A program made the position numbers and the translations under genes. The notes beneath the pieces were generated by a model that had not been told where the DNA came from, did not search any database, and saw nothing but the letters and a program-made list of their open reading frames with translations. 64,000 bases of DNA. It comes from Sphingomonadales bacterium (GTDB lineage: Bacteria; Pseudomonadota; Alphaproteobacteria; Sphingomonadales; Sphingomonadaceae). Positions within the stretch are counted from its first letter, which is position 1; the number at the start of each line of letters is the position of its first letter. Below are positions 1 to 64,000 of the stretch, in pieces. The DNA is taken from positions 208 through 64,207 of the forward strand of contig JAYUPB010000090.1 of assembly GCA_043760405.1 (NCBI GenBank). The letters run 5' to 3'.

Positions 1-1
1 T

Positions 2-928
2 GATCAATATGGCAAAGCTGCATTCCAAAATGGCGGGAGCGGTGGCGCACAGGATTTTGGCGGGTTTTCAGATATTTTTGAGAATATCTTCGGCGAATTC
101 ATGGGCGGTGGCGGCGGGCGCGGGCGACAGCGCGGGCCACAACGCGGTGCGGACCTGCGCTATGACCTCGAAATTACGCTCGAAGAGGCGTTCCACGGCA
201 AACAAACCGAAATCAAGGTGGAAGTCTCAACCACATGCGCGCCGTGTGGTGGATCTGGTGCGAAACCGGGAACCTCTGCCAAATCGTGCGGCACTTGCGC
301 TGGTCACGGAAAGGTCCGTGCTCAGCAAGGATTTTTTGTCGTTGAACGCCCCTGCCCCACCTGTCGCGGCGCAGGACAAGTGATTGCCGATCCGTGCGGT
401 TCCTGTCGCGGTCAAGGCCGCGTTGACAAAGAAAAGACGCTGTCCGTCACTGTGCCCTCTGGCGTTGATGATGGAACGCGCATCCGCTTGTCAGGCGAAG
501 GCGAGGCCGGCGAACGCGGCGCACCCGCGGGCGATCTTTATATATTCCTCCACGTGTCCCGACACAGCCTGTTCGAACGCGATGGCACTACGTTATTTGC
601 CCGCGCGCCAATCAGCTTTACCACGGCATCACTCGGCGGGACGATAACCGTTCCAGGACTCGATCGCATTGGCCACGAAATTCGGATTCCAGCGGGCATT
701 CAGTCTGGCAAACAAATTCGCCAACGCGGCGCTGGCATGCCAGTTTTGAACGGACGCGGTGCGGGCGATATGGTCGTTCAGATCGAGGTTGAGACCCCGA
801 CCCGCCTTACAGCCAAACAAAAAGAGCTGCTCGAAGAATTTCGCGCCACAGAAACAGGTGACGAAAGCCCTCAATCCACTGGCTTTTTCTCAAAGTTAAA
901 GGATATGTGGGACGATCTTACCGAATAG
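2..928 (+). CDS. dnaJ: Molecular chaperone DnaJ, 5'-truncated by the window edge
   Basis: Frame 2 is open from base 2 ([33 protein letters not shown]..., the G/F-rich linker) and runs into ORF 101..928. Four CxxCxGxG zinc-finger repeats are present ([32 protein letters not shown]). Confidence 0.95.
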
Positions 929-1069
929 CCCCGATTCTGATTTCAAATATTTCCCATTTTGGGACATATTCCAAGTCTATTGATTGCTGGACAGGCTGAT
1001 ACTGGCTGAATAATTAACAGAAAAATAACTGAAAAAGTCGCACCAATCCTCAACCAATGGAATTCTTTT

Positions 1070-1717
1070 ATGAAAAAATATTATGCGATTGCTGCCGCTT
1101 GTTTTCTTGCCATCGGTTCGGCGAATGCAACGACTGCTATAACCGGATTTTCGGATGGTTCCACATTCACTGGATTTTCCAGTGACGAAACTGTCGGCTT
1201 TACTTTCAGCACTTCATCGAACCTATCGGTCACTGCGCTGGGTTGGTTTGCTCTTAACGGTGCGGTTAATGCATCGCATCAGGTGGGCATTTGGAATGCT
1301 GCGGGCGCCCTTCTGGGATCGGCAACTGTGTCACCAGGTGTGCCCGTTGGCGCCGACTTTTTATACACAAGCCTGACACCGTTCACACTTGCCAGCGGAC
1401 AGCAGTATTTCATTGGTGGCCGTGATCTTGTTAATGACGGTGATTCATACACAACGAGCGTTTCCGGCCTAACTGTTAGCCCGCAGATCACCTTTCTCGG
1501 CTCTGCGGTTTCTACGAGAGGTAGTGGGTTCGCCTTTCCCGGATCAATCAATAACATCACAACAGGCGGGCGTTTTGGTCCAAACTTCGAATTTGCTGAT
1601 CTCGGCATTGGCGCTGTGCCTGAACCTGCCACTTGGGCAATGCTGCTTGCTGGTTTTGGTATGATTGGCGGCGCAATGCGCAGCCGTAAGACTAAGGTCA
1701 GTGTTCGTTACGTCTGA
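1070..1717 (+). CDS. Secreted PEPxxWA-CTERM sorting-domain protein
   Basis: N-terminal signal peptide (AIGSANA). C-terminal VPEPATWAMLLAGFGMIGGAMRSRK is a PEP motif, a TM helix and a basic tail. No exosortase gene is in the window. Confidence 0.8.
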   Translation: MKKYYAIAAACFLAIGSANATTAITGFSDGSTFTGFSSDETVGFTFSTSSNLSVTALGWFALNGAVNASHQVGIWNAAGALLGSATVSPGVPVGADFLYTSLTPFTLASGQQYFIGGRDLVNDGDSYTTSVSGLTVSPQITFLGSAVSTRGSGFAFPGSINNITTGGRFGPNFEFADLGIGAVPEPATWAMLLAGFGMIGGAMRSRKTKVSVRYV

Positions 1718-1740
1718 CAACATTGAAGGCATTTTTGGAA

Positions 1741-1790
1741 AGGCCAGACCGTTGCGGACAAACCTAACAGTCTGGCCTTTTTCTGTTTTT
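1741..1790 (+). terminator. Rho-independent terminator after the PEP-CTERM gene
   Basis: 9-bp stem AGGCCAGAC (1741-1749) pairs with GTCTGGCCT (1770-1778), followed by TTTTTCTGTTTTT. Confidence 0.6.
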
Positions 1791-1832
1791 AAGGACAATG
1801 TAGGACGATCTTACCAAATAGGAGTCGCTTTG

Positions 1833-2738
1833 ATGCGCGCCGCTTTCTTCACCGTCCTAGGCCTATCGCTTTGCGCCCCCGCTTTTGCCCAGCAGGATTT
1901 TTCCAAAGTTGAAATCAAAGCTGAGAATTTGGCGCCCGGGGTCGCGGTGCTTTTCGGTGCGGGCGGGAATATCGGGGTGTCATACGGGCCAGACGGGACG
2001 ATTTTGATCGACGATCAGTTTGCGCCGCTCACCACAAAAATTCAAACTGTGATCGCAACGCTTGGCGCGACGCCGGTTAAATTCCTGATCAATACCCATT
2101 GGCATTTTGATCATTCTGGCGGCAATGAAAATCTCGGTAATGCCGGTGCGTTAATCATGGCGCATGACAATGTACGTATCCGCATGGCAGCTGGTGCAAC
2201 CGTGTTGGGCACTGTCATACCGCCCGCACCCAAGATCGCCTTACCCGTCATCACTTATGCAGAAGGACTGAAACTTCATCTTAATGGGGATGAAGTGCGC
2301 ACCGTTCATACTGGTGGCGGCCATACTGACGGCGATTCGATTGTCGTGTGGAAAAACGCAAATATCATTCATATGGGTGATCTGTTCATGAACAAGGTCA
2401 GCTTGCCCTTCATTGATCTGAATTCGGGCGGCAATGTAATCCATCTGCTGGCCAGCGTTGAAAAAGCATTGTTGCTGACCAATCCGCAGACCAAAATCAT
2501 TCCCGGTCACGGTCCGATGGCAAGCCAAGCGGATTTGATCGCGTGGCGCGATATGCTAAAATCTGTGATCGGGTCGGTTCAGACCGCTGTGAAGGCCAAG
2601 AAATCGCTTGATCAGATCAAGGCAATGAAACCGGCTGCAAAGTGGGAGGTCAAAGGTGGCTTTATCAGCGGCGATGCCTTTACCGAGGCCGTTTATAAAA
2701 GCGTAACCGCGCCTGCGGCCAAACCACATCACCATTAA
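1833..2738 (+). CDS. Secreted MBL-fold metallo-hydrolase
   Basis: HWHFDHSGG (HxHxDH) motif. The ATG at 1833 gives a signal peptide MRAAFFTVLGLSLCAPAFAQQ. The tracked ORF start at 1665 overlaps the upstream gene and terminator. Confidence 0.85.
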   Translation: MRAAFFTVLGLSLCAPAFAQQDFSKVEIKAENLAPGVAVLFGAGGNIGVSYGPDGTILIDDQFAPLTTKIQTVIATLGATPVKFLINTHWHFDHSGGNENLGNAGALIMAHDNVRIRMAAGATVLGTVIPPAPKIALPVITYAEGLKLHLNGDEVRTVHTGGGHTDGDSIVVWKNANIIHMGDLFMNKVSLPFIDLNSGGNVIHLLASVEKALLLTNPQTKIIPGHGPMASQADLIAWRDMLKSVIGSVQTAVKAKKSLDQIKAMKPAAKWEVKGGFISGDAFTEAVYKSVTAPAAKPHHH

Positions 2739-2760
2739 TTATGACACCACGCCCAAAAGA

Positions 2761-2797
2761 AAAGGCCCGCTGGGGAACCAACGGACCTTTCTTTTTG
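2761..2797. terminator. Probable bidirectional terminator hairpin
   Basis: AAAGGCCCG (2761-2769) pairs with CGGACCTTT (2782-2790) with one mismatch. It is T-rich on the + strand (CTTTTTGGG) and also T-rich when read on the - strand. It sits between the convergent MBL gene and the 27-codon ORF. Confidence 0.45.
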
Positions 2798-2814
2798 GGA
2801 GATGGCGAGCCTGG

Positions 2815-2898
2815 TTAGGCGCCGAGGATAATCCCCAGGAATGCGACCTGAGAGAGAATGCCGACAGCAAAGCTCGCGGTGTTTACGATAACGCGCAT
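2815..2898 (-). CDS. Candidate 27-aa hydrophobic small protein (MRVIVNTASFAVGILSQVAFLGIILGA)
   Basis: ATG on the - strand at 2898 and TAA at 2815-2817. An AAGGGA Shine-Dalgarno-like element lies 7 nt upstream and the terminator hairpin is immediately downstream. Too short for the ORF track. Confidence 0.3.
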   Translation of the reverse strand: MRVIVNTASFAVGILSQVAFLGIILGA

Positions 2899-2988
2899 AG
2901 CGTTTTCCCTTCACTTGCTTATCAAACCGCTAATTCGGTTTCGATAAGAAACCTATGCTGCAAGTGCGAGAAAACTACAAACGCAAGG

Positions 2989-3030
2989 ATTGCAAACGTG
3001 ATTGCAAAAAATGCAACCAAATATTGCAAA
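2989..3030. repeat. Phased array of ATTGCAAA octamers
   Basis: Exact ATTGCAAA at 2989, 3001 and 3023, plus degenerate ATGCAAC at 3011; spacings are 12, 10 and 12 bp. Weaker TGCAAG and CGCAAG copies occur at 2959 and 2982. Confidence 0.6.
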
Positions 3031-3050
3031 TTTGTTAATTATCGCCGCTC

Positions 3051-4367
3051 TTATGCTGGCCCAAACACCCGCGCGAAAATCGTGTCGACATGTTTAAGGT
3101 GATAATCGAGATCGAATTTCTCCTCGATTTCTGCGGGTGACAGTGCTGCTATGACAGCTTCATCCGCCTTGAGAAGGTCGAGTAAGGACAGCGCGCCATC
3201 TGAATCCCAAACCTTCATCGCATTGCGTTGCACCAGCTTATACGCATCTTCGCGGGTAACACCGGCCTGAGTCAGCGCGAGCAGGACGCGCTGCGAATGG
3301 ACAAGCCCGCCCATTTTGTTGAGGTTTTTCTCCATCCGTTCAGGGTAAATCAGCAGCTTGTCCATCACACCTGTCAAGCGTGCGAGGGCAAAATCCAGCG
3401 TGATCGTCGCGTCCGGCCCGATGTAACGTTCGACTGAGGAGTGAGAAATATCACGTTCATGCCACAGCGCTACATTTTCAAGCGCGGGCGTGACGTAGCC
3501 GCGCACCATCCGCGCAAGACCGGTCAAATTCTCGGTCAGGATCGGGTTACGCTTATGGGGCATCGCCGACGATCCCTTTTGCCCCGGCGAGAAATATTCT
3601 TCTGCCTCCAACACTTCAGTACGCTGCAAATGGCGAATTTCAGTGGCAAGCCGTTCAACCGATGATGCGATAACGCCCAATGTTGCAAAATACATGGCGT
3701 GGCGGTCACGCGGAATTACTTGTGTTGAAACTGGTTCTATTTCGAGTCCCAACTTGCCCGCGACATGCGCCTCTACGGCGGGGTCAATGTTGGCAAAGGT
3801 GCCAACTGCGCCCGATATAGCGCAGGTCGCAATGTCGGCCCGTGCCGCCACCAACCGCGCACGGTTGCGTTCAAATTCTGCATAGGCCTGCGCCAATTTG
3901 AGACCAAATGTCACAGGTTCCCCGTGAATGCCATGGCTGCGCCCGATGGTCGGGGTCATTTTATGTTCGAACGCGCGGCGTTTGATCGCGGCGAGCAAAG
4001 CGTCCAGATCAGCGATCAAAATATCGCTCGCCTGCGCCAATTGCACTGCGAGGCACGTATCAAGCACATCGGACGATGTCATGCCCTGATGCATGAAGCG
4101 CGCTTCATCCCCCACATGTTCGGCAACCCATGTCAGGAACGCAATTACATCATGTTTGGTAACGGCTTCAATCGCGTCAATCGCAGCCACGTCGATCACA
4201 GGCCCCGTTTTCCACCAATCCCAAAGGGCCTTTGCAGCAGATGCGGGCACAACCCCCAATGCGGCGAGTGCATCTGTGGCATGTGCTTCAATTTCAAACC
4301 AGATACGGAATTTAGTTTCCGGCTCCCAGATTTTGACCATTTCGGGGCGTGAATAGCGGGGAATCAT
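3051..4367 (-). CDS. purB: Adenylosuccinate lyase
   Basis: 438 aa with the fumarate-lyase signature GSSAMPHKRNP and a typical PurB N-terminus MIPRYSRPEM. Confidence 0.95.
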   Translation of the reverse strand: MIPRYSRPEMVKIWEPETKFRIWFEIEAHATDALAALGVVPASAAKALWDWWKTGPVIDVAAIDAIEAVTKHDVIAFLTWVAEHVGDEARFMHQGMTSSDVLDTCLAVQLAQASDILIADLDALLAAIKRRAFEHKMTPTIGRSHGIHGEPVTFGLKLAQAYAEFERNRARLVAARADIATCAISGAVGTFANIDPAVEAHVAGKLGLEIEPVSTQVIPRDRHAMYFATLGVIASSVERLATEIRHLQRTEVLEAEEYFSPGQKGSSAMPHKRNPILTENLTGLARMVRGYVTPALENVALWHERDISHSSVERYIGPDATITLDFALARLTGVMDKLLIYPERMEKNLNKMGGLVHSQRVLLALTQAGVTREDAYKLVQRNAMKVWDSDGALSLLDLLKADEAVIAALSPAEIEEKFDLDYHLKHVDTIFARVFGPA

Positions 4368-4418
4368 GGGAACGTCCTATCGTTTGGCATTGCACTGGGG
4401 GCGCTACCCAAAACCGAC

Positions 4419-5018
4419 CTATCCGTCGAGTCTGAACCGGTAATGCCCTGTCAGCTTATGATCAAATAGCGCGTCTTCTTCACGCGTGCCTTGGCCGACA
4501 TTGTGAATGACCAAGGGCCGCCCCAACCCCGTCTGACGGTCCGATACAATACCGATGTGGGGCAGGGTTCCGCCAACAAGACACGTAAAAATATCCCCCG
4601 CTTGCCACGGCGCTGCCAAAGGTCGCTGTGCGGCATTCCTTGCAAAATATATCTGAAGATTGGGAACACGCCGGTGGTCAATGTTGCGGTCTGTCGTGCG
4701 TAGCCCCCACCGTTTGGGATAGGCCGCAAAAGCGCGCTTCATATCTATGTTGACCAACGCCTGAAGATCAATCCCGAACGCATCGCGGTAGGCGCGGATG
4801 ACGACATCGGTACACACGCCCTTGTGTCGCGGCACATCACCGCCAGGGAAAGCAAGGCGCGAATAGGCCGGATCATAGGCTGTGGTTACCCCAATTTGCT
4901 GCCGTGCGGCGCTAATAAGCTTTAATGACGTCTGGCGCTTCTGACCCAGTGCAGCACGCGGCACAGCTGCAACCACGAACGCGGAAAACAATATATCGCG
5001 GCGGTTTACCCGCATCAC
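4419..5018 (-). CDS. DUF1287-family protein with a Tat-like signal
   Basis: NRRDILFSAFVVAAVPRAALG is a twin-arginine-type leader. YDPAYSRLAFPGGDVP...GVCTDVVIRAYR resembles DUF1287 (recalled, not searched). The ATGA start overlaps the radC stop. Confidence 0.7.
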   Translation of the reverse strand: MMRVNRRDILFSAFVVAAVPRAALGQKRQTSLKLISAARQQIGVTTAYDPAYSRLAFPGGDVPRHKGVCTDVVIRAYRDAFGIDLQALVNIDMKRAFAAYPKRWGLRTTDRNIDHRRVPNLQIYFARNAAQRPLAAPWQAGDIFTCLVGGTLPHIGIVSDRQTGLGRPLVIHNVGQGTREEDALFDHKLTGHYRFRLDG

Positions 5019-5698
5019 AACAACCCCATCGCGCGCATTGAGCTGTGCCCTTTTGCACCGATAATGACATGGTCATGTACCGCGATCCCCAGTTTTTTTC
5101 CGGCCTCTGCAATGTCGCGCGTCAAGGATATATCAGCGCGGCTTGGTGCAGGATCTCCGCTGGGATGATTGTGGACCAAGATGATGGCAGCGGACCCCAA
5201 ATCAATCGCGCGGCGAATGACTTCGCGAACATGAACAGAGGCCTGATCAACCGACCCTTCGCTCATCACTTCATCCCGAATCAGCATGTTGCGTGTATTG
5301 AGATGAAGCACGCGGACACGTTCGATCGTGATATGCGCCATGTCAGCGCGCAAATAATCAAGCAGCGCCTGCCAGCTTGCGAGCACAGGTTGTTCCTTAA
5401 CCTTATCACGCAACATCCGAAGCGCCGCCGCCTGAACGATTTTGAGCGCTGCTACTGCGGTTTCCCCGACACCGCTCACCCGTGCTATAGCCTCCGCATC
5501 CGCACTCAGCAGCCCACCTATACCGCCAAATTCATGCAATAAAATCTTGGCCAAGGGTTTTGTGTCGCGTCTGGGTATCGCCAACGCCAAAAGATATTCG
5601 ATCAATTCATGGTCGAGTAACGCATCTCCGCCGCCTTCAATCAGACGTTTGCGCAGGCGCGCACGGTGGCCTGTGCCACTGGTATCGACTTCATTCAT
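5015..5698 (-). CDS. radC: RadC-family JAB/MPN domain protein
   Basis: 227 aa with a helix-hairpin-helix N-terminal part and the HNHPSGDPAPS JAMM motif. Confidence 0.9.
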   Translation of the reverse strand: MNEVDTSGTGHRARLRKRLIEGGGDALLDHELIEYLLALAIPRRDTKPLAKILLHEFGGIGGLLSADAEAIARVSGVGETAVAALKIVQAAALRMLRDKVKEQPVLASWQALLDYLRADMAHITIERVRVLHLNTRNMLIRDEVMSEGSVDQASVHVREVIRRAIDLGSAAIILVHNHPSGDPAPSRADISLTRDIAEAGKKLGIAVHDHVIIGAKGHSSMRAMGLL

Positions 5699-5776
5699 CA
5701 GGCAAAGCTAAACAGACGCGTCGACAAGTGCAATTGGGCTTGATTGCGCGGCGTAAAACGCGTTGGTTGGGATGTG

Positions 5777-8700
5777 ATGGTTTGGAAGCGTAAATCAGTT
5801 CGGATTGCAGCGGTGTTGGGCGGGCTTTCGCTTATCGCGCTTGCTGTGGCATGGGCCCAGCGCGAACCCATTGCCCGCGACCTGTTCGACAGCAGTCTAG
5901 CCGATAAGGGTGTTACTGGTCGTTACACCATCTCGGCCATTGGCACCAAAATGCAGCGGCTTGAAAATGTCAGCCTCGGCGATCCCAAAAACCCTGATCT
6001 GACCGCCGACTGGGCAGAGATTGATATGGGACTTAGCCTGTCGGGCGTGACCGTGAAAGCCGTGCGGGCGGGCGGCGTTCGTTTGCGCGGGCGGTTGGTT
6101 GACGGGATGGTCAGTTTTGGCGCGGTGGATAAATTGTTGCCCAAGCCAAATGGCGCAACGCTCAGCATACCTGATATTGATGTGACGCTCCGCGATGCAC
6201 AGTTGCAACTTTCAACACCCTTCGGCGCGCTTGGCGCAAAGATTGATGGCCGCGGCAACCTGACAAATGGTTTTCACGGCAAAATCGCGGCGGCTGCCCC
6301 GCGCTTCGCACGGGCTGGCTGCGCTGCAGAACGGGTAACACTCTACGGCGACATTTCGATTTTATCACGACGCCCCACTTTCAAAGGGCCTGTGCGTCTT
6401 GCCACACTAAACTGTGCGGGAGTTCGCGCAAATCAAGCGACGATGATAGTTGATGCCAGCGTCGCAGAGTCAATGAATCGTTGGACTGGCACATCAGCCC
6501 TTAGCATGGCCCGCAGCAGTGGGTTTGGGGCTGATGCGCGCAATCTTTCTGGTACCATTGCCTTTGGTGGAACCCCAGCCGCGAGCAATGCAACAGTGTC
6601 GCTTTACGCCAAACAGATTGCCACCCCAAAACTCATCACTGGTGACACTCACATTGTTGGAAATTTTGATGTTCGGCGGCGTGTCAATGGGGGTTATGCT
6701 GTTGATGCATCTGGCACGATTGATACCAAGGGTTTGGCACCAGACGGCGCGCTCCTGTCGCAATTAACAAGGATCGGCGGCAGCGGTTCGGGAACACCAG
6801 CAGCGCCGCTGACAGATGCCTTGGCGAAAGCGTTTGGCGGATTGGCGCGCGGCACTACTGTCACCAGCCGCTACCTTCTAAGGCATCAAAATGGACAAGG
6901 TCAGATTTCCCTCTTCGCGCTAAAGGCCAACAGCACGAGCGGAGCCTCCCTCACAACACAGGGTGAAACGCCTGTAATAGTGCGTTGGCCAGGCGGTGTT
7001 GCATTCTCTGGCCGCGCACAGATTTCAGGTGGCGGGTTTCCTCTGAGCGCAATCCAGATGCAAGGCACCGGCGGCACCGCCATAATCGCGCCCTTCGTCG
7101 CGCGCGGTGCACGGCTGATGACGACACCTGTCCGGTTCAATTTTGGCGTCAAGGGCTTGGTGCTTAACACTGTCGTGACATTGGACGGCCCCTTGGGGTC
7201 TGGCCGGGTAAGTGGCCTGCGGATGCCGATCGCACTGCGGCCGGGCCAGTCCCTGCTGACTGGATGCCTGCCCACGCAATACCAATCGCTCATGCTTGCA
7301 GGATTACGCCTTTCTCCTGCACGCTTCACAACCTGTATTTCTGGCAAGGAAGCGCGAATCACCATGCCACATCTGGCGGGATTTTTGGGCCAATCGCCGA
7401 TCCTCCTGTCTGCAAACACTGCCCGCATCGGTTTTTCTCGTGGCGATTTTAGTGTGGATGCTCTTGCCGTTCGTTTGGGAGAACAGCCGCGCTTGTCCTT
7501 GCTCGCTGTTGGCTCATTGTCCGGCACACTTCAGCGCGGCGGGGCAAAAGGACGTTTTACTGGCACGTCTGGTCAGATTGGCACTGTCCCGCTGCGCCTG
7601 TCCGAAGGCAATGGCAATTGGGCAATGATCAACAATGTACTGACGTTGAAAGGCGGCGTAAAGATTGCCGATGCCGCCCCTGAAGCCCGTTTCCAGCCGC
7701 TGATTTCCGACGATTTCGACCTGCGTATGAAGGATGGATTGGTGAGTGCGACCGCCACTGCACGCGAGCCTGCGTCGCGGACCGCAATCTCAAACATCAC
7801 CATCGCCCATAGTTTGTCGCGCGGCACCGGCCATGCGGTGCTGGATGTGCCGGGCATTACGTTTGGCCAGCAATTACAGCCTGAGACACTCTCCACGATT
7901 ACGCTTGGCGTCATCGCCAATGTGCAGGGACGAATCGCAGGACGTGGGCAGATTAACTGGACTCCCGATACTGTCACCAGCACTGGCGGTTTTCGCACGG
8001 ACGGCGTTGATCTTGCCGCCGCTTTTGGTCCAGTTACGGGCCTTAAGGGCGAAATCATGCTGTCCGATTTGCTGGGTCTGGAAACAGGCCCCGGTCAGCG
8101 CATCACGATCGCGGGGATCAACCCCGGGATTGCTGTGAACGAAGGGGAAATCAGTTACCGACTGCTGCCGGGCCTGAAGGCAGAAATTGAGGGCGGGCGC
8201 TGGCCCTTTGCGGGCGGCGCGTTGATCCTTGAACCGACTATCCTTGATCTCTCTGAAAGTGCGGAACGCCGCTTGACCTTCCGTGTTGAGGGTGTCGATG
8301 CCGCGCGCTTTATCGCCTCGCTCGAATTTGAAAATATTGCCGCAACCGGAATTTTTGACGGAACGTTACCTATGATATTCGACAAAAATGGGGGTCGGAT
8401 TGAAGGGGGCAAATTAATTGCACGGGGCGGCGGAACACTCGCTTATGTCGGTGAAATTTCGAATGAGAATCTGGGCCTCATGGGTCGATTCGCGTTTGAT
8501 GCACTCAAATCGATCAAATATGATCGGCTTTCCATTGATTTGGGCGGGGCGATTGACGGCGACATCGTCACCAAAATCAGTTTTGCCGGCGTCAACCAAG
8601 CCCCAATTTCTGGCGTCCGCACCAAGTTGCCAATCAAAATTTACGGCCTGACCAACATCCCATTCATCTTCAATGTCACAATAACCGCGCCTTTCCGCCA

Positions 8701-8824
8701 ATTGTTTGAAATGACGCGGTCCTTTAATGACCCGTCTCTGTTGATCGAACGGATGGTTCCGCAATTAAAAGTACCCAATCCTGACAAGCCCGTTCAGCAA
8801 AAAGAAAGCGATCCTGTGCGATGA
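5777..8824 (+). CDS. ydbH: YdbH-like AsmA-family intermembrane (lipid) transport protein
   Basis: About 1015 aa with an N-terminal TM anchor and long beta-rich repeats. It is followed by ynbE- and ydbL-like genes, as in the E. coli ydbH-ynbE-ydbL operon. The start is ambiguous (TTG 5744 or ATG 5777). Confidence 0.8.
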   Translation: MVWKRKSVRIAAVLGGLSLIALAVAWAQREPIARDLFDSSLADKGVTGRYTISAIGTKMQRLENVSLGDPKNPDLTADWAEIDMGLSLSGVTVKAVRAGGVRLRGRLVDGMVSFGAVDKLLPKPNGATLSIPDIDVTLRDAQLQLSTPFGALGAKIDGRGNLTNGFHGKIAAAAPRFARAGCAAERVTLYGDISILSRRPTFKGPVRLATLNCAGVRANQATMIVDASVAESMNRWTGTSALSMARSSGFGADARNLSGTIAFGGTPAASNATVSLYAKQIATPKLITGDTHIVGNFDVRRRVNGGYAVDASGTIDTKGLAPDGALLSQLTRIGGSGSGTPAAPLTDALAKAFGGLARGTTVTSRYLLRHQNGQGQISLFALKANSTSGASLTTQGETPVIVRWPGGVAFSGRAQISGGGFPLSAIQMQGTGGTAIIAPFVARGARLMTTPVRFNFGVKGLVLNTVVTLDGPLGSGRVSGLRMPIALRPGQSLLTGCLPTQYQSLMLAGLRLSPARFTTCISGKEARITMPHLAGFLGQSPILLSANTARIGFSRGDFSVDALAVRLGEQPRLSLLAVGSLSGTLQRGGAKGRFTGTSGQIGTVPLRLSEGNGNWAMINNVLTLKGGVKIADAAPEARFQPLISDDFDLRMKDGLVSATATAREPASRTAISNITIAHSLSRGTGHAVLDVPGITFGQQLQPETLSTITLGVIANVQGRIAGRGQINWTPDTVTSTGGFRTDGVDLAAAFGPVTGLKGEIMLSDLLGLETGPGQRITIAGINPGIAVNEGEISYRLLPGLKAEIEGGRWPFAGGALILEPTILDLSESAERRLTFRVEGVDAARFIASLEFENIAATGIFDGTLPMIFDKNGGRIEGGKLIARGGGTLAYVGEISNENLGLMGRFAFDALKSIKYDRLSIDLGGAIDGDIVTKISFAGVNQAPISGVRTKLPIKIYGLTNIPFIFNVTITAPFRQLFEMTRSFNDPSLLIERMVPQLKVPNPDKPVQQKESDPVR

Positions 8825-8871
8825 CCCCATTGTTGTTGACGAAAGCACGATCAAATGCGACTTCAAGGCCC

Positions 8872-9054
8872 ATGAAAACGGCCACACCCTTGATGATCTT
8901 CTTTATGATGATGGCGGGGTGTGTGACAGTGAAGGCGCCAGACAAGCCCATTGAAATCAACCTGAACGTCAACATCAAGCAAGAGGTCATCCTCAGCCTT
9001 AAAAAGGATGCGAGTGACCTCATCACCGATAATCCGGAGTTGTTTCCGAAATGA
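8872..9054 (+). CDS. ynbE: YnbE-family small lipoprotein
   Basis: The ATG at 8872 gives a 60-aa product MKTATPLMIFFMMMAGC... with a lipobox. DKPIEINLNVNIKQEV matches the YnbE core KEPITINMNVKIEHEI as recalled from E. coli. Confidence 0.75.
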   Translation: MKTATPLMIFFMMMAGCVTVKAPDKPIEINLNVNIKQEVILSLKKDASDLITDNPELFPK

Positions 9055-9446
9055 CGCGTAACTTGAAAATTATCACGGCCCTTGGCACCGGTCTTATGCT
9101 TGCCGCTGGTGTTGCAACGCTTGCTGTTGCGCAGTCCGCCAGCCTTGTGTCTGCGGCATTGGCCGAAGGCAGTGTCGGGGAACAGGCAGACGGCTATTTG
9201 GGAATCAAGGGCACGGCGTCAGCGGCACTGCGCGCCGAAGTGGACGCGATTAACATCAAACGCCGTGCGGCTTACACGCAGTTGGCGGCCCAGCGCGGGG
9301 TTACAATTAAGGACGTTGCCGCAGCGATTGGGTGTGAAACGCTCACCGCGCGCGTCGCGACAGGTCGCGCCTATTTGCTCACGGACGGTGTCTGGCGGGT
9401 AAAGGGCGTCGCCCCGATTGCACTTCCGGCCTATTGCGCGAGCTAA
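9051..9446 (+). CDS. ydbL: YdbL-like periplasmic protein (DUF1318)
   Basis: Signal peptide, a GEQADGYLGIKG motif, and an ATGA overlap with the ynbE stop. Confidence 0.75.
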   Translation: MTRNLKIITALGTGLMLAAGVATLAVAQSASLVSAALAEGSVGEQADGYLGIKGTASAALRAEVDAINIKRRAAYTQLAAQRGVTIKDVAAAIGCETLTARVATGRAYLLTDGVWRVKGVAPIALPAYCAS

Positions 9447-9624
9447 CCGCAACGACAGACTGTTGCGCGGCGTCGTGCTCTCTGCCGCACCGCACAACGC
9501 TCTTATTGACTTCCACGACCCCCTTTTCTAAAGCGCGCGTGCCTTCTCCGGAGACGGTGAAGGTTGGTCGTCGTCGAAACCTGTTGGTTTGGGCGGCGTT
9601 TTCTTAATTTAAGGGGCGTTTGCT

Positions 9625-9939
9625 TTGGGCGATAACCGCCATTCTGGTTCTGATGAGCTTGACCGGCGAATTGCCGACGCCAAGGCCGCGCAAAAGCACG
9701 GTATATCAAACCCTGAAGGACGGTCAGAAAGCCGGGGATGGGCCATTGGCATTGAATTTGTTGGTGCTGTGCTGGTTTCTGGTTTTATCGGTTGGGGCAT
9801 TGATACCTATGCTGGGCTTGGAACGAAGCCGTGGGCCATGGTGATCATGCTGATTCTCGGTTTTGCGGCCGGAACACGTCGCGCAATGAAAATGTCGGTC
9901 AGTTTTGATGCTGATCCGACGAATGATAACAAAGAGTAG
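9625..9939 (+). CDS. atpI: ATP synthase protein I (AtpI/AtpZ-like)
   Basis: Small protein with two TM helices directly upstream of atpB. The start codon is TTG. Confidence 0.7.
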   Translation: MGDNRHSGSDELDRRIADAKAAQKHGISNPEGRSESRGWAIGIEFVGAVLVSGFIGWGIDTYAGLGTKPWAMVIMLILGFAAGTRRAMKMSVSFDADPTNDNKE

Positions 9940-9952
9940 ATGGACACATAGC

Positions 9953-10702
9953 ATGGCCAATCCAATGGACCAGTTCAAGATCGAAACCTACCAGCCGCTG
10001 AGCGTGGGCGGCATGGATGCGTCGTTTACGAATTCTTCCTTGTGGATGGTGATCGCGCTGGTTGTTGTCGCAGCATTTTTGTTCATCGGCACTGCAGCAC
10101 CAAAGCTCGTGCCAGGACGGATGCAAGCAGCGGTTGAGTATCTTTATGATTTCACACGCAAAATATTGGATGATAATGTCGGTCCAAAGGGACGCAATTT
10201 CGTTCCTTTGATCTTCTCGCTCTTCATTTTTGTTCTCGCCTGTAATCTTCTCGGGATGATCCCTTGGGTGGGCGCCTTTACCCCGACCAGCCATATTTCT
10301 GTGACACTTGGTCTTGCTGTACTGGTGTTTGTGATTGTTTGTATTGTTGGGTTTGCCAAGCATGGCTTCCATTTTTTCAGCCTGTTCTGGCCGAAAGACA
10401 CCGTTTTCCCACTGGCTGTATTTGTTGCCTGCATTGAATTTTTGAGCTTTCTTTCACGCCCTTTCACACTGGCCATCCGGTTGTTTGCAAATATGACTGC
10501 TGGCCACGTGCTGTTGAAAGTGTTCGGCACTTTTGTGGTGACGCTCGGTTCTTTTGGCGCTTTACCTTATGTATTTGGCATCCTGCCGCTTGCTGTCACT
10601 GTCGCGCTCACCGCCCTTGAGGTGCTGATTGCGGTGGTTCAGGCCTATGTTTTCGCATTGCTCGCTTCGATCTATTTGAACGATGCGATCAACCTTCACT
10701 AA
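9953..10702 (+). CDS. atpB: F0F1 ATP synthase subunit a
   Basis: Contains LAIRLFANMTAGH with the essential Arg. The ATG at 9953 (MANPMDQFKIE) is preferred over the tracked 9905 start. Confidence 0.95.
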   Translation: MANPMDQFKIETYQPLSVGGMDASFTNSSLWMVIALVVVAAFLFIGTAAPKLVPGRMQAAVEYLYDFTRKILDDNVGPKGRNFVPLIFSLFIFVLACNLLGMIPWVGAFTPTSHISVTLGLAVLVFVIVCIVGFAKHGFHFFSLFWPKDTVFPLAVFVACIEFLSFLSRPFTLAIRLFANMTAGHVLLKVFGTFVVTLGSFGALPYVFGILPLAVTVALTALEVLIAVVQAYVFALLASIYLNDAINLH

Positions 10703-10740
10703 TTACCAACACTCATCAAAACTGAAGTAAGGAATTTATC

Positions 10741-10965
10741 ATGGAATTAGAATCTGCTCGTGTCATCGCTGCTGGTCTTGCTGCAATCGGTGCTGGTCTT
10801 GCCGCCATCGGTGTTGGCTCGATTTTCGGTCAATATCTCAATGGTGCTCTGCGTAATCCAGAAGCTGATGCGAAAATGGGCGGTCGCCTGATTTTCGGTT
10901 TCGCTGTGACCGAAGCGCTTGGCCTGATCGCGGCTGTTGTCGCGCTGGCACTTGCCTTTAGCTAA
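10741..10965 (+). CDS. atpE: F0F1 ATP synthase subunit c
   Basis: 74-aa two-helix hairpin with an RNPEA loop and FAVTEALGL carrying the proton-binding Glu. Confidence 0.95.
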   Translation: MELESARVIAAGLAAIGAGLAAIGVGSIFGQYLNGALRNPEADAKMGGRLIFGFAVTEALGLIAAVVALALAFS

Positions 10966-10974
10966 GCCAATGTC

Positions 10975-11003
10975 GGGGCAGTCATAGCGACTGCCCCACT
11001 TTT
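10975..11003 (+). terminator. Hairpin (attenuator or partial terminator) after atpE
   Basis: GGGGCAGTC (10975-10983) pairs with GACTGCCCC (10989-10997), followed by ACTTTTG. Confidence 0.4.
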
Positions 11004-11026
11004 GAAAAATCTGATCCGAGGGCGCA

Positions 11027-11518
11027 ATGCCACAATTTGATTTCGCAACCGTATTCTGGCCTCAGTTGATTTGGCTGAGCCTTGTCTTTGCTGTTCTTTT
11101 CTTCGGGGTTGTCCTGCCGACTCTCCCCAAGATTGCACGCGTTGTTGACGCGCGCGAAAGCAAAGTGGCTGGTGATTTGAATGTGGCTGAAAATGCCAAA
11201 GCATCCGCAGATGCTATGGCTGTTGGTTATGCATCAGGTATAACGGACGCCCAAAATGCGGCGCGCTTTGCGCTTTCAGATGCGAAAGCCAAGGCTAATA
11301 AATCCGCCGAATCCACGCTTTTGGCAGCCAACGCAGCTGTTGAAAAGAAACTGGCGGCCGCAGAAGTCGCGCTCTCAGCGGCCAAAACAAATGCGCTTGC
11401 TGAAATCGAGGCCATTGCGTCTGACGCATCATCGGACATCGTCGAAAAGCTGACTGGCGTGCGCCCTGCTGCGCGCACTGTAACCGCTGCGGTACGGTCC
11501 GCTATGGCGCAAGGGTAA
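11027..11518 (+). CDS. atpF2: F0F1 ATP synthase subunit b'
   Basis: Single N-terminal TM helix plus an Ala/Lys/Glu-rich coiled coil. It is the first of two b-type genes, as is typical of alphaproteobacteria. Confidence 0.85.
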   Translation: MPQFDFATVFWPQLIWLSLVFAVLFFGVVLPTLPKIARVVDARESKVAGDLNVAENAKASADAMAVGYASGITDAQNAARFALSDAKAKANKSAESTLLAANAAVEKKLAAAEVALSAAKTNALAEIEAIASDASSDIVEKLTGVRPAARTVTAAVRSAMAQG

Positions 11519-11522
11519 CGTA

Positions 11523-12101
11523 ATGGCCACGGAAGCAACAATCACCCCGCCCATCGCAGGCGAAACGCACGCAACCACAGAAGCGCATGGCGGGGGCGAA
11601 CACGGCCCAACCTTGCTTGGCCTTTCTGCCGAAGGTTGGGTTTACGTCGGCGTTTCAATTTTCTTCATTGTCGCATTTGTATTTTTCAAAGTGCACCGCA
11701 AAATTATGGCGGGATTGGACAGCCGTATTGCTGATGCGAAACGGATTCTGGATGAGGCCGCATCAGTTCGAACCGAAGCCGAAGCCCTGCTTGCAAAAGC
11801 GCAGGCGCAGAGCGACGCCAGTGCTGGTGATGCCAAAGCCATCATTGCGAATGCCGAAGCCGAAGCCAAGACCCTTCTTAAAAAGGCAGAGAGTGACACC
11901 AAGGATTTGATTGCGCGCCGCACACGGATGGCCGAAGATCGCATCGGTGCTGCAGAACGAACGGCGATCGCCGAAGTTCGCACAAAGGCCGCGACTTTAT
12001 CTGCCGCTGCAGCAGGCGCGTTGATCGCAAGCAACCACACATCAACTCAAGACAAAGCCTTGGTTGATAAGACTATTGCAGGGCTGGATCGCCTCATTTA
12101 A
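11523..12101 (+). CDS. atpF: F0F1 ATP synthase subunit b
   Basis: N-terminal TM helix and a long coiled coil; last gene of the F0 cluster. Confidence 0.85.
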   Translation: MATEATITPPIAGETHATTEAHGGGEHGPTLLGLSAEGWVYVGVSIFFIVAFVFFKVHRKIMAGLDSRIADAKRILDEAASVRTEAEALLAKAQAQSDASAGDAKAIIANAEAEAKTLLKKAESDTKDLIARRTRMAEDRIGAAERTAIAEVRTKAATLSAAAAGALIASNHTSTQDKALVDKTIAGLDRLI

Positions 12102-12136
12102 GCAAAGCATCCGATTGATTCTTAAAGGGTTTCCGT

Positions 12137-12433
12137 ATGAAATTTGCTGTTGTTCTTTCCGCACTCCTAATTTCAGCACCACTTACAGCGCAAACACCGC
12201 CAGCTGCGCCGGTTGCTTCAGCCGCGCTGTCCATTGATTCGCCGATTGAAACCCTGGTCGCCAACGCAGCGAGCAAGGCTGTGGTTGACGCCAACTTTCC
12301 CGGCATGACAGCGCACCCCGCCTATGAACAGTTTAAGGGGATGACCCTCAAGCAGCTTCAGCCCATGTCTGGCGGCGCGATCAGTGACGCCGCAATTGCA
12401 AAAGCGACGGCTGAACTGACAGCTGCAAAATAA
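12137..12433 (+). CDS. Small secreted hypothetical protein
   Basis: 98 aa with a signal peptide (LLISAPLTAQ). I recognise no family. Confidence 0.5.
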   Translation: MKFAVVLSALLISAPLTAQTPPAAPVASAALSIDSPIETLVANAASKAVVDANFPGMTAHPAYEQFKGMTLKQLQPMSGGAISDAAIAKATAELTAAK

Positions 12434-12449
12434 TCTGAGGGCTCTGACC

Positions 12450-13175
12450 CTAAAACCGCAGCATGATCTTTCCCGCCAACGCGGGAGAGATGCTGTGGAC
12501 CAGTTTCAATATTTTGACCAAGCCAACATTGGCTTCATCCGAATTGGATTCGATGCCCCGAATAAAGGCTGCTGCACAGTCTGCAGCGGACATTTTCTTA
12601 TTGCCCCGTCCTGCGGTCATTTTGGTGTCGACGACAGGGGGTAACGCTTCCATTACATGAATATTGGTGCCTGCCAATTGCGCACGCAAAGCCTTTGTAT
12701 AGCTGCGCAACCCTGCCTTGGTCGCGCAGTAGATCGGCCCACCGGCGCGCGGCGCAATGGCCAACCCAGATGTAACATTGACGATCATCGCTTCTGGTCG
12801 TCCCCGCAACACAGGCATGAGGCGGGTGATCAGATGGACTGGCGCATTGAGGTTAAGGAAAATGCACGCGTCATTATCGTCAAGATCGATGGCGGCATCG
12901 TCGCGGAAATCATGGTCGCTCCCAGAACCGGCATTGTTCACGAGGATATCAATAACGCGGCCGGTGACGCCTGCGACAAGCTTATCGACACCTTTTTTGG
13001 TTGAAAGGTCAGTGGCGATCACCTCAAATCCTTCCGCCTGTGCCGCCGCAATGCGTTCTGGCGTGCGGCCCGATGTGATCACTGTTGCGCCTTTGGCCTT
13101 TAGCTGATGGATCAATTGGAGCCCAATCCCGTCGGTGCCCCCAGTGACCAATATGGTCTTGCCGGCAATTTTCAT
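12450..13175 (-). CDS. SDR-family oxidoreductase
   Basis: TGGTDGIGL cofactor motif, NNAG, and the catalytic YCATKAGL (YxxxK). Confidence 0.9.
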   Translation of the reverse strand: MKIAGKTILVTGGTDGIGLQLIHQLKAKGATVITSGRTPERIAAAQAEGFEVIATDLSTKKGVDKLVAGVTGRVIDILVNNAGSGSDHDFRDDAAIDLDDNDACIFLNLNAPVHLITRLMPVLRGRPEAMIVNVTSGLAIAPRAGGPIYCATKAGLRSYTKALRAQLAGTNIHVMEALPPVVDTKMTAGRGNKKMSAADCAAAFIRGIESNSDEANVGLVKILKLVHSISPALAGKIMLRF

Positions 13176-13220
13176 CTAATGTCTCCTTATCCAAAACTAA
13201 AAGTATCGTATTGCAACCCG

Positions 13221-15143
13221 ATGTCCACCCCCGACGCTCCCGACCGGTTCAATGAAGACCGCGCTACCTATGCATTGCAAGGATCCGAAACGCCTGACCT
13301 TGATGCCGGGGTGGCGGCCATCCGCAATGTGTTAAAAACTCTGCCGCCCAAACCTGGCGTCTACCGGATGCACGATGCGCGCGGCGATGTGCTTTATGTC
13401 GGGAAAGCGCGCGCGCTCAAGAACCGCGTGACCAATTATACGCAGGTAGATCGTCTCCCAAGGCGGCTGCAACGGATGGTCTCACAAACGCGCAGCATGA
13501 CAATCGTGACCACCAACAGTGAGGCAGAGGCTTTGTTGCTTGAGGCGCAACTGATCAAACGGTATCGTCCCGCATATAATGTGCTGTTGCGCGATGATAA
13601 AAGCTTTCCTTTCATCCTGCTCCGCACTGACCATGCTTTTGCCCGCATCCAGAAACACCGCGGTGCCAGGCGCGCAAAAGGCCATTATTTCGGACCGTTC
13701 GCCAGCGCCGGATCAGTCAATCAGACGCTAAATGCGTTGCAGAAATTGTTCCTGTTGCGGTCGTGCAATGACAGTTTCTTCAAAAACCGAGAACGCCCCT
13801 GTTTGCTCTATCAGATCAAACGTTGCTCTGCGCCCTGTGTCGGGCGGATTTCGCCGGAAGATTACGCCGAGCTGGTCAACGATGCGAAGGACTTTCTCAG
13901 CGGCAAATCAACCGGTGTTCAAGCAAAATTGGGGACTGAAATGGAGACTGCCGCCGCAGCGCTCGATTTTGAACGCGCAGCGATACAAAGAGACCGGCTA
14001 CGTGCGCTGACCTTCATACAGGGCAGCCAAGCGATCAATGCCGAAGGTGTCGGCGATGCCGATATATTCGCGCTCGCCAGCGGTTCTGGGGCCATGTGCA
14101 TTCAGGCGTTTTTCATTCGTGGTGGTCAGAATTGGGGGCATCGCAGCTTCTTTCCCGTTCACACCGCCGACGTGCCCGAGGATGAAGTTCTGGCGAGTTT
14201 TCTCGTGCAATTTTATGAGGATGTCCCGCCCGCCAAGACGATTTTGCTCGACCGCGAACCCGCAGAGGCCACACTCCTCGCCGATGCGCTATCAGAGGCA
14301 GCCAGCAAGCGTATCAGTCTGATCGTCCCTCAACGCGGTGACCGTGTCCGCCTGATCGATCAAGCGCGCCGCAATGCGGTTGAGGCGCTTGAGCGGCGAC
14401 AGGCAGAAAGCACCACCCAGAATAAACTACTGCGTGAAGTGGCAGAACTGTTTGAGCTTGCCGAATCGCCACAGCGTATCGAGATATACGACAACAGCCA
14501 CATTCAGGGGACCAATGCCATTGGTGGCATGGTTGTTGCGGGACCGGAAGGTTTCATCAAGGGGCAGTACCGCAAGTTCAACATCAAAAATCCTGATACC
14601 GTGCCCGGCGATGATTTCGGCATGATGCGGGAAGTATTTGAGCGGCGTTTTTCCCGTGCAGTGGAGGAAGACCCAGACCGCGATAAAGGTGAATGGCCTG
14701 ATCTCGTCCTGATCGACGGCGGCAAGGGTCAAATGAGTGCAGTCAAGGGCGTGCTCGACGCGATGGGGATTGAAGATGTCGCGCTGATCGGCGTGTCAAA
14801 GGGCCCTGACCGCCATGCCGGACGCGAGACCTTTCATTTCCCCGATGGCCGCGAATTCGATTTGCCGGTTGGTGCGCCTGTTCTGTTCTACCTCCAACGC
14901 CTCCGCGACGAAGCACACCGCTTCGCCATCGGCGCGCACCGAGCCAAACGGAGCAAAGCGATCACCGCCAGCCCCTTAGACGACGTCCCCGGCATCGGTC
15001 CCGCGCGCAAAAAAGCGTTGCTGATGCATTTTGGAACGGCACGCGCTGTCAGGGACGCAAGCCTGGAAGACATGGCCCGCGCACCCGGAGTATCAGAAGC
15101 CGTGGCGCGAACAGTATATGATTTCTATCATGCTGGGGGGTGA
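13221..15143 (+). CDS. uvrC: Excinuclease ABC subunit C
   Basis: GIY-YIG motif (GVYRMHD...VLYVGKARALKNRV), a UVR domain and a C-terminal HhH. The ATG at 13221 avoids overlap with the divergent SDR gene. Confidence 0.95.
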   Translation: MSTPDAPDRFNEDRATYALQGSETPDLDAGVAAIRNVLKTLPPKPGVYRMHDARGDVLYVGKARALKNRVTNYTQVDRLPRRLQRMVSQTRSMTIVTTNSEAEALLLEAQLIKRYRPAYNVLLRDDKSFPFILLRTDHAFARIQKHRGARRAKGHYFGPFASAGSVNQTLNALQKLFLLRSCNDSFFKNRERPCLLYQIKRCSAPCVGRISPEDYAELVNDAKDFLSGKSTGVQAKLGTEMETAAAALDFERAAIQRDRLRALTFIQGSQAINAEGVGDADIFALASGSGAMCIQAFFIRGGQNWGHRSFFPVHTADVPEDEVLASFLVQFYEDVPPAKTILLDREPAEATLLADALSEAASKRISLIVPQRGDRVRLIDQARRNAVEALERRQAESTTQNKLLREVAELFELAESPQRIEIYDNSHIQGTNAIGGMVVAGPEGFIKGQYRKFNIKNPDTVPGDDFGMMREVFERRFSRAVEEDPDRDKGEWPDLVLIDGGKGQMSAVKGVLDAMGIEDVALIGVSKGPDRHAGRETFHFPDGREFDLPVGAPVLFYLQRLRDEAHRFAIGAHRAKRSKAITASPLDDVPGIGPARKKALLMHFGTARAVRDASLEDMARAPGVSEAVARTVYDFYHAGG

Positions 15144-16171
15144 GGCCCCATAGCCGTCACCAACTCATCATAGCTCACCGGCGACACCCCTAGCGTCGCG
15201 AAGAGTGCGAACACGCCCTCCCACCAATCCCAGAACGTCCTCAAATCTGTGGCGTCGCGGACATAAGGGGTGTGGCCGATCGCAACAGAAGGCGTGTGGA
15301 AAGACAGGCTGAACACCTCTATCCCGTCACCGTGCATAACGCGGATAGCCTCAAGCGCGTCAGCCAGAGGGACGCCTTCAGGGGTAAGGGGTACGCGCGA
15401 CAGCAAGCCGGCGCGCGCCATCGCGCCGCGCAGCATGTCCGTTCCGCGGACACGCGCGTTCCGATGTAGCCCCGGATAGTGACGCAGCCTTCCGGTCCAC
15501 GCTGAAGACAATGGCAGCTCAAGGGGGCCCTCTGATGTGCGCCACGGCCATATAGGAAAGGCAGTATAATCGGGGCCACCGGCGGCGCGGTAGTCAAACA
15601 GCGCGCGAACCGACACATCCATTTTATACCCTGTTTCGGCGAGCAGTGTCATCGTTTGCGGACCCAATCCGTAACGCCCGGCGCGGTACGCCGTCGGTCG
15701 CACGCCAATCACAGCTTCAATGCGCTCGGTCAGGGCAATCAACTTGGCCCGTTGCAGGGCGATCGGCAAATTCCCCGTATAGCTGTTGGGGCCGGTCACA
15801 ACTTCATCAAAAGGCGGGTTGACCCAAGGATGGAGTTGAGTGCCAACGTCGCACTGTCCATCAGCAACCAATGCCCGCAGAATCGATCCGCTTTCAGGGT
15901 TATCGACCACGGGATAATCGCAGAGATAAACAGGCTTTATTCCCGCTGCATTAAACCGCGCTGTCGCTGGGATAAGGTCAGCAATCGTTTTGGTCGCGGT
16001 TTGCGCACGATCAAACGGCGCATTCCAGTCAAATTCCTCCTCAGCATCGGCAAAAATAATGAAGCGGCAACCGAAATTGGGGGCAAAGGACAGGCGCGCG
16101 CCAACAGGCAGGAACAATGTTGCATCAGTCCCAATTTGGGCGGCTTTGGTCTGAATCACTGGCTTCCTCAT
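15128..16171 (-). CDS. Polysaccharide deacetylase-family (WalW-like) protein
   Basis: 347 aa. FIIFADAEEEFDW and the overall pattern recall WalW/deacetylase proteins of sphingomonads (recalled, not searched). Confidence 0.6.
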   Translation of the reverse strand: MRKPVIQTKAAQIGTDATLFLPVGARLSFAPNFGCRFIIFADAEEEFDWNAPFDRAQTATKTIADLIPATARFNAAGIKPVYLCDYPVVDNPESGSILRALVADGQCDVGTQLHPWVNPPFDEVVTGPNSYTGNLPIALQRAKLIALTERIEAVIGVRPTAYRAGRYGLGPQTMTLLAETGYKMDVSVRALFDYRAAGGPDYTAFPIWPWRTSEGPLELPLSSAWTGRLRHYPGLHRNARVRGTDMLRGAMARAGLLSRVPLTPEGVPLADALEAIRVMHGDGIEVFSLSFHTPSVAIGHTPYVRDATDLRTFWDWWEGVFALFATLGVSPVSYDELVTAMGPHPPA

Positions 16172-16237
16172 GGAACGGCCTTACACCCCTGTCCCTAAGG
16201 ATTTGCTAAATAGCGCACGTTTGATCAGGGTGATTAG

Positions 16238-16969
16238 ATGCTGATTGAAACGCTTGCAATTATTTGTGCCGTGCGCCCTCACGGTGAACACGGCGCGATT
16301 GTGCGGGCGATGACGCCGGATCACGGTCTGATGGCGGGATATGTCGCGGGTGGAAAGTCGCGCGCCATGCGCCCTGTCCTGATCCCTTCGAACATCATTA
16401 TGGGTAGTTTTCGGGTGCGAAACGGATCTCAATTGGCTTCGCTCACCGCAGAATTGATACATAGTCGTGGCCCTTTAATGACCGAACCCTTGACGGCAGC
16501 GGCCCTCGATTGGGCAACGGCCTTGACGGCTGCAACCCTTCCCGAAGAACAGTCCCATACTAACCTGCATAGCGCACTTGATGGGCTGTTGTCAGCCATA
16601 GAAGCAGCCCCTGCTGCACGAGATTGGGCAGCATCTTTGGTGCGCTATGAATTATTATTGCTCTCCGAACTAGGATTTGGTCTGAATTTATCCGCGTGCG
16701 CGGTCACGGGTACTGCGAATGACCTGATCTATGTCAGCCCTAAAAGCGCAACAGCGGTTTGCGGCATCGCTGGGGCCACGCATAGGGATCGGTTGCTTCC
16801 CCTGCCCGCCTTCATTCGCGATGGTAGCACGGCGGACTGGCCCGCTCTCCTTGAGGGATTGGCACTGAGCGGATATTTTCTAAAACGCGATCTTCTGGGC
16901 AGTCTGCGCAACGACGTGATGGCAGCGCGCGAACGGTTGCTCGACCGGCTCAAAAGGGCAGTTGCATAA
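16238..16969 (+). CDS. recO: DNA repair protein RecO
   Basis: 243 aa with an OB-fold N-terminus (AIICAVRPHGEHGAIVRAMT) and alphaproteobacterial RecO layout. Confidence 0.85.
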   Translation: MLIETLAIICAVRPHGEHGAIVRAMTPDHGLMAGYVAGGKSRAMRPVLIPSNIIMGSFRVRNGSQLASLTAELIHSRGPLMTEPLTAAALDWATALTAATLPEEQSHTNLHSALDGLLSAIEAAPAARDWAASLVRYELLLLSELGFGLNLSACAVTGTANDLIYVSPKSATAVCGIAGATHRDRLLPLPAFIRDGSTADWPALLEGLALSGYFLKRDLLGSLRNDVMAARERLLDRLKRAVA

Positions 16970-17015
16970 TCATGCCTCTCGGGCCATCAGCGCGGCATAT
17001 TGATGGAGTATCTGC

Positions 17016-18062
17016 ATGTTGATCGCCCTGCTGCCCGGAGACGGTATCGGCCCCGAAGTTGTTGCCGAGGCAAAGCGCGTGCTGGATGCCTTGGGTCTGG
17101 ATGATTTTACCTATGAAACGGCGCTGGTCGGCGGTGCTGCATATAAAGCCACTGGCCATCCGCTCCCCCCCGAAACACGCGCGCTGGCCAAGCACGCGGA
17201 TGCGATCCTGTTTGGCGCGGTTGGTGATCCAGACTGCGACACGCTCGAACGGCATTTGCGGCCAGAACAGGCAATTCTGGGCTTGCGAAAGGAACTCTCA
17301 CTCTTCGCAAACCTACGCCCGGCAACACTTTTCCCTGAACTCGCCGATGCTTCTGCGCTGCGCCCGGAAGTCGCCAGTCAGATCAACATGATCATCGTCC
17401 GCGAACTCAACGGTGACGTCTATTTCGGTGAAAAAGGAATGCGCAGAACCGCTGATGGCAAACGTGAGGGGTATGACATCATGTCATACAATGAAGATGA
17501 GGTGCGCAGGATCGCGCGCGTCGGATTTGAAACGGCGCGCGCACGCAGCAAAAGAATGTGTTCGGTCGATAAGGCCAATGTGCTTGAGACATCTCAGCTT
17601 TGGCGCGACGTCATGATCGAAACCCACGCTGAATATCCTGACGTCGACCTCAGCCATATGTATGTTGATAATTGTGCGATGCAATTGGTGCGCAACCCGG
17701 GTCAATTCGACGTGATCGTCACGGGCAATCTGTTTGGTGACATCCTGTCTGATCAGGCCAGCATGTGTGCGGGCTCAATTGGCATGCTGCCCAGTGCCTC
17801 ACTCGATAGCAATCAAAAGGGGCTTTATGAGCCCATTCACGGGTCCGCACCCGATTTAGCGGGACAAGGCAAGGCCAACCCGCTGGCAACAATATTGTCA
17901 GCGGCGATGATGCTGCGTTATTCCTTGGGCAACCCACTGGCAGCCGACCGTATCGATGCTGCCGTTGCAAAAGCACTGGCAGGCGGCGCGCGTTCGCCTG
18001 ATCTGGGCGGCACAATGAACACCGCCCAAATGGGCGATGCGGTACGTGCTGCATTGACCTAA
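17016..18062 (+). CDS. leuB: 3-isopropylmalate dehydrogenase
   Basis: 348 aa with [10 protein letters not shown] and the NLFGDILSD signature. Confidence 0.95.
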
Positions 18063-18089
18063 GCTCCCCTACATCCGAAAAGCATCCTT

Positions 18090-19298
18090 ATGAAACGCAC
18101 CACTGGCCAGAATCGCGATATCACCTCCACTTGGCGGCCCGCCACACAGGCTGTGCGCGGGGGGACTTGGCGTTCTGAACACGGAGAAACCAGTGAAGCT
18201 TTGTTCCTGACATCCGGTTTTACCTATGACGACGCGGAAACTGTAGCAGCGCGGTTTGCGGGTGAGGCTGATGGGATGACATACTCCCGGTTGCAAAATC
18301 CGACGGTACAAATGCTGGAAAACCGTATAGCCATTTTGGAAGGGGCCGAAGCCTGTCGCGCGCAAGCCACGGGCATGGCGGCGATGACAACTGCCTTGCT
18401 CTGTCAGCTTGAAACAGGGGATCATGTTGTTGCAGCACGGGCGGCCTTCGGATCATGCCGCTGGTTGACCGATCATCTGCTGCCCAAATGGGGCATTACC
18501 ACAACAACTATCGACAGCCGCAACAATGAAGAGTGGAAAGCGGCGATCCAACCCAACACGAAAGTTTTCTTCTTTGAAACCCCCGCCAATCCGACCATGG
18601 ATATTGTTGACCTTGCCTATGTCTGCGGTTTAGCCCGCGAACACGGCATAACAACGGTTGTGGACAACGCGTTTGCATCTTCTGCCCTACAACGACCGAT
18701 GGATTTCGGGGCCGATGTTGTCGCTTATTCCGCAACCAAAATTATGGACGGCCAGGGCCGTGTGATGGCCGGTGCAGTGTGCAGCTCCAATGCTTTTATG
18801 GACGAAAAACTTCTGCCGTTTCAGCGCAATACGGGGCCGAACCTTGCGCCCTTCAATGCGTGGGTTGTGCTAAAGGGCCTTGAAACACTTGATTTGCGGA
18901 TCAAGCGCCAATCGGAAAATGCGCTGGCCGTCGGGAAATTCATGGATGATCGTGTGCCAATCATGCTGCATCCCGGCCTTCCTAGCCATCCCCAACATAA
19001 CTTGGCCCTGCGCCAGATGTCGGCGTGCGGATCAATCTTTTCGTTCATCCTGGGCGGCGGACGCAAACAGGCGCACGCCATGCTCAACGCACTGCAACTG
19101 ATCGATATTTCAAACAATATTGGCGATTCGCGCAGCCTGATGTGCCACCCCGCCTCAACCACCCATCACAGCATGGGGCCAGAGGCGCGCGCCGCAATGG
19201 GCGTGGATGAAGGCATGATCCGGATCAATGTTGGTTTGGAAGACCCACAGGATGTGATTGCCGATCTTGATCAGGCCCTGCGCGCGGTGGGCTTGTGA
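18090..19298 (+). CDS. metZ: O-succinylhomoserine sulfhydrylase (Cys/Met PLP family)
   Basis: 402 aa with YSATKIMDGQGR containing the PLP-binding Lys. The length and N-terminus match MetZ. Confidence 0.85.
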   Translation: MKRTTGQNRDITSTWRPATQAVRGGTWRSEHGETSEALFLTSGFTYDDAETVAARFAGEADGMTYSRLQNPTVQMLENRIAILEGAEACRAQATGMAAMTTALLCQLETGDHVVAARAAFGSCRWLTDHLLPKWGITTTTIDSRNNEEWKAAIQPNTKVFFFETPANPTMDIVDLAYVCGLAREHGITTVVDNAFASSALQRPMDFGADVVAYSATKIMDGQGRVMAGAVCSSNAFMDEKLLPFQRNTGPNLAPFNAWVVLKGLETLDLRIKRQSENALAVGKFMDDRVPIMLHPGLPSHPQHNLALRQMSACGSIFSFILGGGRKQAHAMLNALQLIDISNNIGDSRSLMCHPASTTHHSMGPEARAAMGVDEGMIRINVGLEDPQDVIADLDQALRAVGL

Positions 19299-19693
19299 AG
19301 GCGCTGTTCCCTTATGCCGAAGAAACACGCGGGTTCGTGGTGCGCGTCTCCGTTAATCTTATGCCTGAACAATCAGAACCTCAAAAAGGCCGGTGGTTCT
19401 GGGCTTATCATGTCCGCATCGAGAATGTTGGCGACATGGCCGCGCAATTGATCACGCGGCATTGGGAAATAACGGATGCACGCGGGACTGCCCATTTTGT
19501 TGACGGCGAAGGCGTGGTCGGCGACCAGCCTGTGCTGAAACCCGGCGGTTCCTATGATTATGTATCTGGATGCCCGCTGACAACATCAACGGGCATGATG
19601 GTGGGCAGTTTTCAAATGATCGGTGAAGACGGATCGCGTTTCGACATTGCGATCCCGCGGTTCGCATTAAAAGAAGCTGTGACGGCGCAGTGA
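19295..19693 (+). CDS. apaG: ApaG (DUF525) protein
   Basis: 132 aa with the GEGVVGDQPVLKPG motif. The GTGA start overlaps the metZ stop. Confidence 0.9.
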   Translation: MKALFPYAEETRGFVVRVSVNLMPEQSEPQKGRWFWAYHVRIENVGDMAAQLITRHWEITDARGTAHFVDGEGVVGDQPVLKPGGSYDYVSGCPLTTSTGMMVGSFQMIGEDGSRFDIAIPRFALKEAVTAQ

Positions 19694-20487
19694 AACGCAC
19701 CCACCTTCCCCTAAACGGCATGCGCGTATTCGATGCGGCAGCGCGCCATTTGAGCTTTACCCGTGCGGCGGATGAACTGGCGGTCACGCCAGCAGCCGTG
19801 GGTCAACAAATCCGAGCGCTTGAGGATATGTTGGGAGTTGTCTTGTTCCGCCGGACACCAAAAGGGCTTGAACTCACCCCAGAGGCCGAAGGCGGACTTG
19901 ATGCCCTGCGTGCTGGGTTTTTACAATTTGAAGAGGCTGTGCGCGCGATGCAATCTGGCCAATCGTCAAAGTCGCTCACCATCGCCGCGCCGCGTGATTT
20001 TACCGCAAAGTGGCTGGCCCCGCGTTTGGCAAAATTTGGCAAAAGTGATCCCGAACTGCGCTTTACCCTGATTGCAACTGAGGGCGACCTTGATTTCACC
20101 GAAGCCAATCTTGATCTCGCGGTCCGGTTTGGGGAACATCCTGGAGAATATGAAGGTGTCGCCCTGTCTGCTGGGGCAATCGTTACCGTCGCAGCACCCG
20201 ATGGCGGCGGTGAAACGCCTATTTCATGGCCCGGTTGCCCTTCAGAAGATGGTGGCGCGATGCTGCGGGTGGCGGACGGCGGACTGGCCATTGATGCCGC
20301 TGCAAGCGGGTTTGGCCGCGCCTGCGTTCCTTTGCTTTTGGTAGAGGCGGATATTGCCGCTGGCCGTGTGCGTGCGGTTGACAATGCTATGCCATCGCCA
20401 CTTGCTTATTGGCTCATTGCGCCCTTGCCGCAGTGGCGTCAGAAAAAGGTCAAGGCTTTGGTTGAGGCGCTGACCACCGGTTTTTAG
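19690..20487 (+). CDS. LysR-family (GcvA-like) transcriptional regulator, short form
   Basis: N-terminal wHTH (MRVFDAAARHLSFTRAADELAVTPAAVGQQIRALE). At 265 aa it is shorter than typical LysR proteins. Confidence 0.8.
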   Translation: MKRTHLPLNGMRVFDAAARHLSFTRAADELAVTPAAVGQQIRALEDMLGVVLFRRTPKGLELTPEAEGGLDALRAGFLQFEEAVRAMQSGQSSKSLTIAAPRDFTAKWLAPRLAKFGKSDPELRFTLIATEGDLDFTEANLDLAVRFGEHPGEYEGVALSAGAIVTVAAPDGGGETPISWPGCPSEDGGAMLRVADGGLAIDAAASGFGRACVPLLLVEADIAAGRVRAVDNAMPSPLAYWLIAPLPQWRQKKVKALVEALTTGF

Positions 20488-21775
20488 GGAATAAGGTCAA
20501 CCGCTCGACTGATCAGCGCAGTAAACACCGCCTGATCAACCGCCGCCGCGCCGTTGTTCCAAGCCCCCGTCACACTATACCATGCGCCTGTTTTGGTCTG
20601 GATCAGCAGGTTCATTGCAATAACCCCCGTTTCAGATCCGCCCTTATATCCGACATACGCAAAACGAGCCGCCTGTCCCGGCGGAATACCAGGGTTAACG
20701 GCCATGATCGAACGCGCCTCAAGCCCCTTTGCTCGCCGCAGCCAATCAAGCGTTTTTGCCATATCAGCAGGAGAGGCAAACCATTCGATCTGGTCAATAT
20801 AGCGCGGGCTGGTTGCCAGTTCTTCACCCCGAATGGCTTTTGTGGTCAATCGCGCGGCATTGGCCTTCAACAGAGATTGGCGCGCTGCGAATGACCCAGC
20901 CGTCCATTTTTGCCGGACGTCAGCATTGGCTTCCATTTTTAGGGCAAACATTTCCACGGTCGATAGCAAAGGCAGGGTCTGCATCGGCGCGCCGTGCCCA
21001 GTTGCGCCCACCATCGCCCCAACCTTGTCGCGGCCCAGCACGCGCAATAGCGTATCTGTCGCACTATTATCACTAATAGAAATCATCAATGTCGCCAGAC
21101 TGTGCAACGTCAACGGCGCAGCAGTAGGCCATTTTTGGAGGATGCCTGACGGCGTTGAGGGAGAACCAAGAGGGATGACACTGCGCCAAGTCCGTTCCCC
21201 CGCTTGCACAGAACGCGTGGCTTCTGCCAACACCCACAGCTTAAACCCCGACCCAATTGCAAAGCGGTGATCCGTGCTAACCCCAAGCACCGGTTTTGCC
21301 TTTGGATCATCAAGCCGTGTGGCCAAAAGCCCGGCCTTTCCTGGAAGGGCGCGCAAATCATCTGACACTTTATCCGCGCTGTCGCCGCGCGCTTTAACCG
21401 CAGCGATCAACAAACCGATCACCTGTTGCGGCGGCGCTGTGTCAATCGTCATATTGATGGTAACCAGTGCCTTTTCATAGCCAATCACAATCACACCGCT
21501 GTTGGTATCAACCGGTGTGATCGATTCAACCCCTATCACCATGCCGTTTTGGGCCCTCAGTTGCGCGGCGATGGCCTCAATCTGTGTCGCAGGGATATGC
21601 GTGAGAAAAGAAGGCGCAAAGAAACTTTCGGCCTTTGTCTGCGATTGCAGAACAGCGACCAACCCTTCCGCACGGGCACGGAAGGCGGCACTATCAGCTG
21701 TCCCCTGCGCAAAAGCAGGTGCACTAGCGAAAACCAGAATCACCCAAAGAGCGAAATGGCGCGCCAGTGCACACA

Positions 21776-21779
<4 letters not shown>
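20484..21779 (-). CDS. Secreted class-A beta-lactamase-like serine hydrolase with an extra N-terminal domain
   Basis: Signal peptide, SGFK (SxxK), SISDNSATD (SDN) and KGGSETG (KTG-like) motifs in the correct order. About 140 extra N-terminal residues. Confidence 0.7.
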
Positions 21780-24216
<2,437 letters not shown>

Positions 24217-24275
24217 TCAGCCGCGCAAGACCCAATTTGCGTATCGTGTGTTTGTCGCAGTTTTGGCCCTTGATC

Positions 24276-24956
24276 TTAACGAACGCGCGGACCGCCAAAG
24301 GGTAAGGGCGGTGGGGCGCGACGATCACGACGCGGCAATTGCGCCTGATAAGCATGGCTGCAATGACCGACACAATAAGGGAAGCCGGGGTTTACTTTTT
24401 CACCGCAAAAATGAAAGTCGGGTTCACCTGGATGTCCAAGGGGCCATTTGCACACACGTTCACTCAGATCGAGCAAGCTCGTTTTTCCTGCGATTTCAGG
24501 GCTGGGCTTGGCGGGAACCAAGCGCCGCGCGGGTGCAGGTGTCGCTGGAGGGGCCTGATCGCCGGGACCCTGACGAATGAAGCCACCGGGTCCAATCGAC
24601 CGCAATTGCGCGCCGGTTGGGGCGTGGGGATTTGTGGGTTGCGCAACAGGGGCTGGCGGGGCAACCGAGCGGGGCGCAGAATAAACTGGCGCTGCGGATT
24701 GCGGCGCTGATGATGCTGGTGCAGCTGTGGCTTGCCGTGGCTTTGCTGCAGGAACGGGTTTGCGCACGCCTGCACGGGCCGGTTCGCCGTCATTGGCCTT
24801 CACAGGTGAGGGGCGCGATTGCAGGCCCAAACGATGCGCCTTACCAATCACAGCATTGCGGCTGACTCCGCCCAATTCTTCGGCAATCTGGCTGGCAGTT
24901 AAGCCCTTTTCCCACATTCCCCTGAGGTCATTGATGCGTTCATCGGTCCAAGACAT
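24276..24956 (-). CDS. gcrA: Cell-cycle transcriptional regulator GcrA
   Basis: MSWTDERINDLRGMWEKGLTASQIAEELGGVSRNAVIGKAHRLGL, a Pro/Ala-rich linker and a conserved C-terminal CKWPLGHP...FCG region. Confidence 0.9.
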   Translation of the reverse strand: MSWTDERINDLRGMWEKGLTASQIAEELGGVSRNAVIGKAHRLGLQSRPSPVKANDGEPARAGVRKPVPAAKPRQATAAPASSAPQSAAPVYSAPRSVAPPAPVAQPTNPHAPTGAQLRSIGPGGFIRQGPGDQAPPATPAPARRLVPAKPSPEIAGKTSLLDLSERVCKWPLGHPGEPDFHFCGEKVNPGFPYCVGHCSHAYQAQLPRRDRRAPPPLPFGGPRVR

Positions 24957-25026
24957 TCACAAACCCTATTCATTCATTGATCGTTGGCCTTGCGGCCATT
25001 GCGCGCAGTCGATAGGCGATTAAGCC

Positions 25027-25872
25027 ATGAACAGCGAGTCCGAAATTTCCACGCAAAACAACACCCCAATTTTCGCCGCGCCGGGCGTGCCGGTTATCCG
25101 GTCGGTCAACTGGGGGGGCTTACGCGCACTCTATATGAAGGAAGTGCGCCGGTTTTTCAAGGTGCAGCTGCAAACCATCTGGGCCCCTGCGATCACAACC
25201 CTGTTGTATTTGGTAATTTTCACAGTTGCGTTGGGTCGCAGCGGACGGTTGGTGCTGGGGGTTCCCTTTGCTGATTTTCTTGCGCCCGGTCTGATCATCA
25301 TGGGGATGATGCAAAATGCTTTTGCCAATTCCAGCTTCGCCTTGTTGGTTGGCAAAGTGCAAGGCACGATCGTCGATTATCTGATGCCGCCTTTGTCGAG
25401 CGGCGAATTGCTGATCGGGCTTACAGCGGGTGCCGTAACCCGTGCGGCGTTTGTTGGCGTGACCATCTGGGGTGCAATGGTGCTCTGGCCGGGCGTTCAT
25501 GTGACCCCCAAACATTATTGGGCGGTCCTTTGGTTTGGTCTGATGGGATCAACGTTGCTTGCCCTCATCGGCGTTTTGACATCCATTTGGGCCGAAAAGT
25601 TTGACCATGCCGCCGCCGTCGGCAATTTCGTGGTTGCCCCGCTTGCCTTGCTCTCGGGCACATTTTATGCCGTTGATAACCTCGCGCCAACCTTTGCCGC
25701 GATCAGCCATGCCAATCCGTTTTTCTATGCCATATCGGGATTTCGCTATGGCTTTCTTGGCACTGCGGACAGCCCAGTCATGATCGGCGCGTTGGTGTTG
25801 CTGGCGATCAATTTGGTACTGGGCGGACTTTGCTATGTACTGCTGCGCAGCGGTTGGAAGTTAAAGGCCTGA
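25027..25872 (+). CDS. ABC-2 type transporter permease (no adjacent ATPase)
   Basis: 281 aa with about 6 TM segments and the typical ABC-2 N-terminal KEVRRFFKV motif. Confidence 0.8.
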   Translation: MNSESEISTQNNTPIFAAPGVPVIRSVNWGGLRALYMKEVRRFFKVQLQTIWAPAITTLLYLVIFTVALGRSGRLVLGVPFADFLAPGLIIMGMMQNAFANSSFALLVGKVQGTIVDYLMPPLSSGELLIGLTAGAVTRAAFVGVTIWGAMVLWPGVHVTPKHYWAVLWFGLMGSTLLALIGVLTSIWAEKFDHAAAVGNFVVAPLALLSGTFYAVDNLAPTFAAISHANPFFYAISGFRYGFLGTADSPVMIGALVLLAINLVLGGLCYVLLRSGWKLKA

Positions 25873-25875
25873 ATT

Positions 25876-26265
25876 TCACCCGCGTGCAAGTCGGCGTGCC
25901 AAGGCAATCCCAGCCAGATTTTGGGCGCGACCAATTTTACGGATCCGCAATCCTGCCATATCTTCACCATGCCGTTTGAAGGTAGCGCAGTGCGCTTGGA
26001 GCGCCGCACCCCGACATTTCCAAATACCGTTCGCCTGATTGATGACCAGTGCTGCATCGCCAAGTAACACAAAATCCTGCACGCCCAATCGCCTGGCGAT
26101 ATCAACGCCGTGGATAAGCGCAAGCCATTCAGCATCATTGTTGGTCCCCTGCCCTAGGTCATCCAGAAAATAGGAAACACCACGCGCAACAACAGCGACC
26201 TCTAATGTCCCGGGATTGGGCCGGCAGCCGCCATCAAAATAGATTTTCAACCGCGAGGCCTTCAT
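25876..26265 (-). CDS. Stand-alone RNase H-like (RVT_3-type) protein
   Basis: 129 aa. YFDGGCRPNPG (Asp), NNDAEWLAL (Glu) and LLGDAALV (Asp) are in RNase HI order. The C-terminal segment reads QNLAGIALA where NxxADxLA is expected. Confidence 0.7.
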   Translation of the reverse strand: MKASRLKIYFDGGCRPNPGTLEVAVVARGVSYFLDDLGQGTNNDAEWLALIHGVDIARRLGVQDFVLLGDAALVINQANGIWKCRGAALQAHCATFKRHGEDMAGLRIRKIGRAQNLAGIALARRLARG

Positions 26266-26493
26266 GAATGGATGATCACCTCTACTTTAGCACCAACGCT
26301 TTTTTGGCGCTTGGACGTTTTGGACCGGACGGTGGATACCCATCGCGCTTTGTGATGTCGATGATGTTGGTGACTTCTCGAACATGATTTGGCATTGATA
26401 ATGCCATAATAGTGGGTGAAGATGAGTTGATGTTCAGCCTGCCCTTAGGCAAAAAAGAAATACCACATAAAAACAAATGTGAGGGAGAGCGAT

Positions 26494-28386
26494 ATGCGCA
26501 TTTCAATGAGAAGAGCGATGCTCGTCAGCAGTGCGGCTATGGCATTGGCTGCATGCAACAAGACCGGCAGCATGAATGGCAAGACTGACGCTGACATCAA
26601 AGAAACCACCTATTCGGAGCATGTTTATTGGGGTGACACCCATCTGCACACAAGCAATTCAATTGATGCCTTTGGCTTTGGTGTGAAGCTTGGGCCAGAA
26701 GAAGCGCTGCGTTTTGCGCGCGGTGAAGAAGTTACCGCAACATGGGGTTTGAAAGCCAAGCTTGAAAGACCGCTCGATTTCCTGGTGATTGCTGACCATT
26801 CCGGCGGGCTTGGGGCCTTGCAAACGCTCTTTGATGCGCCGCGCCTTTTGATTCAGGATCCAACATTACTGCGCTGGTATAACATGATGCATGAAAGCCC
26901 GGCAGGACGTCTCAAAGTCACCGGCGAATTGATTGATATGGCGGGTTCGAACACCCTGCCCGCTGCGCTGCGCGACCCCGAACGCACTCAGAAAAATACA
27001 ACCAAAATCTGGACCAACCACAGCAGCATCGTTGAGCGTTATAACGAACCAGGTAAATTCAGTGCCTTCATGGGCTTTGAATACACACTGATGCCGAGCG
27101 GCGATAATATGCACCGTGTTGTGATGTTTCGCGACGGCAAGGACAAGACCGATAAGGTGTTGCCCTATGATCCAGGTCAGGGTGACACACCGGTCAGTCA
27201 GCTTTGGGATTATATGGATGCTTACGAAAAAGCGACCGGCGGCAAGGTTTTGGCGATCCCCCATAACAGCAATCTTTCAAACGGACGGATGTTTGAAATG
27301 ACAGGTCCGGGTGGCACACCCATGACTGCGGAATATGCCCGCAGGCGCGCGGCACGTGAACCACTTGTCGAAGTAACGCAGATCAAAGGGGATAGCGAGG
27401 CACATCCATTCCTTTCCCCCAATGATGAATTTGCAGATTATGGAAAGGCGGGTTGGGAACTTGGCAATTTGACCATGCAGCGCGCCGCCACACCGGACAT
27501 GCATGCGGGCAATTATGTGCGGGAGGCGCTGAAACGTGGCCTTGCCATCGAAGCGAAAACCGGGGTTAACCCTTACAAATTTGGCATGATCGGATCGACA
27601 GACAGCCACACCGCGCTGGCAACTGGCGATGAAAATAACTTCTTTGGCAAACATGCGGGCAATGAACCCAATGCAAATCGCGCTGGCCAACCACAGAATT
27701 TAGGAACACGACTGGGTCGTTTTGGTTGGAACTATCTTGCCGGTGGCTATGCCGCTGTCTGGGCGAAAGCCAACACCCGCAGCGCCATATTTGACGCGAT
27801 GATGCGCAAGGAAACCTATGCGACAACGGGTCCGCGGATGACTGTGCGCTTCTTTGGCGGTTGGAATTTCGCAGCGGACACACTGAAGGGAGACTGGGTG
27901 AAAGCGGGTTATGCATCGGGCGTACCAATGGGCGGAGACTTGAGAGAAGCCAAAGGCGCGCCAAAGTTCCTCGTATCAGCAACCAAAGATCCAATCGGGG
28001 CAAACCTTGACCGCGTTCAGATTGTCAAAGGCTGGGTTGATGCGAACGGAAAGCTTCACGAAAAAATCTTCAACGTAGTGTGGAGTAGCCCCGCAACCCG
28101 CACACTTGCAGGGGACCGGCTGACCCCGGTTGGGGATACGGTTGATGTTGCAACCGCCAGCTATAAAAACAGTATTGGTGCGCCGCAGCTTTCGACGGTG
28201 TGGGCAGACCCCGAATTTAATGCCGGGCAAAAGGCATATTATTATGCCCGCGTGCTTGAAATTCCGACCCCGCGCTGGGTGTTGTTCGATATGCTGCGGT
28301 ATAAGGCAAAGCTCCTCCCCGGGACACGGGTGAAGGATCAGGAGCGTGCCTATACCTCGCCAATCTGGTATCATCCCAAAGCATGA
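26494..28386 (+). CDS. DUF3604-family lipoprotein (PHP-like metal-dependent hydrolase fold)
   Basis: Lipobox MALAAC. The His/Asp clusters GDTHLHTSNS, VIADHSGG, IPHNSN and GSTDSHTA resemble PHP-domain metal ligands. A GAGGGAGAG SD precedes the ATG at 26494. Confidence 0.85.
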   Translation: MRISMRRAMLVSSAAMALAACNKTGSMNGKTDADIKETTYSEHVYWGDTHLHTSNSIDAFGFGVKLGPEEALRFARGEEVTATWGLKAKLERPLDFLVIADHSGGLGALQTLFDAPRLLIQDPTLLRWYNMMHESPAGRLKVTGELIDMAGSNTLPAALRDPERTQKNTTKIWTNHSSIVERYNEPGKFSAFMGFEYTLMPSGDNMHRVVMFRDGKDKTDKVLPYDPGQGDTPVSQLWDYMDAYEKATGGKVLAIPHNSNLSNGRMFEMTGPGGTPMTAEYARRRAAREPLVEVTQIKGDSEAHPFLSPNDEFADYGKAGWELGNLTMQRAATPDMHAGNYVREALKRGLAIEAKTGVNPYKFGMIGSTDSHTALATGDENNFFGKHAGNEPNANRAGQPQNLGTRLGRFGWNYLAGGYAAVWAKANTRSAIFDAMMRKETYATTGPRMTVRFFGGWNFAADTLKGDWVKAGYASGVPMGGDLREAKGAPKFLVSATKDPIGANLDRVQIVKGWVDANGKLHEKIFNVVWSSPATRTLAGDRLTPVGDTVDVATASYKNSIGAPQLSTVWADPEFNAGQKAYYYARVLEIPTPRWVLFDMLRYKAKLLPGTRVKDQERAYTSPIWYHPKA

Positions 28387-29186
28387 TCAGTCGTATCGCC
28401 CCACTGCTGCGTGAACCACTGGTCCATTTTCTGAGTGCGGGCGCGTTGGTGTTTGCTGTGTTTGGCGGGGTTGTCGATCCCGCTGACCGTTCTATCACTG
28501 TTACAGAGCCGCAAATCCGCAGCCTTGCAGAACAGTGGGAAGCGACATGGCAGCGCCAACCCACGCCAGATGAAGTTGATGGCCTTATCCGCGATTATAT
28601 CAAAGATGAAGTCTATTACCGTGAGGCTATCCGGCTTGGCCTCGACACTGATGACATCATTATGCGCAGGCGCATGCGGTCAAAAATGGAGTTTCTGGTC
28701 GCCGCACAGTCGGAAAATGAAGCGCCGAATGACGCTACACTTCAGGCATGGTTGGACGGGCACAAAAGCAAATATGCAACCAGCAAAATGGTGAGCTTTG
28801 ATCAGGTTTTTGTTGGCGACGGCGACGCGGATCGCATCAGCGCACAATTAAAAACGGGCATGAACGCCGCGACATTAGGCGCGCCACTCTCAGTGCCACC
28901 TGCGCTGGAGGAAAGCCAAACTCAGGACATTGACCGTCAATTTGGTGAAGGATTTGCCAACCGCATCGCACGGCAACCCATCGGCCAATGGGAAGGGCCC
29001 GTTGTGTCAGGCTTTGGGGCCCATATTGTCCGTGTGCGCAAGGTCAATGCGGGTTCTGTTCCGGCTCTTTCCAAAATTCGGCAATCGGTTGAAAACGATT
29101 GGCGTGAGGCCAACCGCAAATCGCGCGAGGGCAAAGCCTATCAAGCATTACTCGACGGCTATACGATCCGGATTGCCAACCCTTAA
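28383..29186 (+). CDS. Membrane-anchored parvulin/SurA-like peptidyl-prolyl isomerase
   Basis: N-terminal TM helix, a SurA-N-like helical region and a C-terminal GPVVSGFGAHIVRV rotamase motif. The ATGA start overlaps the DUF3604 stop. Confidence 0.75.
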   Translation: MISRIAPLLREPLVHFLSAGALVFAVFGGVVDPADRSITVTEPQIRSLAEQWEATWQRQPTPDEVDGLIRDYIKDEVYYREAIRLGLDTDDIIMRRRMRSKMEFLVAAQSENEAPNDATLQAWLDGHKSKYATSKMVSFDQVFVGDGDADRISAQLKTGMNAATLGAPLSVPPALEESQTQDIDRQFGEGFANRIARQPIGQWEGPVVSGFGAHIVRVRKVNAGSVPALSKIRQSVENDWREANRKSREGKAYQALLDGYTIRIANP

Positions 29187-30166
29187 TGTTGTGGTTGCGC
29201 TGGATTTTGACGTTCACGCTGTTGGCAGGGGTAACGCCAGCAGCAGCTGATGAGCTGCGCCCGGGCTATCTCGAATTCACACAAAAGAGCGCGCGGTTGT
29301 GGCAGGTAAAACTCAAAGCGCCGCTCAAAGGCGGGATGGCGGCAAACGTTGCGCCAGTCCTGCCCGCAGAATGTACGCTGAACACACCGCGCCGGAACCT
29401 GATCGAAGGATCCTTGATTTCTATCTGGGACGCGACCTGTGCGCTTACTCTGGTCGGAAGGGAAATCGGGCTTTCAGGACTGGATATGACCATCAGCGAC
29501 GCGCTCGTGCGGATCACGCCGCTTGGTCGACCGGTGCAGGCGGCTCGCCTCACCGCCGCATCACCGCGCACAATTGTCGCGGCGCGTGCGGGGACAGCGC
29601 AGGTGGCGCGTACCTATTTCGTTTTGGGCATCGAACATATCCTCACCGGCTATGACCACTTGCTTTTTGTTCTGTCACTGGTGTTATTGTTGAACGGGGG
29701 GTGGGTGATCGCGCGCACGGTCACCGCATTCACCGTCGCCCACTCGATCACACTTGTCGCCGTGACCCTTGGCCTTCTTGGTGTCAGTCAAAAACCTGTC
29801 GAGATATGCATTGCGCTGTCGATTGTCTTTCTCGCGGTTGAAATCGTTAAACGCGACCCCGTTCACCCGCGCTTGTCGGAACGCATTCCCTGGGCGATCG
29901 CATTTCTGTTCGGTTTGCTCCACGGCTTTGGTTTTGCAGGGGCACTGTCGGCGATAGGGATGCCCGAAGGCGAAGTGCCTGTTGCACTGCTGACCTTCAA
30001 TCTCGGTGTCGAAGCTGGTCAATTGGCGATTGTGATAACCGCGCTTATCCTGCTTGGCCTTATAGGCCGCCTTGCACCCCGCGCCTTGGCCCTTGTCAAA
30101 CACGGATCAGCTTATGGGATTGGCATCACTGCAAGTTTCTGGTTCATCACGCGCGCCCTTGATTAA
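29186..30166 (+). CDS. HupE/UreJ-family membrane protein with an N-terminal periplasmic extension of about 140 aa
   Basis: GIEHILTGYDHLLFVL motif and 5-6 TM helices in the C-terminal 190 aa, plus a signal peptide and extra N-terminal domain. A TAATG overlap joins it to the PPIase gene. Confidence 0.85.
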   Translation: MLWLRWILTFTLLAGVTPAAADELRPGYLEFTQKSARLWQVKLKAPLKGGMAANVAPVLPAECTLNTPRRNLIEGSLISIWDATCALTLVGREIGLSGLDMTISDALVRITPLGRPVQAARLTAASPRTIVAARAGTAQVARTYFVLGIEHILTGYDHLLFVLSLVLLLNGGWVIARTVTAFTVAHSITLVAVTLGLLGVSQKPVEICIALSIVFLAVEIVKRDPVHPRLSERIPWAIAFLFGLLHGFGFAGALSAIGMPEGEVPVALLTFNLGVEAGQLAIVITALILLGLIGRLAPRALALVKHGSAYGIGITASFWFITRALD

Positions 30167-30198
30167 CCCCATCACCGTCAATCGGGAGGGGTTACGCA

Positions 30199-30222
30199 GC
30201 AGGAACCACGATTGGTTCCTGC
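30199..30222. terminator. Hairpin between convergent genes
   Basis: GCAGGAACCA-cgat-TGGTTCCTGC is a perfect 10-bp stem with a 4-nt loop. There is no clear T-tract. Confidence 0.4.
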
Positions 30223-30266
30223 ATTGATCGCGGCATCCTGCGCACGGCGGTCAATTCCATCATGCT

Positions 30267-31811
30267 TTACGCCGCTGCGTCAATCGCCGCTTCTTCTGCC
30301 CGGCGTATTCTTTTTCCTTCCGCGCTTAAGATAAACGCTGCCCGATTACCAAAGACAAAGCGGTTGACCGCGAGCGCGACTATGACAGAGGTGACCAGCA
30401 CAAAAACCATAACGTCAATATAATGCAGCCAAGGAAGGCCCCAGTGCTGATAGTATGTTTGGCCGCCAAAGGCATCGGTCGGTTTATACAGAACAAAATT
30501 ATGGAAAGCGTAGCTTCCTAGACCCCAGAGCAGCCCCGCAATGGCTGCCCTTGCATCAACATTGCGAAACAGCAATCCAGCAATAAACGCCGACAGGATC
30601 GGCATTGAAAAAAGACCGTTCAATTCTTGCAACAGGTTGATGATGCTTTCAGCGTTTTGGAACACGGGCACCATTAGGATCGATGTGATCGTGAGTGTCA
30701 CCGAAGCAATAGCGGCAATTCTCCAGGGCTTGGCAATCGGTGCAATGAACTTCTCATGAAAATCCATCGAATAGAGCGCAACCGAACTGTTCAATATTGC
30801 GCTGGTATGGGCGATAACCGCAGCTGCCATCATCGCGGCAAAGGCGCCCGACATCCAGCTGGGCAGCACTTGTGCCACGAGCTTTCCGTAAGCAGCATCA
30901 TTGACGTCGCCGAACAATTTGAACGCGACGACCCCTGGTATCACAACAATGGCAGGGATGACCAAAACGCGCACTGCGGCGGCAGCAAAAACACCTTTTT
31001 GCGCTTCTTTCACAGTGGGCGCTGCCATTGCTTTTTGGGTGATATTTTGATTGGTAGACCAATAAAATATCTGAATGAAAATCATGCCAGTGAACAATGT
31101 GTGGAAAGGAATGGGCGAATCTATAGCACCAACCATACTGGTTCTAAATTCAGGAACACCCGTGAAAATATCAAAATTGACCGCGGACAAGGCAAGAAAA
31201 ACAACAAGGAGCGCAATCGCAAGCAAACCGATGCCAGAATAGGTATCCATCACCGCAACAGCACGAAGACCGCCGGTGATTGTATAAGCGGCGGCAATGA
31301 CCGCCATTGGCGCGGCGTAGACCAAGAGCGAATATTCAGTGCCGAAGAGCGACTGCAAAAACAGGCTTCCGCTATACAGCGCGGCAGGCAAATAAATGAA
31401 AATGTTGCCTGCAAGGAACATGGCCGAAATAACAGTCCGGATGCTACCGCCCTTATAGCGGCGCTCTAGAAGCTCGGTGACAGTCGTACATTTGTTACGG
31501 TAATAAATTGGGACAAAGATGAATGCCAGAATCATTAACCCGACAAAGCCGGACAATTCCCACCACGCAAGCAGCAGCATTTGGTTGCCGTTCATGCCAA
31601 CAAGCTGTTCCGTGGAGAGGTTCGTAAGCGTGATGGACCCTGCAACAAACAGCCAGCTGAGCCCGCCACCTGCAAGAAACACTTCTTTCGAGCTGCCGTC
31701 GCGGCCAGCGCCCTTACCGTGCACCTTCAAATAGGTCATAAGCGCAATCAAGCCTGTGAGCCCGAAAAATATCGCTATTTGTAAAGCGGAACCACCATCC
31801 TGAAACATCAA
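30267..31811 (-). CDS. Sodium:solute symporter (SSF) family transporter
   Basis: 514 aa with about 13-14 TM helices and an SSF-type N-terminal pattern (FLAGGGLSWLFVAGSITLTNLSTEQLVGMNG). Confidence 0.9.
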   Translation of the reverse strand: MMFQDGGSALQIAIFFGLTGLIALMTYLKVHGKGAGRDGSSKEVFLAGGGLSWLFVAGSITLTNLSTEQLVGMNGNQMLLLAWWELSGFVGLMILAFIFVPIYYRNKCTTVTELLERRYKGGSIRTVISAMFLAGNIFIYLPAALYSGSLFLQSLFGTEYSLLVYAAPMAVIAAAYTITGGLRAVAVMDTYSGIGLLAIALLVVFLALSAVNFDIFTGVPEFRTSMVGAIDSPIPFHTLFTGMIFIQIFYWSTNQNITQKAMAAPTVKEAQKGVFAAAAVRVLVIPAIVVIPGVVAFKLFGDVNDAAYGKLVAQVLPSWMSGAFAAMMAAAVIAHTSAILNSSVALYSMDFHEKFIAPIAKPWRIAAIASVTLTITSILMVPVFQNAESIINLLQELNGLFSMPILSAFIAGLLFRNVDARAAIAGLLWGLGSYAFHNFVLYKPTDAFGGQTYYQHWGLPWLHYIDVMVFVLVTSVIVALAVNRFVFGNRAAFILSAEGKRIRRAEEAAIDAAA

Positions 31812-31942
31812 ATACTCCCCAATTCATCCCTAATTTTGGTTATTGGCAATTAAGCGCCGGGATTTAACATTAAAAGTTACTTTCCTTTTCGCAAATAACA
31901 AGCAATGAATTCGAACATAGAAAAATAGGACGTGGGGATACT

Positions 31943-32725
31943 ATGCGAAAAGCTATCAGCGAGCGGCAGAGCGCTATTTTGACACTCGTTAAAAATCAGG
32001 GCTTTGTTGCGACTGAACAGCTTGTCGATCATTTCAATGTAACCCCGCAAACTATCCGCCGTGATATCAACATTTTGTGCCAACACAGCCTGTTACAGCG
32101 GTTTCACGGCGGTGCCGGGCAACCGACGAGTGTCGAAAATGATTCCTATCAAAACCGTCTGCGCACTTTTGTTGATGCCAAGCATGATATTGCCACACAC
32201 GTTGCGGCGCATATCCCAAACGGAAGTTCAATTTTTCTTCATAATGGCACCACAACTGAAATGGTCGCGCAAGCATTGACCAACCATAAAAACCTTAAGA
32301 TCGTTACAAATAACCTAAATGTAGCAATGATTTTTTCAAAAAATCAGGATTTTGATGTCATGATTGCTGGTGGCCAATTACGTAAAAGAGACAACGGAAT
32401 TATTGGCCCGGCAACAACTGAATTTATTAAGCAATTTCGATTAGATTTTGGGATTATTGGCGTCAGTGGTATTGATCATGACGGATCATTACTTGATTTT
32501 GATTATCAAGAAACAAAAAATGCAGAAGCCATTATTGCAAATTCGCATGAAACAATATTGGTCGCCGATCATAGCAAGTTCGGACTCCGCGCGATGACGC
32601 GTTTTGGCCACCTTTCGCAAATTGACTGGCTTTATACTGATGAAAATCCGCCCGAAGGTTTTCTAAGCATTATCGCAGCAAGCGGCGTCGACATAAAAAT
32701 TTGCTCGAATGCGACGCAATCCTAG
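31943..32725 (+). CDS. DeoR/GlpR-family transcriptional regulator
   Basis: N-terminal HTH (RQSAILTLVKNQGFVATEQLVDHFNVTPQTIRRDINIL) plus a DeoR C-terminal sensor domain. Confidence 0.9.
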   Translation: MRKAISERQSAILTLVKNQGFVATEQLVDHFNVTPQTIRRDINILCQHSLLQRFHGGAGQPTSVENDSYQNRLRTFVDAKHDIATHVAAHIPNGSSIFLHNGTTTEMVAQALTNHKNLKIVTNNLNVAMIFSKNQDFDVMIAGGQLRKRDNGIIGPATTEFIKQFRLDFGIIGVSGIDHDGSLLDFDYQETKNAEAIIANSHETILVADHSKFGLRAMTRFGHLSQIDWLYTDENPPEGFLSIIAASGVDIKICSNATQS

Positions 32726-32752
32726 ATCAATAATTCATGCTATTTTTCCATT

Positions 32753-32782
32753 GCGAACCTTCGATGTTCGCTTTAGAACCTT
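32753..32782. promoter_or_regulatory. Candidate operator upstream of the TonB receptor
   Basis: GCGAAC-N7-GTTCGC inverted repeat at 32753-32771. GAACCTT direct repeat at 32755 and 32776 (21-bp spacing). ATGTTCG is shared with 31911-31918 (reverse strand) in the DeoR/SSF divergent region. Confidence 0.3.
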
Positions 32783-32875
32783 TTGGGTATGATTGATATT
32801 TGTGAGTAGGGACGCGTAAAAATAGCGGCCTGATTGTAGCGTAAGAATTAAAAACAAAATTTAGTGGAGGATAAA

Positions 32876-35647
32876 ATGCGCATTAAAACAAAATTATTTA
32901 CGGGCGTGGTGTTTGGGCTGTCCCTGACAACAGCTGCATTTGCACAAGACGCTGCAAAGCCTGACGCGTCAGCCGCCGAGGGCGAAGAAATTATCGTAAC
33001 AGGTATTCGGGGAAGTTTGAGCAATTCTGCTGCTATTAAGCGCAATTCAAACACGATCGTTGATGCCATCAGCACCGAAGATCTCGGGAAATTCCCAGAT
33101 TCCAACGTTGCTGAATCATTACAGCGCATTCCGGGCGTTGCGATTGATCGCAGCAATGGTGAAGGTCGCTTTGTAACTGTGCGCGGTTTTGGTCCTGCGT
33201 TTAACACAGTGCTGGTCAATGGCCGCACTTTTGCAAGCGACAATCAAGGGCGTGAGTTTAGTTTCGATCTTCTGGCAGCTGAGTTGATCAGCGGCGCTGA
33301 AGTCTTCAAAAGTTCGCAAGCGCAATTGCAGGACGGCGGCATTGGCGCCACGTTGAATGTTAAAACACCGCGCCCCCTCGAATTGGGCGGCTTCAAGGCT
33401 GTGTTCTCAGGCAAAGGACTTTATGAGCGCAACAGCGGCAACATCACCCCGCAGGTTTTTGGCCTGATCAGTGATACTTTTGCTGACGGAACCATCGGAA
33501 TCTTGGCGGCTATCTCCTATCAGAAGCGCGATTCCCAGGTTCGCTTCACGCAGAACCGCGGTTATCTGCCAGGATCAACGGTTGGTCCAACGGGTGCGCC
33601 ATTGTTCACAAACGTGTACGCACCGCGCAACCAAGACGCAGGCCAAGATACGCAATCACGCGAACGGATTGGTTTCAACGCAACAGCGCAGTTCAAACCT
33701 GTCGATCAGCTGACGCTGACCGTCGACGGACTGTATAATAAATTTGACGTCAATTCCCGCGTGGAATCACTCGGCAGTTGGTTTGAACCGTCAAGCTACA
33801 CGGCTGCGACAATTGACAGCAACCGCACAGTCACATCCTTGACGACAAACGGTGTTGGCGATCTTATCCAGACATCCAATAACCGTTTTGTGAAAACCCG
33901 CGCGCTAGGTGGTAATTTGGCATGGGAGGTTAACAGCAACCTCACCGTCAAACTCGACGCCTCTTGGTCAAAAGCAACTGATGATGCTGGCGGCAAAAAT
34001 TATTTCACAGTCATCGGCATTCCCAGCCGATATACGTTCCAACAAGCAACGGGGAATGGCTTTCCATCAACAATAAACTATACGGGCAATCTGACAAATC
34101 CAGCACTTGGCCGCACGCACATTGCCCTGCGGAATGGCAATGATGAAGCGGAACGGATATTCGAATATAAATTGGATACCGAATGGAGATCAGATGGCGG
34201 CGTTTTGGATGCTGTCCGCTTCGGCCTTGTCAATACCAACCGCAACAAAAGCAGCCAGACGATTGCCACGAGCGGCAATACACTGTGCCTCTACTGCGGT
34301 TACAACGAAACATCCTCAGCGGCTCTTTTAAGCCCGTTGGTTTTGGGGCGTTTTCTTGGCAGTAACGGGTCCGTTCCGACGACATTCCAGCGTTATGATG
34401 CCAATGCCTATTTCGCATTTTTGGAAAGCCCCGCCCAGGCCGCAGCACGTGACTTAGCCCGCGGCCTGACACCCGGAACCACAGCAGCCTTGCTGGCGGC
34501 AACCAATGGCTATGCAGCTGCTGTGCAGCCAAATTCGTTCGCGATTAAAGAAAAAGTCTATGCGGGTTATCTCGACACTGACTTTAAAGGTGAGCTGGGA
34601 TCGATGCCGTGGGTTGTCAACATTGGCGCTCGCTACATGCACACTGAACTTGAGGCACAGGGTCAGCAGTTGAACTTGACTGACTTGTTGCCCGTGCTCG
34701 GTGATCCGACCATCTACCAAGGTGTGTTTGCGAATGGCGGCGTTGCTCAAGTGACCACCAAGAAATCAAACTATGATTATTTCTTGCCGAGCCTGAACAT
34801 CAAAATCAACTTGACGGATGATATTGTCGCACGCTTCTCTGCGTCGAAAACAGTCACGCGTCCACAAGTACGTGATTTGGCACCGCGCACAAACTTCGAC
34901 GTTTTGCGTCCAGCAGGACTAGACGCCAGTGGTGGTAACCCAGATCTGAAACCGTATACGTCAAACAATTTTGATCTGTCATTTGAATGGTATCCCACAC
35001 GGACAACAACTGTGTCGGCAGCGATTTATTACAAACACATCAAAGATTTCATTGTGCAAACACGCGCAAATGAAAACTTCACTATCGCCAATGCTGGTAA
35101 TTTACCGATCGGACGGGGCATAACCGGTCCCAATACCGCAACGTTTAGTGTGCGTCGTCCACGAAATGCAGAGAGTGCGAATGTACGCGGGCTTGAACTC
35201 AATCTTGTTCACACATTTGATTATTTGCCTTCCCCACTGGATGGCTTTGGAACAACACTCAACGCTACTTTTGTAAGCAGCAACGCAACATTTGATACGG
35301 GGACAACCAACACAGCCTTCGCTGTTGAAGGCCTTGGTAACAGTTACAATGCTTCGATCTTCTATGAAAAGAGCGGCTTTTCTGGCCGTGTGGCATGGAA
35401 CCGGCGCGGTCGTTTCCTTGAAGCGGTGGTCACACCGGGTCAGGGTGGAGACCCTGTTTTCCGGCGTGCCTTCAGCCAGATTGATATGCGCGCAAGCTAT
35501 GACGTGTTCAAATATGCTCAAATCTTTGTTGAAGGCACCAATGTTTTCAACGCACGCAACATAACGACAGGGCGTTTTGACAATCAGGTTCTGGATTATG
35601 TTGATACCGGTGCACGTTATGCAGCCGGTGTACGCATTACCTTCTAA
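32876..35647 (+). CDS. TonB-dependent receptor
   Basis: GGAGG SD then ATG at 32876, a signal peptide ending AFAQ, a plug domain (NTIVDAISTEDLGKFPDSNVAESLQRIPGV) and a C-terminal ...GVRITF. Confidence 0.9.
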   Translation: MRIKTKLFTGVVFGLSLTTAAFAQDAAKPDASAAEGEEIIVTGIRGSLSNSAAIKRNSNTIVDAISTEDLGKFPDSNVAESLQRIPGVAIDRSNGEGRFVTVRGFGPAFNTVLVNGRTFASDNQGREFSFDLLAAELISGAEVFKSSQAQLQDGGIGATLNVKTPRPLELGGFKAVFSGKGLYERNSGNITPQVFGLISDTFADGTIGILAAISYQKRDSQVRFTQNRGYLPGSTVGPTGAPLFTNVYAPRNQDAGQDTQSRERIGFNATAQFKPVDQLTLTVDGLYNKFDVNSRVESLGSWFEPSSYTAATIDSNRTVTSLTTNGVGDLIQTSNNRFVKTRALGGNLAWEVNSNLTVKLDASWSKATDDAGGKNYFTVIGIPSRYTFQQATGNGFPSTINYTGNLTNPALGRTHIALRNGNDEAERIFEYKLDTEWRSDGGVLDAVRFGLVNTNRNKSSQTIATSGNTLCLYCGYNETSSAALLSPLVLGRFLGSNGSVPTTFQRYDANAYFAFLESPAQAAARDLARGLTPGTTAALLAATNGYAAAVQPNSFAIKEKVYAGYLDTDFKGELGSMPWVVNIGARYMHTELEAQGQQLNLTDLLPVLGDPTIYQGVFANGGVAQVTTKKSNYDYFLPSLNIKINLTDDIVARFSASKTVTRPQVRDLAPRTNFDVLRPAGLDASGGNPDLKPYTSNNFDLSFEWYPTRTTTVSAAIYYKHIKDFIVQTRANENFTIANAGNLPIGRGITGPNTATFSVRRPRNAESANVRGLELNLVHTFDYLPSPLDGFGTTLNATFVSSNATFDTGTTNTAFAVEGLGNSYNASIFYEKSGFSGRVAWNRRGRFLEAVVTPGQGGDPVFRRAFSQIDMRASYDVFKYAQIFVEGTNVFNARNITTGRFDNQVLDYVDTGARYAAGVRITF

Positions 35648-35669
35648 ACTGATCTTTATTGATCTTTTT

Positions 35670-35708
35670 GCCCTTCTTTGGACATGGTCCAGAGAAGGGC
35701 ATTTTTTT
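35670..35708 (+). terminator. Rho-independent terminator after the TonB receptor
   Basis: GCCCTTCT (35670-35677) pairs with AGAAGGGC (35693-35700), followed by ATTTTTTT. Confidence 0.65.
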
Positions 35709-35751
35709 GGGCAACGAAAATGCTGTTTCAACGTATGAGGTTGGGGATCAC

Positions 35752-37092
35752 ATGATGAAAATGAGATATTTTATGGCAATAGCGCTCGGCCTTCTTTCCG
35801 GAACCGCCTTGTCACAGCCCACGGCAACCCAACCTTATGCAATCCCGCCGATGGATGCGCCATTACTCGCCGCATTGGGCGTGGATAAAATCGGGACAAT
35901 GCGCGGCGAAGTTATGTCACCGAACACCGTCACGTTGACCAACAAGGGCGTAATCCGCGCGCCGCGCACCATAAAGTACCGTATATGGTATCCTGCTAGA
36001 ACGACGCCGGAGGCCATCAAAGCGCGGTTCACGCATATCCTTCCAAAACCCAACGGACAGGGAGCGCCTTTCACGATCCCGAGCATCGCATTTGACAATG
36101 CGGCTGTTGCGGATGGCGACCGTCATCCCTTGGTGATTGTTTCGCACGGCTATAATGGCTGGGACAGCTTCATGACCTGGCTGACTGAGAATTTGGCAAC
36201 CAAGGGCTATATTGTTGTTGCCATTGACCACGGTGATCAGCGCGCAGTTGCTGGGCCCGATCTTGCTCTGTCATTCGGAAATGTTCTGATTAACCGCGCC
36301 GCAGACCAACGCGCGGTGATCCATCATTTCACAACACGCGCGGCAGATCGCAAAGACCAGCTGGGCAAACGCATTGATACGAATAAGATTGGCCTCATTG
36401 GTTACTCCATGGGGAGTTTTGGCGTTCTCGCGACGGCGGGTATGGATTATGATGCTGACAGTGCTGTGTTCAAACAATTGCCTGCTGAAGCCAAAGCCGC
36501 AATTTTCGAGAGCCAAGAAAAAGGCAGGGCCCTGACCGCGCGTGTCAAAGCCGTTGTCGCGCTGGCCCCATTTGGCGGACGACCAGAAAGCCGTGTATGG
36601 GCCGCTGATACAGTCGCGAATTTCACGAAACCAACATTGGTTATCGGTGGTAGTGATGATGATATTGTTGACGCAAAGCACGGCGTGTCATGGATATTTG
36701 AGACGATGGCATCGAATGAACGGCATTTCCTGTCCTTCCTCAATGCGCGTCACAATGTAGGTGGAAACCCGCCGCCGCCAGAAGCAGATGATGACTTCTC
36801 GGCTCGTGAGTATTTTGCAGAGCCCGTGTGGCGGGCCGAACGCATCAATGCGATTAATCAGCACTTCATCACAGCGTTTCTCGATCTCAATCTAAAAGGG
36901 GACACGACAAAAGCTGCATTCCTAAATGTCTCACCGCAGAGTGCGGGAGAGGGCGTATGGCCACTCGCTCCGTTTGAAAATATTGGCGGCAGAACAGCTT
37001 CTGATAAAGAAACAGGGTTTTGGCGCGGCTTTCAAAGGCGCTGGGCGCTGGGCCTGGAAATGCGACACGGCAGTCCTGGCGGGGCCCGATAG
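35752..37092 (+). CDS. Secreted alpha/beta hydrolase (dienelactone hydrolase / PAF-acetylhydrolase-like)
   Basis: Signal peptide (LLSGTALSQP), nucleophile elbow GYSMGS and a late His (NARHNVGG). Confidence 0.75.
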   Translation: MMKMRYFMAIALGLLSGTALSQPTATQPYAIPPMDAPLLAALGVDKIGTMRGEVMSPNTVTLTNKGVIRAPRTIKYRIWYPARTTPEAIKARFTHILPKPNGQGAPFTIPSIAFDNAAVADGDRHPLVIVSHGYNGWDSFMTWLTENLATKGYIVVAIDHGDQRAVAGPDLALSFGNVLINRAADQRAVIHHFTTRAADRKDQLGKRIDTNKIGLIGYSMGSFGVLATAGMDYDADSAVFKQLPAEAKAAIFESQEKGRALTARVKAVVALAPFGGRPESRVWAADTVANFTKPTLVIGGSDDDIVDAKHGVSWIFETMASNERHFLSFLNARHNVGGNPPPPEADDDFSAREYFAEPVWRAERINAINQHFITAFLDLNLKGDTTKAAFLNVSPQSAGEGVWPLAPFENIGGRTASDKETGFWRGFQRRWALGLEMRHGSPGGAR

Positions 37093-37101
37093 CATTCGTT
37101 G

Positions 37102-37845
37102 CTAAAGGGTCTCCATCTCGGTGATAAAATGGATCAATTTTTGAGTCGACTGCATGTTATGCAGCTGCTGAATGCGATTTATCTGCGCCATCGCGTTGAT
37201 GACAATATGGATTTTGTCCAGAAACTCGCGCCGTTGTAAATCAAGGATTACGGGATCGTCTAACGCTTTCACCTTGGTCGGGTGGATAGAATATAGGCCA
37301 TCGATACTCTCTTCATCACCATTTTCAAAAACCAAGGTGACCGAAAGTGGCCGGATCAAATCTAATGAAACAAGAAACGCGACGAAGACATTCGCGGCTT
37401 TGAGATCGCCGCGACGATAGTCGAGCATCGCACGGATACGCGCCAATTCCGGTGTATCGCTGCCATCCTCTGAAAAAAGCGCGGCTCCAGTATCGGTGGA
37501 GATAAGGTTGCTTTCCTCATCAATACACAGCAGTTGGTCTGGCCCAGCATCATAAAAAGGTGCTGCTAAGACAGTCAGAGGCAGATAGGTGGCTTGCCAC
37601 CCCCCATTGACTGCAAAAAGACTTGTGCCAGGTTTTAACCCAAATAGCGCAATCAGCCTGAAGTGCCCGCTGTCGATGTCTTTCATAAACAGCAAAGGAT
37701 AGTCAGTGGCAGCAACCCCGATTTCACTCAAACCAATTTGGGCGTGATTAAGATGGCGCGCGGAGGCAATATCGAGCCCAGGCATGAGCCGAACATCGCG
37801 GTGCCGTGATGAACTGAGTCGTGAAAGCGTGGTGGTATTTTTCAA
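37102..37845 (-). CDS. SapC-family protein
   Basis: 247 aa. The pattern (YPLLFMKD...FRLIALFGL..., ...YLPLTVLAAPF) matches SapC-related proteins that accompany TonB receptors and halogenase-like genes. The ATGA start overlaps the upstream gene. Confidence 0.75.
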   Translation of the reverse strand: MKNTTTLSRLSSSRHRDVRLMPGLDIASARHLNHAQIGLSEIGVAATDYPLLFMKDIDSGHFRLIALFGLKPGTSLFAVNGGWQATYLPLTVLAAPFYDAGPDQLLCIDEESNLISTDTGAALFSEDGSDTPELARIRAMLDYRRGDLKAANVFVAFLVSLDLIRPLSVTLVFENGDEESIDGLYSIHPTKVKALDDPVILDLQRREFLDKIHIVINAMAQINRIQQLHNMQSTQKLIHFITEMETL

Positions 37846-39416
37846 ACTGACTGCAACCCATATTGACGAATTTTATTCAAAAGCTCGCGGTGCATCGGCA
37901 TTTCTGCAACTGATTTCTGCCGTGATTGCGCGACGGCAGCAAAACAGCGTTTCGCCAATTGTTCGTCATACCCTGAATTTAATGGGTCTGCATAATGGGA
38001 TTCAAATCCCATCCCGTGCAAAACATATTGATAACTGGGCCATGAAAAAATTTCCTTCTGATACGGGAAATCTTGGCCACTTGGCGGATGATATCGCCAA
38101 AGTTCAAGGCGCTCTTTTAGGCCATCGGGAATAGAATTTGGATCCTGATTATCCCGCCAAAACGCTGTATCATTCCGTTTGGTCAGAACATAGTGAAGTT
38201 TCAGAAACTCAATAATACGCTCCCAATGATGGGTGAAGGCAGCGTTGAACTGCTTTGAAAGCGTATCCATCGCGCACCGGTTTTCAGGGAGCCGGTCTGC
38301 AATAAAATCAACCGCTGTTTCTATCAGCATCAATGCTGATGCCTCTAACGGCTCTAAAAATCCATTGGATAGGCCGACAGCAACACAGTTTTTTACCCAG
38401 AATGTCTGGCGGTGGCCGCCACGAATTTTGATCCGGCGTGTTACGCCGTCCTTACCGACAGGTCCAAGATAGCGGCGCAACGTCGCCTCCGCTTCATCAT
38501 GGCTGGTATGATTGCTGGAATAGACGTAGCCCGTACCACGCCGTGTTGGCAGGCCAATGTCCCATATCCACCCTGCATCTTGTGCCGTGGATATAGTATG
38601 GGTCGCGATGGGAGCGTCCTCTCGCTCATAAGGCACCTGCAATGCCAAAGCATGATCGGCAAATAATATGTCATTGCAGTCGATAAAGGGAACACCGTAA
38701 ACGCCCTCGATCATCAAAGCTGCGAACCCAGAGCAATCGACGAACAGATCACCCTCGATGCAACCATTGCTTTTGGTGTTGACCCCTGAAATATCACCAC
38801 CTTCAGATTGATTGATTGTCGTGACATCGTCGATGATATGATGCACACCTAATTTTTTTACGCTAAAATCACGTAATAACGTGGCAAATTTGACTGCATC
38901 TAAATGATAAGCATAATTTGCCAATCCACCATATTCTGGGCTGGTAATCGATTTCGGCGCGCGGCCCGCGTCGCATAGCGCCGCCTGAAAATCGACTGCA
39001 TTGGCAAAATCAAGCCCGCCCTGCTCTTCTGTCCGCACCCAATGGCTCGACAGGTTGATTTGGGTTGCGGCATGGGGTGGATTGAGCGGGTGGTAATATC
39101 CATCCTGCGCGGTGCCATTGGTCCATCCGACAAACTTTGCACCTTGCTTAAAAGCACCATCACAGTGACGGATGAATTCGGTTTCCGATATACCAATTTT
39201 TTTAAGCGTATTGCGCATCGTCGGCCATGTGCCCTCACCAACACCGATGGTTCCAATGGTCGCAGACTCTATCAAAGTGACCCGCACACTTTCTGGATGA
39301 GCCGTGCAATTTCTAGCAGCGATCCGTGCCGCTGCAATCCAACCCGCACTGCCACCGCCGACGATCACAATATTCTTAACGCGCTTGTCCATTGCACTCT
39401 CCTGATGCAGAAACAC
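37842..39416 (-). CDS. Tryptophan-halogenase-family FAD-dependent protein
   Basis: GGGSAGW (GxGxxG), GVGEGTWP, a candidate catalytic Lys in CDGAFKQGAKFVGW, and a variant WxWxI motif (GWIWDIGLP). Confidence 0.85.
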   Translation of the reverse strand: MFLHQESAMDKRVKNIVIVGGGSAGWIAAARIAARNCTAHPESVRVTLIESATIGTIGVGEGTWPTMRNTLKKIGISETEFIRHCDGAFKQGAKFVGWTNGTAQDGYYHPLNPPHAATQINLSSHWVRTEEQGGLDFANAVDFQAALCDAGRAPKSITSPEYGGLANYAYHLDAVKFATLLRDFSVKKLGVHHIIDDVTTINQSEGGDISGVNTKSNGCIEGDLFVDCSGFAALMIEGVYGVPFIDCNDILFADHALALQVPYEREDAPIATHTISTAQDAGWIWDIGLPTRRGTGYVYSSNHTSHDEAEATLRRYLGPVGKDGVTRRIKIRGGHRQTFWVKNCVAVGLSNGFLEPLEASALMLIETAVDFIADRLPENRCAMDTLSKQFNAAFTHHWERIIEFLKLHYVLTKRNDTAFWRDNQDPNSIPDGLKERLELWRYHPPSGQDFPYQKEIFSWPSYQYVLHGMGFESHYADPLNSGYDEQLAKRCFAAVAQSRQKSVAEMPMHRELLNKIRQYGLQSV

Positions 39417-39560
39417 TATACAGCGCGGTGCTGTTTACTCCATCTTTTTCAACTGTGTAAGTAAGGTTTTGTTGATCCTATTCCAGCAAGATTTCAAATA
39501 TTTCTCCAACCGTTTAAAGGCTTTGGATATGCCCCAACAGGCTGCGCTGGAACGGCGAAT

Positions 39561-39977
39561 TTATGCCAGAAAAGCAAAGCAGTCAGGGAAGCATGACAAA
39601 AAGTCAAAGGCGGTACGCATAGTGTTCACTCCTGCAGCAATCTGATGGTAAACGCGGGGCGTGGCCCGAACGCGGTGGCGTTGCGAAGCGAAGGGTTCGC
39701 CCCCATTACCGCGCACAGAAGCTCTGGCAAAACCGTCAAAGCACGCCGTGTACCGCCAATGGCCGAAAAGCAATTTGCCTTCTGGCAAAGACGCTTCAAT
39801 CTCTCCGATCAGCAACGCACCATCTCCGCCGCCCAATTTGATCGCAGTTCGTTTTGGTCGCACGGGATTGTTCGGAACACCGTCCAGAATGGCAGCCCTC
39901 AGAACCCAACCTTTTGTGGGTGCATGTGCGAGTCGGGCACCGAGCGATGTGGAGGGAAAGATTGACAGTCCATTCAA
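39561..39977 (-). pseudogene. Remnant of an OprB-family carbohydrate porin (internal fragment)
   Basis: AAILDGVPNNP...GALLIGEIEA...GKLLFGHWRYTACFDGF resembles the mid-region of OprB-like porins (recalled). Only about 90 porin-like residues remain. There is no signal peptide and no C-terminal aromatic residue, and the fragment is wedged between two operons. Confidence 0.35.
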
Positions 39978-40031
39978 CCCGCTTTGGCTGATGTCAGTGC
40001 CGATGCCGTGTGCGCTCCCGACATCTTAACG

Positions 40032-41069
40032 TCATGCGGCTTGTTTCCATAAGCCCAGCTTCTGCTGAGTCGCGCGGTCAGAGTAGCTGAAGAGTATCAG
40101 ATTAGACGCTGCATCGATCCGCCGCCTTGCCCAACTTGGAACGACGACGACATCGCGGGGACCAATGGGGAAAGCCTGATCGTTAATGTGAATGATCCCG
40201 GTGCCTTCGACGCCTACAAAAATCAGCCCATCGGTCGATTGCTGTCCCTCACCCACGAACCCACTCGGCAGTAATTGGCAGAATGCTGATATGGTGTTCA
40301 TTACTGGGCCGCCGTCCACTGGATTGGTAAACTCCATCAGCATGCCGTCGTGCGCATCAACGTCGGAATTCTGTGCCGATTGGAACAACGCCGCGCGCCA
40401 CTGTTCAAACGGATAATGAAAAAGTGGGGCGGCGACGGTCGATTCACCACCGCCCCGCACTGGCTTCAGGTTCGCGCCGTAACGCATCTGGCAATCACCC
40501 ACCGAGAGGCGCGTTGAGTGTTGCACGCCGTCCGTCAGTGTTTCGGCAAAGGATGCATCGAGTGCTGTTACCAGCGGAATATCCAGTCCGTCCAGCCAGA
40601 TCATCGGAGCATCACTGTCATTTCCGTGATCATGCCAGCGCCCATTTGGCGTCAGCACCAGATCGAATGGGCGCATGATCGCGCGTTCGCCGTCAACCGC
40701 AGTATAAGCACCTTCACCTTCTATAACGAAGCGCAGCGCAGACTGGCTATGGCGGTGGCACGGGGCAATTTCACCGGGCAGGATCAGTTGCAATCCGGCA
40801 TACAGAGTGCGCGTGATGCTGGCTTTGCCGGGTAATGCTGGATTCTCCAGAATCAGCACACGCCGAACGGCTTCCTCTGCAGAAATAAGCTCACCTGCCT
40901 TCATAAGGATCGGACGGATGGCGTTATAAATCCAACCAAAAGGCACAATTGGTGAGCGTGGCTCAGATGTAACCAGCGCATCGAGCACAGTCCACAACGG
41001 CGCAAGCGCATGCGGCTTAAGGCTGTCATAATAATCGGCCCGCGCCGCGTCCAGATTGGTCTGTGTCAT
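40032..41069 (-). CDS. Gentisate 1,2-dioxygenase (bicupin)
   Basis: LYAGLQLILPGEIAPCHRHSQSALRFVIEGEGAYTAVDGE...WHDHGN, the cupin His ligands. The ATG at 41069 forms an ATGA overlap with the upstream stop. Confidence 0.9.
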   Translation of the reverse strand: MTQTNLDAARADYYDSLKPHALAPLWTVLDALVTSEPRSPIVPFGWIYNAIRPILMKAGELISAEEAVRRVLILENPALPGKASITRTLYAGLQLILPGEIAPCHRHSQSALRFVIEGEGAYTAVDGERAIMRPFDLVLTPNGRWHDHGNDSDAPMIWLDGLDIPLVTALDASFAETLTDGVQHSTRLSVGDCQMRYGANLKPVRGGGESTVAAPLFHYPFEQWRAALFQSAQNSDVDAHDGMLMEFTNPVDGGPVMNTISAFCQLLPSGFVGEGQQSTDGLIFVGVEGTGIIHINDQAFPIGPRDVVVVPSWARRRIDAASNLILFSYSDRATQQKLGLWKQAA

Positions 41070-41536
41070 ATCGGATAGATCAGAGAATTTGGGATGAGTT
41101 CGGTGTCGAACACGCATAATTTGCGTGCAATTTTTATTGAACCGCCTTCATTGACCAACCCATCAATATATCGGCCCACGCTTAAAATATCGGATGGCTG
41201 ATCGCTGTGCGTTCGTACAACCAGATAGTTAGACTCAACCGACCACCCGTTTCCTTCCTCGCGAATGCGCTGGCCGCCGATTATATGGCGCTGGTAATAT
41301 GGAGCGTGATATAATGTTGATGTGACCCCATGAATGCGGTCTTGCAACATCCCTTTGCTTTCGAGCCGGATCGTCGCAAGCGGCAATCCAGCCTCATAAT
41401 TCTCGCGCGGCTGAACAGTGTAACGGCAATCTTCTGCAAATAAGCCTAGCCAATCGTCATAGCGTTGCTCGTCAAGAGCTGCGGCGTAATCCGCATACAC
41501 ATCAGCGATGGCAAAGCGTGTAGAAGCGTCGATCAT
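41066..41536 (-). CDS. Aromatic ring-hydroxylating oxygenase beta subunit (NagH-like)
   Basis: About 156 aa with an SnoaL/NTF2-like beta-subunit pattern (YDDWLGLFAEDCRYTVQPRENY). An ATGA overlap joins it to the alpha subunit. Confidence 0.85.
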   Translation of the reverse strand: MIDASTRFAIADVYADYAAALDEQRYDDWLGLFAEDCRYTVQPRENYEAGLPLATIRLESKGMLQDRIHGVTSTLYHAPYYQRHIIGGQRIREEGNGWSVESNYLVVRTHSDQPSDILSVGRYIDGLVNEGGSIKIARKLCVFDTELIPNSLIYPI

Positions 41537-42771
41537 AGCTCCATGACCTCGCGGTAATATTTGTACATGCCGCGCACCAGGCATTCGGTGACCATATGCT
41601 CAGTATTGCCGGTGCCGGTGCCATCCAGTTCGGAGATGGTTTCGCTCCAAAGATCGGTGGAAAGCCCTTGCTGTGCGAATTCGATCACTTCACCGTCGTC
41701 GGCGGAAACAAATCCGGCAGGTCCAAATAAATTGGCCTGTCGCAATCTCCGTTCGGTCATTTCCTCGTCGTCGTCTCCAAACCCGAAATGGGTCCACACA
41801 AAATCAAATGCACTCGGACCGCGCGGAATGATATGGCGGGTCGACAATGAATTAACCTGCTGCTGTACGATGACTGACGGAAAGAGCGTCGTCATCACGA
41901 CCGTCGGCCCATTCCACCAAGCTTCGGGGGCGACATCCAAGAGACGCGGGTCGTTTAGTTGCATGCCTTTTTTGAAACTTGTTACGCCCGATGTAACCTC
42001 GCTGTCGTCGCCCTCGTTGCGTGCCGAAACCATACAGGCATGGCGGCCGGTATCATCCATTACCATCCGGCTGGTCTGATCGGCGCGCCAAAGTCCAAAG
42101 GTGACAAACCAAGTGTGGAGCAACCCGGGATGATACCCGTCCTTGATATTCTCCATCATCAGTTTCCAGTTGCCCGGAATACGTTGCCGGGAATAACCAA
42201 GGATTTTGATTTTCTTGCCGTCGAATACCCGGTCATAATAACCCAGTACCGTTTTCCCGACATAGTCTTCAAATGGTTCTACATTGTGGTCGAAGCTCGC
42301 AAAAATGACACCATTACGGATATGAACTTTCAACTGGTTAAGTCCGTGGTCCGCCATTTGGAAATCATCTGGCATACCGCCATTGCCCTTGACGCCGTTT
42401 TTGAATGGGACACCGAGCAACTTTCCATCCAGCGCATAATTCCATTGGTGATAGGGGCAAACCAGCGATGTCGCCTTGCCAAATTTCTTTCGGCAAAACC
42501 GCACGCCGCGGTGCGCGCAATGGTTCTCGACAACATGGATTTCGCCGTGGCGGTCGCGAGTCACGATAACAGACCGCTCGCCGATAAAGGTGGTTTTGAA
42601 GCTTTTTGGTTCCGGCAGTTCGGCTTCTAATCCAACGTAATTCCAGTGCTTGCCGTAGAACAGCCGTTCCAGTTCGCGCGCATAGATGCCTGGATCGGAA
42701 TAGAGCGCATAGGGCACGCGGCTGGTTTTGTTGTTCTGCCATGCAAATCCGGCTTGGGGGGAAGTGGTCAT
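41533..42771 (-). CDS. Rieske oxygenase alpha subunit, salicylate 5-hydroxylase (NagG)-like
   Basis: Rieske motif CAHRG-x-CPYHQW (CxH-x17-CxxH) and mononuclear Fe motif DGYHPGLLH (Dx2Hx4H). N-terminus SRVPYALYSDPGIYARELERLFYG. Confidence 0.9.
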   Translation of the reverse strand: MTTSPQAGFAWQNNKTSRVPYALYSDPGIYARELERLFYGKHWNYVGLEAELPEPKSFKTTFIGERSVIVTRDRHGEIHVVENHCAHRGVRFCRKKFGKATSLVCPYHQWNYALDGKLLGVPFKNGVKGNGGMPDDFQMADHGLNQLKVHIRNGVIFASFDHNVEPFEDYVGKTVLGYYDRVFDGKKIKILGYSRQRIPGNWKLMMENIKDGYHPGLLHTWFVTFGLWRADQTSRMVMDDTGRHACMVSARNEGDDSEVTSGVTSFKKGMQLNDPRLLDVAPEAWWNGPTVVMTTLFPSVIVQQQVNSLSTRHIIPRGPSAFDFVWTHFGFGDDDEEMTERRLRQANLFGPAGFVSADDGEVIEFAQQGLSTDLWSETISELDGTGTGNTEHMVTECLVRGMYKYYREVMEL

Positions 42772-42844
42772 ATTCAATGTTCCATGGTCTTCATATCTTC
42801 GGTGAGCGATGCCCGAATCCTGGTAAAAAAATGTCGACTTAATA

Positions 42845-42860
42845 AGTAAAACGTTTAATG
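42845..42860. promoter_or_regulatory. LacI-family-type operator, site 1 (AGTAAAACGTTTAATG)
   Basis: 13/16 match to the local consensus AGTAAAACGTTTTACT. It lies in the divergent region between the Rieske oxygenase and the FAH-family gene. Confidence 0.55.
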
Positions 42861-42974
42861 CAATAATTTCCACCAAATACGAATGATGTCAATGGCGAAT
42901 CCTTAGCGTGAGAATTCCGAGGCTCATGCCAAGCCGCTCGATATCGTTCACCTTGCCGTGCCATGGAGGCTAAA

Positions 42975-43658
42975 ATGACTCTCGTTTTTCCAGCTACGCC
43001 CATCACAACAGTTGAGATTAAGGACGAAGACGCATATTTTCCCGTGCGTCGCGTTTACTGTGTCGGCCGCAACTATCTCGCACACGCACGTGAGATGGGA
43101 GCGGACGAGCGGGAAGCCCCGTTTTTCTTCACCAAATTCACCGACACTGTCGTGCCGTCCGGCACGGTTTTGGCCTATCCGCCCCGCACAGCAGACTTTC
43201 ATTACGAAGGCGAGCTGGTCATTGCGATTGGCACACCGGCGTCTAAAGTGAGCGTTGGCGATGCGTTGCAGACGGTATTCGGTTATGCTTGCGGGCTAGA
43301 TATGACACGCCGCGATTTGCAGTTGATCGCACGCGACAAGGGACGCCCGTGGGACATGGGCAAGAATTTCAGTCAAGCCGCCGTCATGGGACCGATTATG
43401 CGGCGGGATGCGGTCGGCGACTTGGCAGGCAAGATGCTGACGCTAAAAGTAAACGGCGTCGTTGCCCAGGAAACCGACCTGGAATTGCTGATATGGTCTT
43501 GCGCTGAAATCATATCGGAATTGAGCCATTATGATGATCTGGCACCAGGTGACCTGATTTACACAGGCACGCCTGCGGGTGTTGGGGCGGTTAAACCCGG
43601 CGACCGGATAGACCTCAGTATTGACGGATTAACGAGTATATACGCGTTGGTGGCGTGA
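42975..43658 (+). CDS. FAH-family hydrolase (fumarylpyruvate hydrolase-like)
   Basis: About 227 aa with VYCVGRNYLAHAREMG and HYEGELVIAIG motifs. A GGAGG SD lies 5 nt before the ATG at 42975. Confidence 0.85.
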   Translation: MTLVFPATPITTVEIKDEDAYFPVRRVYCVGRNYLAHAREMGADEREAPFFFTKFTDTVVPSGTVLAYPPRTADFHYEGELVIAIGTPASKVSVGDALQTVFGYACGLDMTRRDLQLIARDKGRPWDMGKNFSQAAVMGPIMRRDAVGDLAGKMLTLKVNGVVAQETDLELLIWSCAEIISELSHYDDLAPGDLIYTGTPAGVGAVKPGDRIDLSIDGLTSIYALVA

Positions 43659-44284
43659 TGGCCGATTATATTCTGTATGATTTTCCGCGTTCGTCCGCAT
43701 CATACCGCGTACGCATAGCGCTAGCACTGAAAGGCATCGACTATCAAACGCACGCCATCGATCTTAGGGCAGGCGAACAGCGCGCACCGGATTATTGTGC
43801 GGTGGCACCAGCGGGGCTTGTGCCGGCCTTGATGCTGCCTGACAAAACGATATTAACCCAATCATTAGCCATTATGCGGTTTTTAGACACTGTGGCAGAG
43901 CCGCGCCTGTTTCCATGCGATCCCTTGGCGGATGCGCGGGTATCTGCGCTCTCCTTAGCCATTGCCTGTGACATCCACCCACTCAACAACCTTCGTGTGT
44001 TGGGTTATTTGCAAAATGAATTGGCCGTTTCGGACAACGCCAGAACCGATTGGTATGCGCATTGGGTGCAGACGGGATTTGCAGCCCTCGAACCCGAAAT
44101 TACCAAATATGGTGGTTTATATTGTTATGGGAATACTCTCACAGCTGCTGACGTCTGTCTGGTTCCCCAGATGGCGAATGCGCGCCGTTTCAATGTTGAT
44201 GTGAGCGCATTCAAGCTATTGTGCGAGATAAATGATCGGCTTTGCACCATCCCGGAGTTTGTTGCAGCGGCACCCATGTTGTAA
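43658..44284 (+). CDS. maiA: Zeta-class GST, maleylpyruvate/maleylacetoacetate isomerase
   Basis: The RSSASYRVRIALALKG motif is the zeta-GST signature. A TGATG overlap joins it to the upstream gene. Confidence 0.85.
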   Translation: MADYILYDFPRSSASYRVRIALALKGIDYQTHAIDLRAGEQRAPDYCAVAPAGLVPALMLPDKTILTQSLAIMRFLDTVAEPRLFPCDPLADARVSALSLAIACDIHPLNNLRVLGYLQNELAVSDNARTDWYAHWVQTGFAALEPEITKYGGLYCYGNTLTAADVCLVPQMANARRFNVDVSAFKLLCEINDRLCTIPEFVAAAPML

Positions 44285-44290
44285 CGCTGC

Positions 44291-44334
44291 GTGGCAGCAA
44301 GGCGCGTACCATCAACCTGTGCCTGCCACTTTTC
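44291..44334 (+). terminator. Probable terminator after maiA
   Basis: GTGGCAG (44291-44297) pairs with CTGCCAC (44323-44329), followed by TTTTCG. The loop is large. Confidence 0.4.
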
Positions 44335-44401
44335 GTGCACTTGTTTGGCATCGCCCTCTTTCTGACTGACCACAAACGACCTTGACTAAAGCTTAAAAAA
44401 T

Positions 44402-44417
44402 AGTGAAACGTTTCACT
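44402..44417. promoter_or_regulatory. LacI-family-type operator, site 2 (AGTGAAACGTTTCACT)
   Basis: Perfect 16-bp palindrome. The core TGAAACGTTTCA equals the classical Cra/FruR-type LacI-family half-site arrangement. It lies about 120 bp upstream of the ALDH gene. Confidence 0.7.
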
Positions 44418-44461
44418 GTGTTCGGCCACATGATCGATTTTTGAACAAATAAGGTGAAAGA

Positions 44462-44539
44462 ATGCGCAGTGTTTTACCGCAGCGGCAACATGGGCCGCAG
44501 CAGCAGTTAGAGCCAATGTTAAGTCTAAAGGATCAATGA
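44462..44539 (+). CDS. Candidate 25-codon leader ORF (MRSVLPQRQHGPQQQLEPMLSLKDQ)
   Basis: AAGGTGA SD at 44451-44457 and ATG at 44462. The TGA stop (44537-44539) overlaps the ALDH ATG (44536) as ATGA. Confidence 0.25.
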   Translation: MRSVLPQRQHGPQQQLEPMLSLKDQ

Positions 44540-45984
44540 TGCGGATTCAAAGCCTCATTGATGGGCAGTGGGTTGGCGGCGGTCAGCTGCTGCCAAACAA
44601 CAATCCGTCCGACCTTTCCGACATTGTCGGCGAATACGCGCCGCTGGATCAGGCCTGCGTTGCTCAAGCGATAAGCGCTGCAAAGGCGGCCGCGCCTTCG
44701 TGGGGACTGTCAACGATACAGCAGCGTCATGATATTCTGAAGGCGGCAGGCGACGCTCTGCTCGCGCGATGCCAAGAAATCGGTGCGGTGCTCGCTCGGG
44801 AAGAGGGAAAAACGCTTGCGGAAGCCATCGGCGAAACCCGGCGCGCGGCGCAGATTTTCCATTTTTTCTCTGGGGAATGCCTGCGCAGCGGCGGAGAATA
44901 TCTGCCAAGCGTGCGCGCAGACGTGACCGTCAGCATCTCACGCGAACCGGTGGGAGTTGTCGGCATTATCACCCCGTGGAATTTTCCGATTGCCATTCCG
45001 GCATGGAAGATCGCGCCCGCCCTCGCATGGGGCAACACGGTTATTTTCAAACCGGCGGAACTTGTCCCAGCATCGGCCTGGTTGCTGGTGTCGATATTGC
45101 AAGAGGCCGGATTGCCAGACGGCGTCCTCAACATGGTCATTGGTCGCGGCTCAGTCGCAGGGCAAGCAATGCTGCAATCAGCTGACATCGACGCATATAG
45201 TTTCACCGGTTCTACGCATACGGGGGCCATTGTTGCCGCAGCCGGTGCCCATAATCTCAGTCGTGTCCAGCTTGAAATGGGCGGTAAAAACGCTCTTGTC
45301 GTGCTCGATGACGCCGATCTGCCGCTTGCAGTTGACTGTGCAATCAACGGGGCATTTTTCTCGACGGGACAACGGTGTACGGCATCAAGCAGACTTATTG
45401 TGACCGAGGATATCCACGACCGCTTTATCGAAGCGATGACCACGAAAATGGCAACATTGAGGGTTGGGAATGCCCTTGATCCGCAAACCGATATCGGGCC
45501 GGTGGTCGACCAAAGGCAGCTGGACCAAGACGTCGACTACATTGAAATCGCCCAAAAAGAAGGCGGAAAGCTGGTTTGTGGCGGGCAAATAGTGCGCCAG
45601 GCAACTGAAGGTCATTACCTTACTCCCGCATTGTTTACAGAGACGAATGGCGCAATGCGCATCAACCGTGAAGAAGTGTTCGGCCCGGTCGCCAGCGTGA
45701 TCCGTGTCAAGAATTATGAAGAAGCGCTCGAAGTGACCAACGACAGCGACTTTGGCCTGACCGCAGGCATTTGCACGACGAGCCTGAAATACGCGGCACA
45801 TTTCAAGCAACACGCGCAGGTCGGGATGACGATGGTCAACCTTCCTACTGCCGGGGTTGACTATCATGTCCCGTTTGGCGGCAAGAAGGGCTCGAGTCTG
45901 GGTCCGCGCGAGCAGGGGAGCCATGCGCGCGAATTCTACACCAGCACTAAAACGTCTTATGAATTTTCGGGAAAGCTACAATGA
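44536..45984 (+). CDS. NAD(P)-dependent aldehyde dehydrogenase (alpha-ketoglutaric-semialdehyde dehydrogenase-like)
   Basis: 482 aa with LEMGGKNA (catalytic Glu) and FFSTGQRCTASSR (catalytic Cys). Confidence 0.9.
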   Translation: MMRIQSLIDGQWVGGGQLLPNNNPSDLSDIVGEYAPLDQACVAQAISAAKAAAPSWGLSTIQQRHDILKAAGDALLARCQEIGAVLAREEGKTLAEAIGETRRAAQIFHFFSGECLRSGGEYLPSVRADVTVSISREPVGVVGIITPWNFPIAIPAWKIAPALAWGNTVIFKPAELVPASAWLLVSILQEAGLPDGVLNMVIGRGSVAGQAMLQSADIDAYSFTGSTHTGAIVAAAGAHNLSRVQLEMGGKNALVVLDDADLPLAVDCAINGAFFSTGQRCTASSRLIVTEDIHDRFIEAMTTKMATLRVGNALDPQTDIGPVVDQRQLDQDVDYIEIAQKEGGKLVCGGQIVRQATEGHYLTPALFTETNGAMRINREEVFGPVASVIRVKNYEEALEVTNDSDFGLTAGICTTSLKYAAHFKQHAQVGMTMVNLPTAGVDYHVPFGGKKGSSLGPREQGSHAREFYTSTKTSYEFSGKLQ

Positions 45985-46967
45985 TGCGACTTGTGCAGAT
46001 TATTGACGACCAAGGACACCGCCGCGTAGCCAAGGTTGATGGGATGACCCTCGTTTTATTATCCGGCGTCGCATCGATACGCGACTTAGCATCGACAGCG
46101 ATAGCCAACGTCACGACAATTGAAGCACTGGTTTGCGATCTTCTATCAACCGAAATGCTTGATTACGACTCGGTTCAAGATAGCGGACGGCTGCTTCTGC
46201 CCATCGACCATGATGATCCTTACCGGCTGTTTATTACCGGAACAGGCCTCACCCATATTGGCAGCGCGACATTACGAAGTAACATGCACGGCGAAGATCC
46301 CGCGCAGGGAATGACCGATAGCGCCAAACTGTTTCGGGCTGGCCTTGAAAATGGCAAGCCGCCTGCCGGTGTGATCGGGGTGGAACCTGAATGGTTTTTC
46401 AAGGGGACCGGGCTCGATGCGCTACGCAGCGGCGAGCCACTCATCGCCCCCTTTCACGGAACAACAATCGGTGAAGAGGCAGAGCTTGCCGGCGTTTACA
46501 TCATTGCGCCCGACGGCACACCAAACCGAATCGGTTTCATATTGGCCAATGACGTTTCCGACCATGCATTTGAGCAACGCAATTATATGTATATCGCACC
46601 CTCGAAATTGCGTCCTTGCCCCATCGGCCCGGAACTTTTCATTGGCGTCTTACCCGATAGTGTTACTGGAACCGTGCGCGTAAAAAGGGGTGGCGCAACG
46701 ATTTGGGAAAGCTCGTTTGCCAGTGGCGAGGCGAATATGTCGCATAGCATTGCCAACCTTGAATATCATCATTTCAAGGGTGCTAGCGCACGGCGGCCCG
46801 GCGATGTACATTTGCACTTATTCGGCTGCGATGCATCGAGCGGAGCCGCTGGCGTTACTATTAAAGACGGCGATATTTTTGAAATCGATGCGCCCGTGAT
46901 GGGACGTCCATTGCGGAACGAGGTACACTTCGAGGCGCCGAAATCGGTTGCGGTGAAGTGTCTCTGA
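45981..46967 (+). CDS. FAH-superfamily protein of the GguC/AraD1 type
   Basis: 328 aa. The N-terminal MRLVQIIDDQGHRRVAKVDG...LLLPIDHDDPYRLFITGTGLTH resembles GguC/AraD1 (recalled). The ATGA start overlaps the ALDH stop. Confidence 0.65.
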   Translation: MMRLVQIIDDQGHRRVAKVDGMTLVLLSGVASIRDLASTAIANVTTIEALVCDLLSTEMLDYDSVQDSGRLLLPIDHDDPYRLFITGTGLTHIGSATLRSNMHGEDPAQGMTDSAKLFRAGLENGKPPAGVIGVEPEWFFKGTGLDALRSGEPLIAPFHGTTIGEEAELAGVYIIAPDGTPNRIGFILANDVSDHAFEQRNYMYIAPSKLRPCPIGPELFIGVLPDSVTGTVRVKRGGATIWESSFASGEANMSHSIANLEYHHFKGASARRPGDVHLHLFGCDASSGAAGVTIKDGDIFEIDAPVMGRPLRNEVHFEAPKSVAVKCL

Positions 46968-46978
46968 CACGGCGAAAG

Positions 46979-47461
46979 ATGAAAGCTGGCTGGTTGCTGG
47001 CTTTTGTTCTTTTGGGTGCCTGTGACGGTCGACGAGATCAAATCCGCTATTCCACCGCTCAACAAGATGATGAACGCGTTGCCGCAATGTATGCCATGCG
47101 CGCGATCGGCGTTGAGCTCGTCACGATGTTCGAAAACAAAAATCTGAAGCCTTCGCGCATTCGCGCGCTTACGAAGCAGTTGAAAAAGCAGGCAGACGCC
47201 TTGCCCCGGCACTTCGCTTTTGCGCCCGACCCAAAGCGCCGACCAGGCCCCGCCACCAAAGTATCTATTTGGACAGCACCCGTCGATTTTCAGAGGGCAA
47301 TGACCCTATTCCAGCGCAAATCGAGGAATTTGTCCGTAACCGTTGACGCTACACCGAATAGTGAACTGGAGAGCATATGGCCAGTTCTCGTCGATACCGG
47401 GGATTCTTGTACGGCCTGCCACAAGCAATTTCGGCTTGGAGGAGACCCCTCGCACGCATGA
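46979..47461 (+). CDS. Class II (c'/c556-type) cytochrome c, probable lipoprotein
   Basis: Lipobox LLGAC, predicted helical protein, and a single CTACH heme motif 12 residues from the C-terminus, the hallmark of class II cytochromes c. Confidence 0.65.
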   Translation: MKAGWLLAFVLLGACDGRRDQIRYSTAQQDDERVAAMYAMRAIGVELVTMFENKNLKPSRIRALTKQLKKQADALPRHFAFAPDPKRRPGPATKVSIWTAPVDFQRAMTLFQRKSRNLSVTVDATPNSELESIWPVLVDTGDSCTACHKQFRLGGDPSHA

Positions 47462-47516
47462 AGAAACTGTTCGGTTAGATGGGCCGAGTTGACGTCAAGA
47501 TTTTTTGAGATAAATT

Positions 47517-47532
47517 AGTAAAACGTTTTACT
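47517..47532. promoter_or_regulatory. LacI-family-type operator, site 3 (AGTAAAACGTTTTACT)
   Basis: Perfect 16-bp palindrome, 18 bp upstream of the EF-hand gene start and overlapping its likely promoter/5'UTR. Confidence 0.7.
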
Positions 47533-47549
47533 CAAACAAAGGTGAGCTA

Positions 47550-48029
47550 ATGTCAAAATGGAAAAACGGAAAGCGGTTAATGCTGTCGCTGCTTGGCGCG
47601 GCAATGCTGGCTGCGCCAACCGCTTCATACGCGGATGAAACCGCGCACAAGATGCTTGATAAAGCGGCTGTCAAAACAGGCCCTGGCGGCGCGGCGCGCG
47701 AAGTCATGGAAGAAGCGTTGCATCAGTTCTGGGCTTTTTTCAAAGGCGGCGACGCTGACCAGAGCGGATATATTGACGAAAAGGAATTTTTTGCTCATCC
47801 CGTTTATGAAGGTGCAAAATGGAATAAGGAGCAGATTACGTTCGTATTCTGGATGGTCGACGATGACAAAGATAATAAAGTATCGTTGCAGGAATGGTTC
47901 AACAACGAGCTTGGCCAATTTCAGCTTGGTGACAAGAATCATGACGGGATCATCGATCAAAAAGAATATGATGCTCTTCTCGAAATACAGCAGAAGCTTT
48001 TTCGGGATATGAAGTTTCCTAATGATTAA
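47550..48029 (+). CDS. Periplasmic triple EF-hand calcium-binding protein (paralog A)
   Basis: Signal peptide plus three canonical 12-residue loops: DADQSGYIDEKE, DDDKDNKVSLQE and DKNHDGIIDQKE. Confidence 0.8.
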   Translation: MSKWKNGKRLMLSLLGAAMLAAPTASYADETAHKMLDKAAVKTGPGGAAREVMEEALHQFWAFFKGGDADQSGYIDEKEFFAHPVYEGAKWNKEQITFVFWMVDDDKDNKVSLQEWFNNELGQFQLGDKNHDGIIDQKEYDALLEIQQKLFRDMKFPND

Positions 48030-48636
48030 GGGTGATGCCCTTGGCGTAAGTCGACTACGACTGCTGCTGGCTATACCGGCGGGCCTCGTCTTGGCAGCAG
48101 CATCGCCGGCACCGTCGTTCGAAGTAACCGACAGTGCTGGCGTTGTGCACCGATCATCGGACTACCGCGGCAAGGTGATCATCCTGGAATGGATGAACCC
48201 GTATTGCGATGCCAACGGCAAATATTACAACAGTAAAAAGCTCCCTAGATTGCAAGCGAAGTGGAATGATGAAAAGACGGCTTGGCTGATGATCAATTCG
48301 TATAAGCCTGACCAAGAAGGCTATGTCAGTGCGAACGTCGCCCGCTATCTTCTGATGTCAACCGGAGCCAAGGTAGATGGTTTCGTTTCAGATTCGTCCG
48401 GGGATCTCGCCAAAGCCTATGATATCGACCAAGTTCCTTCAGCAGTTATCATCGACGCCGATGGTAATTTGGCATATCGAGGCTCATTCGACGATTATGA
48501 AGGTGATGATCCTGCTGGGTTGCTTGAAGCGCCAAGTCATATCGATGATGTTTTGACTTCTTTGGCAACAGGCGCGGTGCCCGCAAAATCGGGCAGCAAG
48601 CCGAATGGCTGCTCGTTCAACGGGAGAGCGAAATGA
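48022..48636 (+). CDS. Secreted thioredoxin-fold (redoxin-like) protein with a single Cys
   Basis: VIILEWMNPYCDANGKYYNS...WLMINSYKPDQEGY resembles redoxin-family proteins with EWTNxxCPxV (recalled), but the CPxV is replaced by CDAN. It overlaps the EF-hand gene by 8 nt. Confidence 0.5.
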   Translation: MIKGDALGVSRLRLLLAIPAGLVLAAASPAPSFEVTDSAGVVHRSSDYRGKVIILEWMNPYCDANGKYYNSKKLPRLQAKWNDEKTAWLMINSYKPDQEGYVSANVARYLLMSTGAKVDGFVSDSSGDLAKAYDIDQVPSAVIIDADGNLAYRGSFDDYEGDDPAGLLEAPSHIDDVLTSLATGAVPAKSGSKPNGCSFNGRAK

Positions 48637-49865
48637 CAAAAACCCCAAAATTTTTCGCAATAACTGGCATGTTGGGGATATTCACTGCTGCGTCATGGGG
48701 GTCTACGGCATATCCTCAGGTCGCGCTGCCTCCATCAACTGTCGATCCCGATCTTGTCAGCGCGCGCATGGCTTTCCCCTCGCCGCCGCTTAATGTCGTT
48801 ACATTCCGTTCATTTGATCGTCTGTTCGAAAACGAACCAGTATCTGCATCATCGCGACCTTGGCTTATCCCGAGTGACAAACAAAACTTCGCTTTAAAAT
48901 ACCAGTATGACGGCAAAAACCTTAGGCTCGACGATTTCCTGAGCCGTACCTATACCAATGCATTCATTGTCATTAAAGACGGCCACATAGTGAGCGAACA
49001 CTACCGGAATGGTGGCGATGCAACATCGCGCTACGCAGTATTTTCGATTGCCAAATCTTTGGTATCAATGCTTGTTGGCATCGCCATTGATAGAGGTGAA
49101 ATAGCATCAGTCGATGATCCAATCACGCGCTATGCACCTGAGTTTATGGGGACCGCATACGAAGGGGTTTCGCTGCGCGATGCTTTACAGATGCGATCTG
49201 GCGTAGACTTCAGCGAGGACGGAGCCCCATTCTTCAATTTCCTAGAAACTGTCATCGCCGGCAATCAGCAGCGATGTGCGGATTTCATCAAGTCTGCTCC
49301 GCGTGCACATGCACCCGGCACAACGTTCAATTATTCCTCCCCCGAAACATGCGTGATCGCGCGGGTTTTAGAAAAAGCTACCGGCCAGCGCTTATCGAAA
49401 TATATGGAGCGTCATCTTTGGCATGCCGCCGGAATGGAGTACCCAGGATATTGGGTTTTAGACGGGAAGCCTGGAACAGGCACTGCAATCGCCAATGGCG
49501 GTTTTGGTGCATCGGCGCGTGATCTGGCGCGTGTTGGTCAACTTATGCTCGATGGCGGAGTTGCCGGCAAAAGACGCATTTTGCCGGCGGATTGGGCGGC
49601 GCGCTCCACGGCGACTGACGGTGAAACCGGCAAAAAGCGGCGTGAAGGCTATGGCTATCAATGGTGGACGTTAGGAGAGCCTGACGCGTTTGCCGGCGTC
49701 GGTTTACACGGCCAATATCTCTATGTTGTTCCTTCGCAGAAACTTGTCATTGTTAAATTTAGTTACTGGCCGACTGGTTGGGACGAAAAGCTGGAACAGG
49801 AAACAATCGCAGCCTTCAAGGCAATTGGTGATACTGGTTCTAGAGTCGGTGGACACAAAAAATAG
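48633..49865 (+). CDS. Secreted beta-lactamase-fold (class C-type) serine hydrolase
   Basis: SIAK (SxxK) nucleophile motif and a 410-aa signal-bearing protein. The ATGA start overlaps the upstream gene. Confidence 0.85.
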   Translation: MTKTPKFFAITGMLGIFTAASWGSTAYPQVALPPSTVDPDLVSARMAFPSPPLNVVTFRSFDRLFENEPVSASSRPWLIPSDKQNFALKYQYDGKNLRLDDFLSRTYTNAFIVIKDGHIVSEHYRNGGDATSRYAVFSIAKSLVSMLVGIAIDRGEIASVDDPITRYAPEFMGTAYEGVSLRDALQMRSGVDFSEDGAPFFNFLETVIAGNQQRCADFIKSAPRAHAPGTTFNYSSPETCVIARVLEKATGQRLSKYMERHLWHAAGMEYPGYWVLDGKPGTGTAIANGGFGASARDLARVGQLMLDGGVAGKRRILPADWAARSTATDGETGKKRREGYGYQWWTLGEPDAFAGVGLHGQYLYVVPSQKLVIVKFSYWPTGWDEKLEQETIAAFKAIGDTGSRVGGHKK

Positions 49866-49871
49866 TCTGCA

Positions 49872-50927
49872 CTAGGTCGAATCGCCCAGCAGCAGGGAGG
49901 TCGGTAACAAGATTTCGTTAGTCTTAAATGCCCCGGTTTCAACGCGTTCGATCAAGGCTTCAGCCGCGGCAACACCAAGTTCACGCGCCGCCGATTTTAT
50001 GCTGGTCAATAATGGTTTGGCATAACGGCGATACTCAAAGCCATTGAAGCCCGTGACCATGACATCCGCCGGGATTTTGAGCTGCTGGCTTTCCAGCGCT
50101 TGCATGGCTGCTATACCCATTTGATCATTTGCGCACGCGATTGCATCAGGTTTTGGATGCGTCTCCAAATATGCAGACAACGTCGCCATAACCTCGTCGA
50201 ACTTTTCCGACGGCGTCTTTAGGAGTGTGAGCTGCGCGTTGCTTCCCGCCGATTTCAGGCCATCACGCATACCCGCAACGCGCGCTTCAATCGCCGGCCA
50301 AACAAGCTCTGGCATCAGGAACAGAATATGTTTGGCATTGCGCGCGAGCAAATGATCAGCGAGTTGCTGCCCACCGCCAAAATCATCCTGCCTTACTACC
50401 GCGAAATAAGACGACTTGGGAATGACCGTTTCTTCAACAAGGACGACTGGCTGATGAAGCGCCTCGATCTGAGCAGTGATTGCCTGACGCTCACTGACAG
50501 ACCCTGAAAGAAACATGCAATAGGCGTCGACTTCGAGATTCTGGACGACAACAGACTTTCCAAACTCATCGCGGCGACACCCGTGGATTACTGCTGAATA
50601 TCCGCGGTGGTTAAGGGTATCGGTGAAACCGGGCACCATATTAGCGGCAAATCCGTCGGTGAGGTACGCTTCGCTTTCATCGACAATGACCATCGCGATC
50701 GAATGACGCCGTGAGGTTCGAAGGCGCCGCCCGGCAGATTGGGGTCGGTATCCAAGTTTATCGATCGTCTTTTGCACACGCTTTCGTGTCTTTTCCCCGA
50801 CCGACGATGTTTTACCATTGATGACGTTGGACACCGTTGCGAGCGACACATCAGCGGCGGCTGCAACGTCCTTAATTGTGGGACGAGACAAGGTTTCTTT
50901 GGAAGGGGAGGATTTGGGATTTTGCAT
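49872..50927 (-). CDS. LacI-family transcriptional regulator
   Basis: HTH TIKDVAAAADVSLATVSNVINGK plus a periplasmic-binding-protein-like effector domain. Confidence 0.9.
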   Translation of the reverse strand: MQNPKSSPSKETLSRPTIKDVAAAADVSLATVSNVINGKTSSVGEKTRKRVQKTIDKLGYRPQSAGRRLRTSRRHSIAMVIVDESEAYLTDGFAANMVPGFTDTLNHRGYSAVIHGCRRDEFGKSVVVQNLEVDAYCMFLSGSVSERQAITAQIEALHQPVVLVEETVIPKSSYFAVVRQDDFGGGQQLADHLLARNAKHILFLMPELVWPAIEARVAGMRDGLKSAGSNAQLTLLKTPSEKFDEVMATLSAYLETHPKPDAIACANDQMGIAAMQALESQQLKIPADVMVTGFNGFEYRRYAKPLLTSIKSAARELGVAAAEALIERVETGAFKTNEILLPTSLLLGDST

Positions 50928-50938
50928 AACGTTTTATT
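50923..50938. promoter_or_regulatory. LacI-family-type operator, site 4 (TGCATAACGTTTTATT), overlapping the LacI start codon
   Basis: 12/16 match to the consensus, consistent with autoregulation. It also lies in the divergent region toward the VOC-like gene. Confidence 0.45.
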
Positions 50939-51029
50939 TAACTCAGACCCTAGATTAAGACACAGTGATTGCGGCTGATACCACGAAAATTTCCTTGTGC
51001 GCAAACTATCCCATAGGTAGAGATTTCCT

Positions 51030-51908
51030 ATGCAAAGTGAGCCCCTAAATGCCACGGCGATAGCCGATTTTGATCATCTTATGATCGCTACCTTTGACCA
51101 TGATGCGGCCATCAAAGCATATACCGAACTTGGTTTTAAAGTCAGGCCGGTTCGGCAACTCGCGCCGATGGGCGGCGGCAGCGCAGGCGGTGACGGGGGC
51201 AGCGCCGCTGTGTTGTTGCGGGCAAGGACGGCAGGATGTGCGAATTATCTTGAGCTTGCCAAAGCTGATCGGACCACAGCGATGCCCATGATGCAAGACA
51301 TCCTGTGTCAAGCGGAAGGTCCAGCGATGCTTGTGCACGCCACGCCCGATCCTGACAGGCTCGCTACAGAATGGATTGCACTTGGCGTCGATATGCAGCG
51401 TGTCCGGCTAAGCCTGACACCGTTCGGCGACGGCCCGCCAGTCGACCTAGAAGTGTTCCTGGTTCCAAAGGGTCAAGCGCCATTTCCTTTCAACGCATGC
51501 TGGTATTCCAGCCCCTATGATTTTGAGCGCGAGGCGTGGCGCGATCACCCCAATGGCGCCCTCCACTGGACCGGCTTTTCCTTTCCAGTCGATGACAATT
51601 CTTTTAACGCATCAGTAAAACGTTTTATGCAATTGTACGGCATCATTCCGTCGGCTGCTAACGACGATATTGCTGCTTTCCAGTTAGGCGAAACGACGCT
51701 GACTTTGTGGAAGAACAATGCGTTCCAACGGAAATATGGTGCCGGCGCGGATGGCGGGCTGGTTCATATAGCGGTTCAGTCGATCCCTCATTTGACCACC
51801 TATTTTGCGGAGCGTCGGATAGAATTTGTGGTGCTGGATTCGATGATCAAAGTCGATGGGCGCTATGCAAACGGGACGCACCTGCTGTTTGAACAGGTCG
51901 AAGACTAA
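51030..51908 (+). CDS. VOC/glyoxalase-like domain protein
   Basis: FDHLMIATFDHDAAIKAYTELGFKV is typical of the first beta-alpha-beta module of VOC proteins. Weak recognition only. Confidence 0.5.
   Translation: MQSEPLNATAIADFDHLMIATFDHDAAIKAYTELGFKVRPVRQLAPMGGGSAGGDGGSAAVLLRARTAGCANYLELAKADRTTAMPMMQDILCQAEGPAMLVHATPDPDRLATEWIALGVDMQRVRLSLTPFGDGPPVDLEVFLVPKGQAPFPFNACWYSSPYDFEREAWRDHPNGALHWTGFSFPVDDNSFNASVKRFMQLYGIIPSAANDDIAAFQLGETTLTLWKNNAFQRKYGAGADGGLVHIAVQSIPHLTTYFAERRIEFVVLDSMIKVDGRYANGTHLLFEQVED
51614..51629. promoter_or_regulatory. LacI-family-type operator, site 5 (AGTAAAACGTTTTATG), intragenic
   Basis: 15/16 match. It lies inside the VOC-like CDS (codons ASVKRFMQ), 300 bp upstream of the alpha/beta hydrolase start. 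Confidence 0.5.
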
Positions 51909-51927
51909 CAACGCGAGGGAAATATCT

Positions 51928-52740
51928 ATGTGGGTAGCAGAATCGCGGATCGCACAATCGACCAAAGCGCGTATTTATTATGAAATCTATGGCTGCGGCC
52001 CGTGCGTCATGATGATCCCAGGGGCGTTTGAAACCCATGTCTGTTTCTACAAAAACATTCCTGCATTTGTGCAGGCTGGATATACAGTTATTGCCACAAA
52101 CTTGCGTGGGCATTTTCAGTCGCCCTGCAAGACGGGTGATCTTGGCTTTCGGTATCACCCTGATGATATCGGGGCCGTACTGGATCAGGAGGGGATAAAA
52201 CAGACGGCCTTAATCGGATGGTCGATGGGGGGTTTTGGCGCTACCCGCTTTGCAACGCAGAATACTGATCGCGTGTCGGCGCTGGTCCTTATGGGGTCGA
52301 CCGCTGGTGTCTGGTCAGAAGAGAATTATGCCAACAATGGCAAGGCAATCGACTCCGTGATGGCAGACATCGGCAAAGGCGGTCCGTGGCCGTTCGATAT
52401 GGGCCAAGACGATGCGACCGATAAATTTTTGCGGCGACAACTGCAAATGCTGCATAGCGATGATGGGTTTCTGCCTGGGCCGGTTGCGCTGCTGCCGATG
52501 ATGATGGACAAAGATATTTGGCTCACGCCAGAGCAGCTCGCCGAATTTAACACGCCGACGCTGCTCGTCGGGGGTGATACTGATAATTTTCTGCCTGCCG
52601 GTTTCCAGCGGCATTTGCTCCAGATCCTGCCGGGTGCTGAATTGAGCGCGTTTCAGAATGCTGGCCATAATCCGCATTGGGAAGACCCAGCGCGTTTCAA
52701 CACGACAACAATCGAATGGTTGAAATCAAAAGGTTGGTGA
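51928..52740 (+). CDS. Alpha/beta hydrolase
   Basis: GAGGGA SD then ATG at 51928, nucleophile elbow GWSMGG and a C-terminal GHNPHWEDP containing the catalytic His. Confidence 0.85.
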   Translation: MWVAESRIAQSTKARIYYEIYGCGPCVMMIPGAFETHVCFYKNIPAFVQAGYTVIATNLRGHFQSPCKTGDLGFRYHPDDIGAVLDQEGIKQTALIGWSMGGFGATRFATQNTDRVSALVLMGSTAGVWSEENYANNGKAIDSVMADIGKGGPWPFDMGQDDATDKFLRRQLQMLHSDDGFLPGPVALLPMMMDKDIWLTPEQLAEFNTPTLLVGGDTDNFLPAGFQRHLLQILPGAELSAFQNAGHNPHWEDPARFNTTTIEWLKSKGW

Positions 52741-54066
52741 AAGTTGGTCTTGAGCCACAACGCTGACACGGCGTGCAGGCCAGACAATGATGAAACCGAC
52801 AAATGCGCTTGCTGCCAATACCAGCGGCAGAGATGTTGCTATTCCCGCAGTGCCGGGAAAAACATTATCATTCAATAGACCAACCAGCAGCGGCCCAACA
52901 CCAAGCCCGATAACATTTGCGCTAACGAGGCTGAGCGCTGCAATGCGTGCTCGAAACTCCGAAGGCGTAAGCAGCTGAATGGCGATGGGCACTGACGCGA
53001 GCATTGCGGTGAAACCGAAGGCTATGCCTGCATAAGCAACCCATGTTGCGGTCAAGCCATTGTTCAAGAGCAAGCTGATGGCGAACAACAGGCAAATCGT
53101 TGCTGCGAACAAAAGGCAGAGTATGGGACCGTTGTTTCGTCCGCTTTTTACTAATCTGTCGCAGGCTATTCCGCCAAGGATCGGACCAAGCGAGCCAAAT
53201 AGCAGCATGATCAGACCGAATTTCCCACCAATTTCAGACGGTGATAATCCGTGGACCCGGCCAAGACTGGCCGGCCCCCACGAAACAAACGCATATCCGA
53301 CGATGCACAAGATTCCGTAGCCGCCGAGCAGAGGTCCATAGATAGCGCGGTTCGATTTGATAAAGGCGAAAGCACTGACGCCACTTTGCGCTTCGTTTTC
53401 GGCTTGCTGCCGACCGGTCCGCTTTGGTTCGCTCACGGTCACCATTATCAGTATTGCCAATATCAGCCCTGGCAATCCTACCGCAACAAAGGTCGCCTGC
53501 CACGGCTTTAAATTCCAGCCAATATCAAGGCCGCCCTGCGAAACAAAATAGCTATACAGCTTGCCGCCGATCAGCAGTGCGAGGCCAGTTCCGATGACGC
53601 CAGCAGCCGTGAATATGCCGATAGCGCGGCCGAGTTTCGCTTTGGAAAAACGGTCCGAAAGCAAGGAATAAGCCGCCGGATTGAGTGCCGCTTCCCCGAC
53701 AGCGACGCCCGTTCGGGCAAAGAATAGCGTGGCGTAACTGCTCGCCAGGCCACAACCAATAGTCATGATGCTCCAAAGGCCAATGCCCGCAGAAACGATG
53801 TTACGGCGATTGCTTTGGTCAGCGAGCCAGCCAATTGGGACACCTGTTAGCGCGTAAAAAATGGCAAATGTCGCACCTTGCAACAGCGCGATGCCTGTAT
53901 CGGTGAGTCCCAGGTCTGCCTTGATCGGTTCAACCAAAAGGCTGATGACAGTCCGGTCGAGCATGGAAAGAATAAAGGCAAGTGACAACAGTGTGAGCAG
54001 ATACCATGCGCGCTTATCATCCTGTCTGGCCTCGTCGGGCAGAGCCTCAGCGACTGACATTAGCAT
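52726..54066 (-). CDS. MFS transporter
   Basis: 446 aa with 12 predicted TM helices and MFS loop motifs (DRTVISL, GWLADQSNRR). Confidence 0.9.
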   Translation of the reverse strand: MLMSVAEALPDEARQDDKRAWYLLTLLSLAFILSMLDRTVISLLVEPIKADLGLTDTGIALLQGATFAIFYALTGVPIGWLADQSNRRNIVSAGIGLWSIMTIGCGLASSYATLFFARTGVAVGEAALNPAAYSLLSDRFSKAKLGRAIGIFTAAGVIGTGLALLIGGKLYSYFVSQGGLDIGWNLKPWQATFVAVGLPGLILAILIMVTVSEPKRTGRQQAENEAQSGVSAFAFIKSNRAIYGPLLGGYGILCIVGYAFVSWGPASLGRVHGLSPSEIGGKFGLIMLLFGSLGPILGGIACDRLVKSGRNNGPILCLLFAATICLLFAISLLLNNGLTATWVAYAGIAFGFTAMLASVPIAIQLLTPSEFRARIAALSLVSANVIGLGVGPLLVGLLNDNVFPGTAGIATSLPLVLAASAFVGFIIVWPARRVSVVAQDQLSPTF

Positions 54067-55276
54067 TTACCTCAGGGAAGGCATCGGTCATGCTTTTGAA
54101 GTCATCTTGTTTTTTCAGCCATGCATAATCATCGTTTACGCCGACACCAACGACCACCAAAATAACGTCACGAGACGGCACAATCCTTAAAATCACCCCG
54201 CCCCAGCCGGTGTGACCAAAAGCATCAATTGGTATGCCAGAAGCGGGGGGAGCCAGTATAATTTTGGGCAGCAAGTCCATAACGAATGTAAACATCCCGT
54301 AATATTCGCCGGCGGCATTTGCTGGGTATTCAGGAGGCAATGGCTTGATCAGCGACGCGTTGCTGGGTGTGCGCATTTCATTCACCCATCCGGCAGGGAG
54401 TATTTGTTTGCCGTCCCAGGTACCGTCGCGCAAAAGGAGGTAGCCAAATCGAGCAATATCGCACGGGCTCCATCTAACGCCGGATGATCCATACCATGTG
54501 CCCTTTTGATCAAATTCCAGCTCTATGGTGTTCGCACCGATCGGGGTGCTGATCTCGTCGCGGACCCAATTGGCAACTTTGCTCCGGCTCCCGCCCACTT
54601 TTTGCAAAGCAAGCGCACCAATCAGCGAAGGTGTTCCATCCGAATACTGCCATAAAGTGCCGGGAGCATGTCTCAGCGGCTGCTTGGCAGTGTAGTGAGC
54701 CAAGTCCTTATACCCTTCGCCAAAAGCTAAGCCGATGAGCGAGGCGTCTCCTTCTTCCTCCCACCCAAGTCCGGTTGCCATATTGAGCGTATCGCGCAGG
54801 GTGATCTTCGATCGCGGGTCATTTTGTGGCCACTGCATAATGCCAAGGGGATTGTCCAATGCGGCTTTGCCATCTCTGACTAGAACGCCAGACATTGCGG
54901 CGCCCATCATTTTTGCGACAGACATTGAAAATACCGTGCGGTCACAGGTGTAACCATTGGTATAGCGTTCAGCAACGACGCGTCCTTTATGGATAACAAG
55001 CATCGCGTTTGTTTTACCCATCAACGGGTCTTTTGAGTTCATCGCTTCATCAAGCATAGCGTTAAGGCCATTGGCATCTGTACCCGCGTCAAGCTTGCTC
55101 CTCTCCCACTCAGTTGTCGGCCAGGCCAGGCCATCAGGCTGCATAGGCAAATCGCTATAAACAAATTTACGCGGCGATTTGTTTTGCTGTGCGTTTGGCT
55201 GAGCGGAAATAATCTGCACGGTTCCAACGGTGAAAGCTGTAATGGCGACTAATAAAGTAGCTTTGAACCTGTTCAT
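54047..55276 (-). CDS. Secreted beta-lactamase-fold (class C-type) serine hydrolase
   Basis: Signal peptide (VQIISAQP) and SVAK (SxxK), 409 aa. It overlaps the MFS start by 20 nt. Confidence 0.85.
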   Translation of the reverse strand: MNRFKATLLVAITAFTVGTVQIISAQPNAQQNKSPRKFVYSDLPMQPDGLAWPTTEWERSKLDAGTDANGLNAMLDEAMNSKDPLMGKTNAMLVIHKGRVVAERYTNGYTCDRTVFSMSVAKMMGAAMSGVLVRDGKAALDNPLGIMQWPQNDPRSKITLRDTLNMATGLGWEEEGDASLIGLAFGEGYKDLAHYTAKQPLRHAPGTLWQYSDGTPSLIGALALQKVGGSRSKVANWVRDEISTPIGANTIELEFDQKGTWYGSSGVRWSPCDIARFGYLLLRDGTWDGKQILPAGWVNEMRTPSNASLIKPLPPEYPANAAGEYYGMFTFVMDLLPKIILAPPASGIPIDAFGHTGWGGVILRIVPSRDVILVVVGVGVNDDYAWLKKQDDFKSMTDAFPEVNANVSR

Positions 55277-55303
55277 GCTTGCAGACCCCTGTGAAGTTAG
55301 TCT

Positions 55304-55319
55304 AGTTAAACGATTAACG
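55304..55319. promoter_or_regulatory. LacI-family-type operator, site 6 (AGTTAAACGATTAACG)
   Basis: 12/16 match, in the divergent region between the serine hydrolase/MFS unit and the 114-aa ORF/enolase unit. Confidence 0.4.
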
Positions 55320-55323
55320 TGTT

Positions 55324-55668
55324 ATGAGGGAGTTTTGGATTGTGCGCAAGATTGGAAAATGGACCTTCCGCATTATTGGTGTAATATGCCTGATCGCTAT
55401 TATTCCAGTGACGATTAAAGTGCGCGAATATGGCTATGTCACGACGCGTCTCACCGCTCGTGTCGTATGTCCCATGGTCTACATCGACGGCCGGGACACA
55501 AGCTTTGCGTTGAATCATCTGAACATGATTGGCATTGTTCCGTTTGATCCGCGTAGTATTGTTACCGTAAAACTTGATCCCAAAAAACGTGAAACTATTG
55601 TAACAGCCTACGGGATGTTTGAGGCTCGCTCCATCCACTATCCCGGCGAAGGCTGTGTAATGCAATGA
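55324..55668 (+). CDS. Hypothetical membrane-anchored protein
   Basis: 114 aa with one N-terminal TM helix (WTFRIIGVICLIAIIPV). It sits between operator site 6 and the enolase-superfamily gene. I recognise no family. Confidence 0.35.
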   Translation: MREFWIVRKIGKWTFRIIGVICLIAIIPVTIKVREYGYVTTRLTARVVCPMVYIDGRDTSFALNHLNMIGIVPFDPRSIVTVKLDPKKRETIVTAYGMFEARSIHYPGEGCVMQ

Positions 55669-55708
55669 TTCCGACCCGCAAATCATTTGATGAGAATTGA
55701 GCCCAGAT

Positions 55709-56908
55709 ATGCGCATTTCAAAAGTTGAAGTCATCCGGATTGGCGAACCGGAATGGGACACTCCGGACTGGTGGGCGACATGCAACCTCGACGGGCTGTT
55801 CGAAACTGGAGCGCGTTTTCGCAAAGACCCGATTGGGCTGTTCAACAAGCCAATTGGCGGTGTTGGCGACCCGACCTTTGCAATCATTGTGCGCATTTTC
55901 ACCGACGATGGCGTTGATGGTTTCGGCGTCGTGGCATTGGGTTCGGAAGCGGTAGCACAAGTCGTCGAAAACCGACTTGCGCCGCTAATTATTGGCCGTG
56001 ACCCGTTCGATGTCGAGCTGATCTGGGAACTGATGTACCGATCAACACTCAACATAGGCCGCAAAGGCCTCACGCTTGAGGCGATCAGCGGCGTTGATAT
56101 CGCGCTTTGGGACCTTATGGGAAAAGCCGTTGGAAAGCCTGCCTTTGCGCTGATGGGCGGGCGCACACGCGAAAAGATTCGCGGTTATGCCAGTGCAGGT
56201 TATGCAATGGAAGACCTCGACCAGATCGCAGAAATGGCGCGCGGATATCGCGCTCAGGGCTTTACCGCGATGAAGATGCGCTTCGGCTGGGGGCCAGCGG
56301 ACGGTCGCGCCGGGATGCGCCGGAATATCGAAATGGTCGCACAACTGCGTGATGCCATCGGTGATGATATGGATTTGATGGCCGACGCCTATATGGGCTG
56401 GACGACGCAATATGCCATTGAGATGCTTGAAAAACTGAAGCCATTTGAACTTGCTTGGGTCGAAGAACCAATCTCCGCTGATGACTATGATGGCTATGCC
56501 CGGATTCGCGCATCGACCAACATCGCAATCGCGGGCGGAGAGCATGAATTCACCCGTCACGGTTTCAAGGAACTCATTACGCGCGGTTGTGTTGATATCG
56601 TTCAGCTCGACGTGAATCGTTGTGGCGGCCTAACCGAAGCGCGCAAAATTGTAGCATTGGCACAGGCGTTCAATCTACCTGTCGTGCCGCACGCACCGGA
56701 AACGCCGAATATTCACCTTGTTATGGCGCACCACAATATGCCGATGCTGGAGGTGTTTCCAAATCACGGTCGCGACGGCGACACCTTCACCGGCGAGCTT
56801 GTGGTGGGCGATCCAGTCTGCACCGACGGCTATCTTGAGATGAGCGACGCGCCAGGCCTTGGCGTGCAATTGAACTGGGATGTAATCGAAAAGTATCGCG
56901 TCCTATAG
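55709..56908 (+). CDS. Enolase-superfamily (mandelate racemase/muconate lactonizing) acid-sugar dehydratase-like enzyme
   Basis: KMRFGWGP and metal-ligand contexts DAYMGW, VEEP and GGEHE in the canonical order. A TTG at 55697 is an alternative start. Confidence 0.88.
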   Translation: MRISKVEVIRIGEPEWDTPDWWATCNLDGLFETGARFRKDPIGLFNKPIGGVGDPTFAIIVRIFTDDGVDGFGVVALGSEAVAQVVENRLAPLIIGRDPFDVELIWELMYRSTLNIGRKGLTLEAISGVDIALWDLMGKAVGKPAFALMGGRTREKIRGYASAGYAMEDLDQIAEMARGYRAQGFTAMKMRFGWGPADGRAGMRRNIEMVAQLRDAIGDDMDLMADAYMGWTTQYAIEMLEKLKPFELAWVEEPISADDYDGYARIRASTNIAIAGGEHEFTRHGFKELITRGCVDIVQLDVNRCGGLTEARKIVALAQAFNLPVVPHAPETPNIHLVMAHHNMPMLEVFPNHGRDGDTFTGELVVGDPVCTDGYLEMSDAPGLGVQLNWDVIEKYRVL

Positions 56909-56917
56909 AAAACCGGA

Positions 56918-57325
56918 CTATTTTGCGGCAAGGTCAGCGAACAGCTTTTCCTCGATTTTTTCGAGGCGTGCAGCCTCGTCTATGCTGAGCACGCCGTCGT
57001 GATTGCTGTCGCCCAACTGAAACTGACCAAGCTCGTTATTGAACCATTCTTGCAAAGAGATGCGGTTATCTTTGTCGTCGTCAATCATCCAGAATATGAA
57101 GGTTTTGGTCCGCAGATCGAAATCCGTCTCGGCATAGCCGGGATGCTGAAAAAATTCGGCGTTGGACCAATGCCCGTCCTTGTTCGCGTCGCCCTGCGCA
57201 AAGAATTTCCAGTTGTCTAAGAGAGCGACCTCTATGGTGCCAGGTTCGGCCGCCGACAATAACGTCGGCGGCCACATGAGCGCGAGCGTAATCGCACCAC
57301 ACAGTTTTAAGCATTTATTTTTCAC
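56918..57325 (-). CDS. Periplasmic triple EF-hand calcium-binding protein (paralog B)
   Basis: Signal peptide and loops DANKDGHWSNAE, DDDKDNRISLQE and DSNHDGVLSIDE. It shares the invariant block SLQEWFNNELGQFQLGD with paralog A. Confidence 0.8.
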   Translation of the reverse strand: MKNKCLKLCGAITLALMWPPTLLSAAEPGTIEVALLDNWKFFAQGDANKDGHWSNAEFFQHPGYAETDFDLRTKTFIFWMIDDDKDNRISLQEWFNNELGQFQLGDSNHDGVLSIDEAARLEKIEEKLFADLAAK

Positions 57326-57362
57326 CGGTCGACTTTCAAAATACCCGCCACAAAGGCTGGTT

Positions 57363-59510
57363 TCAGAATTTATACCCTAAGGTTAGACCAAATTGACGTG
57401 CTTGCCCGGGTGTCCCGAAGAAGAAATCACTGCCCAGTGTATTGGCGTAGGTAATGTACCGTTTGTTGGCCACGTTATTGACAAAAGCTTGCACGCTGTA
57501 GCGGCCATCGTCGTAGCCGATTGACGTATTAAAAACGTCGTAGCCCGAGAGGATTCCAAATGCGTTCAGAGCATCATTTTGTTCATAAAATGTTCCGGCT
57601 GACTGCCATTCTCCCGATAGCGCTACATTGGCGATAGGTTCCCACGCTATCGAGGCAGAGGCCGAGTATTTCGGAATGATGGGGACACGGTTGCCCGTTT
57701 TATCACCTTCCGCATCCACGAAGTTCCGGTAACGAATGTCGTTATAGCCGATCCCGCCGGTTATGGTGAGCGAAGGAGCGATCCGGGCGTTCAGTTCTAC
57801 CTCAAAACCCTTTGCACGGACTTTGTTGGCATTGGACACAAACCCGGAAATGGGCGTGTCGCGGATCAATTCCTGATAGTCTGATATGTCCGTGAGATAG
57901 GCCGCTATATTAAGCGTTACACGACGATCAAACAACTGGGTCTTGGCCCCAATTTCATAATTCCAGCTTCGTTCCGCTGAAAATGTTGTGATGAGCGGAT
58001 CTGGATTATCCAGACTTGGTCCGCCAGGCAGCCACGCTCGTGCAATTGACGCATAAAGCAAAATGTCCTCAGCTGGCTTGTAATCCGCTTCTGCTCGGTA
58101 AGAGAAGAAGCTGTCCTTGTATCGGCCAAGCAATGGCGCATCTTTGACTACCGGGTCGGCAAAACCATCTAAAATATCGACGGATACGCTATTCTCTTTG
58201 ACGCTCTCATATCTGCCCCCAAAAGTGACTGAGAATTGATCGGAAACCTTGTAAGTTCCTTGAGCGAAAGCGGAAATGTTTTTCGCTTTTGTCGTATCTT
58301 CGGACAGGAATGGCACGAATGTGCCATCTGCCAAGCCAATATTGACCCGAGAATCCTCATTACGCTCAAAATAGAAAAGTCCGGCGGTCCACAAAAATGG
58401 GCCGTCACTTTTCGACGCAAGTCGCAATTCTTGTGTGAATGCCGATTGGTCGACTATAGATTGACCAAGCGTTACCCCTCCGAAAAAGGGAAGAAACGGG
58501 TCAGGAGTCTGATCAGGATCGAACGCAGGATTTTGCGTGAATTTACGGTATGCGCTGACCGAAATGAGATCCACCGCACCGAGGTCGAACGACATTTTGA
58601 ATGAGGCTTCGTCTGCATCGGACGTTGAAAATCCAGCCGTGTCAGCCGCAACCCCAAAGCGCCCGACGTTTACGCCAAACGTTGCGTTATACAGCTCACG
58701 CTCGAGCGGAATATACGCCACCCCGAAGTCAGCCTCGGAGTGGTGCTTCGAATAAATAAGGTCGAATTCGGATGTCTCACTGGGCGTAAAAATCAAACGA
58801 ACGCGGCCGGAAATACGCTTACTTTGGTCAATATTACGATCAATTATTGGATCGAAGATGAACCCATCTTTTTGCTCAAATTGCACGCCAAAACCAACTG
58901 ACAGTTTGTCAGTAATGATAGGACCCGATGCAGATAGCGAAGCACGATATTCACCGTCGTTGGTCAAGCCAAGAGATACGCGGCCTTCCGTGTCGTTGCC
59001 CGGTTTTTTAGTTTTTATGACGATCAGCCCGCCTTCTGCATTTAGGCCGTAAAGCGACGTTTGCGGTCCGCGCAATACTTCCACTTGGTCTACATCGAAG
59101 ATGCCGGAGCCGTTGACGGAAAGTTGCGTTGTAATCGGAACATCGTCGATGATCATGCCAACACGGGGCGTGCTGGTCGCATTGTTATTGCCAATACCGC
59201 GGATTGCCAGAATAGTTGTGTTCGAACCTGACCCGCTACCAAGTGCAACCAGACTCGGGGCGATGGCGTTAAGATCCCGGACTGACGTGACCTGCGCGCT
59301 TTCGAGCTGTGCGCCAGAGAGTACAGCGACTGACGCAGGCACATCTTGCAGACGCTCATCGCGCCTCCGCGCTGTAACGACTATTTCTCCGGTGCTCACT
59401 TCTTCGTCCTCGGCCTCCTGAGCAAGCGCGGGATTAATACCCACGCACAGCGCCGCAAGTGATGCCGTCATGATTAAAGCCTTGGTGGTGTTCCTGAAAG
59501 TCTGTGTCAT
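57363..59510 (-). CDS. TonB-dependent receptor
   Basis: GGAGGAG SD before the ATG at 59510, a signal peptide ending ALAQ, a plug (GEIVVTARRRDERLQDVPASVAVLSG) and a C-terminal ...LGYKF. Confidence 0.9.
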   Translation of the reverse strand: MTQTFRNTTKALIMTASLAALCVGINPALAQEAEDEEVSTGEIVVTARRRDERLQDVPASVAVLSGAQLESAQVTSVRDLNAIAPSLVALGSGSGSNTTILAIRGIGNNNATSTPRVGMIIDDVPITTQLSVNGSGIFDVDQVEVLRGPQTSLYGLNAEGGLIVIKTKKPGNDTEGRVSLGLTNDGEYRASLSASGPIITDKLSVGFGVQFEQKDGFIFDPIIDRNIDQSKRISGRVRLIFTPSETSEFDLIYSKHHSEADFGVAYIPLERELYNATFGVNVGRFGVAADTAGFSTSDADEASFKMSFDLGAVDLISVSAYRKFTQNPAFDPDQTPDPFLPFFGGVTLGQSIVDQSAFTQELRLASKSDGPFLWTAGLFYFERNEDSRVNIGLADGTFVPFLSEDTTKAKNISAFAQGTYKVSDQFSVTFGGRYESVKENSVSVDILDGFADPVVKDAPLLGRYKDSFFSYRAEADYKPAEDILLYASIARAWLPGGPSLDNPDPLITTFSAERSWNYEIGAKTQLFDRRVTLNIAAYLTDISDYQELIRDTPISGFVSNANKVRAKGFEVELNARIAPSLTITGGIGYNDIRYRNFVDAEGDKTGNRVPIIPKYSASASIAWEPIANVALSGEWQSAGTFYEQNDALNAFGILSGYDVFNTSIGYDDGRYSVQAFVNNVANKRYITYANTLGSDFFFGTPGQARQFGLTLGYKF

Positions 59511-59600
59511 AATTCCGCTCCTCCCTTTCCTCATTTATTGTGCCCAAACCTTGCTCTGACAAAACGAGCGGACGTTAAACAAAATGCGTTGCGCCAGAAT

Positions 59601-59616
59601 GATAAAACGTTTAACC
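59601..59616. promoter_or_regulatory. LacI-family-type operator, site 7 (GATAAAACGTTTAACC)
   Basis: 12/16 match, in the divergent TonB receptor / PepSY region. It partly overlaps an AATGATAA string that could instead be read as a Fur half-box. Confidence 0.4.
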
Positions 59617-59636
59617 AAAATATGGAGGGATAAATT

Positions 59637-60839
59637 ATGGATGTCAACTGTGTTACTGAATCGCCTGCTTCGAACAGCGAAGCGGCTCCGCATGACATTA
59701 TTGCACGACGCAGTCGACCCAAAGAAATCTGGATCATCTGCCATCGCTGGATTGGCATTATCGCAGGCTTGCCGATTGCGTTGATCGGGCTGTCAGGATC
59801 GCTCATTCTTCTCGCGCCATTGCTTCTGGCGTTACAACATGGTGATCTGCTGGAACGGTCGGGAAAAACCGTCAGGCAGCCAACATCACCTTCCGAATGG
59901 ATCGCTGCAGTGCGCGCGGCGAATACGGACAAACTCGAAATTATCGCGGTTTCGGCACCCAACAGCAGCCCGGTTGCCGCAGATACTGCCTTGATTATCG
60001 GTCATACGCATGAAGGGCCCGATGGCCACCATCACCGGGTCTTTTCAGTCAACCCTGACACCGGACGATTGCTGGGATATTATGACTTCGAAACGGCTTA
60101 CGCCTATATTCCAGTAGCGATCCACACATCGCTTATGATACCAATAATTGGTCTCGATGTCGTTGCAGTGATCGGTTTCATCCTTCTTTTCTCATCCGCT
60201 ACGGGCATCTATCTATGGTGGCCCCGGCCGAAAACCTGGAAAACGGCCTTTCGTTTCAAAATGAGCGCGCGGGGACTTGCTCGCTGGTTTAGTCTGCATA
60301 ATTTTATCGGCCTTTACAGCGCCATCGCGATATTCATACTGTCGGCAACGGGTGTCTGGATACTGAAACCCGAATGGGTCGAACCTGCGATTAAGGTGGC
60401 GACCCCGCTGCGCGGTGCGCCATCGGCGTCCTTGATAGCCAGCAAAGACGCGTGCGCAACATCCACGACAGCCGAAACGGCGCTTAATTTGGCAATCACC
60501 CATTTACCCAATAGTAAATTAGCCTACCTTGTTAGTCCTGAAGAAGATCGCAAATTTTTTGAGATTAACTTTAGCAATACCGACAGTTGGAATGTCCGGG
60601 ATGGTGATACGACCGTCTATGTCGACCCCAACTGCGCAAAGGTAGTCGATACCATAAACGGTGACTCCTTATCGGCAGGCGAGGCTGCAAAGCGCGCCAC
60701 GGTGCCGATGCACAATGGCCTGATGTTCGGAACGACAGGTCAGGTATTCGTCTTTCTTGCAGGACTGGCACTTCCCATCCTTTATGTGTCCGGCCTCATT
60801 TTGTGGTGGCGTCGGCGCAAACAGCGCCGGGCGTCCTAA
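59637..60839 (+). CDS. PepSY-associated TM-helix protein (PiuB-like)
   Basis: 400 aa. HRWIGIIAGLPIALIGLSGS at the N-terminus and HNGLMFG...LPILYVSGLILWWRRR at the C-terminus are typical of this family. Confidence 0.85.
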   Translation: MDVNCVTESPASNSEAAPHDIIARRSRPKEIWIICHRWIGIIAGLPIALIGLSGSLILLAPLLLALQHGDLLERSGKTVRQPTSPSEWIAAVRAANTDKLEIIAVSAPNSSPVAADTALIIGHTHEGPDGHHHRVFSVNPDTGRLLGYYDFETAYAYIPVAIHTSLMIPIIGLDVVAVIGFILLFSSATGIYLWWPRPKTWKTAFRFKMSARGLARWFSLHNFIGLYSAIAIFILSATGVWILKPEWVEPAIKVATPLRGAPSASLIASKDACATSTTAETALNLAITHLPNSKLAYLVSPEEDRKFFEINFSNTDSWNVRDGDTTVYVDPNCAKVVDTINGDSLSAGEAAKRATVPMHNGLMFGTTGQVFVFLAGLALPILYVSGLILWWRRRKQRRAS

Positions 60840-62734
60840 TGTCTGGCCACCCTTCGGTGCTGTTAGTGCCATCTATCCGCAATTTGCTGCTGGTCACTGT
60901 GCTAGCGACCCTTCTGGCTGGTTGTTCGAAGACAGATGTTAAAGATGAAGGTGCATCACGAGAGGCGGAATATGCTAAGCTGTACGATATTGAACCGATG
61001 GAGATATCATCTTTTGACGGCGTCCGCTTAAAGGGCGTATTGATCCGCGAGCACAAGCTTAAGGCGAAACTACCCACTGTGCTCATCCGCACACCCTATT
61101 CAATCTGGGATGATGAAATTGCCGAGTCCGAGGCTTTTGTTAAAGGCTTTTTGAACGCTGGTTATGCCGTCGTTATCCAGAATGAACGCGGAAGGTTCGG
61201 GTCTGGTGGGCGATATACAAAGACGATACCCAATGCGCGCGAAGACGGCATAGCAACATTGGATTGGATCGCGCGCCAGCCCTGGTCTACGGGCCGAGTA
61301 GGCACTTTCGGCTGCTCGTCATCAGCCGAAAACCAGCTCGATCTGGCACTTGCCAGGCATCCCGCCCATGTCGCCATGATACCACGCTCTGCGGCCGTTG
61401 CGATGACGGAGGCGAAGGCGACCAATGTCCGCGAGCCTGGCCAGACGCGGCGCGGCGGTGTTTTCTGGCTTGGAGGATGGGCGTCCTGGTTTTATTATTA
61501 TGGGCAACTGGATCAGGGCGCTTCCGATCCGGTTGGCGATCCAACGCCTGACCAAGACCTCTCCGATAACTGGCCTGATACGTCCAAAGGCTTTCCACAG
61601 ATTGAACTCATGAAACGCCTCGGTGTCCAACCGACCGAGTTTGAGGACTATGTTACCCGTCCGATCCAGTCGGAATCGTGGTCGGACTCGCGCATATCAG
61701 ATCGCGACGACATCAAAATTCCAACATTGTGGATGTCGTCATGGTTTGATTACACCCCTCAGCTGGAAATTGGCGTGTTCGAGGCGAACCGCGCGCGGGC
61801 TGAGGCCCGCCAGACGGGCGATCATAAAATGATCGTTTCATCGGGGCTGCATTGCCAGCAAAGTCTGGAAAACGAAAAGTCACTGGTTGGCGAGCGCGCT
61901 GTCGGCGATGCCAGACTGAATTATGCCCAGCGCGCAGTGGATTGGTTTGACGCGTTTGTGAAAGAAGACGCAGCGGCACTAGCAAAGGTTCGCGCAGCGC
62001 CAGCTATCGTTTACTATGACAATGGCGCACAACGGTGGCTGAGCGGAAAAAGTTGGCCGGTATCAGGTGCCAATCTACGGCTCTGTCTAGATGCTCGCAA
62101 CAACAGCCTTGGTATTTCAGCAACCAGCAACGCCTGTGAAGTGCAATCGGGCACAGCCTCTTACTTGCACGACCCACTACGTCCGGTCCCAACCTTGGGG
62201 GGTGGGGGCTATCCCGAGGATTTAGGAACCAAATATCCCATAGGTGCAGTCAATCAGCAACCGCTTGCCAAGCGATCAGACGTCAAAACCTTCTTGTCGA
62301 CGCCGCTGAAGCAAGATGTTGGGACATATGGAAATGTCGCCCTAACACTCTGGGCTTCCTCCAACGCTCCGGATTTTGATGTGTTCGCAAAGCTCGTCGA
62401 AGTTTTGCCGGATGGCGAGACATTCAACGTCGCTGATACAGCACTGCGCGCCCGCTATCGCAAAGGATATGACACCGGAGTCTGGATGAGGGTCGGCGTG
62501 CCCGAAGAGCTTAAATTGCCAACGATGGTGATCGGCCACACATTCCGTAAAGGCAGCCGGATAGGAATACAGATCGCTTCATCAAACTGGCCACAATTTT
62601 CCATCAATGGCAGCACCAAGAAGCTGCCCGAGTTGGAGAGCAAACCCCAGCTTGCCGAAATCACGCTGTGGACGGGGGGGCGGTTTCCAGCCGTGATAGC
62701 CCTGCCCACCAAACCCAGTGACACGCTAAAGTAA
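60839..62734 (+). CDS. CocE/NonD-family (S15 X-Pro dipeptidyl-peptidase-like) hydrolase, lipoprotein
   Basis: Lipobox LLAGC, an alpha/beta core (TPYSIWDD..., GTFGCSSSAENQ nucleophile region) and a C-terminal jelly-roll domain. A TAATG overlap joins it to the PepSY gene. Confidence 0.85.
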   Translation: MSGHPSVLLVPSIRNLLLVTVLATLLAGCSKTDVKDEGASREAEYAKLYDIEPMEISSFDGVRLKGVLIREHKLKAKLPTVLIRTPYSIWDDEIAESEAFVKGFLNAGYAVVIQNERGRFGSGGRYTKTIPNAREDGIATLDWIARQPWSTGRVGTFGCSSSAENQLDLALARHPAHVAMIPRSAAVAMTEAKATNVREPGQTRRGGVFWLGGWASWFYYYGQLDQGASDPVGDPTPDQDLSDNWPDTSKGFPQIELMKRLGVQPTEFEDYVTRPIQSESWSDSRISDRDDIKIPTLWMSSWFDYTPQLEIGVFEANRARAEARQTGDHKMIVSSGLHCQQSLENEKSLVGERAVGDARLNYAQRAVDWFDAFVKEDAAALAKVRAAPAIVYYDNGAQRWLSGKSWPVSGANLRLCLDARNNSLGISATSNACEVQSGTASYLHDPLRPVPTLGGGGYPEDLGTKYPIGAVNQQPLAKRSDVKTFLSTPLKQDVGTYGNVALTLWASSNAPDFDVFAKLVEVLPDGETFNVADTALRARYRKGYDTGVWMRVGVPEELKLPTMVIGHTFRKGSRIGIQIASSNWPQFSINGSTKKLPELESKPQLAEITLWTGGRFPAVIALPTKPSDTLK

Positions 62735-62791
62735 ACAGAGTTTACCAAGTGTTTGCTTGGCCACACAAATCCAAAATCGGAGAATTTTAAC

Positions 62792-63685
62792 GTGCTTAGA
62801 AATAGCAAAATTATCTTGTCATGTGCGGTCACGGGGAATGCCCCCTTTAACCGTAAACATCCAAATTTTCCCGTGACGCCCGCGCAAATTGCTGCGGCTT
62901 GCGTCGAAGCGGCGGATGCTGGCGCTGTTATCGCTCATATTCACGTCAGGGACCCTGAAACAGGTGGCGGCAGCCGTGATCCAAAGCTGTTCAAGGAAGT
63001 GACTGACCGGCTGCGCGATAGTGGCCGCGATATACTGATAAATCTGACCGGCGGCCTTGGTGCGTTCTACAAGCCCGATCCAGCGAATGACGGTTGCGCG
63101 ATGGCAGGCAGCGACGTCGCGTCAGTTGACGAACGTATGGAGCATCTGGAGCTTTGTCGTCCAGATATTGCATCGTTAGACATCAACACCAGCAACCAGA
63201 CTGAAGGGGGCGAAGAGTTTATCTACATGAATTCCACGCAAACCCTTCGCGCGATGGCGGCGCGGTATCAGGCGCTGGGAATCAAACCCGAACTAGAGGT
63301 GTTCGGGGCAGGTGATATCGAATTTGGTAAGGCGATGGTTGCAGAAGGCATCATCGATGGGCCGCCGATGTTCCAGTTCGTCCTTGGGGTCAATTGGTGC
63401 ATGAAAGCTGAGACGCTCGGTATGTATTATATGAAGCAGTTGCTGCCAACAAACGCCGTATGGGGTGCGCTTGGCATCGGGCGGGAGGAAATGCCCGTCG
63501 TCGCGCAAACTGCAATTCTTGGCGGCAATATCCGTGTTGGTCTTGAAGATAATCTTTACCTTGAAAAGGGCGTTTTTGCAACCAACGGCCAATTGGTGGA
63601 GCGCGCACGCTCAATCGTGGAACAACTGGGTTATGAATGCGCCAGCGTCGCTGAGGCCCGTCAAATTCTGAAGATAGTCGGATGA
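62792..63685 (+). CDS. BKACE-family (DUF849, 3-keto-5-aminohexanoate cleavage-like) enzyme
   Basis: GGAGAA SD then GTG at 62792, with IILSCAVTGNAP...VTPAQIAAACVEAADAGAVIAHIHVRDPETG. Confidence 0.85.
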   Translation: MLRNSKIILSCAVTGNAPFNRKHPNFPVTPAQIAAACVEAADAGAVIAHIHVRDPETGGGSRDPKLFKEVTDRLRDSGRDILINLTGGLGAFYKPDPANDGCAMAGSDVASVDERMEHLELCRPDIASLDINTSNQTEGGEEFIYMNSTQTLRAMAARYQALGIKPELEVFGAGDIEFGKAMVAEGIIDGPPMFQFVLGVNWCMKAETLGMYYMKQLLPTNAVWGALGIGREEMPVVAQTAILGGNIRVGLEDNLYLEKGVFATNGQLVERARSIVEQLGYECASVAEARQILKIVG

Positions 63686-63951
63686 TGGATAAACCACAAT
63701 CCGAACCCGTCTTCATGTTCGACGGGGCTATTGTTGGATATAGCGCGATCATTGCCGCAGGTGCGTCAGTTCCCCCGGGCAAGCAAGTTCCGCCCAACAC
63801 ATTGTGGCTTGGTAGCCCCGGGAAAGTGGCGTGCCCGGCACGGGACGAGGAGCGGGACTATATCACTTACGCTGCCAGCCACTACCGGTCTCGTGTGAAG
63901 CAATATACGCGTAATGGCGCAGGTTTCACGGCAGACCGCAATGACACGTAA
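63682..63951 (+). pseudogene. C-terminal fragment of a gamma-carbonic-anhydrase-like left-handed beta-helix protein
   Basis: GAIVGYSAIIAAGASVPPGKQVPPNTLWLGSPGKVA...EERDYITYAASHY matches only the last 75 or so residues of the family, which is about 175 aa. The N-terminal helix turns and metal-binding His residues are absent. Confidence 0.5.
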
Positions 63952-64000
63952 AAATCCCGCACGGGTCGGATTGATCGGCTTGGGCGAAGTCGGCCAAATC
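63941..64000 (+). CDS. Start of an NAD(P)-binding oxidoreductase (3'-truncated by the window edge)
   Basis: MTRKNPARVGLIGLGEVGQI contains a Rossmann GxGxxG. Only 20 codons are visible. Confidence 0.3.
   Translation, partial: MTRKNPARVGLIGLGEVGQI

Follow-up and report, generated by a model that had tools for sequence, protein, structure and literature searches.

The window, meaning the whole 64-kb stretch of DNA that was analysed, contains a 23.7-kb island of catabolic, transport and regulatory genes. A minus-strand operon (40032..42771) encodes the alpha and beta subunits of a Rieske oxygenase together with a gentisate 1,2-dioxygenase, as identified with Pfam and NCBIfam models; the dioxygenase reaches 485.7 bits with TIGR02272 (cutoff 442.1), and the closest model for the Rieske alpha subunit is AndAc, with a score below the AndAc cutoff. 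The most likely start of the alpha subunit is ATG 42771 rather than TTG 42876; this is the single correction to the gene labels of an earlier sequence-only reading, found otherwise correct by domain and family searches. The island showed no ferredoxin or reductase that could partner the Rieske enzyme. On the plus strand, 42963..44284 encodes an FAH-family hydrolase (PF01557) and a GST of the maleylpyruvate/maleylacetoacetate-isomerase type (TIGR01262, maiA; 233.7 bits against a cutoff of 171). The plus-strand unit at 44536..47461 comprises an aldehyde dehydrogenase (ALDH), GguC/AraD1 and a cytochrome c' (PF01322). GguC/AraD1 matches the equivalog NF040903 with 417 bits (cutoff 340), AraD1 being an L-KDA dehydratase (10.1101/2025.03.16.643438), and the ALDH is closest to 2,5-dioxovalerate dehydrogenase, with both top matches, NF052305 and NF042993, below cutoff.

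Further along the plus strand, 47550..49865 encodes an EF-hand protein, an AhpC/redoxin-like protein and a beta-lactamase-family serine hydrolase (hydrolase 2), and 51030..52740 encodes a Glyoxalase_3 (VOC) protein and an alpha/beta hydrolase, the latter from 51928. A second beta-lactamase-family serine hydrolase (hydrolase 1) and an MFS transporter occupy 52726..55276 on the minus strand, the transporter matching the D-galactonate-transporter family best, below the family cutoff. The plus-strand operon at 55324..56908 encodes a 114-aa protein, whose hydrophobic N-terminal stretch is a possible membrane anchor, and an MR-subgroup enolase (acid-sugar dehydratase), approximately 50% identical to acid-sugar dehydratases of the PDB 3STP type and below curated cutoffs for a substrate-level assignment. 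A TonB-dependent receptor (TBDR) and an EF-hand protein follow on the minus strand (56918..59534), and a PepSY_TM protein, a CocE/NonD (S15) hydrolase and a BKACE enzyme on the plus strand (59637..63685). Family searches assigned no substrate to the hydrolases of the island.

The regulator is a LacI-family transcription factor of 351 aa (49872..50927, minus strand) with Pfam LacI HTH and Peripla_BP_1/3/4 domains, reaching no NCBIfam equivalog. In agreement with the sequence-only reading, which placed one LacI regulator amid recurring palindromes, tblastn found no second LacI-family gene in the window. Its recognition helix reads S-L-A-T-V-S-N, and orthologues carry S-[LV]-A-T-V-S-N, with S-V-S-T-V-S-N in the most distant locus (L009). 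At unrelated LacI paralogue loci, a motif of the window type lies upstream of the regulator in 6 of 23 cases with Ala and 0 of 36 with Met at the second of the two variable recognition-helix residues (Fisher P = 0.002).

The palindromes form a 16-bp even motif with a central CG and the consensus AGTAAAACGTTTTACT. Among LacI-family motifs the even palindrome with central CG prevails, at 1173 of 1303 transcription factors (PMC4052901), and the LacI-type architecture proposed earlier is canonical. All seven 16-mers were found at their claimed coordinates with their claimed sequences, six of them strong and one, at 50923, weak. The core AAACGTTT occurs in five copies, all within 42849-59612 and none in the rest of the window, as had been claimed for the first 42 kb; shuffled sequence contains 1.68 copies on average and reached five in 2 of 100 shuffles. 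The longer pattern TNAAACGTTTNA gives a sharper contrast, with five exact copies between 42.8 and 59.6 kb against 0.074 expected under a first-order Markov model (Poisson P = 1.8e-8), and seven matches with one mismatch allowed against 1.95 expected, a number reached in 0 of 100 shuffles.

The weight-matrix scan that the sequence-only reading had proposed, built from the seven sites and run over the window, places these sites at the top (16-27 bits), followed by 11.6 bits at 45946 and a remainder below 8.5 bits, with no match of at least 10 bits outside the 17 kb surrounding the LacI gene. Under leave-one-out matrices, six sites still rank between 1 and 7 in the window, and 50923 falls to 6.9 bits and rank 9. 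With a matrix derived solely from orthologous loci that are distant, the top six matches of the window are again the six strong sites. The expected promoter bias is also evident, since intergenic DNA makes up 3.6% of the island and contains five of the seven sites wholly and a sixth mostly (P = 1.5e-8).

Co-conservation of the motif with the LacI orthologue, anticipated in the earlier reading, is observed in nine loci whose LacI proteins are 94% (L002), 83% (L003), 77% (L004), 59% (L093), 58% (L006), 50% (L007 and L094), 49% (L095) and 48% (L009) identical to that of the window. The same genes are preceded by sites despite rearranged gene order, most loci have sites in the LacI promoter region, and the flanks of the orthologous loci beyond the island contain none. 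The enolase (LyxD-like) and GguC/AraD1 are the only gene set common to all LacI-orthologue loci, and seven of the nine loci tabulated have the ALDH as well. L009 consists of enolase, GguC, ALDH and LacI only, with a single operator between them, and the Sphingomonadales loci add a TonB receptor, a PepSY_TM protein, an MFS transporter and a serine hydrolase.

The individual sites differ in strength and conservation. O1, AGTAAAACGTTTAATG (42845..42860, 23.8 bits), lies between the Rieske-dioxygenase operon (-) and the FAH-GST operon (+), and is truly intergenic given the most likely Rieske alpha start. It is retained in L002 and L003 only, with no counterpart at the gentisate genes of L004, L006 and L007. 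O2, AGTGAAACGTTTCACT (44402..44417, 23.2 bits), is a perfect palindrome upstream of the ALDH-GguC-cytochrome c' unit; the conserved blocks of a six-locus alignment, whose mean column identity is 35%, are the core of this operator and a TTGAC(T) box located 14 nt before it. A weak candidate eighth site, ACTAAAACGTCTTATG (45946..45961), lies at the ALDH 3' end, 35 bp before the GguC start, and is uncertain; a similarly weak match exists in L002 at 14965. O3 (47517..47532, 27.4 bits) is a perfect palindrome identical to the consensus, upstream of the EF-hand, redoxin and hydrolase 2 genes, and both this arrangement and the redoxin are confined to the window and L002.

O4, TGCATAACGTTTTATT (50923..50938, 16.2 bits with the full matrix), spans the LacI start codon, 92 bp upstream of the Glyoxalase_3 gene. 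The proposed site is thus present, but it is weak; it recurs at the same position in L001, L002, L004 and L005, whereas the same intergenic region has a strong site elsewhere in L006, a weaker one in L093 and none in the 83% relative L003. O5, AGTAAAACGTTTTATG (51614..51629, 24.8 bits), is intragenic as described, lying fully inside the Glyoxalase_3 gene, where its codons encode S-V-K-R-F-M. It is present in L001 and L002 only, degraded in L004 and absent in L003 and L006, has an antisense promoter-like TTAGCA-18-TACAAT 2 nt away, and matches the O1 region at 21 of 23 nt. Being written by codons and restricted to relatives of at least 94% identity, O5 may be a coding by-product. O6, AGTTAAACGATTAACG (55304..55319, 20.3 bits), separates the hydrolase 1-MFS operon (-) from the 114-aa protein-enolase operon (+). 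An equivalent site on the hydrolase side occurs in L001-L004, L006, L093, L007, L008 and L095; L094 showed no window-type site between hydrolase and LacI, and the hydrolase is without a homologue in L009. O7, GATAAAACGTTTAACC (59601..59616, 21.1 bits), lies between the TBDR-EF-hand (-) and PepSY_TM-CocE-BKACE (+) units, and the TBDR is likewise preceded by a site in L001, L002, L003, L006 (two copies), L093, L007, L008, L095 and L094.

Operators begin 0-2 nt past -10-like hexamers at 42863-42868 (-), 47511-47516 (+), 59619-59624 (-) and in the hydrolase 1 promoter. O1 lies 2 nt downstream of TTGACA-18-AATTAT (minus strand, 42892-42863), O3 abuts the -10 of TTGACG-16-TAAATT (47489-47516), O7 lies 2 nt downstream of TTGACA-17-CATATT (minus strand, 59647-59619), and the aligned hydrolase 1 promoters read TTGCGC-17-CATAAC, 2 nt, then the O6 operator. 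In the ALDH promoter no -10 hexamer can be recognised; the operator overlaps the expected -10 position, 14 nt after TTGACT (44382..44387, +), whose invariant alignment columns suggest the likely -35 box. Five promoters thus have an operator on or immediately after the likely -10 element, the -35/-10 assignments being consensus matches only, of which the region has 22 against 15.2 expected by chance. Additionally, the operators form conserved blocks in intergenic alignments of 35-63% mean column identity.

Taken together, the LacI-form motif, promoter placement, conserved footprints and co-inheritance with the LacI orthologue give good support to a single regulon that links many transcription units to the local regulator, as the sequence-only reading had proposed, and the palindromes are very probably operators of the LacI-family repressor encoded at 49872-50927. 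A repressor dimer would bind each operator, after or over the -10 of sigma-70-type promoters, and would block transcription initiation, keeping up to ten transcription units of the approximately 23-kb island silent until an effector frees it. The earlier statement that no nameable catabolic pathway fits these genes was too strong, since enolase, GguC/AraD1 and ALDH form a recognisable, sequence-predicted L-lyxonate or L-arabinonate route to 2-oxoglutarate. This Weimberg-type L-pentonate pathway, usual LacI territory, would be the ancestral core common to all LacI orthologues, comprising a LyxD-like dehydratase, the GguC/AraD1 L-2-keto-3-deoxy-pentonate dehydratase and a 2-oxoglutarate-semialdehyde dehydrogenase (ALDH). 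The predicted core points to an L-pentonate-type acid sugar or its 2-keto-3-deoxy product as the most likely inducer, judged from gene co-occurrence. In Sphingomonadales loci, the TonB receptor, PepSY_TM protein, MFS transporter, beta-lactamase-family hydrolase and EF-hand protein would supply uptake and hydrolysis.

Whether both catabolic modules serve one conjugate substrate, as the sequence-only reading had suggested, is a separate matter, and a tentative one. Such a compound would join a salicylate-type aromatic acid to an L-pentonate-like polyhydroxy acid through an ester or amide bond. The TonB receptor would import it, the serine, alpha/beta and CocE hydrolases would cleave it, and its halves would enter the gentisate and Weimberg routes; this is possible, though doubtful. 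The gentisate module adjoins enolase, GguC, hydrolase and transporter genes in the window, L002, L003, L004, L006 and L007 in differing gene orders, an adjacency compatible with a conjugate without demonstrating one. One operator type covers both modules in the window, and the TonB receptor and hydrolases recur (two beta-lactamase-family, alpha/beta and CocE, with a penicillin-amidase family protein in L095). However, the available sequence of L094, L095 and L009 contains no gentisate genes, the LacI operator at these genes is confined to the closest relatives, a partner for the Rieske enzyme was not seen in the island, none of the hydrolases received a substrate assignment, and no matching known compound was identified.

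It is improbable that the sites are true LacI-type operators bound by another LacI-family regulator encoded elsewhere in the genome, such as a Cra-, PurR- or GluR-like global factor, which would leave the local LacI incidental or in control of part of the island. The core TGAAACGTTTCA is generic for the family, the single-LacI count covers the 64-kb window only, and near-identical motifs stand beside the genes of paralogues with an identity of only 27-30% (e.g. AGTAAAACGTTACACT and AGTTAAACGTTTAACT), so that the motif alone does not tell which LacI binds. Against this, all strong sites lie within 17 kb around the window's only LacI gene and the remaining 47 kb has none. The motif also stays with the LacI orthologue in heavily rearranged loci of as little as 48% identity, the minimal L009 among them, with sites at most LacI promoter regions and none in the outer flanks. 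A non-regulatory origin by chance, coding or short repeated or mobile element remnants is very remote, for although O5 is codon-written and decays with the protein sequence, O4 is weak and the O1/O5 similarity could hint at copying, the exact-pattern statistics, the intergenic placement of six of the seven sites and the conserved footprints largely refute it, and beyond those 23 nt the window sites have no extended flanks in common and are accompanied by neither terminal repeats nor transposase genes.

As had been remarked, it is atypical for a LacI regulator to control Rieske/gentisate genes, but here such control is limited to the clade whose LacI is at least 83% identical. The 58% relative L006 has an IclR gene at its gentisate genes and no LacI-type operator there. 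From this distribution, the LacI operator at the gentisate genes appears to be a recent rewiring that replaced IclR-type control like that of the more distant relative. The sublineage of the window would have gained operators both at the salicylate/gentisate genes and at a duplicated EF-hand/redoxin/hydrolase unit. The island shares its layout with TonB-receptor carbohydrate-utilisation (CUT) loci, for which the combination of LacI repressor, TBDR, MFS transporter and enzyme is established (PMC1790865). The LacI switch would be real but of an ordinary kind, and notable mainly for its apparently recent capture of aromatic-acid breakdown genes.

The seven 16-bp palindromes O1 to O7, at 42845, 44402, 47517, 50923, 51614, 55304 and 59601 of the window, were all found where the sequence-only reading had placed them. 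They follow the consensus AGTAAAACGTTTTACT, with a perfect palindrome over 16 bp in two sites and a central CG in seven of seven. The octamer AAACGTTT occurs five times in the window, against a shuffle mean of 1.68, and every copy lies within 42849-59612, which bears out the clustering claimed for the core. For TNAAACGTTTNA, five exact copies were counted against 0.074 expected under a first-order Markov model (P = 1.8e-8), and seven copies with one mismatch against 1.95 expected, a count of seven being reached in no shuffle. A weight matrix built from the seven sites scores its own sites at 16-27 bits, with the next match at 45946 (11.6 bits) and the rest below 8.5 bits. Six sites still rank within the window's top seven in leave-one-out scoring, and a matrix derived from the distant orthologous loci alone returns the same six as the top six in the window. 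Neither the remaining 47 kb of the window nor the flanks outside the island in the orthologous loci contain a site of at least 10 bits. The proposed set of seven is real and non-random, with six strong members; the weak one is O4 at 50923. A search of the window against Rfam returned no RNA family.

The placement of the sites is also non-random. The island, at 40.0-63.7 kb, is 96.4% coding, and five sites are wholly intergenic with a sixth largely outside genes (P = 1.5e-8); measured from their centres, the sites fall 3.5-126 bp ahead of a start codon. In the intergenic alignments A2-A4 of the orthologous loci, with mean column identity of 35-63%, the operator forms a conserved block. Chance matches or a repeat element, the latter hinted at by one 23-nt match shared by O1 and O5, are argued strongly against as the origin of the sites by these statistics, the intergenic bias and the conserved footprints. 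A repeat or mobile-element origin was also considered separately and rejected, with this single extended match, no transposase genes and no terminal repeats.

The gene labels of the sequence-only reading were upheld by Pfam and NCBIfam. On the plus strand, the island carries a FAH hydrolase with a maiA-type GST (42963-44284), an ALDH with GguC/AraD1 and cytochrome c' (44536-47461), an EF-hand protein with a redoxin-like protein and serine hydrolase 2 (47550-49865), Glyoxalase_3 with an alpha/beta hydrolase (51030-52740), a 114-aa protein with an enolase of the mandelate-racemase (MR) type (55324-56908), and PepSY_TM, CocE and BKACE (59637-63685). The minus strand carries the Rieske alpha and beta subunits with gentisate 1,2-dioxygenase (GDO; 40032-42771), the LacI regulator (49872-50927), serine hydrolase 1 with an MFS transporter (52726-55276, the transporter itself at 52726-54066), and a TonB-dependent receptor (TBDR) with an EF-hand protein (56918-59534, the receptor itself at 57363-59534). 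The start of the Rieske alpha gene is most likely the ATG at 42771, since the N-terminus there aligns with its orthologues. With this layout, the six intergenic operators face up to ten transcription units.

Several proteins of these units are poorly characterised. The 114-aa protein (55324-55668) has at its N-terminus a hydrophobic stretch that may serve as a membrane anchor. Just ten homologues, all unnamed or hypothetical, were detected for it in 5.8 billion proteins, and it gave no match in Pfam, NCBIfam or PDB. Its gene adjoins the enolase in the closer relatives, and a homologue lies directly upstream of LacI in the clade at about 50% LacI identity. The serine hydrolase has remote PDB relatives only. 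A 110-nt inverted repeat with 80% identity (47838-47947 versus 56994-57103) arises from the paralogous EF-hand genes at 47550-48029 (plus) and 56918-57325 (minus), both in operator-controlled units, and the EF-hand paralogue together with serine hydrolase 2 looks like a duplicated module.

Other parts of the window have a different character. The segment 30267-39416 has lower G+C (47-52%) and encodes an SSF transporter, a DeoR regulator, a 927-aa TonB receptor, a PETase/dienelactone-hydrolase-like protein, SapC and a tryptophan-halogenase-family protein; it contains no LacI-type sites and has the look of an independent TonB-receptor utilisation cluster. A 138-aa ORF (39561-39977) bordering the island on the left matches the OprB carbohydrate-porin model, which has 372 positions, over positions 120-200 alone and is probably a gene fragment. 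Further upstream, at 26479-30166, a DUF3604 protein (787 bits), a PPIC-type rotamase and a HupE/UreJ-family protein lie in a row and are unrelated to the regulon.

The consensus promoter scan places several operators directly at predicted promoters. Minus-strand elements precede O1 (TTGACA-18-AATTAT) and O7 (TTGACA-17-CATATT), and a plus-strand element precedes O3 (TTGACG-16-TAAATT), with the -10-like hexamer 0-2 bases ahead of the operator in all three. The hydrolase-1 promoter has the same layout, with TTGCGC-17-CATAAC followed after 2 bases by O6. At the ALDH promoter, an invariant TTGACT stands 14 bases before O2, so that O2 covers the expected -10 region. These assignments are consensus matches only, of which the scanned region holds 22 against 15.2 expected. 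A protein bound at these operator positions would occlude RNA polymerase, the classical repressor arrangement.

Two sites and one further match call for caution. O4, over the LacI start codon, scores 6.9 bits when left out of its own matrix; it is kept in position in L001, L002, L004 and L005, and absent in L003, and in L006 a strong site at another position of that intergenic region takes its place (these and the following L numbers denote loci of relatives carrying LacI homologues). In L007, L095 and L009, a promoter region with an operator is situated upstream of the LacI gene. O5 at 51614 truly lies inside a coding region, as had been stated, and is a strong match encoding the peptide SVKRFM. 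Among the relatives, L001 and L002 alone have this site; it is degraded in L004 and missing from L003, L006 and L093. At a distance of 2 nt from it there is an antisense promoter-like element. The O1 region (42842-42864) and the O5 region (51611-51633) are identical at 21 of 23 bases (ATnAGTAAAACGTTTnATGCAAT), the shared stretch running past the 16-bp operator into a minus-strand -10-like element at both. O5 may be a fortuitous or very young site. In L002, the 11.6-bit match at 45946 has a counterpart that is just as weak. DNA looping between O4 and O5 through a tetrameric LacI, comparable to lac O1-O2, was rejected, O5 being unconserved beyond the 94% relatives; it is also disfavoured by a reading of the protein sequence, which carries no C-terminal extension like the tetramerisation helix of E. 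coli LacI.

The regulator is, as claimed, the sole LacI-family gene in the window and sits amid the sites. Its 351 residues comprise an N-terminal LacI-type HTH (PF00356) and an effector domain resembling periplasmic binding proteins, matched by PF13377, PF00532 and PF13407. Homologues form a graded identity series: L001 (96%), L002 (94%), L003 (83%), L004 (77%), L093 (59%), L006 (58%), L007, L008 and L094 (50% each), L095 (49%) and L009 (48%). A protein scan of genome contigs with LacI found two very close MAG relatives only (96% and 94%), and tblastn against PLSDB plasmids gave no orthologue, with a best match of 42%. Below about 45% identity, the context shifts to clusters of ILVD_EDD dehydratase, RraA-like and ABC-transporter genes, marking these homologues as paralogues.

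Motif and LacI orthologue are co-conserved, an outcome that the sequence-only reading had listed as support. In nine orthologous loci (94-48% identity), sites lie upstream of the same genes, namely the hydrolase/enolase, TBDR, ALDH-GguC or LacI genes, with gene order rearranged. A site lies between the serine hydrolase and the small-protein gene in L001-L004, L006, L093, L007, L008 and L095. Upstream of the TBDR, it is found in L001, L002, L003, L006 (two copies), L093, L007, L008, L095 and L094; upstream of the ALDH-GguC operon, in L002, L003, L004, L006 and L093; and between GguC and the enolase, in L009. The presence/absence table identifies the enolase and GguC as the sole genes found with every LacI orthologue, with ALDH in seven of the nine loci. 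Among the genes of the table, L009 contains the enolase, GguC, ALDH and LacI only, with one operator.

Whether the local LacI itself reads these sites depends on more than the motif, because unrelated LacI proteins share a near-identical operator and the motif alone does not prove which of them binds. A different, possibly global, LacI paralogue acting at these sites is disfavoured by their tight clustering around the sole local LacI gene and by the way the motif travels with the LacI orthologue. The recognition helix of the orthologues reads S-[LV]-A-T-V-S-N (S-V-S-T-V-S-N in L009), and that of the pentonate-cluster paralogues reads S-[PA]-M-T-V-S-N, with a different motif, CAT(G/T)TAACG(A/T)TA(C/T)ATG. 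A metagenome profile scan with the LacI-orthologue alignment, which among the matches listed yielded paralogues of at most 45% identity only, served as the background set. Among the paralogue loci in the matches listed, the window-type motif lies upstream of the regulator solely in those with alanine as the second of two variable helix residues (6 of 23), and in 0 of 36 with methionine (Fisher P = 0.002). This Ala/Met split in motif use fits a recognition code. A group of paralogues at 40-45% identity (L010:9950-11081, L012:9952-11088, L013-L020 and L037) carries the methionine helix beside the ILVD_EDD, RraA-like and ABC-transporter clusters, with its own motif near the regulator gene, and constitutes a sister regulon of the sugar-acid type. 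Taken as a whole, the O1-O7 island is well supported as a genuine local LacI-family regulon with predicted binding, in a locus that resembles those for TBDR-containing carbohydrate utilisation (CUT) and is built on a probable L-pentonate pathway.

The metabolic core points to sugar acids. The enolase falls in the mandelate-racemase subgroup of acid-sugar dehydratases, has its best structures in 3STP, 3SSZ and 3SQS (E ~1e-95, ~50% identity) and lies below all NCBIfam equivalog cutoffs, with L-rhamnonate dehydratase at 269 against 393. We take 3STP to be the Labrenzia aggregata L-lyxonate dehydratase (LyxD) of Ghasempur et al. 2014, who reportedly described exactly this three-enzyme route in Pseudomonas aeruginosa. 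GguC matches the NF040903 equivalog over its full length (417 bits, cutoff 340); its PDB search was empty, and a literature search on the name returned RNA sequences only. The best NCBIfam matches of ALDH are 2,5-dioxovalerate dehydrogenase (500 bits) and KGSADH GucD (496 bits), both below their cutoffs of 750 and 770. The MFS transporter best matches the D-galactonate-transporter family, sub-threshold, and the TBDR is closest to the siderophore-receptor subfamily TIGR01783 (209 bits, cutoff 223.5). On the GguC, ALDH and enolase matches, the core would be a Weimberg-type L-pentonate pathway to 2-oxoglutarate, and with the enolase and GguC as the only constant partners of LacI, the effector is presumably an L-pentonate or its 2-keto-3-deoxy product. 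In the Weimberg cluster of Acinetobacter baumannii, AraD1 acts as the L-2-keto-3-deoxyarabinonate dehydratase (10.1101/2025.03.16.643438). The window would share with this cluster I (AraC1, AraD1, AraE1), and with the L-lyxonate pathway of P. aeruginosa PAO1 (Ghasempur et al. 2014, as cited in PMC6336799), a three-step logic and a dedicated transporter, the steps being an acid-sugar dehydratase, a GguC/AraD1 L-2-keto-3-deoxy-pentonate dehydratase and a 2-oxoglutarate-semialdehyde dehydrogenase. The A. baumannii cluster is under the activator AraR1 (10.1101/2025.03.16.643438), whereas the window has a putative LacI repressor. In some orthologous loci, further hydrolases are present, with a penicillin-amidase family protein at L095:9337-11697 and two further beta-lactamase-family proteins, a PTR2-type MFS transporter, an S9 peptidase and an M19 dipeptidase at L009:422-4438 and 9427-13896; these extra amide-bond hydrolases and the peptide-type transporter hint at amide or peptide bonds in the substrate.

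Salicylate-to-gentisate operons of the nag type are usually under LysR-, IclR- or MarR-type regulators. The window resembles them in its two-subunit Rieske oxygenase followed by GDO, a GST-type isomerase and a FAH-family hydrolase. It differs in the LacI-type operator 2 nt after the -10-like hexamer of the promoter and in having no adjacent ferredoxin or reductase genes. The GDO assignment exceeds its cutoff (TIGR02272, 485.7 against 442.1 bits), as does that of the maiA-type GST (TIGR01262, 233.7 against 171 bits), and the FAH domain is matched at E = 6e-54. From the context, the GST would be a maleylpyruvate isomerase and the FAH enzyme a fumarylpyruvate hydrolase, both acting in the pyruvate, not the acetoacetate, series. 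The Rieske alpha subunit is closest to AndAc (392 bits against a cutoff of 750) and falls below every NCBIfam equivalog cutoff. A salicylate 5-hydroxylase would combine Rieske alpha and beta subunits with ferredoxin and reductase partners, and of these the window has the two subunits. Neither a ferredoxin nor a reductase gene was seen at 37.1-63.7 kb; the electron-transfer partners of the oxygenase must come from genes outside this interval.

In the Rieske-FAH intergenic region, the operator occurs only in the window, L002 and L003 and is absent from this position in L004, L006 and L007. Its confinement to loci with LacI identity of at least 83% marks the predicted LacI control of the gentisate genes as an apparently recent, lineage-specific addition. 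In L006, an IclR-family gene (L006:15470-16213) lies beside the FAH-GST genes, and a 245-aa MCPsignal (methyl-accepting-protein) gene stands ahead of the Rieske genes in L004 (15336-16073) and L006 (16298-17035); beside the window's own Rieske and gentisate genes, no LysR, IclR or MarR gene was found. This pattern suggests that the window lineage swapped IclR for LacI control at the gentisate genes, plausibly by regulator replacement. The EF-hand, redoxin and hydrolase-2 genes with O3, which form such a unit nowhere but in the window and L002, would likewise be a recent lineage-specific addition. The gentisate module adjoins the core genes in six loci with differing gene orders, an arrangement compatible with a functional link between module and core. 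A literature search found no precedent for a LacI-family regulon with gentisate genes.

Comparison with known systems places most of these features within the range of the family. In the survey of LacI-family regulons reconstructed through comparative genomics, regulogs of the RegPrecise type (Ravcheev et al. 2014, PMC4052901), operators of most regulators are even palindromes, 16-22 nt in length and centred on a CG pair, more than 75% of sites are placed 30-140 bp ahead of the start codon and less than 1% in coding regions, 72% of regulators are autoregulated, and 96% of groups control carbohydrate metabolism, the word 'aromatic' being absent from the main text. The window agrees with local LacI regulons in its even 16-bp palindrome with central CG, in sites that mostly stand no further than about 130 bp ahead of a start codon, in a regulator gene within the cluster with a possible, weak autoregulatory site, and in a sugar-acid catabolic core target with apparently gradual expansion. 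It differs by including an aromatic ring-cleavage pathway and one strong site inside a coding region, and it looks larger than the two-operon regulons of AglR and ThuR (PMC4052901), with 6-7 operators, up to ten transcription units and about 23 genes.

A CUT locus unites a TBDR, an inner-membrane transporter, degradative enzyme(s) and a regulator (PMC1790865), and in the sux locus of Xanthomonas campestris, suxR-suxC-suxAB, the repressor silences every unit, its own gene included (Blanvillain et al. 2007, PMC1790865). The window combines these components in its TBDR, MFS transporter, several hydrolases and LacI; it shares with sux the grouping of a LacI/GalR-family repressor, MFS, TBDR and degradative enzymes, and operators stand ahead of its TBDR, its MFS unit and its regulator gene. 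It differs from sux in that a neutral sugar is an improbable substrate, glycoside hydrolases give way to hydrolases of the serine, alpha/beta and S15 types, PepSY_TM, EF-hand proteins and cytochrome c' accompany the receptor, and a gentisate pathway is attached.

The sequence-only reading had proposed a single conjugate substrate feeding both modules. The adjoining modules are compatible with such a compound, yet we consider it rather unlikely, since the gentisate operator is not ancestral and three orthologous loci have no gentisate genes in the sequence available. A fuller version, quite unlikely and offered as speculation, sees the island as a conserved freshwater Sphingomonadales catabolic system for a salicylate-type acid linked by an ester or amide bond to an L-pentonate-like polyhydroxy acid, with uptake, cleavage and routing in one scheme and LacI replacing IclR; the conjugate would then be an undescribed natural compound, possibly metal-chelating or a xenosiderophore. 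It would be imported through the siderophore-type TonB receptor with its PepSY_TM partner and cleaved by the unusual set of beta-lactamase-fold, alpha/beta and CocE hydrolases, and the two halves would enter the gentisate and Weimberg pathways. A sugar-acid LacI repressor in place of IclR on the aromatic branch would bring the whole route under one signal. Were the conjugate idea true, it would reveal a sink for an undescribed natural product in freshwater.

The local LacI regulon on the L-pentonate core leaves the known view of LacI-family regulation unchanged; what is unusual here is the size of the regulon, the recent capture of an aromatic pathway and the attached uncharacterised hydrolases and periplasmic proteins. 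It ties poorly characterised proteins to the L-pentonate core, namely the two beta-lactamase-fold hydrolases, Glyoxalase_3, the 114-aa and EF-hand proteins, and PepSY_TM with the TonB receptor, a tie that provides enzymologists with a shortlist of candidate substrates and an inducer assay. For uncultured Sphingomonadales known here from MAGs and metagenome contigs only, it offers a testable regulon with a defined operator, repressor and gene set. It also gives an apparent view of regulon growth in progress, with a sugar-acid LacI gaining an aromatic pathway and a duplicated unit within a narrow clade.
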